From Candidatus Sabulitectum sp. (GTDB taxonomy: Bacteria; Fermentibacterota; Fermentibacteria; Fermentibacterales; JCC-6): DNA of 36,383 bases. Of this stretch, positions 1 through 36,383 are shown one piece after another. The position numbers and the translations under genes are program-made. The stretch spans positions 1-36,383 of the forward strand of contig JAOZRM010000004.1 of NCBI GenBank assembly GCA_029940175.1, written 5' to 3'. Positions within the stretch are counted from its first letter, which is position 1; the number at the start of each line of letters is the position of its first letter. The notes under the pieces were generated by a model that did no database searches, was not told where the DNA came from, and worked only from the letters and a program-made list of their open reading frames with translations.

Positions 1-1
1 C

Positions 2-2137
2 GGCACCCGTACGGCTCTGGCACAATCTCTGGGAAATCCATGGTTGAGAAACGATCACTACTTCAGAGATCTGGCCGAAACTGCGCTTAACGATCCCGAG
101 GAATCTGTTAGAGCAGGTCTCCTCCTGAGTATTGACATGTGGGGACTTTCAGGTGATCCAGGTGATCTTGTTAAAAGGTTGATTGAGGATTCATCTCCTC
201 GGGTTTTGCGGGTGGCACTTTTTTACCTTGGCAGGAAATTTCCTGCTCTTGACACCCGGGAAATGGAAATTGTTAACTCTGCTCTGGACAGAGGAAACAC
301 CAACGAGCTTATGGCTCTTGTTAACGGTTTAATGAACCGGCAGCTTGGAGAATTTGAGGAGGAATCCTGTGACCTGCTGTGGCTTCTAATGCTCCGTCTG
401 CCTGACGGAGGGCGAGGTCTGGTAGCCTTTAACATTGGAGCCCGTATCAGATTTTTTGGAAATACGATAAGAGACACTCTGTTTTCCGATATATCGGAGA
501 ACGATATAAGAACTGTAGCCCAGTGCATGCTGATGAATTACAAAGATCTGACCGAAGGAGAAAAAACTACTCTCTGGCAACTTGTTTCTGAAAACATGCC
601 CCAGAGTATTGAGATGGCCCGGATGGTTCTTCCTTACATCAGAATTCTTGAAGAGCTGGAGCAGATCGAGCTTATTCGCATTGTTCTTGCTTCAGAAAGG
701 TACGGAGCCCGTGAAGCTCTCTCTCAGCTTCTTGCCCGGGGCAGGAACGATGTGGCAGAAATTTCGGTTAATGTTATCAGACTGCTTGTACAGAACGGAT
801 CAGTTGAAGAGAGATCACGACTGTCCTGGTTTATTCTCTGGAACTGGGAATCTGTTTCATGTTGCGCTGAGGAATTACTTATTCAGTTGTCTGTTGATGT
901 GGATCCTTCTGTTAGGAAAACAGTTGCCTCGGGTATTCTACGCCTGGGAAAGATGACTGAGTGGGATATTTCTCTTCTCAAGCAGCTTGCCTCTGATGAT
1001 GAAAGATCTGTCAGGGCCACTGCCGGTGAAGCTCTGGCAGAGTTTTCAAGACCTGAAGAGATTCATGAAATGGTTCAATCTCTTGTGAAAGATGAAGATC
1101 CTACGGTTAGATCTTCTGTTCTTCGCGGTATCAGTGATTCACCGTTCTTACAGAGAAATGACAAGGCGGAATTCTATTTGAAGGCTCTTGATGATACTGA
1201 CGCCTCTGTCAGGCTTCAAACCATTGAAGCTGTTGAGAAACTAACCAAACTTGGAAGCATTCCAGGGCTTGTTGAAAAAGTAACAGAACTTCTGAGCGAC
1301 AGATCAGAGAACGTTAGAAATGCCGTTGCCAGTCTGGTTACAAGCCATCCATCCAGGGAACTCAGAGAAAAACTGCCTGATCTGTATCTTGGAAGGCTTA
1401 CAGGCGGGGACTCTCTCGCAGAAGAATTGAGCACTGCCAGAAAAATACAGATGGGGCTATTGCCGGCAGAAGCACCTGAGTATGAGAATTATTCTATTGC
1501 AGTTTACTACAATCCAGCCAAGGAGGTTGGAGGGGATTACTATGATTTTTTCAATCTTCCTGACGGGAATCTTGGTCTTGCCGTTGCTGATGTCGCCGGC
1601 AAGGGTATTCCAGCCGCTTTGACAATGGCGGGTATGAAGGGTACTCTTGGTGCCAGCGTTAGAAGTCTTTTTGATATCAGTCATATCATGACAAGAGTGA
1701 ACTCTGAGTTAACCGTTGAAGGTGAGGTAACAGGTCTTGTCGGTCTTTTCTACAGTGTTCTTAACACTCTGGACGGTTTCCTTACCTATTGTAATGCCGG
1801 GCACAATCCGCCGTTTCTTGTTTCAAGGACTGGCGATGTACAGTTCCTTGAAGAGGGCGGGATGCTCATGGGGGTGCTCAAGAACGCAGTTTACAGCTTT
1901 GGAACTGTGCAGATGCATCCCGGAGATGTCCTTGTTCTTTACACCGATGGTATTACGGAAACCATGAGCAATAATGATGTTGAGTTTGATGTTTCCGGGC
2001 TGACGGAAGCTGTTCTGGAATACAGAGATCTTAATGCAGAGCAAATAGTCATTCGTGTTCTGAAGGCAATGAATGCTCATGGACAGGGATTAGCTCAAGC
2101 TGATGATAGAACACTTGTGGTTGTGAAACACCGCTGA
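2..2137 (+). CDS. HEAT-repeat protein fused to a C-terminal PP2C/SpoIIE (RsbU-like) Ser/Thr phosphatase; probably 5'-truncated by the window edge
   Basis: The frame is open from base 2 (GTRTALAQSLGNPWLRND...). HEAT-like units recur (D.D.SVR...A). PP2C motifs are present: VGGDYYDF, VADVAGKG, CNAGH, YTDGITE, DDRT. Confidence 0.88.
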   Translation, partial: GTRTALAQSLGNPWLRNDHYFRDLAETALNDPEESVRAGLLLSIDMWGLSGDPGDLVKRLIEDSSPRVLRVALFYLGRKFPALDTREMEIVNSALDRGNTNELMALVNGLMNRQLGEFEEESCDLLWLLMLRLPDGGRGLVAFNIGARIRFFGNTIRDTLFSDISENDIRTVAQCMLMNYKDLTEGEKTTLWQLVSENMPQSIEMARMVLPYIRILEELEQIELIRIVLASERYGAREALSQLLARGRNDVAEISVNVIRLLVQNGSVEERSRLSWFILWNWESVSCCAEELLIQLSVDVDPSVRKTVASGILRLGKMTEWDISLLKQLASDDERSVRATAGEALAEFSRPEEIHEMVQSLVKDEDPTVRSSVLRGISDSPFLQRNDKAEFYLKALDDTDASVRLQTIEAVEKLTKLGSIPGLVEKVTELLSDRSENVRNAVASLVTSHPSRELREKLPDLYLGRLTGGDSLAEELSTARKIQMGLLPAEAPEYENYSIAVYYNPAKEVGGDYYDFFNLPDGNLGLAVADVAGKGIPAALTMAGMKGTLGASVRSLFDISHIMTRVNSELTVEGEVTGLVGLFYSVLNTLDGFLTYCNAGHNPPFLVSRTGDVQFLEEGGMLMGVLKNAVYSFGTVQMHPGDVLVLYTDGITETMSNNDVEFDVSGLTEAVLEYRDLNAEQIVIRVLKAMNAHGQGLAQADDRTLVVVKHR

Positions 2138-2156
2138 CTTCTCGAGGAGGGGGATT

Positions 2157-2939
2157 GTGAAAACGCCTGTATTCATCCTGTCGGATTTTGGTTCTTCCGA
2201 TACTTATGTGGCACAGATGAAGGCCGCAATTCTTTCTTTTTCCGGATACGATACCCCTGTGATCGATCTTACTCATGAGGTTGAGGCTGGAAATGTTCTT
2301 CAAGGAGCTTATCATCTAAGGACATCGCTTCCCTATCTTCCGGAAGGCTCAGTCACACTTGCAGTTGTTGATCCCGGTGTTGGTAGTGAACGATTTGGTC
2401 TTGCTGCATTCTGGCAGGGAAGATTTATTATTGCCCCTGATAACGGCCTGATCACCATGCTTCCTGAACCGCTGAAAACATGGAAGCTTCCACCTCCGGA
2501 ATCCAGTGCTGCCCCCACTTTTCACGGCAGGGATGTGTTTGCTGTATGTGCTGCGAGACTGGCTGTTGATCCAGGTTGGACGTCTTATCTTGAACCTCTG
2601 GAGAGCCCGGTTCTAATTGAGGAACCGAAATTTCTTATTGAAGGTAACACCTTGTCTTGTACCGTCCTGCATGTTGATCATTTCGGCAATTGCATATTAA
2701 GCATCAAAACGTCTGATCTTCTGGAATTTACTCCTGCTGCTCTTGTTACCCTTGAAGGAGATGTTCCTCTTGCTCCAGTCAGCGCTTATCATCAGGCTCC
2801 AGCAGATGATTCCATTCTATTTCTAAAGGGAAGTCAGGGATCTTACGAACTGGCTCTCAACGGTGAATCTGCTGCTGAGATTCTAAATATTCAGCCTGGC
2901 CATCGCCTGACACTTACCGGGCAAAGGAGTAATTCTTAA
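2157..2939 (+). CDS. DUF62 family SAM hydroxide adenosyltransferase (fluorinase/chlorinase superfamily)
   Basis: Motifs LSDFG..D.YV..MK, VVDPGVGSER, PDNG, TFHGRDVF and VDHFGN. GGAGG SD precedes a GTG start. Confidence 0.9.
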   Translation: MKTPVFILSDFGSSDTYVAQMKAAILSFSGYDTPVIDLTHEVEAGNVLQGAYHLRTSLPYLPEGSVTLAVVDPGVGSERFGLAAFWQGRFIIAPDNGLITMLPEPLKTWKLPPPESSAAPTFHGRDVFAVCAARLAVDPGWTSYLEPLESPVLIEEPKFLIEGNTLSCTVLHVDHFGNCILSIKTSDLLEFTPAALVTLEGDVPLAPVSAYHQAPADDSILFLKGSQGSYELALNGESAAEILNIQPGHRLTLTGQRSNS

Positions 2940-4066
2940 TGAAGCACGTTGGATTTTTACTGCACTTCTATCAACCTCCATCACAGGATCCTGAAATTGT
3001 GAAAAAGATCGATCGAGAATGCTACAGACCGCTTTTTCAACTACTATTGGAGACTGGTGTGGAAGTAACTGTAAACATGAATTATTCTCTTACAGAGCAA
3101 CTGGCCCAGTATGCTCCTGAAACGCTGGAGATCGTATCACAGTTGTCCAATTGCACTTTCACTTCCAGCGGTGCCTACCACCCGATCCTGCCACTTATAC
3201 CTGAGAGTGAAGTTGTACGACAACTGAAACTGAATGACAGTGGTAACGGTGAACTGATCGGCAAAGCCTATGCTCCTATAGGAGTTTTTCCGCCCGAAAT
3301 GGCTCTGAATACAGACCTGGTGCGTCTTCTGGGTGTTGAGGGGTTCAAATGGACAATAACAGACGATGTACCCTGGGTTTATTCCCAGCAGGAAGTTCCT
3401 TCAAATTGGATTCCAGCAGTGGAGGGAGTTGGAGTTTTCCTTAGAAGCAATTTCTGGTCCAATCTGATTTCTTTCCACGGGGGCAGCGGCTCCGAGATGG
3501 TTGACCGGATGGTTGAAGATCTGCATTCCTGGGCCGGAGAGGAGTCTTCCTATGTGATCCTGGCCATGGATGGTGAAACATTCGGCCACCACAGGGACGG
3601 TGCCATTGATTCTTTTCTCAGACCTTTCTTTGAGAGGATTGTTCTGAAGGATAAAATAAGAATTTCCTCTCTGAACAGGATCTTGAATGAATTTCCACTC
3701 AGAGAGTGCAGTGTACCCTCCGGCAGCTGGTCAACAACAGCCGGAGACCTGGATGCAGGTGAGGCTTTTCCACTCTGGAACAACTCCAGTAACAGAGATC
3801 ATGAAACCTATTGGGAGCTTCTGAACTTCGTTATGACTGAATGCAGAAAAACTCACCCTGAAGGGGTTGCAGATTCAGTGGATAAGATGTTATACTCGTG
3901 CCCTGTGTGGTGGGCCTCACCGGGCCGTGAATCTTATTCACAGGTTCGAAGGGGTATATTGTTAATAATTGAGGCCGCCCTTAACGGGCTTAGTGAAAGG
4001 GCACTCCTTGACAGAGTCATGGAGTTGGCCGGGCAGATACCGGCCATGGCGCGAAAGGATAAATAA
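2939..4066 (+). CDS. Glycoside hydrolase family 57 protein
   Basis: HFYQP, YHPILPL, FPPEMA (nucleophile Glu), MDGETFGHH (acid/base Asp), SWS. TAATG overlap with the upstream gene. Confidence 0.88.
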   Translation: MKHVGFLLHFYQPPSQDPEIVKKIDRECYRPLFQLLLETGVEVTVNMNYSLTEQLAQYAPETLEIVSQLSNCTFTSSGAYHPILPLIPESEVVRQLKLNDSGNGELIGKAYAPIGVFPPEMALNTDLVRLLGVEGFKWTITDDVPWVYSQQEVPSNWIPAVEGVGVFLRSNFWSNLISFHGGSGSEMVDRMVEDLHSWAGEESSYVILAMDGETFGHHRDGAIDSFLRPFFERIVLKDKIRISSLNRILNEFPLRECSVPSGSWSTTAGDLDAGEAFPLWNNSSNRDHETYWELLNFVMTECRKTHPEGVADSVDKMLYSCPVWWASPGRESYSQVRRGILLIIEAALNGLSERALLDRVMELAGQIPAMARKDK

Positions 4067-4266
4067 TGGCTAAGAAAGAAAGAACATTTGCAGCAAAACT
4101 TGCTCATGAGAGTCGTACCTCCCACAAGGAATTGTGTCAGGTGTGCGGCAAGGAGAAAGTTCCTGTGGTATATATTGCAGCGCGCACAGGGTTGAAAGAA
4201 ACCTGGCGTCCTCAGCGTAGAAGAGTTAAAGTCTGTGATTGCAACAGGAAAGAGATCTACGGTTAA
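4066..4266 (+). CDS. Small basic Cys4 (CxxC...CxC) protein, possibly ribosomal bL38/DUF4295-like
   Basis: 66 aa, MAKK N-terminus, K/R-rich, AAGGA SD and TAATG coupling. The family assignment is inference. Confidence 0.7.
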   Translation: MAKKERTFAAKLAHESRTSHKELCQVCGKEKVPVVYIAARTGLKETWRPQRRRVKVCDCNRKEIYG

Positions 4267-5113
4267 GCCTTCTCACCGATACATTCAGGGGGTTCTGTTT
4301 CTTACTGCCGGTTACGGCACAAGGGCGGAACCTCTTTCTTTTTGCCGCCCCAAGGCTCTCCTGCCATGGAAGAATACAACTCTTCTTGGCAACCTGATGA
4401 ATCAATTCGGTGTTATTGATCCGGAGAAAATGGTCATTAATGCTTCCAGGTGTCCTGAACTTGTTCTGCATGAGGGTCGAGGTCACAACGACCGGACGAA
4501 GCTGCTTTTTGAAGAAAGACCACTCGGACTACCGGGAACACTTGCCAGAAACTGTAAACTGTTTGAAGGTCACTGGATTATCTCAAATACCGACATGGTC
4601 ATTGATATACCGGTGGAGAAAATGGTTGAGTATCATCAGAGATCCGGCTCCAAGTGGACAGTTCTCACAGGTAATTTCCCTGATTACGGTAAATACAGTG
4701 GACTTCCGGTAAAAGGAGTCTCCAGGCATTACCTCGGGGTGAGTATTGTATCTCCCGAAATTGCAGCTCTTTGCGCAGCACAGCAGTTAGGAACAGGTTT
4801 TTTTACAAAGCTCAGGAGTTTTGCTACCTCTCAGGGAATTCAGATAAATGAATTCTTCACTGATGTTCCATGGTTTGATATGGGTGAGGTGAATCTTTTC
4901 AGGAAACATCTTCTTGGTCAGGGCAGTTATATTCACCCGTCTGCTCAGATTCAGGATTCTGCGATTCTGGAGGGCTTTTACTGGATTGGCAGTTCGTGTA
5001 TAATCAATCGTGATGTGCTTCTTCGCGATTCTGTTATGCTTGAGGGGTCGCAGATGATGCAGGGGGCATCGCTGGTTGATTCTGTGTTACCGTGGTTTTC
5101 CAAAAGGAGCTGA
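4235..5113 (+). CDS. NDP-sugar nucleotidyltransferase, MurU-like, with a short C-terminal beta-helix-like tail
   Basis: LTAGYGTR..PLS..RPKALLP, E..PLG..G and SNTD motifs. Adjacent to an AmgK-like kinase. Exact start uncertain. Confidence 0.75.
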   Translation: MIATGKRSTVKPSHRYIQGVLFLTAGYGTRAEPLSFCRPKALLPWKNTTLLGNLMNQFGVIDPEKMVINASRCPELVLHEGRGHNDRTKLLFEERPLGLPGTLARNCKLFEGHWIISNTDMVIDIPVEKMVEYHQRSGSKWTVLTGNFPDYGKYSGLPVKGVSRHYLGVSIVSPEIAALCAAQQLGTGFFTKLRSFATSQGIQINEFFTDVPWFDMGEVNLFRKHLLGQGSYIHPSAQIQDSAILEGFYWIGSSCIINRDVLLRDSVMLEGSQMMQGASLVDSVLPWFSKRS

Positions 5114-5116
5114 AGA

Positions 5117-6127
5117 TTGACTGAACGAATGGAAAGTGTTGTGCGTTGGATAAATGAGAAATTCGGCACAGTCGACACGATTGTTCCAATTCCGGGAGAT
5201 GCTTCATCACGGGATTTCTACCGGATGGAGCACGATGGCAATTCTTTTGTTGTCATGGACAGTTCACATACTCCTGTATGGCCCTGGCTGGATATATATG
5301 CTCTCCTGGAGGGAATGGATTTCCCCATGCCCAAAGTAATTCTCAGCGATGAACATTCAGGCTATGTGATTCAGGAAGATCTGGGGAATACCCGTCTGTG
5401 CGATGTTGAGGAAGATGAGGTCTACCCCAAGTATCTAACAGAATCGCTTAGTCTTTTAAGGCGTCTGCAGCGCGAGATCACTCCTGAAATAGCAGACAGC
5501 AGCGTCTCAGGCAGGAGATATTTCACTCCAAGTTTTTTCATGGCGGAACTTGAGCATACCCTGGAGCATTTGTTTTTCAGGTTGCTTCGGGTTCCTGTAG
5601 AGGATCTTCTCGAGCTTCAAGCACATTTCAGAGAACTTTCCGGGAAGGCCATGGGGTCCGGAATGACTGTGTTTACCCACAGAGATTTTCATTCGGCTAA
5701 TTTAATGGTTCACAATAAAAAAGTATACATCATTGACTGGCAGGATTCACGCCAGGGTCCGCCCTGCTATGATCTTGCCAGCCTTTTAAGAGACAGCTAC
5801 AGAGATTGCGGTGAGGGCTGGAAAGGACTTGCTTCGTCATACATTCTCGGAGTGGGCGGAGCGAACATGTTTGAGTTTGTCTTCAGTGCTCTGCAGAGAA
5901 ACATGAAAGCTCTGGGAACCTTTGCATATCAATACAGAGCCCTGGGAAAAACTAACTACCTGAAGTACATCCCCAGGACTCTGCTTTACCTTCAAGGCTA
6001 CTCAAAAGTTTGCCCTGCAGTTAAGCCCACAGTGGATTGTGTTGTTAATCTTATCGAGTCATACACAGGTGAAATTGATCTGAGAAACTTCCGAGATCCG
6101 GATTCACCGATCATAATTAACAAGTAA
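5117..6127 (+). CDS. amgK: Anomeric MurNAc/GlcNAc kinase AmgK-like (APH phosphotransferase family)
   Basis: GDASSR.FYR, EDLG, HRDFHSANLM, IIDWQD, GP..YDLASLLRD and QRNMKALGTF are typical of AmgK. Confidence 0.8.
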   Translation: MTERMESVVRWINEKFGTVDTIVPIPGDASSRDFYRMEHDGNSFVVMDSSHTPVWPWLDIYALLEGMDFPMPKVILSDEHSGYVIQEDLGNTRLCDVEEDEVYPKYLTESLSLLRRLQREITPEIADSSVSGRRYFTPSFFMAELEHTLEHLFFRLLRVPVEDLLELQAHFRELSGKAMGSGMTVFTHRDFHSANLMVHNKKVYIIDWQDSRQGPPCYDLASLLRDSYRDCGEGWKGLASSYILGVGGANMFEFVFSALQRNMKALGTFAYQYRALGKTNYLKYIPRTLLYLQGYSKVCPAVKPTVDCVVNLIESYTGEIDLRNFRDPDSPIIINK

Positions 6128-6144
6128 AGATCGAAAGAGGAGAA

Positions 6145-7134
6145 ATGGAGAGAATTCTTACGGGGGACAGGCCCACAGGCCCGCTTCATCTAGGGCATTT
6201 CGCAGGTTCACTCAGGAACAGGGTGAAACTGCAGAATCAGTACGAAACATTCATTATTATCGCAGACATACAGGCTCTTACCACGCACTGGGAAACTCCC
6301 GAACTTATCAGTACCAATGTTCGTGAAGTAGCACTTGATAACATCGCTTCCGGTCTTGATCCTGAGAATACAAGCATTTTTGTACAGAGCATGGTTCCCC
6401 AGATAGCTGAGCTCACTGTTCTGTTCGGTTTGTACACCTCGGTAAGCCGTCTGAAGCACAATCCCACTATCAAGACAGAAGCCAGGCAGTATGGCTTCAC
6501 GGATATGACTTACGGGTTTCTTGGTTACCCGGTGAGCCAGGCGGCAGACATTCTTTTCTGCAGAGCAAATCTTGTTCCGGTTGGAGAGGACCAGTTGCCC
6601 CACGTGGAAGTGACCAGATTTGTTGCACGAAGGTTCAACGAGCTTTACGGGGATGTGTTTCCTGAGCCGAAGGCCATGGTCAGCGATATTTCACGGTTGA
6701 TCGGACTGGACGGAAACACCAAGATGAGCAAATCTCTCGGCAACGCTATTTACCTTAAGGATGAGCCCAAGGTAATAAAGAAGAAGGTGATGAGTGCAGT
6801 TACAGATCCTGCCAGGATACACAAAACAGATCCCGGACATCCTGACATCTGTACTATATTCGCATACCATAAGGCTTTTAATGCTTTCGAGGTCCCTGAG
6901 ATTGAAGAGTCTTGTAAAAAGGGAACTATCGGATGTGTATCCTGTAAAAAGAATCTGATCAACAAATTGGAGGAAACACTGGCTCCTATCCGCGAGAGAA
7001 GAGCACAGTTTGATAAGCCCGGTGTCATAGAAGACATTCTGATCAGCGGCACCGAAAGAGCTGTGAAAGCCGGAGGAGAAACCATGGCTTCAGTCAGAGA
7101 GGCCATGCACACCGATTACTGGAAAGAGAGATAG
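6145..7134 (+). CDS. trpS: Tryptophan--tRNA ligase
   Basis: TGDRPTGPLHLGH, YPVSQAADI, VPVGEDQ, KMSKS. Confidence 0.97.
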   Translation: MERILTGDRPTGPLHLGHFAGSLRNRVKLQNQYETFIIIADIQALTTHWETPELISTNVREVALDNIASGLDPENTSIFVQSMVPQIAELTVLFGLYTSVSRLKHNPTIKTEARQYGFTDMTYGFLGYPVSQAADILFCRANLVPVGEDQLPHVEVTRFVARRFNELYGDVFPEPKAMVSDISRLIGLDGNTKMSKSLGNAIYLKDEPKVIKKKVMSAVTDPARIHKTDPGHPDICTIFAYHKAFNAFEVPEIEESCKKGTIGCVSCKKNLINKLEETLAPIRERRAQFDKPGVIEDILISGTERAVKAGGETMASVREAMHTDYWKER

Positions 7135-7141
7135 CGAAAAT

Positions 7142-8569
7142 ATGCTTTCCCTTTACAACACAAAAACCAGACAGAAGCAGGAATTTACTCCACTCGATCC
7201 TCCGTTTGTTGGTATGTATGTCTGTGGTCCTACAGTTTACGGTCACAGCCATCTTGGGCATGGAAAAAGTTACGTAAGCTTTGATGTGCTCCTGCGATAT
7301 CTCAGATACCTTGATTACAAAGTAAGATATGTTCAGAACATAACCGATGTGGGGCATCTCACCGATAATGCCGATTCCGGTGTGGATAAGTTGCAGAAGC
7401 AGGCTAAACTCGAGAAACTTGAACCAATGGAAATAGCGGAAAAATATACTGCAAGTTATTTCCATGACATGGATATTCTCGGCAACCTGAGGCCGGACAT
7501 ATCTCCACGAGCCAGTGGTCACATTCCTGAGCAGATTGAGCTAGTAAAAACTCTGATTGAAAAAGGCTACGCCTATCAGGCAGGCGGTAACGTTTATTTC
7601 GATGTTTCCTCTTTTCCGGATTACGGCAAACTCAGCGGCAGAATCGGTGATGACCAGAGAAGCGGCACCCGTGTCTGCATAGCGGATGATAAGCGCGACC
7701 CCAGAGACTTTGCCCTGTGGCTGGAAGCAGGTCAGGATCACATTCTCGGGTGGAAAAGCCCCTGGGGCCGGGGATATCCCGGCTGGCACCTTGAATGTTC
7801 TGCAATGGCCATGCGGTATCTTGGTGAAACAATTGATATTCATGGTGGAGGTCTTGATAACTCATTCCCACACCATGAATGTGAAATAGCCCAGTCAACG
7901 GCAGCTACAGGTAAGGAATTCGTCAGATTCTGGATGCACAACAACATGGTAACTGTAGACGGTAGAAAAATGGGAAAGAGTCTTGGCAATTTCACGCTGC
8001 TTAGAGACCTTTTTCAGCGGTGGGATCCAATGGTTGTAAGGCTCTACATTCTCAGGAGTCATTACCGAAGTCCACTGGACTTTTCCGATGAGGGGCTTGC
8101 GGGGGCCAGGAGCGGCCTTGAAAGGCTCATGTCCCTGAGGTCCAGGCTGGGTGACCATGAAGCCGGGGCGTCCTCACAGGCAGCTACAGAGCTTGTAGAG
8201 AAGACAGAGCAGGAATTCAAGAAATTCATGGACGATGATCTGAACACCCCGGGAGCGCTTGCAGCCATCTTTGACTTTGTCCGTGCTTGTAATACTCTTC
8301 TAGAGGCAAAAATCAAGGATGCGGATAAACATCTCATGGCAGCTCTCATGGACAGTCTGGTTACTGATGTTCTCGGTATAGAGCTTGCATCAGGCGGAAG
8401 CAGCGGCTCATCGGAAGACTTGTGCAGGATACTTGGAGAGCTCAGAGGTTATCTCAGGAAGAACAAACTTTTCGCTGAGGCAGACAAGTTGCGGGATGAT
8501 CTTTCGGAAGCAGGATTTTCTGTCCGTGATTTTCCCGGTGGTGTCAGTGAGGTAACACCGGATATCTAA
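7142..8569 (+). CDS. cysS: Cysteine--tRNA ligase
   Basis: YVCGPTVY..HLGH, NITDV, PGWHLECSAM, DIHGGG...FPHHECE, KMGKS. Confidence 0.97.
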   Translation: MLSLYNTKTRQKQEFTPLDPPFVGMYVCGPTVYGHSHLGHGKSYVSFDVLLRYLRYLDYKVRYVQNITDVGHLTDNADSGVDKLQKQAKLEKLEPMEIAEKYTASYFHDMDILGNLRPDISPRASGHIPEQIELVKTLIEKGYAYQAGGNVYFDVSSFPDYGKLSGRIGDDQRSGTRVCIADDKRDPRDFALWLEAGQDHILGWKSPWGRGYPGWHLECSAMAMRYLGETIDIHGGGLDNSFPHHECEIAQSTAATGKEFVRFWMHNNMVTVDGRKMGKSLGNFTLLRDLFQRWDPMVVRLYILRSHYRSPLDFSDEGLAGARSGLERLMSLRSRLGDHEAGASSQAATELVEKTEQEFKKFMDDDLNTPGALAAIFDFVRACNTLLEAKIKDADKHLMAALMDSLVTDVLGIELASGGSSGSSEDLCRILGELRGYLRKNKLFAEADKLRDDLSEAGFSVRDFPGGVSEVTPDI

Positions 8570-8577
8570 TTTGGAAT

Positions 8578-8619
8578 AACCTCCTTTCAAAGACTGTATC
8601 ACAGTAAAGAAAGGAGGTT
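8578..8619 (+). promoter_or_regulatory. Hairpin sequestering the Shine-Dalgarno site of the tonB-family gene
   Basis: AACCTCCTTTC (8578-8588) is the perfect reverse complement of GAAAGGAGGTT (8609-8619). An inner ACTGT/ACAGT stem is also present. Confidence 0.65.
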
Positions 8620-8623
8620 CCCG

Positions 8624-9274
8624 ATGCTACGTACACGCACAAATGGAATGGGAATGGAGATCGGTCTTCTTGTGGGTCTCCTGTTTGTTAACATTCTTTT
8701 TCAGTTTATCCCCGGTACAGAACTTGGAAGACTTTCCACGAGAACCATGGATGATGTTATGGAGGCTGTGGATGCCTATCTTCCCTACGATTCTTCTGTG
8801 GAAGATAAGCAGGATGAAGTGATCGAGGAGAACATTGCCATTGAAGAGCAGCTTCAGGAGGTTATTGAGCAGGTGACTCCGGATGTGACTATTTCGCTCA
8901 GTACGGATACAGTGGGATTGAGTACAGTGGAGACCATTGAAAATTTTTCAGGTGGTGGCACTGGAAACAACGAAATTGGTCCTCCGGGCTTTATGCCTGC
9001 GGAAGTTTTCCCCAACTGTACTTTCATGCCCCCACCGGACTATCCGGAGATAGCCCGACTTGCGGGAGTGGAGGGTGTAGTAACTCTCTGGGTCTACATC
9101 GACAGCGATGGCATGGTTCAGGACATACAACTGATGAATCCAAGTGGTGCTTCAGCTCTGGATAATGCAGCCCTGGCAGCTGCTATAAATACCCGCTGGA
9201 CCAGCGCACGGAACAATGGATTGGCAGTGGGAGTCTGGACCACTTTGACCTACAACTTTTCCCTTTCCGACTGA
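8624..9274 (+). CDS. TonB-family energy transducer (N-terminal TM helix, acidic linker, TonB C-terminal domain)
   Basis: PPPDYPEIARLAGVEGVV.L.V.ID.DG.V...SG...LD.AA..A...W..AR.NG..V is the TonB_C pattern. Strong SD. Confidence 0.88.
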   Translation: MLRTRTNGMGMEIGLLVGLLFVNILFQFIPGTELGRLSTRTMDDVMEAVDAYLPYDSSVEDKQDEVIEENIAIEEQLQEVIEQVTPDVTISLSTDTVGLSTVETIENFSGGGTGNNEIGPPGFMPAEVFPNCTFMPPPDYPEIARLAGVEGVVTLWVYIDSDGMVQDIQLMNPSGASALDNAALAAAINTRWTSARNNGLAVGVWTTLTYNFSLSD

Positions 9275-9280
9275 CTTTAC

Positions 9281-9310
9281 TGGCCCTCCTTCCCGGAGGG
9301 CCATATCCTT
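9281..9310 (+). terminator. Probable intrinsic terminator after the tonB-family gene
   Basis: 9-bp stem TGGCCCTCC/GGAGGGCCA with a 5-nt loop; the U tract is weak. Confidence 0.55.
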
Positions 9311-9400
9311 CACACACATCATTTAGCATTATATTTTCCACGGTCATAATGCAGAAATACATGATTTTTTCGATATTGCTTTATCTGGAAGGGAGTACAG

Positions 9401-10675
9401 ATGGATTCCAGCGAGGAAATGAAACCCACCTTAGACCGTCTTCAGGAGATGATCGCCAAGGGATCATTGTTTGAACTCTATGACCAGATGCTTGGTGAAG
9501 TGGATGTAGCTAAAGTCCTGGACAAGACTACCGCTGCTGTAAAACACATCTTCGAGTCGGAGCGGGCCACGATATTCCGAGTTATCCAGGAAACCCAGGA
9601 ATTGGAATCAATTGCCTACCTCGGTAATGTTGCCCGAATCATCAGAGTACCAATAAACAATGACTCGCTTGCCGGGTACAGCGCTTTGAGTAAATCAACT
9701 TTTGTGCTGCCTGATGCGTATGGAGACCTCTCGGTCATCAATGACTCTCTTCATTTTGACCGATCATGGGATGAAATGAACAATTTCAGAACCAGAGACG
9801 TAATGTGTTCACCTGTTTTGTTCAAGGGCAAGTTACTGGGTGTTGTGCAGGTGATCAACAGTAAGAATAATCCGTTCTGTGAGACTGACCTGCCTGTTCT
9901 GGACAGTGTATGCAGGTTTGTGGCTTATTCTCTTCACCACACTCGACTGTATGATGAACTTGCAACGCTGAAGTGCCTTGAAAAGGAAAAAGCGGAATTT
10001 ATGCGTATCATCGTAGAGGAACTCCGTGCACCGGTTGCCACTTCAAAAACTCTTGTTCGTGAACTGCAGTTCACAAACATAGAGAATGCAGCTCTGCTTG
10101 CGGTACTCAGCAGAGTGGAGAGCCGTATGGATCAGCTACTGGACCTGGCCGAGGACATCCTTCAGTTATCACAGGTAAAGGGCGGAAGACCGCTGAGCGA
10201 AATAGTAGTGTGCGATCTGAAAAGCTATACTCAAGTCATCTTTGACAAGTATCTGGAGTTAGGAGAAAACAAAGGTCTGTCTTTGTCTCTGGAGCTGCCG
10301 GATTCACCCGTGAGTGTTCGTATGGATAAGCAGGGATACAACCTGATTCTGTCAAATCTTCTTTCCAATGCAGTAAAGTATACAGAAGCCGGGTCGGTGA
10401 GAGTAAAATTGCAGCTGGCAGACCCATGGGCTGTTCTCAGTGTTGAAGACACGGGAATCGGAATACCTGCAGAAGAGATCCCCAGGTTGTTCAAAGAGTT
10501 TTTCAGAGCTTCCAATGCCAGGCTGAGTGCGGTAAAAGGCACGGGAGTTGGTCTCACCAGTGTGAAAGATCTTGTGGAGAGGTTTCAAGGGGAGATAGAG
10601 CTGGACAGTGTGAAGAACGAAGGATCCAGGTTTACCGTACGGTTGCCACTTTACAAGCACGCAAAATTGTCATAA
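9401..10675 (+). CDS. GAF-domain sensor histidine kinase-like protein lacking the phospho-accepting His
   Basis: GAF domain (D...NFRTRDVMCSP...GVVQVINS). DHp reads VEELRAP instead of HELRxP. HATPase boxes NLLSNAVKYT, DTGIGI, F and GTGVGL are intact. Confidence 0.88.
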   Translation: MDSSEEMKPTLDRLQEMIAKGSLFELYDQMLGEVDVAKVLDKTTAAVKHIFESERATIFRVIQETQELESIAYLGNVARIIRVPINNDSLAGYSALSKSTFVLPDAYGDLSVINDSLHFDRSWDEMNNFRTRDVMCSPVLFKGKLLGVVQVINSKNNPFCETDLPVLDSVCRFVAYSLHHTRLYDELATLKCLEKEKAEFMRIIVEELRAPVATSKTLVRELQFTNIENAALLAVLSRVESRMDQLLDLAEDILQLSQVKGGRPLSEIVVCDLKSYTQVIFDKYLELGENKGLSLSLELPDSPVSVRMDKQGYNLILSNLLSNAVKYTEAGSVRVKLQLADPWAVLSVEDTGIGIPAEEIPRLFKEFFRASNARLSAVKGTGVGLTSVKDLVERFQGEIELDSVKNEGSRFTVRLPLYKHAKLS

Positions 10676-10709
10676 AAAAAAGCCCTCTCCACTGGAAAGG
10701 ACTTTTTTC
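10674..10709 (-). terminator. Intrinsic terminator of rpsT (possibly bidirectional)
   Basis: On the minus strand AGTCCTTTCC-AGT-GGAGAGGGCT forms 10 bp with G-U pairs, followed by a T run. A T run also follows on the + strand. Confidence 0.75.
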
Positions 10710-10724
10710 TATTTTATTTTGAAA

Positions 10725-10958
10725 CTACAGCACTCTGCTTTTAAGGCGTCTGGCCTTGTTCGGGTGCATGAGTCTGGTCCTCCCGGCTCTATCGATAAGA
10801 CTTTGAGCCAGCTTCACTGCCTCTTTTCGATCTTCCGGAGTCTCAGCTGCATTAACCTTTTTAATCGCTGTACGAAGCCTTTTGAGCTTTCTGTGGTTTC
10901 TCTCATTTTTCTCTGCATCTGTTCTCAGACGCTTGAGTGATTGCTTGCTCCTTGCCAA
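10725..10958 (-). CDS. rpsT: 30S ribosomal protein S20
   Basis: MARSKQSLKRLR...RN...LRTAIKKV...A.SLIDRA....MHPNKARRLKSR. TTG start at 10958 behind a GAAAGGAG SD; the ORF-track start is too far upstream. Confidence 0.95.
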   Translation of the reverse strand: MARSKQSLKRLRTDAEKNERNHRKLKRLRTAIKKVNAAETPEDRKEAVKLAQSLIDRAGRTRLMHPNKARRLKSRVL

Positions 10959-11037
10959 GAGCGCTCTCCTTTCGCAGAATAGACGGCACGAGCCGAACTT
11001 TTTTAACCCGTCAGGGTTGTACACCTTATGACGGGCG

Positions 11038-11066
11038 AATTTAAAGGATTCCCGCGCAGTTGTCAA
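11038..11066 (-). promoter_or_regulatory. Sigma70-type promoter of rpsT
   Basis: TTGACA-17 bp-TAAATT on the minus strand, followed by a GC-rich discriminator (CGCCCG). Confidence 0.75.
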
Positions 11067-11086
11067 CTATAGATGAGAGGAACGTA

Positions 11087-12514
11087 ATGCGTAAAAGTAT
11101 TGTTGTAGCACTTCTTCTGGTGCTTCCCATGGTTATGAGTGCCGACAGACTGATCCGGATACCAATGCAGACAGATGCAGATTTCACCCTTGTAAGAGAT
11201 ATGGGTTATGAAATTGCCTCTGGAAGCAGAGTCGATGGTTTTGTTGATATTCTGGTGAATCAGAGATTTGTTGAAGAGACCATGCGTGAGTATCCCGGGG
11301 CAAGACTGCTTCCCCTCGAGTGGTCGGAGCTTGTTCCCACGGATAGCAGAAATGAAATGGGCTATTACTACGGCCCCAACGAGAACGCTCTTTTTTGGGC
11401 AGAGCTGGCAGAGAACAATGACATGGTGGATACACCCACCTCCTACGGAACTTCCTACGAGGGAAGGGATCTTAACTTTGTTCGCATAACAAAAGCAGGA
11501 CCCGATGCTCCTGCAATTCTTTTTACAGCACTTACCCATGCCCGTGAACCGGGCAGCAATTCGGTTATTATCGACTGGGCCCAGTGGCTCACCACTGAGT
11601 ACGGTAATGACACTATGGCAACATTCATTCTGGACAATGCCCAGATCTACATTATTCCCATAGTTAACCCTGATGGCTATGTGTACAATGTGCCAGACCC
11701 GCAGGGAAGAGATCAGCGAAAGAACATGAACTGGACTCTGGGTAACGGAGTAGACCTGAATCGCAACTACAGTTACATGTGGGGATACGATGAGAGTGGT
11801 TCAAGCTCAAGTCCTTCAGCTGCAACTTACAGGGGTACCGCAGCTCTTAGTGAGCCTGAAACACTTGCAGAGACCCAGTGGATTGATTCAATAGAGCCTC
11901 TTGGCGGGTTTCACTACCACACCTGGGGTGGTTACCTGATTTATCCTTACGGGTTCAACAATTCACCAACACCGCACCAGAGTACCTTCCAGAGCTGGGC
12001 TGCCCAGATGACTGCACAGAATGGTTACGAATATGGCAGGTGCGGAGAAGTTCTTTACGATGTAAATGGCGACGCCGTTGACTGGTCTTACGGTGCCAGT
12101 ACCCATGATCCCATGCTTTTCTTCACTCCTGAGGTGGATGACAACGGTTTCTGGGGTAGTCAGAACGACACTAGTCTTATCGTGAACAATAATCTTGAAT
12201 GCAGATACATGAACAAGATTCTCTGCATGAACCTTTTAAGCATGACCGGTGTCGAAGAGGGAACCTATGCGCAGTGTGAAGGTTCTGTGATGGAACTCAC
12301 ACTTGGCTCAAACCCGGTAAGTGCGGTTCTCAGTTACACTGTTACCGGTGCTGTTCCAGCTTCCATGTCTGTTCTTGATGTTGCCGGCAGAGTTGTTGCA
12401 ACTCCTGAAGGTGGAAACTGGGTTGTCCCCGGGGATATGCAGAACGGTATCTACTTCATCCTTGCGGAAAACGGAAACGAATCTGTTTCGCAGCGATTTA
12501 CAATTTTGAGATAA
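11087..12514 (+). CDS. Secreted M14 zinc carboxypeptidase with a T9SS-like C-terminal sorting domain
   Basis: Signal peptide, HAREP (HxxE), NPDG, RKN, GVDLNRNY, SEPET, YHTWG and FTPEV. C-terminus reads SNPV...VLDVAGRVV...GIYFI...RFTILR. ATG 11087 follows GAGAGG. Confidence 0.9.
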   Translation: MRKSIVVALLLVLPMVMSADRLIRIPMQTDADFTLVRDMGYEIASGSRVDGFVDILVNQRFVEETMREYPGARLLPLEWSELVPTDSRNEMGYYYGPNENALFWAELAENNDMVDTPTSYGTSYEGRDLNFVRITKAGPDAPAILFTALTHAREPGSNSVIIDWAQWLTTEYGNDTMATFILDNAQIYIIPIVNPDGYVYNVPDPQGRDQRKNMNWTLGNGVDLNRNYSYMWGYDESGSSSSPSAATYRGTAALSEPETLAETQWIDSIEPLGGFHYHTWGGYLIYPYGFNNSPTPHQSTFQSWAAQMTAQNGYEYGRCGEVLYDVNGDAVDWSYGASTHDPMLFFTPEVDDNGFWGSQNDTSLIVNNNLECRYMNKILCMNLLSMTGVEEGTYAQCEGSVMELTLGSNPVSAVLSYTVTGAVPASMSVLDVAGRVVATPEGGNWVVPGDMQNGIYFILAENGNESVSQRFTILR

Positions 12515-12529
12515 AGGTAAGAGAATAAA

Positions 12530-13291
12530 GTGCTGGATTTTTACCAGAAACTGAACATTAAGAGAAGTGCCACTCAGGATGACATTGAGACTGCCTATGC
12601 AAAGATGGCTCTCAAACACCATCCTGATGTGGCTGGTGATTCTCCCAAGGTTCAGGAGCGATTTGCAAAGATCAATGAAGCATATTCTGTACTGAGCAAG
12701 CCTCACAAAAGACAGGAGTATGACGACAAACTGAGTACTCCCGAGGTTTTTTATCAGGAGGAAGTGATTTCGTCTGACGAAGGTCGAGCCACCGAGGAAT
12801 CTGTTTCTTCATCCACAGCTTCGGTTGTTTCTCCTGAAACCAGTCAGCCCGAGAAGAAGGAAAAGGCTTCTTCCGGGCTCATGAGCAGGAAAAAACTTGA
12901 AAGAATCAAACTGGAGTCCAAAAGACTCATCGCCAAGGGCGATTTCTGGAGAGCAAATGCTTTGATGAGGAAGGCTGTTATTGCCTATCCCCGTGATATT
13001 GATTTGCGGAAACTTCTTTCAAAAGCTGCTGCTGGAAGAGGAAGGCTCCGTGAGGCTGTAGAGGAGTTAAAAAAGGCTAGCGAAGTAGAGTACTTCAATC
13101 CGGAGATACACTGTTTAATAGGGGACATGTATCTACAGGGTAATCAGATAGACAGAGCAGCCAGTTCTTTTACAGATGCTCTGTCCTGGCAGGAGGATTA
13201 CAAACCCGCACTGCAGGGCCTTGAAAAGATCAGAGCGATGAAGAAATCCAACCTTCCCTGGTGGAAGAAACTGTTGAGGATGGGAAAATGA
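12530..13291 (+). CDS. J-domain (DnaJ-like) co-chaperone with C-terminal TPR repeats
   Basis: N-terminal J-domain with HPD and INEAYSVLS...R.EYD, then a Ser/Glu linker and TPR-like helices. Confidence 0.88.
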   Translation: MLDFYQKLNIKRSATQDDIETAYAKMALKHHPDVAGDSPKVQERFAKINEAYSVLSKPHKRQEYDDKLSTPEVFYQEEVISSDEGRATEESVSSSTASVVSPETSQPEKKEKASSGLMSRKKLERIKLESKRLIAKGDFWRANALMRKAVIAYPRDIDLRKLLSKAAAGRGRLREAVEELKKASEVEYFNPEIHCLIGDMYLQGNQIDRAASSFTDALSWQEDYKPALQGLEKIRAMKKSNLPWWKKLLRMGK

Positions 13292-13665
13292 AAGAGGCAA
13301 GTGGTCGACTCTACTATTCCATCGGTGAAGTGAGCGAAATGCTGGGTATCAAATCGCATACTCTTCACTACTGGGAAAGTGCGTTTCCCACCCTGAAGCC
13401 ACACAAGAATCAGGCTGGAAACAGGTGTTACAGACCCGGTGATCTTGATGTTCTAAAACTGATCGACAAACTGCTCAACGGTGAGGGCTACTCTATTGAA
13501 GGTGCTCGCAAGCAGCTTGAACTGCTCAAGAAGAAGGAAGGCCAGTTGTCTTTGAACTTGAAGGTAAACGATCAGTCAGTTGAATTGCTTGATGATATCT
13601 GTACTGAACTGGAAGCCATTATTCGGGATTTATCCCGACAGCCTCGTACCGAACTTGACGGTTGA
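13288..13665 (+). CDS. MerR-family HTH transcriptional regulator
   Basis: [26 protein letters not shown]...NR.Y...[13 protein letters not shown] overlap with the upstream gene. Confidence 0.9.
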
Positions 13666-13683
13666 TTATGCGTTGAATAGAAT
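13655..13683 (+). promoter_or_regulatory. Sigma70-type promoter of tRNA-Pro(GGG)
   Basis: TTGACG-17 bp-TAGAAT, 12 nt upstream of the tRNA. Confidence 0.7.
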
Positions 13684-13695
13684 TGTGCTTCCAAT

Positions 13696-13772
13696 CGGGG
13701 CGTGGCGCAGCCCGGTAGCGCACTTGAATGGGGTTCAAGTGGTCGCTGGTTCGAATCCAGTCGCCCCGACCA
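13696..13772 (+). tRNA. tRNA-Pro(GGG)
   Basis: CGGGGCG/CGCCCCG acceptor stem, anticodon arm CTTGA-ATGGGGT-TCAAG, GGTTCGAATCC T arm, encoded CCA. Confidence 0.97.
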
Positions 13773-13783
13773 CGCAGCAGCAG

Positions 13784-13809
13784 GAAAGGAACCCTCGGGT
13801 TCCTTTCTT
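13784..13809 (+). terminator. Hairpin (terminator or processing site) after tRNA-Pro(GGG)
   Basis: GAAAGGAACC-CTCG-GGTTCCTTTC perfect 10-bp stem. Confidence 0.7.
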
Positions 13810-13827
13810 CATATCCAGGGAGATTGT

Positions 13828-14463
13828 TTGATTTCAAAGGCCGCAGGGATGACGGTATGGCTCAGTAAGCTCTTTCCCGATCAGAGCTCCAGGGTTCTGG
13901 ATGCTATGTCAGAGGTTCAAAGAGATGTTTTCGTTGATCCAGGTTGGAAACGGATGGCCTATACAGACAGCAGCCTGCCCATCGGACATGGGCAGACCAT
14001 CAGTAAACCGGCTACTGTTTTCCGCATGCTCTCAGCCCTTGAACCTGTCTTCGGAGGAAAGCTGCTGGAGATAGGCAGCGGAAGCGGTTACCTCGCATCG
14101 GTGGCTTCAAGACTATTCAGCAGAGTATTCTGTGTTGAGAGGATCCTTGGACTTGTGGAGTCATCAAGGGCGAATCTTCAGAGAACCGGAGCCGGAAGTG
14201 TAGTAGTTCGGTACAGTGATGGAAGTGCAGGATGGGCTGCTCATGCTCCATTTGACGGTATACTTTACAGCGCCGGAGCCCCCGGGTTGCCTGCTTCACT
14301 TGCGGATCAGCTCCGAGAAGGTGGACTTGCCGGTGTACCGGTTGGTCTTAAAACGTCACAGGAATTCATCGTCTGGAAAAAGGTGCACGGAGAGCTTGAG
14401 AAAGTTTCATCTTTCCCGTGTTCCTTCGTTCCGCTTATAGGAAAAGAGGGATGGAATGGGTGA
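13828..14463 (+). CDS. pcm: Protein-L-isoaspartate O-methyltransferase
   Basis: AY.D..LPIGHGQTIS.P, LEIGSGSGY, ERI, DGS.GW..HAPFD, FVPL. Likely TTG start at 13828 after GGGAG; the ORF-track start lies inside the tRNA. Confidence 0.88.
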   Translation: MISKAAGMTVWLSKLFPDQSSRVLDAMSEVQRDVFVDPGWKRMAYTDSSLPIGHGQTISKPATVFRMLSALEPVFGGKLLEIGSGSGYLASVASRLFSRVFCVERILGLVESSRANLQRTGAGSVVVRYSDGSAGWAAHAPFDGILYSAGAPGLPASLADQLREGGLAGVPVGLKTSQEFIVWKKVHGELEKVSSFPCSFVPLIGKEGWNG

Positions 14464-14980
14464 GCACATTGCCATTGCGCTGATCAACAGCCTGAAGAAT
14501 CTTCCCGGAGAAATTGTTCTCATGCTTTTGTCAGCTCTCCCGGTAACTGAGTTACGAGCTTCTATTCCAGTGGCATTCACTGTTATGGCTGAAAGCTGGA
14601 ACTGGCCATGGTGGAAGGTATACATGCTGGCGGTTGCCGGTAATATGCTGCCTGTACCTTTCATTCTTATGCTTCTTGGTCCGGCTAGTCGCTGGCTTTC
14701 AAAGTGGAAGATCTTTGACAGGTTCTTTATGTGGCTTTTCGAGAGGACCCGCAAGAGGGTTGGGCCGCATATAAAAAAATACGAAGCTCTTGGTCTTACT
14801 CTGTTTGTAGCAATCCCACTTCCGGTAACAGGTGCATGGACAGGCAGCGCGGCGGCTTTTGTTTTTGATATTCCCAGGAAGCAGGCGATTGTATCGATTT
14901 TTCTTGGAGTATTGATCGCAGGAGCTATCATTACCCTGATCATGAAGGGTGTGTTGTCCGGTTTGAGCTTCCTTCTCTGA
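14456..14980 (+). CDS. COG2426 / putative small multi-drug export family membrane protein
   Basis: LPVTELRASIP, GNMLPVPFI, LFVAIPLPVTGAWTG; multiple TM segments. Confidence 0.85.
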   Translation: MGEHIAIALINSLKNLPGEIVLMLLSALPVTELRASIPVAFTVMAESWNWPWWKVYMLAVAGNMLPVPFILMLLGPASRWLSKWKIFDRFFMWLFERTRKRVGPHIKKYEALGLTLFVAIPLPVTGAWTGSAAAFVFDIPRKQAIVSIFLGVLIAGAIITLIMKGVLSGLSFLL

Positions 14981-14987
14981 GAAACAG

Positions 14988-15016
14988 TTGCAATAACGTT
15001 GTTGATCTCTTAGATT
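14988..15016 (+). promoter_or_regulatory. Sigma70-type promoter of tRNA-Pro(CGG)
   Basis: TTGCAA-17 bp-TAGATT, 13 nt upstream of the tRNA. Confidence 0.6.
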
Positions 15017-15029
15017 TCATCCGATCGGT

Positions 15030-15106
<77 letters not shown>

Positions 15107-15157
15107 GATTCTGCTTCCATATTTTGAAATTCTTTTATTTTTTACTATTTTACCCGT

Positions 15158-15616
15158 ATGCACAGACTGATTACCGTTATAGGAGGAAATTCCGCTTCTG
15201 ATAAAGATGCGGAATTCGCACATGCTTTAGGTGGGATTCTGGCAGCAGCGGGGTTTTCTGTTGTCTGTGGCGGTGGCGGCGGCGTCATGGAAGCTGCTTG
15301 TATGGGTTGTTCTGAGAACGGTGGTCTTACCGTTGGAATTCTTCCAGGAGAGGAAGCATCAGAAGCCAATCCTTTTGTGAAGGTTGCGCTGCCCACTGGA
15401 ATAGGCACCTCGCGGAACAGGCAGGTTGTTCTTGCGGGAAAGGCTGTTTGTGCAGTAGGAGGAGCCTATGGCACCTTGTCTGAAATTGCTTTTGCACTTC
15501 AGGCGGGGAAGCCGGTGTGCTGTTTTGGTAGCTGGGAGAGTATTCCAGGGGTTAGAAAGGTATCAACACCTAGTGAGGCCATGGAATTCGTACTTGAGAT
15601 GATTGGGGACAACTGA
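15158..15616 (+). CDS. TIGR00725 family (LOG/SLOG-like Rossmann-fold nucleotide-binding) protein
   Basis: [39 protein letters not shown]. Confidence 0.85.
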
Positions 15617-16149
15617 TGCACAGTGTTAATGAGATCGCAGGCTTTTTCAGGGATGTACCTGATTTTCCCAAAGAGGGCATAATATTCAAGGATGTTACAA
15701 CAGTTCTTACTCATCCCGGAGCTCTTGGTGATTCTGTCACTCATCTGCTGAAATTACTGGAAGATATTGAATTTGATGCAGTGGCTGCAGTTGAATCCAG
15801 AGGTTTTATGTTCGGTGGAATAATTGCAGACAGACTGAATATTCCTCTTGTGCTGGTTCGTAAACCTGGAAAACTGCCTGCTGATGTCATCAGCGAGGAT
15901 TACACTTTGGAATACGGTACAAACACCCTTGAGATGCACTGCAATTCCCTGGCAAGCCAGTCCAAAGTACTCATTATCGATGACCTCATCGCTACAGGAG
16001 GTACTGCTCTTGCCACAGCAGAGTTGATCAGACGTGATGGAAGCATACCTGTTGCAGCAGCATTTCTTATGGATCTAAGATTCCTTGGCGGAGCCAGGAA
16101 GATGGAAGAAGCAGGAGTTCCAGTCTGCTCGCTTATAATAATTGACTGA
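15616..16149 (+). CDS. apt: Adenine phosphoribosyltransferase
   Basis: PDFPKEGIIFKD, ESRGF, VRKPGKLP, YTLEYG and the PRPP-binding motif IIDDLIATGGT. Confidence 0.96.
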   Translation: MHSVNEIAGFFRDVPDFPKEGIIFKDVTTVLTHPGALGDSVTHLLKLLEDIEFDAVAAVESRGFMFGGIIADRLNIPLVLVRKPGKLPADVISEDYTLEYGTNTLEMHCNSLASQSKVLIIDDLIATGGTALATAELIRRDGSIPVAAAFLMDLRFLGGARKMEEAGVPVCSLIIID

Positions 16150-16210
16150 ATTTGATCGTAAACAAATAACAGGATCAGTTAATGAGAACTGATCAAACAA
16201 AGGGGAGAGA

Positions 16211-17170
16211 ATGACTAAGATCACAATGATGCTTGCAGTTCTTCTGGCTATTTTTGCATTTGGTTGTGCTGAGCAGGTAGATCCTGCTCCTGCTGATGAA
16301 AATGGCGAAACTGGCGAGAACGGTGAAGCAATTGAAACCAGTGAAGATTCCGGTACCGATGAAGTAAGTATTGACTTTGAATTTACTGCTCCAGAGGTTG
16401 GACAGTGGATTGCATACAGCGTTGATGGCGAGGATGGAGAATTTAAACTTTCAATCGTTGCTGAAGAAGACTACGCTGGTGCGGCATGCCTCTGGTACCA
16501 GATCGAGATGGACGGCGAAGCTCTTGCTCAGGTTCTTGTAGATCCTGTTGTTGTTGAAGAGCTTGTAGGTTTGAGTGGCGAATACATGGAAGAATTCATT
16601 GCTGATCCAGCAGCCTACATCCGTGAGAATATGCCGGAAGACGGCAGTTTCATGGGCAACGAAGACGCTATGGAAAACATGATGCTTTCCCTCAGCGCCA
16701 TCAAGCAGGTCAAGGTTCTTGATGGCACGCAGCTCATGCTTCTTGACCTGGCAGGCGTTCCTGAGCTTGTTGAGCAGATGATCGCTGATAATCCTGAGAT
16801 GCTTGAAGAGAGCATGCAGATCGATGCAGATAACTCCGAGATGGAAGAGTTCCTTGCAGAGCTCGAAGATGCTGAATTCAGCATGGAGGAAGTCGAAGTT
16901 GACGGGCTTAACTGTGTAGAGTACACCATGACTCATGCAGAAGAAGGAAGCATTGTTGCTGTTATTTCCATGGAGCTTCCAATTCTTCCTCTCATGGAAG
17001 CAGAAGTTATTCCAAACGATCCTGAAGATGAGGGTGGTCTTGTTTATGTCACCGGCTTTGGCTTTGACGGTGCAGTGAACCTTATTACCCAGGCTCCTGA
17101 TCAGACAATTCCAGTTGCAATGATGCTTCAGGGAATGGTTTCTCAGATGCAGCCTCCTCCAGAGATGTAA
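16211..17170 (+). CDS. Hypothetical highly acidic, Met-rich lipoprotein
   Basis: Signal peptide II ending FAFG-C, AGGGGAG SD, own terminator. Confidence 0.8.
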   Translation: MTKITMMLAVLLAIFAFGCAEQVDPAPADENGETGENGEAIETSEDSGTDEVSIDFEFTAPEVGQWIAYSVDGEDGEFKLSIVAEEDYAGAACLWYQIEMDGEALAQVLVDPVVVEELVGLSGEYMEEFIADPAAYIRENMPEDGSFMGNEDAMENMMLSLSAIKQVKVLDGTQLMLLDLAGVPELVEQMIADNPEMLEESMQIDADNSEMEEFLAELEDAEFSMEEVEVDGLNCVEYTMTHAEEGSIVAVISMELPILPLMEAEVIPNDPEDEGGLVYVTGFGFDGAVNLITQAPDQTIPVAMMLQGMVSQMQPPPEM

Positions 17171-17196
17171 AGAAACCGGTATTTGATTTGTTTTTT

Positions 17197-17226
17197 GCGG
17201 GTGTCCCTTCCAGGGGCACCCGTCTT
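17197..17226 (+). terminator. Probable intrinsic terminator after the lipoprotein gene
   Basis: GCGGGTGTCCCT-TCC-AGGGGCACCCGT, 12 bp including G-U pairs. Confidence 0.65.
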
Positions 17227-17253
17227 GCGTAATGTGCAGATGTATATCATAAT
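17225..17253 (+). promoter_or_regulatory. Sigma70-type promoter of the hybrid kinase
   Basis: TTGCGT-17 bp-CATAAT upstream of a GGAGG SD and TTG start. Confidence 0.55.
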
Positions 17254-17276
17254 GGTGAATACTATGGAGGGATAAG

Positions 17277-20200
17277 TTGGACTACAAGGGAAAGCTTCTT
17301 GATATCATTCTGGATAATATCAGTATCTCCTGTGTAAATTCTGACAGTTACGGAAGAATAACAGATGTCCTTGAATCTTCGTCGGGCGTACAGGATTTCT
17401 CTGTTGCCAGTTTGAAAGGCATGCTTTTAGATGATCTGTTTCCCGGACTTTCTCTGGAAAATAAATCTAGGCAGACATTCCCCTTCAGGACAGATCAGAA
17501 TACTTCTATATTTGTTGACGTCACTGTTACTCCCGCAAAAGATTCAACCGGTTACATCGTCCTTATTCAGGAAGTGACTGAACTAAATAGCTTGAAATCA
17601 GAGCTTTCTGCTACAAGAGACCTCATTGAAGTGGTAAAGAATGAAACACCTGATATCATTATCCTGAAAGATCCAGATGGGAAATGGCTGGAGTGGAACA
17701 GAAAAGCTGAGAGTCTTCTTGCTTCGCAGGGTTCTTCCCACAACCAGATTCCCTATCTTTCTCCAGGTTGTGCTGCTTCGGACAAAGCGGCGTGGGCATC
17801 AGACAGGTTTCTCAGGCAGGACGAAAAGCTGCCTGACGGACAGGTGTATGATGTGCTCAAGATACCCGTAAGAGAAAATGACGGATCTCCTCTCAGCATG
17901 TTGATAATGGCCCGTGATGTTACAGGAAGAAGTAACCGTGAAAAGAAGATCGAGAGACTGAATTTCATCGTTAACATGTTGAGATCCGTCGACAGACTCA
18001 TTCTTGGAACTGATGACCTTAACACTCTAGCTGAGCAAATTGTAAGAGTTCTTACTGAATCAGGTCCCTTCACTGGCTCTGTGGTCACCGTTACAACCGG
18101 TGGTACTGAGATCCGATTTGCTTCCGGTTCGAGTTCTGCGCTTTCAGAGTCCACAATATCAAGACCCCTGGAGTACAAAGGTATATCCTATGGATCTCTC
18201 CTTGCTGTGTTGTCTGAAACAGAATCCTCTGAGGGGGCTGCAGAACTCTCTGAGATCCTGGCAGAGCTTGCGCAGGACATCGGTTTCGCAATTCACTCAA
18301 TTCAGCTTTCATCTGAGAGAGAAGAAGCGAAGAGCATGCTTGACTCTTTTCTGGAAAACATTCCGGGCATAGCATTTATAAGAGATTCACATTCCCGGTA
18401 TCTCAGGATGAACAAAAATTGCTTTGAGTTGTTTGAAGAACCGGACTGGCTTGGAAAAGATCCTGAGGATCTCTACAGGCCGGATGTGTGCGAAAGACTT
18501 CTCAAGAGGGATAAGGAAATCCTGGAGAAAGGATATATCTGCAGGGAAAGGGTCTTTCAGGAGAGTGATGGAACGGATCGTATTTTTGAAGGACACTACT
18601 TTTCAGTTCTTAGGCCGGGAGAGGAACCTCTTATCGGTGGAATCGGCCTTGAGATAACTGACAGACTGAAAGCAGAGAGATCTCTTGTGGAGAGTGAAGA
18701 ACGTTACCGGACCATATACGAAAGTACCGTGACCGCCATGGCTCTTCTGGGAACTGATGGCGTTGTTGTATCTGCCAATTCGAATGTTGAGGAGCTTACC
18801 GGCTATGATCTGGATGAGATAATAGACAAAATGACATGGGTGGATTTTGTGCATCCCGAAGACCTGCAGTCAGTTGCAGAACAGAGAAAAAGAAGGCTTG
18901 CAGGGGACTCATCCAGCCATCAGGAATACGAATTCAGACTGATAAGAAAAGATGGGTCAGTCAGAAATATCCGCATGCGCACCGGTACCATTCCCAACAG
19001 TAACGGCATGGGGGTCATATCCCTCTCCGATATAACCAGCCTTATTACTTATCAGGAGCAGCTTAACCGGTCTTTGAACAAAACGAAGGCTATTCTTGAT
19101 GCTATTCCCGACCTGATGTTTGTTCTTTCTCGTGAGGGTATGTATCTGGGGCTGCATGCAGGAGACGAGAATAAACTCTACTACGAGCCTTCCGAGATCG
19201 CAGGCAAAGGAATTTTTGATATTGGTCTTCCAGAGAAAATTGCCGAAAAAATGCTGGATGCCATATCGGACACACTTGAGACCGGGAAGGTGAACAACGT
19301 CGCATACATGCTTGAGCTTCCAGACGGTAAGCATTTCTACGAGTCTGGAATTGCACCTTTTGAAGAGGATAAGGTTCTCGTGCTCTGCCGGGATGTTACT
19401 GGAAGGAAAGAAGCCGAAGAAGAACAGAAGTTACTTCAAGCCAGGGTACAGCACGTACAGAAACTTGAAAGTCTTGGTGTTCTTGCAGGCGGTATTGCCC
19501 ATGATTTCAACAACATACTCATGGCCATTTCAGGCAATACGCAACTTGCTCTGGAAGCCGGTAAATCAGGCAAGAATATTGAGCAATACCTTGAAGTGAT
19601 TGATTCTGCCACAGAGAGAGCTGCAGATCTCGCCAGCCAGATGCTGGCCTACTCCGGCAGAGGAGAGTTCAAGATCGCTCCTCTTGATCTGAATGCCGTT
19701 GTGAATGAGATATCGGACATGTTGAGGGTCACGGTATCAAAGAAGGCTGTTATGAACTTTGAGCCCGGCAAGGATCTCCCTCTAATACTTGCTGATGCTA
19801 CCCAGATCAGGCAGGTATTCATGAACTTGATCACCAACGCTTCTGAGGCCCTTCAGGGAGCTTCCGGTACCATTGGTGTTTCCACCGGCGTGATCTACTG
19901 TGATGAGAAATATGTTGCATCACTGGAGCGACTGAATGAACTGCCACTTGGACATTACGTTTACATGGAAGTACGTGACAGTGGTGCAGGGATGACAAGA
20001 GAGATCCGACAGAAAATTTTCAATCCCTTCTTTACCACAAAGTTTACAGGCAGAGGTCTTGGTTTGTCCGCAGTGCTTGGCATAATGAACAGCCACGACG
20101 GCGCCATCGAGATTGACTCTGAACCAGGCAAAGGTTCCACATTCAGAGCCTTGTTCCCTGCGATAAACGAAGCCACATTCAAAGGGCAACAAGTCCAGCA

Positions 20201-20591
20201 GACACAGAGTGATCCACTCTTAACCATTGGTACGGTGATGTTTGTGGATGATGAACCACTGGTGAGGGCTGTTGTTGAAACAATGCTAAAGCAGTTCGGG
20301 CTTAATGTAATCACTGCGATTGACGGTGTTGACTGCCTGAATAAGTTCCGAGAAAATATCATCAAGGTTGATCTTGTTATCCTGGACATCACTATGCCCA
20401 ATATGGATGGTGATGAGGCATTCAGAGTCATGAGGAAACTCAGGAAAGATATCCCGGTGATAATCTCAAGCGGTTACAGTGAACTGGAGATCCTTGGAAG
20501 ATTCGCTGATGAGCATCCCGATGGTTTCATTCAGAAGCCGTACAGTGCGGAAGAACTGAAAAACAAGATCCATTTAGTTCTGAAGCAGTAG
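17277..20591 (+). CDS. Cytoplasmic multi-PAS hybrid sensor histidine kinase/response regulator (CckA-like class)
   Basis: Several PAS/PAC repeats (ending RDVT, EITD, SDIT), H-box GGIAHDFNN (His742), NLITNA, DSGAGM, PFFTTK, GRGLGL. The receiver has DDE, ILD and QKPY. Confidence 0.94.
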   Translation: MDYKGKLLDIILDNISISCVNSDSYGRITDVLESSSGVQDFSVASLKGMLLDDLFPGLSLENKSRQTFPFRTDQNTSIFVDVTVTPAKDSTGYIVLIQEVTELNSLKSELSATRDLIEVVKNETPDIIILKDPDGKWLEWNRKAESLLASQGSSHNQIPYLSPGCAASDKAAWASDRFLRQDEKLPDGQVYDVLKIPVRENDGSPLSMLIMARDVTGRSNREKKIERLNFIVNMLRSVDRLILGTDDLNTLAEQIVRVLTESGPFTGSVVTVTTGGTEIRFASGSSSALSESTISRPLEYKGISYGSLLAVLSETESSEGAAELSEILAELAQDIGFAIHSIQLSSEREEAKSMLDSFLENIPGIAFIRDSHSRYLRMNKNCFELFEEPDWLGKDPEDLYRPDVCERLLKRDKEILEKGYICRERVFQESDGTDRIFEGHYFSVLRPGEEPLIGGIGLEITDRLKAERSLVESEERYRTIYESTVTAMALLGTDGVVVSANSNVEELTGYDLDEIIDKMTWVDFVHPEDLQSVAEQRKRRLAGDSSSHQEYEFRLIRKDGSVRNIRMRTGTIPNSNGMGVISLSDITSLITYQEQLNRSLNKTKAILDAIPDLMFVLSREGMYLGLHAGDENKLYYEPSEIAGKGIFDIGLPEKIAEKMLDAISDTLETGKVNNVAYMLELPDGKHFYESGIAPFEEDKVLVLCRDVTGRKEAEEEQKLLQARVQHVQKLESLGVLAGGIAHDFNNILMAISGNTQLALEAGKSGKNIEQYLEVIDSATERAADLASQMLAYSGRGEFKIAPLDLNAVVNEISDMLRVTVSKKAVMNFEPGKDLPLILADATQIRQVFMNLITNASEALQGASGTIGVSTGVIYCDEKYVASLERLNELPLGHYVYMEVRDSGAGMTREIRQKIFNPFFTTKFTGRGLGLSAVLGIMNSHDGAIEIDSEPGKGSTFRALFPAINEATFKGQQVQQTQSDPLLTIGTVMFVDDEPLVRAVVETMLKQFGLNVITAIDGVDCLNKFRENIIKVDLVILDITMPNMDGDEAFRVMRKLRKDIPVIISSGYSELEILGRFADEHPDGFIQKPYSAEELKNKIHLVLKQ

Positions 20592-20679
20592 AAGCACGTA
20601 TTCGTGTGCGTTTCATCACCGGTTGTCACAGAATATTCTTTGCCCTTTCACTGCAGTTCAAGTTACTTATATTCATAGA

Positions 20680-22014
20680 ATGGATAAAACTTTGTTTACA
20701 GACAAGCACCGGGCTTCGGCTCCTTTTGCTGAGCTGTTCCGTCCGGGAACTCTTGATGAGATAGCAGGCCAGAAACAGCTTCTGGGTGCAGAGGCTGCAT
20801 TTCGCCGTTCGCTTGCCGCTGCCTCACTGGGATCATTTATTCTCTGGGGTCCTCCTGGATGCGGCAAGACCACTCTTGCTCTTATTGTTGCCGATCACGT
20901 GGAGGAACACTTTGTAAGATTCAGTGCCGTTACTGGTGGTGTTAAGGATGTCCGCAGGATCGTAGCTGAAGCTGCTCTCCGCCGTGACACAGGTCAGGGC
21001 ACAATGCTTTTTGTTGACGAGATTCACCGATTCAACCGAAGTCAGCAGGATGCCTTTCTGCCCCATGTTGAAGATGGAACAATTCGTCTGGTGGGTGCGA
21101 CCACAGAGAATCCTTCTTTTCATGTGAATGCTCCACTTTTAAGCAGATGTTCAGTTTATGTCCTTGAACCTCTTGAGGCTTTTGATCTTATTGAAATGGT
21201 TCAGCGGATTGTTTCAAGTGATGAGTTCCGTGAAAAATGTGCTTCTGCTGTGAGTACCGAAGCGATGGAAGTTATAGCAGGGGCGGCAGATGGTGATGCC
21301 CGGAGATGTCTTAACATGCTGGAGCAGCTTGTGGGAATTGCCGACGAGGGTATGGTCAGCGGAGAGATGGCTTCTGATCTTGTTCAGGCAGCCCCCCTGC
21401 TTTACGATAACTCCGGCGAGGAACACTATAATCTCATAAGTGCTCTGCACAAATCCATGAGGTCCAGCGATGTGGATGCTTCTCTTTACTGGCTTGCCAG
21501 GATGATATCCTCCGGGGAGGATCCTCTCTATATTGGCAGAAGAATGATCAGGTTTGCTTCTGAGGACATAGGTATGGCAGATCCATCTGCTCTGACTGTC
21601 ACCATGAGAGCTGTTGACGCTTACAGGTTCCTGGGCTCACCGGAGGGAGATCTCGCTCTGGCTGAGGCAGTTGTTTACATGGCTCTGGCACCTAAATCCA
21701 ACAGTGTGTACTCCGCCTGGAAAAAGACATTGAAGACGGTTAAATTGATGGGAAGCCTCAGAGTACCGCTGCATCTCAGAAATGCTCCCACTGCCCTGAT
21801 GAAAAAACTTGAATACGGTAAAGATTACCAGTACGCCCATGGTCTTCATGGTGGTATTGTAACACACAACAATTTTCCGGACAGCATGAAGGAAATGGAG
21901 TTCTATAAGCCTTTAAGATCCGGTAGAGAAGTCAGAATTTCAGATGATCTGGAGCGATGGAAAAAAGCTCGCCTGGAAGCCAGGAAGAACGAAGGGAAAC
22001 AAAATGACCGATAA
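20680..22014 (+). CDS. rarA: Replication-associated recombination protein A (MgsA/RarA AAA+ ATPase)
   Basis: RP.TLDEIAGQ, WGPPGCGKTT, FVDEIHRFN, GATTENP, ISALHKSMR, SEDIG.ADP, VPLHLRNAPT. Confidence 0.95.
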   Translation: MDKTLFTDKHRASAPFAELFRPGTLDEIAGQKQLLGAEAAFRRSLAAASLGSFILWGPPGCGKTTLALIVADHVEEHFVRFSAVTGGVKDVRRIVAEAALRRDTGQGTMLFVDEIHRFNRSQQDAFLPHVEDGTIRLVGATTENPSFHVNAPLLSRCSVYVLEPLEAFDLIEMVQRIVSSDEFREKCASAVSTEAMEVIAGAADGDARRCLNMLEQLVGIADEGMVSGEMASDLVQAAPLLYDNSGEEHYNLISALHKSMRSSDVDASLYWLARMISSGEDPLYIGRRMIRFASEDIGMADPSALTVTMRAVDAYRFLGSPEGDLALAEAVVYMALAPKSNSVYSAWKKTLKTVKLMGSLRVPLHLRNAPTALMKKLEYGKDYQYAHGLHGGIVTHNNFPDSMKEMEFYKPLRSGREVRISDDLERWKKARLEARKNEGKQNDR

Positions 22015-22768
22015 GAAAGTATTCCAGGAGATCGAGTCACCAGTACAATACAGCGAGCTTTCTCCGGGAATGTACACTGTGAATTGCCCGGGTAAATTCA
22101 ATTCTGATGAAATTCTCAAGTTTGTGGAATGTGCAGCTGTTTCAAGGGATTCAGGTTTTTACAACGGGGCATTTATGGGGATAATGCTTCCTTACTACCT
22201 CCATAATGCAAACAATCTCATGGTGGGTGTTCTAGGTAATCTGGATCTGGCTGGAATGTTTATGCCGAACATGGAAAAGGTTGGCCCCAAAGTTACCGGA
22301 GCAAGAACCGCCACAGGCATTGTAGTAGACTATCTGCGCAACATCGCAGAAGCCATACCCTCCGATGAATGTGTGTCTCTGGGAGGCGATGTCATAGGTA
22401 AATCTCTGACCCTGCTGAAGGCCGCATGCGGTAGAAGCGTTAATTCCACCGGGCTTGACAGTATTGACCTTACAGAAACATTCAACTGCCTGCACCCTTC
22501 CATGGCAGCAGCAGCATTGAATGGTATGGCTGCATGGGTGGTTATCTCTCTCGGTGGCAGTGGTTCGGTTACAGGATATTCTTCCTCTGAAAGGATCGGA
22601 TTGAAGTGGTCAAGATCTGAAGGGTCCGGCCTGCCATACATGCCTGGAAGAGAAAACAGCGATTCTGTTATTGCCGCTGCAGGCGGCATGGCTATTGCAG
22701 GTGGGATGGCTCTTGTGATTCAGAACTGGAACAATCACGGAGGAGAGGTGTCTCTTGTTGTTAAGTAG
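22004..22768 (+). CDS. Hypothetical protein with a HisKA-like DHp helix and degenerate HATPase fold (candidate histidine phosphotransferase)
   Basis: YLHNANNLMVGVLGNLDLA aligns by eye with IAHDFNNILMAISGNTQLA of the neighbouring kinase. No N or G boxes. Confidence 0.6.
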   Translation: MTDKKVFQEIESPVQYSELSPGMYTVNCPGKFNSDEILKFVECAAVSRDSGFYNGAFMGIMLPYYLHNANNLMVGVLGNLDLAGMFMPNMEKVGPKVTGARTATGIVVDYLRNIAEAIPSDECVSLGGDVIGKSLTLLKAACGRSVNSTGLDSIDLTETFNCLHPSMAAAALNGMAAWVVISLGGSGSVTGYSSSERIGLKWSRSEGSGLPYMPGRENSDSVIAAAGGMAIAGGMALVIQNWNNHGGEVSLVVK

Positions 22769-24803
22769 TAATGCCAGAGCGGTTTACTCTCTTCTTTCGT
22801 CCACCGGCGAAAGGTTGAATATCCAGGCGATAAACAGCCGGCTTCCAGAGATTCAGGACAGAACTGGAGCTGTTGCTGCTTTGATGAAGGAAGGGCTTAT
22901 CTGGCATGCAGGCAAGGGTCGATATGCCACTCTTAAAACCCTCGGCATGGAAGTGGGAACCATACGAATGCGTTCTGACGGCTCTGCAACTCTTTACACT
23001 CAAGAGCCGGATCCCATTCGCATTGTAATTGAAAAGAACGATACCGGTGGAGCTCTTGACAGAGATGTTGCCATCATCCGCCTTCTTGAACCTGATCTGC
23101 ACAGTGGCGGATACAACGGCAGAGTGATCGACATACTGAAGCGGTTTCGAAAGAGAATCGCAGGTATTGCCCGAAAACGGGGGGAGAACTGGTTCCTTGA
23201 TCCTCTTGATCCGAAAGTCAATGGTAATATTCCCCTTGATCCCGGCGAAGAGAAAATCAGGCAGGGTGATCTTATAGGGTGCGATATTGAATACGGCCGG
23301 AGTTCCATAAAGGTTAAAGCACTGTCAACTGTGGGTTCACCGAACACACCAGGAGCTCTCATTGACTCAGTATGTATCGATCTGGATCTTCCAGAGGATT
23401 TTCCTGAGGAGGTAAAACGGGAATCCGATGCTGTGTGTATTTCACCAGTACCTCATAGTTCCAGGAAGGATCTCAGGGATGTCTATACACTGACCATTGA
23501 TCCTGTGGACGCCAGGGATTTTGATGACGCAATTTCGATTGAGACACTTCCTCAGGGCGGATTCCGTCTGGGGGTTCATATAGCCGATGTTTCAGCATAT
23601 GCTCCACCTAATTCACTTGTGGATAATGAGGCTATGAAAAGGGGAACCAGTGTTTATCTTCCCGACAGAGTGATACCCATGATCCCTGAAATTCTTTCAA
23701 ACAGTGCATGTTCCCTGCAGCCGGATCAGGACAGACTGACAAAGACCGTTCTTATCAGTTATGACTCTTCCGGAAAGCGAACTGACTTTGCCGTTTTTTC
23801 TTCTCAGATAAGGTCTCGAAAAAGACTGAACTACACCGAGGCTTTTGCCATTCTTTCCGGTGAATCTTCAGGAGACCCGGAGCTGGATGAGATCTTCAGG
23901 CAGTTTTCTGCTTTGAATACCGTTCTCGATAAGGTTCGAGAGAAAAGAGGAGCTGTTGACCTTGGCGCTTCCGACTTCAGAACACAGTTCAGCGGAGAAG
24001 GTTTTCCAAACGGGTTTGAAAGAGTTTCCGATGATGTGTCCCACAGGATGATAGAGAACTTTATGGTGGAGGCAAACAGTGCAGTAGCTGAATTCTGCAA
24101 GTGGCTGGAACTGGATGTTCTTTTCAGGGTGCATGGGGACCCTGCACCGCAGGCTGCTGAAAAATTAAGGAGAACTCTTTCTATTTATGGGTTCAAGATG
24201 CCTGGTCAGCTCTCTCCTCGTGCTTCCGCCCTCTCAAAAACTGTTAAAGAAGCTGAGGGAACTCCACTTTATCCCATTATTCGGGATGCTGTACTGAGAT
24301 CCATGCAGAAAGCAGTTTATTCCACTGAGAATTCTGGTCACTACGGACTGGCTCTTAGAAACTACATGCACTTTACAAGTCCGATTCGAAGGTACCCTGA
24401 TCTGATCGTACACCAGGCTATTACAGCTTATGAAGAGGGGAAAATCCTTCAGCGCTCTGAATCAATTTCCACACTTGCCGATATGTGTTCTCAACTGGAG
24501 AGACGCGCAGCAGCTGCAGAAAGAACAACAACAGAGCTTATGGCACTGCTTTACCTCTCTCGGGAAACTGGCGGGGTTTTTGAGGGAGTTATTAGGGATA
24601 GAACAGATTTCGGTTTGTTCATCAGATTGCTTGATGTGCCGGTTGAAGGTCTGCTGCATGTGTCTGCCTTGAAGAAGTTCAGGCAGTTTGTTCCATCTGA
24701 TCTCAGCCCCGGTTCCGGTATATTTGTTTCTGTGGAGAAGTCGGATCCAGTCGAAAGAAGGCTTTCACTTCTGCCGGCGGCTGCCCCTGAGGAGAGCAAA
24801 TGA
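22755..24803 (+). CDS. rnr: Ribonuclease R (RNB family 3'-5' exoribonuclease)
   Basis: TIDPVDARDFDDA, VHIADVS, RGTSVY, HYGL...Y.HFTSPIRRYPDL, C-terminal S1 domain. Confidence 0.9.
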   Translation: MLLSSNARAVYSLLSSTGERLNIQAINSRLPEIQDRTGAVAALMKEGLIWHAGKGRYATLKTLGMEVGTIRMRSDGSATLYTQEPDPIRIVIEKNDTGGALDRDVAIIRLLEPDLHSGGYNGRVIDILKRFRKRIAGIARKRGENWFLDPLDPKVNGNIPLDPGEEKIRQGDLIGCDIEYGRSSIKVKALSTVGSPNTPGALIDSVCIDLDLPEDFPEEVKRESDAVCISPVPHSSRKDLRDVYTLTIDPVDARDFDDAISIETLPQGGFRLGVHIADVSAYAPPNSLVDNEAMKRGTSVYLPDRVIPMIPEILSNSACSLQPDQDRLTKTVLISYDSSGKRTDFAVFSSQIRSRKRLNYTEAFAILSGESSGDPELDEIFRQFSALNTVLDKVREKRGAVDLGASDFRTQFSGEGFPNGFERVSDDVSHRMIENFMVEANSAVAEFCKWLELDVLFRVHGDPAPQAAEKLRRTLSIYGFKMPGQLSPRASALSKTVKEAEGTPLYPIIRDAVLRSMQKAVYSTENSGHYGLALRNYMHFTSPIRRYPDLIVHQAITAYEEGKILQRSESISTLADMCSQLERRAAAAERTTTELMALLYLSRETGGVFEGVIRDRTDFGLFIRLLDVPVEGLLHVSALKKFRQFVPSDLSPGSGIFVSVEKSDPVERRLSLLPAAAPEESK

Positions 24804-25543
24804 TCTACGCCGAATTGACAGAGCAGATAACCGGGTGGATCAAAGAAAAGGTTCACGGTGCCGGTATGAAAGGTGTTGTTGTCGGACTCAGCGGTGGAAT
24901 TGACTCCGGAGTCACTGCGGCTCTCTGTGTCCGGGCTCTGGGAGCAGAGAATGTGCTTGGTCTTGTCATGCCTTGTGAGAGTATTGCAGCCGATACCACA
25001 GACGGCCACAGAACAGCAATTCATCTGGGTATGCCTGTGAAAGAGATAGATATATCACCGATACTGGAAGCCTTTGTTTCAGCTGGCGAACTGGATACTT
25101 CCAATGTGTTGAATCTTGCAAATGTGAAAGCCAGGCTTAGAATGACCATGGAATATGCCCACTCCGGGAACAGGCTTGTTGCTGGAACAGGGAACCTTTC
25201 CGAAACTAAAACAGGTTACTGGACCAAATGGGGGGACGGAGCCGCTGATTTTCTGCCTATCGCAGACTTGTGGAAAGATGAGGTTGGCGAACTTGCTGAG
25301 TACCTTGAACTCCCTGAATGGATCCTGACCCGGGTTCCATCTGCAGGGTTATGGATTGATCAGAGTGATGAAGACGAAATGGGTGTTACCTACACAGAAA
25401 TAAAGAAGTACTTTACCCTGGGGTCTGATAGTGTCTCTGCTGCTGCTGCACAGCGTATTGCCAGGCTTCATACTTCAAGTGCTCACAAGAGAAAACCGAT
25501 TCCGTATTACCATGCCAGGGGGTGGCTTGATGAAAGACAGTAA
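24800..25543 (+). CDS. nadE: NH3-dependent NAD+ synthetase
   Basis: GLSGGIDS, NVKARLRM, GTGNLSE, GY.TKWGDG, PSAGLW..QSDE; no glutaminase domain. Confidence 0.95.
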   Translation: MIYAELTEQITGWIKEKVHGAGMKGVVVGLSGGIDSGVTAALCVRALGAENVLGLVMPCESIAADTTDGHRTAIHLGMPVKEIDISPILEAFVSAGELDTSNVLNLANVKARLRMTMEYAHSGNRLVAGTGNLSETKTGYWTKWGDGAADFLPIADLWKDEVGELAEYLELPEWILTRVPSAGLWIDQSDEDEMGVTYTEIKKYFTLGSDSVSAAAAQRIARLHTSSAHKRKPIPYYHARGWLDERQ

Positions 25544-27020
25544 GAGAACAGCGCTTGTCAGTGTCTGGAACAAACACGGGCTTGAAGATTTTGCCATTGG
25601 GCTTTCCGCTCTTGACTGGGAGATATGGGCATCCGGGGGTACTGCTGATGTGATAGAGAAAGCAGGAGTCTCTGTGCGCCGTACGGAGGAACTTACAGGT
25701 ATCAGTTCCATCCTTGGAGGCAGGGTGAAAACACTGCATCCAGAGTTGCATGCTTCTATTCTTGCAGATGGAGATGCCAGGAAAGGCCGACTTGCCCAGG
25801 GCAAACCTGTTTTTGATCTTGTGGCTGTGGACTTCTACCCGTTTTACAAAGCCAGAGATATGGACCCGGTTTCAAGGGAAACAATCGAGCTGGTTGATAT
25901 TGGGGGACCAACCATGGCTCGGGGTGCTGCAAAAAACTGGCATGAGGTGATCAGTGCCACTGGTTCTGACGTTTTTCCCTATGTTTTGAAAACTATTAAA
26001 GATGGTCTGGATGATCTTGTATTCAGGCGTGAAATGGCATCCAGAACTTTTTCCATTACATCAGCTTATGACCTGCATGTTTCTCTCAAGCTTGAGGAGG
26101 GTATCACCCCTGTTCTCCGGTATGGTGAGAATCCTCATCAGAAGGCGGCAGTTCATTTCTCATGGCCCAGAGAAGGTTTTGGCTGCTCCGAGGTTCTTGG
26201 TGGAAAAGCATTGAGCTATAACAACTATCTTGATGCTTCTGCGGCATGTGCAATAGCAGCCGACTTTGCAGGCTCTATACCTTGTGTTGTTCTGGCCAAG
26301 CATGGGAATCCATGCGGCGTGGGCTGCGGCCTTTCTGCCAGCGAGGCTTTTTTGAACGCATTCCGCGCAGACAGAGTATCACCGTACGGAGGAATTCTTG
26401 CCTGTACCTCCAAAGTGGATATGGAACTGGTGAAAGAGCTGAAAGGCATCTTCCTGGAAATCGTCATAGCTCCTGAGTTTGAAGAAGACGCACTTGCCCG
26501 ACTTCGTAAGAGAAAGAATCTTAGAATTCTCAAGATGCCCATAGCAGCAGACAAAGCTATGCTTCTCCGTTCGATCTGGGGAGGTTTGCTGGTTCAGGAA
26601 CCTGATCTTGCAGTGGAAAAAGCTGTTGAATGTCAGGTTGTTACGGAAAGAAAGCCCACAGCTGAAGAGCTTGTTGCTCTTGATCTGGCCTGGAAAGTAG
26701 TGAAGGGCGTTAAGAGCAATGCTATTGTAATAGGTGACAACCATGGGACACTTGGTGTGGGTATTGGACAGCCAAGCAGAATTGAAAGCCTTGATCTTGC
26801 AGTGCGCAGAGCGCTCCGGGAAAACAACAATCTTTCGGGATCTGTGCTTGCCAGTGATGCCTTCTTCCCTTTTCGTGACGGCCCGGACAAGGCAGCAGAG
26901 GCCGGCATTAAAGCAATCATTCAGCCTGGCGGTTCCATTCGCGACGAGGAAGTTATAGCTTCATGTAACGAACACGGTATTGCGATGGTATTCACCGGTA
27001 CAAGACATTTCAGGCATTAA
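25530..27020 (+). CDS. purH: Bifunctional AICAR formyltransferase/IMP cyclohydrolase
   Basis: [64 protein letters not shown] at 25530. Confidence 0.96.
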
Positions 27021-27022
27021 CC

Positions 27023-29206
27023 GTGAAAAAGGTAATAGTTCTTACTCTATTTCTTCTACTTTCCGCCTGTCGAGTGGTGAATGATGACACATCAGTTGGT
27101 TCTTCTCTGGTACATACTGTTCCATCTCCATTTTATGAGGTCGATTCTCTGTTACAGAACGGAGCTCAGGATCAGGCAGTTCGCCTGTTAAGAAGAATGG
27201 ACCCTTCGGAATATGGAAGAATGGATATTCTGTGGAGACTTGTGGGTGCATACAACGGACGTGGAATGATAACACATTGCATCAGTATGCTTGACAGTCT
27301 TCAGTCTTCCGGCTGGGGGGACCTTGCCGGCTGGAAGATATCTGTACTTGATTTGAACAGAGAACAGGAACTGGCGGTAGAACTGGTTTCCATGGATAAT
27401 GTTCTGCTTCTAGGCTGGCTGTACAGGAACAATCTGGAAGATATGCCTTCAGTGCTCTCTCTTCCTGTTCCCGATCACCTGGGAGAAAGAGCCGCAAGGT
27501 TACTTATGGCACCGGAAGGAATCACCACAGGACAGCTCGAACTGGCTGTTTCCGATGTGCGCTATTTGCCTGCTGCAATTGGCCCCAGAGTGCTTGTGGA
27601 ACTTGAAGCTGCCTACAGCAGTTCAGGGAACTGGTGGTCCGATGCGCTGAAACGCTTTGATCCCACCGGCAGCAGCGATTCAAGTATTCGCCTTACAGCT
27701 CTGAGAACCAAGTTTCTTGGTGGGGGTGATTACCAGTACTGGCACGGGCTTATCGGAACATCTGCCGAGATCACAGCTGCCAGAGTAATTGCCTCAAGAT
27801 GGCCTGACAGGGTTGACTGGGAAGCTGCTGATGTTCTTCTGGAGTCAGGATACAGCAGCATTGTAACTGCAATTACTGAATCAAGGGATGATCCTGGATT
27901 CAGCACAGGTATTCAAATGGCAACTTTGCGAAATGCAGACAGGTTTTCTGAACTGGAAGCGCTCTGCGGCTCAATACCACCTGATGCTTCTATTGAACTC
28001 AGAGCCAGAGCTGCATTGTTCAACGCAAGATCTTTGCGTGCAAGACGACAGAATACAGCGGCATACAGGGCTTACTACAGATTTGCTCAGGATTTCCCAT
28101 TTCATCCCACAGCCAGAGAGGCTTCCTATCTTGCCGGTAAATACTTCGATAGTGAACAGAACTGGGCAGAGGCCGGTGAAGCCTATCTTGCAAGTCTCCG
28201 GGCATCCGGTTCCTGGGATGGGGACGCAAGAGGACACTGGCGAGGTGGATTCTGCCTCTACATGAATGGCAGAGGCTCTGTTGGAGATTCTCTGTGGCAA
28301 GCCGGCTGTGAACAGTTCCCATACAGCCACTGGGCTGATGAGATGCTCTTCTGGCGGGCCAGATATGCAGAGAGACAGGGCAACAGTAATTCCCGTACCC
28401 AGTTGTTGCAGCTTGTTGCCCGGGATCATCCCTGGGAATTTTATGGAATGCTTGCCGCAGACAGACTGGGGATTCAGGACAATATTCAACTTTCGGTTGT
28501 AAGCCCTGTCATGAAAGACAATAGTGTACTCTCTATGGCAGCAGAGTTGTTCAGTCTGGGATACGGTACCGCTGCTGTGGAAGTACTTTTCGCAGGTAGT
28601 GAAGGTGATAGTGGACTGAATGCTGTGGCACTTGGTATTCTTGGAGAGCACGGACGGGCAATTGCCGCCATGCGATCAATGGATACGGAATATCGCGACG
28701 CCAATGAGGGTATTCTTCCTGACAGCCTGCTGGGGTGGTATTTCCCGGCACCTTATCGGGGGCTGGTTAGTGCAGTGACAGATACCATGACACTGGATCA
28801 CTCATATGTGGAAGGGATCATGAGGGAAGAGAGTTATTTCAACAGATTTGTAATTTCCAGCGCAGGGGCAGCAGGACTCATACAGTTGATGCCTGGTACA
28901 GCCGGGGATGTTGCAAGGTGGAATGGCCTTCCACGGTTGTCTTCAGAAGAGTTTTTCAATCCTGAGCATTCTGTTCTCTACGGCAGTCTGTACATCAACT
29001 CCCAGGCCAGACGGTACGACCATCCCGCCCTGTTTCTTGCTGCTTACAATGCCGGGCCGGGGAATGCATCGAGATGGGTGGACATGCACGGATTTGATAA
29101 CAGTGATCAGGAACTTTACATCGAACAGATCACCTATAGAGAAACAAGAATGTACGCAAAAAAAGTGCAGCGCTCAGCATGGATATATGGAAGGATAAGA
29201 CCATGA
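27023..29206 (+). CDS. Soluble lytic transglycosylase (Slt70-like) lipoprotein with TPR-like repeats
   Basis: Lipobox LSAC. C-terminal SLT motifs IMREESYF, AGLIQLMP, AAYNAGPG, ETRMY. Confidence 0.88.
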   Translation: MKKVIVLTLFLLLSACRVVNDDTSVGSSLVHTVPSPFYEVDSLLQNGAQDQAVRLLRRMDPSEYGRMDILWRLVGAYNGRGMITHCISMLDSLQSSGWGDLAGWKISVLDLNREQELAVELVSMDNVLLLGWLYRNNLEDMPSVLSLPVPDHLGERAARLLMAPEGITTGQLELAVSDVRYLPAAIGPRVLVELEAAYSSSGNWWSDALKRFDPTGSSDSSIRLTALRTKFLGGGDYQYWHGLIGTSAEITAARVIASRWPDRVDWEAADVLLESGYSSIVTAITESRDDPGFSTGIQMATLRNADRFSELEALCGSIPPDASIELRARAALFNARSLRARRQNTAAYRAYYRFAQDFPFHPTAREASYLAGKYFDSEQNWAEAGEAYLASLRASGSWDGDARGHWRGGFCLYMNGRGSVGDSLWQAGCEQFPYSHWADEMLFWRARYAERQGNSNSRTQLLQLVARDHPWEFYGMLAADRLGIQDNIQLSVVSPVMKDNSVLSMAAELFSLGYGTAAVEVLFAGSEGDSGLNAVALGILGEHGRAIAAMRSMDTEYRDANEGILPDSLLGWYFPAPYRGLVSAVTDTMTLDHSYVEGIMREESYFNRFVISSAGAAGLIQLMPGTAGDVARWNGLPRLSSEEFFNPEHSVLYGSLYINSQARRYDHPALFLAAYNAGPGNASRWVDMHGFDNSDQELYIEQITYRETRMYAKKVQRSAWIYGRIRP

Positions 29207-30504
29207 GTTTATTTCTGATAGCAATGATGATTGGTTCCGGTTTTACTACCGATCACGATGAAAATACCACAGTGGTTTATCCACCCTACGGACACTGCAT
29301 GGGAATCTACCGTGCCGGTCAGGATCAGCTTACAATGCTTCTTGGAGGTATGATCCAGTTTGATGATCCACAGGGGCTTGCCGCTGTACTTCCCTATACA
29401 TGGGATACTTCCGATCCAAGCGATGATGATGAGCTGGCTGTCTACGGCGTGAACAGTGGTTCGGGACACATCATCTACAACGCTTCCATGTACGCTCTGG
29501 GATTTTACGGAGGAGAAGGGAGTGGATCAGAAGAACTTTCTGCCCCACACGGTATCGCCGCTACAAGGTCCGGTATAGTCTACGTGGCAGATACAGGAAA
29601 CAGGCGGGTGGCAGTTCTTAAAAGATCCGGGCAGCGGCTTTCATCCGACTCCTTTATTGAGGGATTTTCAGAACCATGGGATGTTGCCCTGGACGGGCAG
29701 TACATCTGGGTTACAGACAGAGCCGCTGGAACCCTTTCCCGATATGCTTCAGCATCTGACCAGAGCCCTGTAGTTATTTCCCTGAATTCACCCAGAGGGG
29801 TTGCAGCTACAGGTTATGGTGAATACACCAGCGGTCATGCTGCCTGTCAGGTGGTGATCACCGACAACGGAACGATTCTTACAAAACTTGTTGAGGGTGC
29901 TGTAACGGCAACAGCCGACCTTTCCCGCTGCGGTGGCAGTTTTTTCAATTTTGTTGAGATCGATTATCATGGGAATGTATGGGTTACAGATTCCATCAGT
30001 TGTCGGATACACAAGTTTGATCCCCAGTTGAACTACCTGGACAGCTGGGGTGAAGGATACGGAGATGCTGACAACAGATTCCAGAATCCCACGGGTCTTG
30101 CTCTGTGGGACAGATTCGGTCAGATATTCGTGGCTGAAAGTTCCGGTGCCAGGTATTTCTGGGTTGGTTCTGATATACGGAACCTGAGCTTCTCAAGCGA
30201 CGGGAACGGATGTACAGTTTCAGGAAGACTGACAGAGAAGGCTACAATGATAGTCAGCGTTTTTCATGAAGATGGATCCCTGGCAAGAAATCTTTACTCA
30301 GGGAGAAGATCACCTGGATATTTCAGTTTTGAATGGGATGGTACAAGATTGCAGGGGCAGAGAGTTTATGTGGGTGATTATACCCTTTCCATAAATATTG
30401 AACCCATCTACTCAAGCAGAACCTATTTCGATAAGACATGGCTTACAGATTTCCACATGGAAGGTTCTGAAGAACCGGAGGAAACCCAAGGGGTAAGGAT
30501 CTGA
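29203..30504 (+). CDS. Secreted NHL-repeat beta-propeller protein with a C-terminal FlgD-type Ig domain
   Basis: Repeats PHGIA..VYVADTGNRRV, PWDVA..IWVTD, VWVTD..RIHKFD and NPTGLA. C-terminal FEWDG...GDY. ATGA overlap. Confidence 0.8.
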   Translation: MSLFLIAMMIGSGFTTDHDENTTVVYPPYGHCMGIYRAGQDQLTMLLGGMIQFDDPQGLAAVLPYTWDTSDPSDDDELAVYGVNSGSGHIIYNASMYALGFYGGEGSGSEELSAPHGIAATRSGIVYVADTGNRRVAVLKRSGQRLSSDSFIEGFSEPWDVALDGQYIWVTDRAAGTLSRYASASDQSPVVISLNSPRGVAATGYGEYTSGHAACQVVITDNGTILTKLVEGAVTATADLSRCGGSFFNFVEIDYHGNVWVTDSISCRIHKFDPQLNYLDSWGEGYGDADNRFQNPTGLALWDRFGQIFVAESSGARYFWVGSDIRNLSFSSDGNGCTVSGRLTEKATMIVSVFHEDGSLARNLYSGRRSPGYFSFEWDGTRLQGQRVYVGDYTLSINIEPIYSSRTYFDKTWLTDFHMEGSEEPEETQGVRI

Positions 30505-31700
30505 AATACGCTTTCCTCGCAGTACTGTTTCTGGCATCGGCATTTTTCAGTGGCACTGAAACGGCCTGCTTCAGCTTAAGTCAGCTTCAGAAAGAGAGAA
30601 TGTCCACCAGCGCCAGAGGGCGCCGTGCATTGAAGCTTCTCGCTGATCCGGGAAGACTGCTGACTTCCATTCTTCTTGGAAATACTTTCGTGAATGTTGC
30701 TGCTTCTTCTCTTGCAGCAGGAATCACTGCTGATCTGATTCCCGGTACACTGGGGTTGGGTCTCGGGGTTCTTGTTATGACTTTTCTTCTTTTAGTTCTG
30801 GGTGAGATCAGTCCCAAAACACTTGCCAGAAGAAAGAACCGGGAATGGATAGAAAGCTCATCCCATATTGTGGGTTTGTTGCTGTGGATTCTTTCTCCGG
30901 CAGCAAAGCTTCTTACGTACCCGGCGGATCTTGCAGACAGACTTGTTCCCGGAAGAGAAGGAGCTGATAGCTACATGGCTGCTGAGTTGTACATTCTTAT
31001 GGAAATGGCCAGGGATGAAGGAATTCTTGGAGGAGAGGCTGCTACAGCGGTTGCCATTCTTGAACTTGACGAGAGACAATGCGTTTCTGCAATGGTTCCC
31101 CGTGAAAAGGTTCTTTCATTAATGTCGGACTGGACTGTGGAAAAGGTAAAGGAAGAGGCTGAAAGAAGTTCTCAAACTGCTTATCCTTACATTGATGCAT
31201 CAACCGGACTCATGACAGGTATTATTGATGTAAAAGATCTCCTCGGTAAGGATCTGTTTATTGTTAGAGAGGTTCCATTCTTTCCAGAGTCTGCACGTTT
31301 GAGCAGAGTACTCTCTGATTTGAGAAAATCAGGGAACAGAATGGGAGCTGTTGTTGACGAATACGGAGACTGGACTGGTATTATTTCAGTGGCAGATATA
31401 CTGGAACGGGCTGTTTTTGCAGGGTCCTCCGGTGCACCTCTCCCCGAGGGTGTAAGCCGCAGCGGTGCTGGTTTTCTTATCCCGGCAAGTCTTTCTATCG
31501 AGACTCTTGCAGCTCTTCTGCACTCTGAAACACTTTCCGCGAGATATGCTGAATCCTGTGGAGGTCTGCTTCAGGAGATCACAGGCAGGCTTCCACTCGA
31601 GGGAGAGGTTATTGAGTATTCCGGTTTTCTGTTCAGAATAATCAGGGTTCATGTGAATGCACTTGAAAAAATATTTGTGGAGAAAGTTGTGAAATCATGA
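30501..31700 (+). CDS. CNNM/DUF21 (CorB/hemolysin-like) CBS-domain membrane protein, probable CTG start
   Basis: The conserved SAFFSGTETACFSLS lies in frame upstream of the first ATG (30600). Also ILLGNTFVN, GEISPK, VVDEYG...GIIS..DILE and a CorC-like tail. Confidence 0.85.
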   Translation: MKYAFLAVLFLASAFFSGTETACFSLSQLQKERMSTSARGRRALKLLADPGRLLTSILLGNTFVNVAASSLAAGITADLIPGTLGLGLGVLVMTFLLLVLGEISPKTLARRKNREWIESSSHIVGLLLWILSPAAKLLTYPADLADRLVPGREGADSYMAAELYILMEMARDEGILGGEAATAVAILELDERQCVSAMVPREKVLSLMSDWTVEKVKEEAERSSQTAYPYIDASTGLMTGIIDVKDLLGKDLFIVREVPFFPESARLSRVLSDLRKSGNRMGAVVDEYGDWTGIISVADILERAVFAGSSGAPLPEGVSRSGAGFLIPASLSIETLAALLHSETLSARYAESCGGLLQEITGRLPLEGEVIEYSGFLFRIIRVHVNALEKIFVEKVVKS

Positions 31701-32617
31701 TCAACCTTCTTGTTTTTCTTGGAGCCAGCATGCTTGCTGCATTCTGTAGTGGTTCGGAAACTGCATTTTCAGCTGCAGGTAAGATTCAGGTAGCAGCCCG
31801 GGGAAGAAAGGGTGCGAGAGCTCTGTGGTTCATGGAAAAACCTTCCCGTTACCTTGCTACAACCCTGGTGGGTACAAATGTTGGAGTGGTTCTTACTTCA
31901 AGCATAAGTCACGGCTGGGGTGTTGAGATGGGAGGTGTCTGGGGGGTTTTATTTGCTTTGGGTACAGCACTGTTTCTTCTCATCTTCGCTGAAATTACAC
32001 CCAAGCAGCTTGCTCTGTTCAGAAGCAACAAATTGTCTGTTGCAGCTGCTCCGTTTCTGTACCTGTTTCGAATGATAATGTACCCACTGATCGCAGCTGC
32101 GTCCGCTATATCCAACAAGGTCGCCGGCTCTGGCAGTGGTGAGCGATTCTTTGAGAGCCGAGCCGAGGTAAGGGGTCTTTTGCGGTCTTCCGGGGGCAGA
32201 AAGGGCATACTTGCATCTTCAGTTTTGAGCATGGCAGAAACTTCAGTAAGTGTTTATTCCAGGAAACTCACAGATTTCCCCGGAGTTGATGCCGGTGTTG
32301 AGAAGAAGCTTGCGCTTGAAGTGCTTTTGGGATCAGGGGAAAATCTTATTCTTATCTGGGAGGAAACAGGAGTAACTCTTCTGGGAGCAGTAAAAAGCTC
32401 CGCTCTTGTCAGATGGGATGGAGAGGGTTCAATATCAAAAATTTCTGTAGGTCTGCCTTACTACCAAGGGCGAACAGCACCGTTGAAGGTACTTTCAGAA
32501 CTCTGGCGATCCGGAGCAAGAGCTGCAGTTCTTCTTGATGACAATCGCCAGCCTGTCAGCCTGGTAACCGCTGAAATGATACTTGAACATCTCTTGCCGG
32601 AGTTTGCCAATGGCTGA
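31697..32617 (+). CDS. Second CNNM/DUF21 protein with a divergent CBS pair and no CorC tail
   Basis: AFCSGSETAF, TTLVGTN, FAEITPK. ATGA overlap. Confidence 0.82.
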   Translation: MINLLVFLGASMLAAFCSGSETAFSAAGKIQVAARGRKGARALWFMEKPSRYLATTLVGTNVGVVLTSSISHGWGVEMGGVWGVLFALGTALFLLIFAEITPKQLALFRSNKLSVAAAPFLYLFRMIMYPLIAAASAISNKVAGSGSGERFFESRAEVRGLLRSSGGRKGILASSVLSMAETSVSVYSRKLTDFPGVDAGVEKKLALEVLLGSGENLILIWEETGVTLLGAVKSSALVRWDGEGSISKISVGLPYYQGRTAPLKVLSELWRSGARAAVLLDDNRQPVSLVTAEMILEHLLPEFANG

Positions 32618-34220
32618 CATCAGCCCTCTCACCGGGTTGCCCGGTAATTTGTCGATTCAGATAAATCTTAGGGAACTGGTGATCAATGGAGACAGCACTG
32701 CTGTTTACGTGGATATTGTTGACTTCAAACCATTCAATGATTACTACGGTTTTGCTCTGGGAGATTCGGTGATCAGAAGGCTTGGGCAGATCCTTGAGGA
32801 ATCCATTCCTGATTATTTTGTTGGACACATCGGTGGAGATGATTTTTTATGTATTGGCCGGGGACAAAGCTTCATCACCGGTATTGAGAGTGCACGCCAG
32901 AGATTCCGGAGCATCGTTCCTGGATTTTACACTCCCAGGGATAGAGAATTTGGTGGAATTGAAACCTTTGACAGAGATGGAAGTTACAAATTTCTTCCTC
33001 TTCTGGATATTGCGGTGGTATTCATGGATTCAGAGCATGATGATGTCACCGTTGAGGCACTTGCACGCAAGGCGGGTCGCACTAAGAAATTCCTCAAGGG
33101 TGAACAGACTGCAGAATCAGTGTTTCCAGTTTTACAGAGAGCTCTTAGATCCGGATATCCGGTAGAGAATGTCAAGGCACTTATCGAAGCATGTGGCGTT
33201 TTGCGGGAAGAGGGAGCTGTAACAGTTCTCGCTGAAGTTCTCACAGGTAAATACAGCTGGAGTCTAAGGAAGAGCGCGGCACTTGCACTGGGGCACATTG
33301 GTAACGCTGAGTGTACCGGGCTTCTGCTGAATGCTCTTAAAGATTCCAATCCCCATATTCGTACCCGAGCAGTGGAAGGGCTTGTTATTTCTATGGGCAG
33401 AGAGTCCGGCCCTTTGATCGCACCAATGCTGAAGGACAGGTCAACCTGGGTTAGAAGGGCGGTTCTTCGCGGGATAGGATATGCAGGCTGGCTCGATGGC
33501 CTTCATTTTCTCAGAGCTTCAGCCATAGACAAGGCTTCCGGTGCAGGAATAAATACAGCCCGTGAAAGAAGTGCAGCACTAGATGGTATTGCTATGCTCA
33601 GTCCAGTTACTGAAGCTGAGTTTCTCTCAAGACTTTGCAATACTGAAGAGTATTATCCCGGAGATGCGGCTTTCAAAGCTCTCTGCTCTGTTGGAACAGA
33701 CTATGCTGCAGATCAGGTACTCCGGCAGAACGGAACAATTCCGGGGATTCTCAACCTTACTGGAATGAGTAATTCAAATTTGAGAAAGCTGGAGGTAATG
33801 GCAACCTGCTCACTTACTCAAGACGACTCCACTGTTGCAGGTGCTTTGAGATTTCTTGAGGGTTTTTCTATGGATCTCAGTAATTCCACCACTGCAAAAC
33901 TAAGGAACTGCCTCGGTAATTTTTCCGGGGACTTGTTCAGACGTCTGGTGATCTTACTTGACAACCGGAAGCTGACCGCTGACAGATCGTGCATCGCCAG
34001 AGTGGCCAGCCGGATGAATGCAGGGGAGCAGATCGGAGCATCGGCACTAAGCGCATTTCTGGGGTGGGTAGCTCGCAGGGGAGGAGTGTCCCCGGGCAGT
34101 CTGCTTATCTCCTTTCTAAGGGGAGATAGAAGGGCTGTGGCAGCTTCCGCTGCCCTTGCTGTTCGAGCTCTTGCATCCAGGGACTTGACGCAGATGGAAA
34201 ATGTAGAGACAATTAGTTAG
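32610..34220 (+). CDS. GGDEF-domain (GGDDF) protein fused to HEAT repeats
   Basis: SPLTGLPGN, YVDIVDFKPFNDYYGF..GD, GHIGGDDF. HEAT units LRKSAALALGHIG, D.NPHIRTRAVEGL, D.STWVRRAVLRGIG. ATG 32610 follows GGAG. Confidence 0.85.
   Translation: MADISPLTGLPGNLSIQINLRELVINGDSTAVYVDIVDFKPFNDYYGFALGDSVIRRLGQILEESIPDYFVGHIGGDDFLCIGRGQSFITGIESARQRFRSIVPGFYTPRDREFGGIETFDRDGSYKFLPLLDIAVVFMDSEHDDVTVEALARKAGRTKKFLKGEQTAESVFPVLQRALRSGYPVENVKALIEACGVLREEGAVTVLAEVLTGKYSWSLRKSAALALGHIGNAECTGLLLNALKDSNPHIRTRAVEGLVISMGRESGPLIAPMLKDRSTWVRRAVLRGIGYAGWLDGLHFLRASAIDKASGAGINTARERSAALDGIAMLSPVTEAEFLSRLCNTEEYYPGDAAFKALCSVGTDYAADQVLRQNGTIPGILNLTGMSNSNLRKLEVMATCSLTQDDSTVAGALRFLEGFSMDLSNSTTAKLRNCLGNFSGDLFRRLVILLDNRKLTADRSCIARVASRMNAGEQIGASALSAFLGWVARRGGVSPGSLLISFLRGDRRAVAASAALAVRALASRDLTQMENVETIS
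34185..34213 (+). promoter_or_regulatory. Possible sigma70-type promoter of the PAS/pseudo-receiver gene
   Basis: TTGACG-17 bp-GACAAT within the last codons of the upstream gene. Confidence 0.5.
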
Positions 34221-34245
34221 TCGTTGTCTTTTCGAAAGGTGATTA

Positions 34246-35391
34246 ATGAGCGAAACCGTACGAGAGTTACTTGCACAATTGCGAGTTTCCGATGAGCCGC
34301 AGCTTTCTGCTTTTCTTCCTGACCCCGAGGGCCAGAATGTGATCTTAAGGAACCTTCCTTGTGCTCTTATCGTACTGGATTCTGAAGAGGGCGTTGTTCT
34401 TGAACTGAACGATTACGCTCTTGATCTATTCGGAGTGCAAAGGTTTACGCTTATCGGGAAGACTTTGAAGTCTGTAGGTATCTCCATGGATGTAAACAGT
34501 GAATCAGTGGCTGCATCACCAGGGAACCCATCTCAGGGATTTATTAAGGATTCCAGTGGTGTCTCCGTTCCTGTTCTTCTGCTTCAGCGGAGAGTACGGT
34601 TGAGTGGCTTGAAAGCGGATGTTATTCTGATCATCGACTCTACGCTGATCGGAGGCAGCCGAACTGCTGAGGCAAGCTTTGATCTGTTTAAGAGAGCGCT
34701 CTCTGAGACGAAAACGGCGTACATATTCGCCCGTACCACAGGTGGAGCACTGGAGAGAGATCTTCAGGTGGTCGAATTTGGTGGTGATCTCCCTTTCGAA
34801 ATGACTGGTAAGATCATTGCCGGCACATCCGTTTCTGATGTTTTCACGCCGGTAAATGCAGCAAGAGTAGTGGAAAACGCAATAATTCTCTCAAGAAACG
34901 GTGGAGAGAAAAAACTTGACTTGAAGCAATGCAGACCACTTAAAATGTATGCAAATCCAGGAGGTCAGGTGCTTCTTGTTTTTCCTCCGGAGAATGACGA
35001 AAAAAAGACCATCAGAACAATTACCTCGCAGTTGAGTTCCGGAATGAAAAGAACAGTTCTGTATATCGCATCCAGCGCCACTGCAAGAAACTCAGGAAAG
35101 GAAATGCTGGAGATGATCGGCTTCCATGTGACCGAAATGGAATCTCCTTCAAGCGCACATATTATTCTGGACGAGAACCCGGGTAGATTCCACTTTATGG
35201 TATGCGAGGAATATGCTGATGATCCCGATCTTCTTGCTCTCGCCGTTGACCTGGACAGCGCCGGTATAGGTCTGATACTGGTTACAAATGATGACTTTTC
35301 TTACGACGGGGATCTAAGGCTGGTGAAACTGGCTCCTCCGCTAAGTATTAACCTTCTAGCGTCAGCAGTTTCTCAGGTTAGTGATCAATGA
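34246..35391 (+). CDS. PAS-domain protein with a C-terminal degenerate receiver-like domain
   Basis: PAS-like ILRNLPCALIVLD...ELN.YA..LFG....LIGK. The C-terminus follows the REC pattern (RTVLYI...MLEMIGFHV...FHFMVCE...PLSINLL) without the catalytic residues. Confidence 0.65.
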   Translation: MSETVRELLAQLRVSDEPQLSAFLPDPEGQNVILRNLPCALIVLDSEEGVVLELNDYALDLFGVQRFTLIGKTLKSVGISMDVNSESVAASPGNPSQGFIKDSSGVSVPVLLLQRRVRLSGLKADVILIIDSTLIGGSRTAEASFDLFKRALSETKTAYIFARTTGGALERDLQVVEFGGDLPFEMTGKIIAGTSVSDVFTPVNAARVVENAIILSRNGGEKKLDLKQCRPLKMYANPGGQVLLVFPPENDEKKTIRTITSQLSSGMKRTVLYIASSATARNSGKEMLEMIGFHVTEMESPSSAHIILDENPGRFHFMVCEEYADDPDLLALAVDLDSAGIGLILVTNDDFSYDGDLRLVKLAPPLSINLLASAVSQVSDQ

Positions 35392-35442
35392 TTGATTGAG
35401 CCCTGTTTACGTTCATAACTAAACAGTTCTGCACTTTCTGGG

Positions 35443-35528
35443 TGGTACCGGAGGAGGGACTTGAACCCTCACACCTCGAAAGGTAACGGATTTTGAGTCC
35501 GTCGCGTCTGCCATTCCGCCACTCCGGC
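35443..35528 (-). tRNA. tRNA-Leu(CAA)
   Basis: Minus strand reads GCCGGAG...ACGGA-CTCAAAA-TCCGT, with a long variable arm, GGTTCAAGTCC and CCA. Confidence 0.96.
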
Positions 35529-35543
35529 ACTAAATCAAGGTGG

Positions 35544-35572
35544 AATGTAATTCATGTTTAACCTTTCGGCAA
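35544..35572 (-). promoter_or_regulatory. Sigma70-type promoter of tRNA-Leu
   Basis: TTGCCG-17 bp-TACATT on the minus strand. Confidence 0.6.
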
Positions 35573-35574
35573 CC

Positions 35575-35603
35575 TTGACAAAATTGCTGCAAAGGGGTAA
35601 ATT
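35575..35603 (+). promoter_or_regulatory. Sigma70-type promoter of the tRNA-Ile2/tRNA-Val operon
   Basis: TTGACA-17 bp-TAAATT followed by a TCGCG discriminator. Confidence 0.78.
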
Positions 35604-35614
35604 TCGCGTTCAAA

Positions 35615-35691
35615 GGGCCCATAGCTCAGTTGGCTAGAGCCACCGGCTCATAACCGGTCGGTCCCTGGTTCGAGTCCAGGTGGGCCCACCA
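35615..35691 (+). tRNA. tRNA with CAT anticodon, most likely tRNA-Ile2 (lysidine)
   Basis: GGGCCCA acceptor stem and ACCGG-CTCATAA-CCGGT arm. It lacks the initiator C1:A72 mismatch and GGG/CCC stem and resembles Ile2 rather than elongator Met. Confidence 0.85.
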
Positions 35692-35709
35692 TTTTAGCAT
35701 TCACAAGAA

Positions 35710-35785
35710 GGGCGGGTAGCTCAGTTGGTAGAGCACAAGCTTCACACGTTTGGGGTCGCAGGTTCGATCCCTGTCCCGCCCACCA
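35710..35785 (+). tRNA. tRNA-Val(CAC)
   Basis: GGGCGGG/CCCGCCC acceptor stem, CAAGC-TTCACAC-GTTTG arm, CCA. Confidence 0.95.
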
Positions 35786-35819
35786 GAAAAACGGACACCC
35801 CATGGTGTCCGTTTTTCTG
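35784..35819 (+). terminator. Intrinsic terminator after tRNA-Val
   Basis: CAGAAAAACGGACACC-CCAT-GGTGTCCGTTTTTCTG is a perfect inverted repeat with A/T tracts. Confidence 0.85.
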
Positions 35820-35846
35820 TATCCATAGAGATCGGATGGTTGTTTC

Positions 35847-36383
35847 ATGGAAGAATTCATAGCTCGACTTCTTGATCTTCAAGACTGTGACCGGGATGTA
35901 AGCAGATTAAAGGCTGATCTGGAATCAATTCCGCAGGAAATGAAGATTCACAGAAAAGATACAGAAGGTCACGAAGAAAAATTTGATTTTTTCAACGAGA
36001 ATCTTGAGAGTATCAGAAAGAAACAGAAGAAGCTTAGCGGGGACCGTCAGGATAATGTTGCCAGGATTGCCGATTATAAGAGCAGACTTATTTCATTGAA
36101 ATCCAATACGGAGTACACTGCCATGCTCAAGCAGATCACTCATGCCGAGAAAATGAATGGTCAGATAGACAGCATGATCCTCGAAGCAATGTACGAAGAG
36201 GATGAAGCTTCCCAGGCTCTTGAGAGGGCAATGAAGGAACGTGACAGAGCTGTGAAAAGATCTGTGATCAGAGAAGAAAGTCTGGGGGAGAAGCTGAGTG
36301 AACTGGAAAGTCAACTGACTGTGATTCAGAAGCGCAGGACAGAGATTGCAAAAAAAGTAGACCCGAAGCATTTGAAGATGTAT
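35847..36383 (+). CDS. COG1579/DUF164 coiled-coil (C4 zinc-ribbon) protein, 3'-truncated by the window
   Basis: Absent from the ORF track (no stop in window). Translates MEEFIARLLDLQDCD...KSNTEYTAMLKQI...ILEAM...RTEIAKKVDPKHLKMY, the typical L..LQ..D / K.N.EY.A / L..Y pattern. Confidence 0.85.
   Translation, partial: MEEFIARLLDLQDCDRDVSRLKADLESIPQEMKIHRKDTEGHEEKFDFFNENLESIRKKQKKLSGDRQDNVARIADYKSRLISLKSNTEYTAMLKQITHAEKMNGQIDSMILEAMYEEDEASQALERAMKERDRAVKRSVIREESLGEKLSELESQLTVIQKRRTEIAKKVDPKHLKMY

Follow-up and report, generated by a model that had tools for sequence, protein, structure and literature searches.

The phosphotransferase ChpT acts downstream of a CckA-type hybrid kinase, and the His-less kinase DivL carries Tyr at its phospho-acceptor position. 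ChpT has been described as a DHp four-helix bundle joined to an atypical Bergerat fold from which the ATP lid is missing; it does not autophosphorylate (PMC3433190). It is grouped with PhyT and Spo0B as degenerated kinases that serve as phosphotransferases (PMC5898713). In these accounts, Spo0B of Bacillus and PhyT of Sphingomonas have likewise kept the His-bearing hairpin and shuttle phosphate between receivers (PMC5898713, PMC3433190).

We analysed a window of 36,383 nucleotides, a single contig from a 3.12-Mb genome bin of Candidatus Sabulitectum (Fermentibacteria). The initial annotation of this DNA recognized four two-component-like proteins within 26 kb, here called P1 to P4, and read them as one candidate phosphorelay parallel to CckA-ChpT-DivL. 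All four open reading frames were confirmed, each on the plus strand. A Kyte-Doolittle scan (19 residues) predicted no membrane segment in any of P1-P4; two short hydrophobic peaks, in P3 and P4, sit within confidently folded helices and strands of the AF2 models. The parallel held in part: P3 has a modelled ChpT-type architecture and P2 a CckA-like core, whereas the single four-gene relay was not supported. Our preferred reading, with a probability of about 0.5, is that the four genes form no dedicated system and that P3, the significant component among them, is a degenerate kinase that would act as a general histidine phosphotransferase.

Sequence family, fold and distribution of P3

P3 (22004-22768, plus strand, 254 aa) had no match in Pfam or NCBIfam. 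Its family, 38 relatives among 1.84 billion representatives, is without a database name. In the alignment of 28 members, His67 (codon 22202-22204) was present in every sequence, together with invariant G59, P63, N71, G78, L82 and A83, and conservation peaked at the surrounding H-box, which reads G..LP...HN.NN...G..GN..LA. The residue following His67 is Asn, nearly invariantly, in contrast to the Asp or Glu of active HisKA kinases. Using hhalign, residues 55-193 aligned with the part of P2 that comprises its DHp domain and the beginning of CA (80.5% probability, E = 1.3e-5), His67 being paired with P2 His742. The P3 profile also matched the DHp region of kinases of 600-1100 aa (E = 1e-8 to 1e-15). 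Pfam HisKA (PF00512) matched 8 of the 28 relatives, at best with E = 8.7e-4 (19.7 bits, below the 26.9-bit cut-off), and gave no match to the P3 of the window at E <= 1. Membership of P3 in Pfam HisKA was rejected at the gathering cut-off, although remote homology is still supported by hhalign.

The description of P3 as a protein with His but no ATP boxes proved accurate: HATPase_c matched none of the 28 family members at E <= 1, and none of the N, G1, F and G2 boxes had a conserved consensus in their alignment. Compared by eye, the sequence from the G1 position to the last helix, where the F/G2 ATP lid would lie, spans ~10 residues in P3 versus ~26 in P2. Hpt (PF01627) did not match P3 either. 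In most other genera P3 has an extra N-terminal region of ~110 aa, in which hhalign found no receiver similarity (probability 0.1%).

The AF2 model of P3 (pLDDT 91.9, pTM 0.89) consists of an N-terminal stub (residues 1-49), a DHp hairpin (helices 50-86 and 90-117, with His67 on the long helix 50-86) and a Bergerat-type alpha/beta domain (residues ~121-254) without N, G1, F and G2 boxes. The top three Foldseek matches were the ChpT structures 4fmt, 4fpp and 4qpj (E = 1.7e-5 to 4.4e-5, TM 0.43-0.52). With VIA-align, residues 121-254 matched kinase CA domains at Z ~10 and P3 matched ChpT 4qpj_A at Z 9.4 over 174 residues, ordinary kinases being level with ChpT (Z 9-10.6). RetS-GacS and DivL structures were also among the fold matches; neither Spo0B nor PhyT was among those listed by Foldseek and VIA-align. 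Because the TM scores to ChpT are modest and kinases tie with it in VIA-align, the modelled fold points to a kinase core, not to ChpT specifically. In its architecture, a conserved-His DHp hairpin followed by a Bergerat-type domain without ATP motifs, the modelled P3 does belong to the ChpT type. When all PDB chain sequences were searched with a profile of the 28 members, neither ChpT nor a kinase was retrieved at E <= 1; we therefore ruled out P3 as a member of the ChpT sequence family, and the resemblance is structural only.

The P3 profile matched 65 of 70 Fermentibacterota genomes (E <= 6e-19). The gene is single-copy and adjoins the RNase R gene in 19/19 related loci examined, from three families. 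In the window, P3 lies between rarA/mgsA (20623..22014, plus strand; AAA+, Pfam MgsA_C, AAA_assoc_2 and AAA) and the RNase R gene (22755..24803, plus strand; Pfam RNB, CSD2 and S1). P3 shares 11 nt at its start with the end of rarA and 14 nt at its stop with the beginning of the RNase R gene, which is the situation in the genus Sabulitectum. As these neighbours are not two-component genes, the constant context gives no support for signalling.

Candidate roles of P3

Hybrid kinases need not relay onward, for their receivers can act as sinks or autoinhibitors. Hpt (PF01627) was found in 43/70 Fermentibacterota genomes (25/46 among high-quality ones) and was undetectable in 27/70, with a Pfam model that can overlook divergent Hpt domains. 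Five Hpt-less genomes that we checked (96-98% complete) each encode 4-10 full DHp-CA-REC hybrid kinases. The source genome has 13 such kinases, P2 among them, and four Hpt matches, none within the frames of the 13; only one Hpt seems to stand alone, in a frame of 113 aa that lies at the beginning of a contig. Given the Hpt-less genomes and the hybrid kinases in the five checked, P3 is most likely a general phosphotransferase. It would descend from the HDFNN-type DHp family shared with many hybrid kinases of these genomes, having retained the phosphorylatable His and the dimerization hairpin and lost the ATP-binding motifs. Such a protein would not be expected to bind ATP and most likely could not autophosphorylate. 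As a putative dimer, it may be phosphorylated by the C-terminal receivers of hybrid kinases and hand the phosphoryl groups on to terminal response regulators.

A pseudokinase without phosphoryl chemistry, binding receivers or DHp domains as a phosphatase-like protein, a scaffold or a heterodimerizing regulator, is possible and about half as probable in our estimate; RetS acting on GacS and DivL sensing DivK would be the precedents, and structures of both are among the fold matches of P3. Such a role would suit a kinase-core fold without ATP motifs, the loss of the acidic residue at H+1 and the invariant Asn at H+4 (N71), a position where Asn is important for HisKA phosphatase activity. An invariant His (28/28) is nevertheless hard to explain absent phosphorylation, and a non-catalytic P3 would leave the relay function unfilled in the 27 of 70 genomes without a detectable Hpt, hybrid kinases being numerous.

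We consider it unlikely that P3 assists or regulates RNase R or RarA in the quality control of RNA or DNA and owes no more than its ancestry to kinases. The gene is co-directional with the RNase R gene at all 19 loci in the three families and overlaps both of its neighbours in the genus, but this adjacency says little because the whole 30-gene block around it is syntenic. The strongest conservation falls on the H-box, pointing to phosphoryl transfer, and two-component proteins are not known to be linked to RNase R.

P1, P2 and P4 within a syntenic housekeeping block

All four genes sit inside a housekeeping block of ~30 genes (M14 peptidase ... rarA, P3, RNase R, nadE, purH ... GGDEF-HEAT, P4). 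Comparison of loci showed its gene order to be conserved throughout the order Fermentibacterales, which accounts for the nearness of the four signalling-like genes. P3 and P4 are ancient parts of this block, into which the two kinase genes P1 and P2 would have been inserted later. The clustering itself is only mildly unusual: with ~49 Pfam-detectable two-component genes in the bin (distinct frames counted), ~0.4 are expected per 26 kb versus 2 detectable ones seen (Poisson P ~0.06). Pfam bore out that the window encodes no conventional DNA-binding response regulator, a MerR being the sole DNA-binding protein there. This carries little weight because a Pfam search located 41 receiver domains on other contigs of the bin.

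P2 (17277-20591, plus strand, 1104 aa) is a soluble PAS-rich protein, intact as first described. Its Pfam domains (PAS in four stretches, HisKA, HATPase_c and Response_reg) all score above cut-off; His742 lies in IAHDFNN, the N, G1, F and G2 boxes are intact, and the C-terminal receiver has the DD pair, the Asp in ILDITMP, SGY and KP. P2 thus combines the HisKA His, the HATPase_c boxes and the receiver DD, D, S/T and K of a hybrid histidine kinase. Its best NCBIfam match was CckA (NF046020 / NF046026), which scored 270.4 and 258.3 bits and covered no more than the DHp-CA-REC core. We rejected P2 as a CckA orthologue, 270.4 bits standing against an equivalog cut-off of 1000 bits; P2 is CckA-like only in its core type (HDFNN). 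Orthologues are confined to part of the genus (~8/18 other genus genomes). Among 11 loci showing both flanks, P2 lay between unk319 and rarA in two and was absent from the slot in nine, namely those of genomes G006 and G009 and all seven from other genera and families. P2 is a lineage-specific insertion.

P1 (9401-10675, plus strand, 424 aa) has a GAF domain followed by DHp and CA domains. Pfam reported GAF and HATPase_c, with HisKA below threshold (18.7 bits versus a 26.9-bit cut-off). Its H-box reads IIVEELRAPV where five paralogues from the same genome read xxxHELR or HEIR, and since these carry His there, Glu206 occupies the phospho-acceptor position. The codon, GAG (10016-10018), is at least two substitutions away from a His codon. 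P1 retains intact ATP-binding boxes (N, G1, F and G2) but not the His, just as the initial annotation had it. All three Sabulitectum copies, including both orthologues in genome G011, have Glu or Asp in place of His. The nearest relatives are ordinary GAF kinases of other phyla, found at 60-67% identity in bins of Chloroflexi, Planctomycetota and Acidobacteria, and these retain His (IIVHELR). The best NCBIfam matches were PnpS, WalK and PhoR-type kinases. An orthologue was found in 1/40 related genomes and in 1/8 other genus genomes that hold a P2 orthologue; P1 occurs in only 2/19 genomes of the genus. P1 was acquired recently as a GAF kinase and has an acidic residue in place of its His, which makes it a pseudokinase or a narrowly distributed gene in decay. 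A kinase core without the phospho-acceptor His is what a DivL-type pseudokinase has; as a DivL orthologue or a CckA-coupled protein P1 was rejected, its nearest relatives being His-bearing GAF kinases and co-occurrence with P2 being absent.

P4 (34246-35391, plus strand, 381 aa) gave a weak PAS match in Pfam. Its AF2 model (pLDDT 72.7) contains two PAS folds and a (beta-alpha)5 domain. The latter (residues ~269-379, pLDDT 80-90) matched 3nhm (TM 0.76, rmsd 2.6 over 113 columns), DivK 1mb3 (TM 0.78) and CheY 8wiw_4 (TM 0.71) in Foldseek, which identifies a predicted CheY-like receiver fold. Against the P2 receiver, the DD pair is replaced by SS, the phospho-Asp by Cys320 and the Lys by Pro364, with Thr347 retained, in a weak hhalign alignment (20% probability, E = 0.0011) that is consistent with the fold. 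With four of five active-site residues gone, the modelled domain is a pseudo-receiver, and the PAS-plus-pseudo-receiver assignment was upheld. Homologues in one family (f3) retain the Asp and Lys; the acidic pair is likewise gone from them. P4 was found in 28/40 relatives, and a gene for a GGDEF and HEAT-repeat protein (32583..34220, plus strand in the window, its GGDEF motif reading GGDDF) lies directly upstream in every locus reaching that far. The partner of P4 is more plausibly this neighbouring protein than P3. Neither Pfam nor NCBIfam has a named family for the PAS-PAS-pseudo-receiver architecture or the GGDDF-HEAT pairing.

A relay in which P2 donates specifically to P3, P1 regulates P2 as DivL does CckA and P4 adds another pseudo-enzyme is very improbable: the anatomies are all as first described, P2, rarA and P3 are consecutive genes on one strand, the receiver of P2 carries the SGY motif said to characterize CckA-class intermediary receivers (PMC9981736), and the P1 orthologues of G011 lie ~6.5 kb from the P2 orthologue on the same contig (as the shared syntenic block explains), but the four do not travel together and are independently distributed (P1, 1/40 relatives; P2, ~8/18 genomes with its slot empty in 9/11 loci; P3, nearly phylum-wide at ~65/70 genomes; P4, 28/40), the block they share is a housekeeping one, and the closest relatives of P1 are His-keeping kinases of other phyla, not DivL-like proteins.

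Comparison with known systems

P1 is like the Caulobacter DivL in that the His of the kinase core is replaced and the CA domain kept; it differs in having Glu there (Asp in one orthologue) and GAF as its input domain. P4 shares with pseudo-receivers, the subject of a review (bioRxiv 10.1101/2025.06.23.661182), a predicted receiver fold without the conserved active-site residues, and stands apart in its PAS-PAS-pseudo-receiver architecture and constant GGDDF-HEAT pairing.

The place proposed for P3, between hybrid-kinase receivers and terminal regulators, is that of monomeric Hpt (PF01627). The Hpt fold is a monomeric four-helix bundle, unlike P3, and Hpt is found in fewer genomes of the phylum than the near-universal P3. 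Spo0B and PhyT, kinase-derived phosphotransferases that are dimeric, belong to different sequence families from P3, and PhyT is membrane-anchored.

ChpT of Caulobacter and Brucella (4fmt, 4fpp, 4qpj and 4qpk) differs in several respects. The two proteins have no detectable sequence similarity; the H-box of P3, in which Asn follows the His, resembles that of HDFNN-type kinases; the N-terminal stub of P3 measures 50 aa and is extended by ~110 aa in other genera; P3 is restricted to Fermentibacterota and ChpT to Alphaproteobacteria; and the surroundings of P3 lack a CtrA/CpdR-type context, its function being predicted. Both are soluble proteins of ~210-250 aa in which a His-bearing DHp-type hairpin precedes a Bergerat-type alpha/beta domain without ATP motifs or lid. 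P3 may thus follow the logic of ChpT, Spo0B and PhyT, at which it would have arrived independently.

P3, a kinase derivative found throughout the phylum

P3 (22004–22768, 254 aa) matched no model in Pfam or NCBIfam, and a search of 1.84 billion representative proteins returned just 38 at E ≤ 0.001. We kept 27 of the 38 in the family alignment (A1), leaving out fragments and two spurious matches, P0021 (an SprB-repeat protein) and P0041 (a Peptidase_G2 protein). His67, in an H-box-like segment, is invariant across 28 family members; none of the 28 matched HATPase_c at E ≤ 1, and none of the N, G1, F and G2 consensus sequences of the kinase ATP-binding boxes is conserved in the alignment. The initial annotation, which had described P3 as a protein with a His but without ATP boxes, was thus correct. 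From sequence and model together, P3 is predicted to be an unnamed, phylum-wide, ChpT-like kinase derivative.

As a single-protein query, P3 was found in 31 of 40 related genomes, while the family profile matched 65 of the 70 genomes of the phylum at E ≤ 6e-19; the other five (61–92% complete) gave kinase-level cross-matches and nothing stronger. At E ≤ 0.001, all 46 high-quality genomes had a match, that of one (G055) merely at the level of a kinase cross-hit. The comparison genomes are all metagenome bins, and absence here means not found among those searched. A search with the eight closest members confined P3 to Fermentibacteria/Hyd24-12 bins, bar one weak Desulfatitalea match (E 6e-4; 81 residues at 26% identity), which is probably a kinase DHp domain. 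Homologues outside Sabulitectum carry about 110 extra residues at the N terminus with a conserved 'VLCPxDxxEL' stretch (P0017–P0042, alignment A6); a receiver was considered for this region and discarded (hhalign probability 0.1%). The main texts of the open-access literature yielded no account of the P3 family, nor any paper on ChpT-like, Spo0B-like or pseudo-histidine kinase proteins that concerned Fermentibacteria; among the listed papers that mention Fermentibacteria or Sabulitectum, none deals with two-component signalling by title and abstract.

An AlphaFold2 (AF2) model of P3 built from 28 relatives (pLDDT 91.9, pTM 0.89) comprises a short beta/alpha stub (residues 1–49), two long antiparallel helices (50–86, containing His67, and 90–117) and an alpha/beta sandwich (121–254). 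Foldseek placed ChpT structures at the top (4fmt and 4fpp ahead of 4qpj and 4qpk; E 1.7e-5 to 2.2e-4, TM 0.43–0.52), followed by many DHp–CA kinase cores and DivL. With VIA-align, residues 121–254 superposed on kinase CA domains with Z of about 10 and an rmsd of about 3 Å over about 120 residues, and P3 aligned with ChpT (4qpj_A) at Z 9.4 over 174 residues. Because ordinary kinases tie with ChpT in VIA-align, the fold is that of a kinase core and not of ChpT in particular. A profile–profile comparison with P2, the hybrid kinase encoded at 17277–20591, aligned P3 with the DHp domain and the start of the CA domain (80.5% probability, E 1.3e-5). A sequence profile search of the PDB matched only an integron cassette protein, at chance level (E 0.25).

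Hybrid kinases and the possible role of P3

The host genome bin (3.12 Mb, 402 contigs, 88% complete) encodes 13 hybrid kinases of the HDFNN-DHp/CA/receiver type, most of whose receivers have at beta4 the S/T-G-Y motif that one report describes for CckA-class intermediary receivers (PMC9981736). Pfam models detected 41 receiver domains over the cut-off in this bin and four Hpt domains. None of the four lies within the 13 hybrid-kinase frames: three are in other multi-domain proteins, and the fourth occupies a frame of 113 aa at the start of a contig. Across the phylum, the Pfam model detected Hpt in 43 of 70 genomes (25 of the 46 of high quality), and each of five Hpt-less genomes that we checked (96–98% complete, one a single contig) had 4 to 10 full DHp–CA–receiver matches.

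The best reading of P3 is as a phosphotransferase for these receivers: a conserved, His-bearing kinase core without ATP motifs would take phosphate from the hybrid kinases. Against this, hybrid-kinase receivers can also act as sinks, and the Pfam Hpt model can miss divergent Hpt domains. For the full form of the proposal, in which P3 is a ChpT analogue of the Fermentibacterota, evolved independently of Alphaproteobacteria and Bacilli, and a single-copy, phylum-wide hub for all HDFNN-type hybrid kinases, we estimate a probability of roughly 0.4. If it holds, P3 would be the sole histidine phosphotransfer protein in the approximately 40% of genomes with no detectable Hpt, and its fixed place, flanked by rarA and the gene for RNase R, could mean that the hub is co-expressed with nucleic-acid quality control.

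A regulatory pseudokinase that is not itself phosphorylated would fit two features of the P3 H-box, the replacement by Asn of the acidic residue after the His and the invariant Asn at H+4, although we consider this role unlikely. It is less probable still that P3 assists RarA and RNase R, whose genes constantly adjoin it, that of RNase R lying directly downstream in 19 of 19 related loci.

The gene block and the other signalling genes

The window makes up an entire contig (C301) of the host bin. All 30 of its large open reading frames are on the + strand, and most are housekeeping genes by Pfam (TrpS, CysS, PCMT, RarA, RNase R, NadE, PurH, an SLT transglycosylase and CNNM transporters). We compared the window's proteins with 19 loci carrying a P3 homologue and one contig of genome G011 carrying P1 and P2 orthologues. 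The order M14, DnaJ/TPR, MerR, PCMT, small exporter, SLOG, PRT, unk319, [P2], RarA, P3, RNase R, NadE, PurH, SLT, NHL, CNNM, CNNM, GGDEF/HEAT, P4, CT398 is common to the genus, to the other genera of its family and to a second family (f3). About 25 window genes keep their order across these two families of the order (L037–L056), a block length unusual for bacteria at a protein identity of 25–60%. Loci of other genera (L044, L045, L047, L048 and L049, in G024, G019, G026, G031 and G023, respectively) have an additional PCMT-like methyltransferase gene between rarA and the P3 homologue, divergent and 36–39% identical to the PCMT of the window. The window also encodes two HEAT-fused signalling enzymes, a fusion of a SpoIIE-type PP2C phosphatase to HEAT repeats (44–2137, + strand) and a GGDEF–HEAT protein.

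P2 proved to be the intact PAS hybrid kinase that had been described, with four PAS stretches, a HisKA domain with His742, HATPase_c and a receiver in which every active-site residue is present. It is an insertion into the block. Among 11 loci showing both flanks, P2 is present between unk319 and RarA in two (G013 and G002) and missing in G006, G009 and all seven loci from other genera or families. Genome-wide, 8 of the 18 other genomes of the genus have a clear P2 orthologue (at least 750 residues aligned at 55–88% identity); the remaining genomes yielded just paralogues or 42% relatives. The gene unk319 (16211–17170, + strand), directly after which P2 was inserted, is kept at the same position across the order and encodes a very acidic 319-aa protein that belongs to no Pfam family and whose signal resembles that of a lipoprotein (…LLAIFAFGC).

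P1 (9401–10675) consists of GAF, DHp and HATPase_c domains and, as first described, has ATP boxes (N, G1, F and G2 intact) but no phosphoacceptor His. Its H-box reads IIVEELRAPV, and five paralogues in the same genome have His where P1 has Glu206, whose codon, GAG, is at least two substitutions from any His codon. Among 40 related genomes, a full-length relative was found in G011 alone, as two tandem copies (contig C76, L050, 11349–13909), one with Asp and the other with Glu at the His position; the best matches in the other 39 are about 30% identical and cover the kinase core alone. One G011 copy has an in-frame TAG inside the matched stretch, which may fall upstream of the true start, as the database protein begins after the stop. 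P1 has 486 relatives at E ≤ 1e-40, many at 60–67% identity; those with names, annotated 'GAF domain-containing sensor histidine kinase', come from bins of Chloroflexi, Anaerolineae, Planctomycetota and Acidobacteria. All five cross-phylum relatives inspected keep IIVHELR, and Glu or Asp replaces the His in the three Sabulitectum copies and two close relatives without names, so P1 is a recently acquired member of a remarkably conserved GAF-kinase family that spans several phyla, and the His was lost within this small lineage. P1 may now be a phospho-mimic pseudokinase or a decaying gene, and we found no tie between it and either P2 or P3. Sensor kinases are not usually conserved to this degree between phyla; in this family of GAF histidine kinases of about 420 aa (P0044–P0161), the conservation suggests that a ligand or partner has been kept or that the genes are often transferred.

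P4 (34246–35391) had only weak PAS matches in Pfam. Its AF2 model (pLDDT 72.7) bears out the proposed PAS and pseudo-receiver composition, with two PAS folds resembling DosP, PpsR and LOV-PAS structures and a C-terminal (beta-alpha)5 domain that superposes on receivers (3nhm, TM 0.76; DivK, TM 0.78). In a weak alignment with the P2 receiver (20% probability), Ser-Ser stands in place of the acidic pair, Cys320 in place of the phospho-Asp and Pro364 in place of the Lys, and Thr is the sole active-site residue kept. Homologues in family f3 keep the receiver Asp and Lys-Pro but, like P4, lack the acidic pair; this domain has thus long been a pseudo-receiver, with further degeneration in Sabulitectum. 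Queried with the window's protein, P4 was found in 28 of 40 relatives, and it follows the GGDEF–HEAT gene in all loci that reach this point except L048, where the GGDEF–HEAT match alone passed the threshold and the P4 match did not. The most plausible partner of P4 is this adjoining protein (32583–34220, + strand), in which a short GGDEF domain reading GGDDF is fused to HEAT repeats; given their order-wide adjacency, these two degenerate proteins may signal as a pair. Apart from their common syntenic block, no link between P4 and P3 was found.

The initial annotation had joined P1–P4 in one phosphorelay like CckA–ChpT–DivL. All four proteins are soluble, as it had stated: no membrane segment was found in any of them, with the models of P3 and P4 taken into account. 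A dedicated relay is nonetheless not supported, and we regard it as very improbable. Co-occurrence and synteny across related genomes gave the four genes independent histories, with P1 in 1 of 40 relatives, P2 in part of the genus, P3 in 65 of 70 genomes and P4 in 28 of 40; independent phylogenetic distributions were the outcome that the annotation itself had named as refuting. The host bin has about 49 distinct Pfam-detectable two-component genes, about one per 64 kb, so that 0.4 would be expected in 26 kb and two detectable ones were seen (Poisson P of about 0.06); clustering by itself is not strong evidence. Nor are nearby pseudo-enzymes evidence of a pathway where an ancient block of synteny takes in the entire region, and the missing DNA-binding regulator is uninformative because 41 receivers sit on other contigs.

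P3 beside known degenerate-kinase phosphotransferases

Degenerate-kinase phosphotransferases escape genome annotation, as they match none of the HisKA, HATPase_c and Hpt models. If P3 represents such a family, it would account for signalling by many hybrid kinases where Hpt is absent, in an uncultured phylum of anaerobic-digester and sediment bacteria. In the ESM Atlas, the clusters nearest to P3 in feature space (score 0.97) are unnamed hypothetical proteins of 209–245 aa from Verrucomicrobiota, Myxococcota and Gemmatimonadota; in a further cluster, of 220 aa, 22% of members match HisKA. As a lead, they may represent additional phosphotransferases of the degenerate-kinase kind outside the phylum and, if so, the class may be widespread and unrecognized. 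To our knowledge, very few histidine phosphotransferases derived from degenerate kinases have been characterized (Spo0B, ChpT and PhyT, in one lineage each), and P3 would add a further independent case of this evolutionary route.

ChpT is described as having a DHp four-helix bundle and an atypical Bergerat fold in which the ATP lid is replaced, and as not autophosphorylating (PMC3433190). The predicted likeness of P3 to ChpT lies in its lack of a HATPase_c match, of the ATP-box consensus and of a full lid; read against P2, the F/G2 lid stretch shrinks from about 26 residues to about 10. The parallel first drawn with ChpT accordingly holds for the architecture of P3, with no ATP motifs and a shortened lid region, but not for a dedicated four-part relay. 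P3 differs from ChpT in that its H-box is of the HDFNN type, as in the host's hybrid kinases (LHNANNLMVGVLGNLDLA versus AHDFNNILMAISGNTQLA), and the P3 profile cross-matches the DHp domains of those kinases. Because of this H-box and these cross-matches, P3 appears to have arisen independently, by degeneration of a kinase of the local type.
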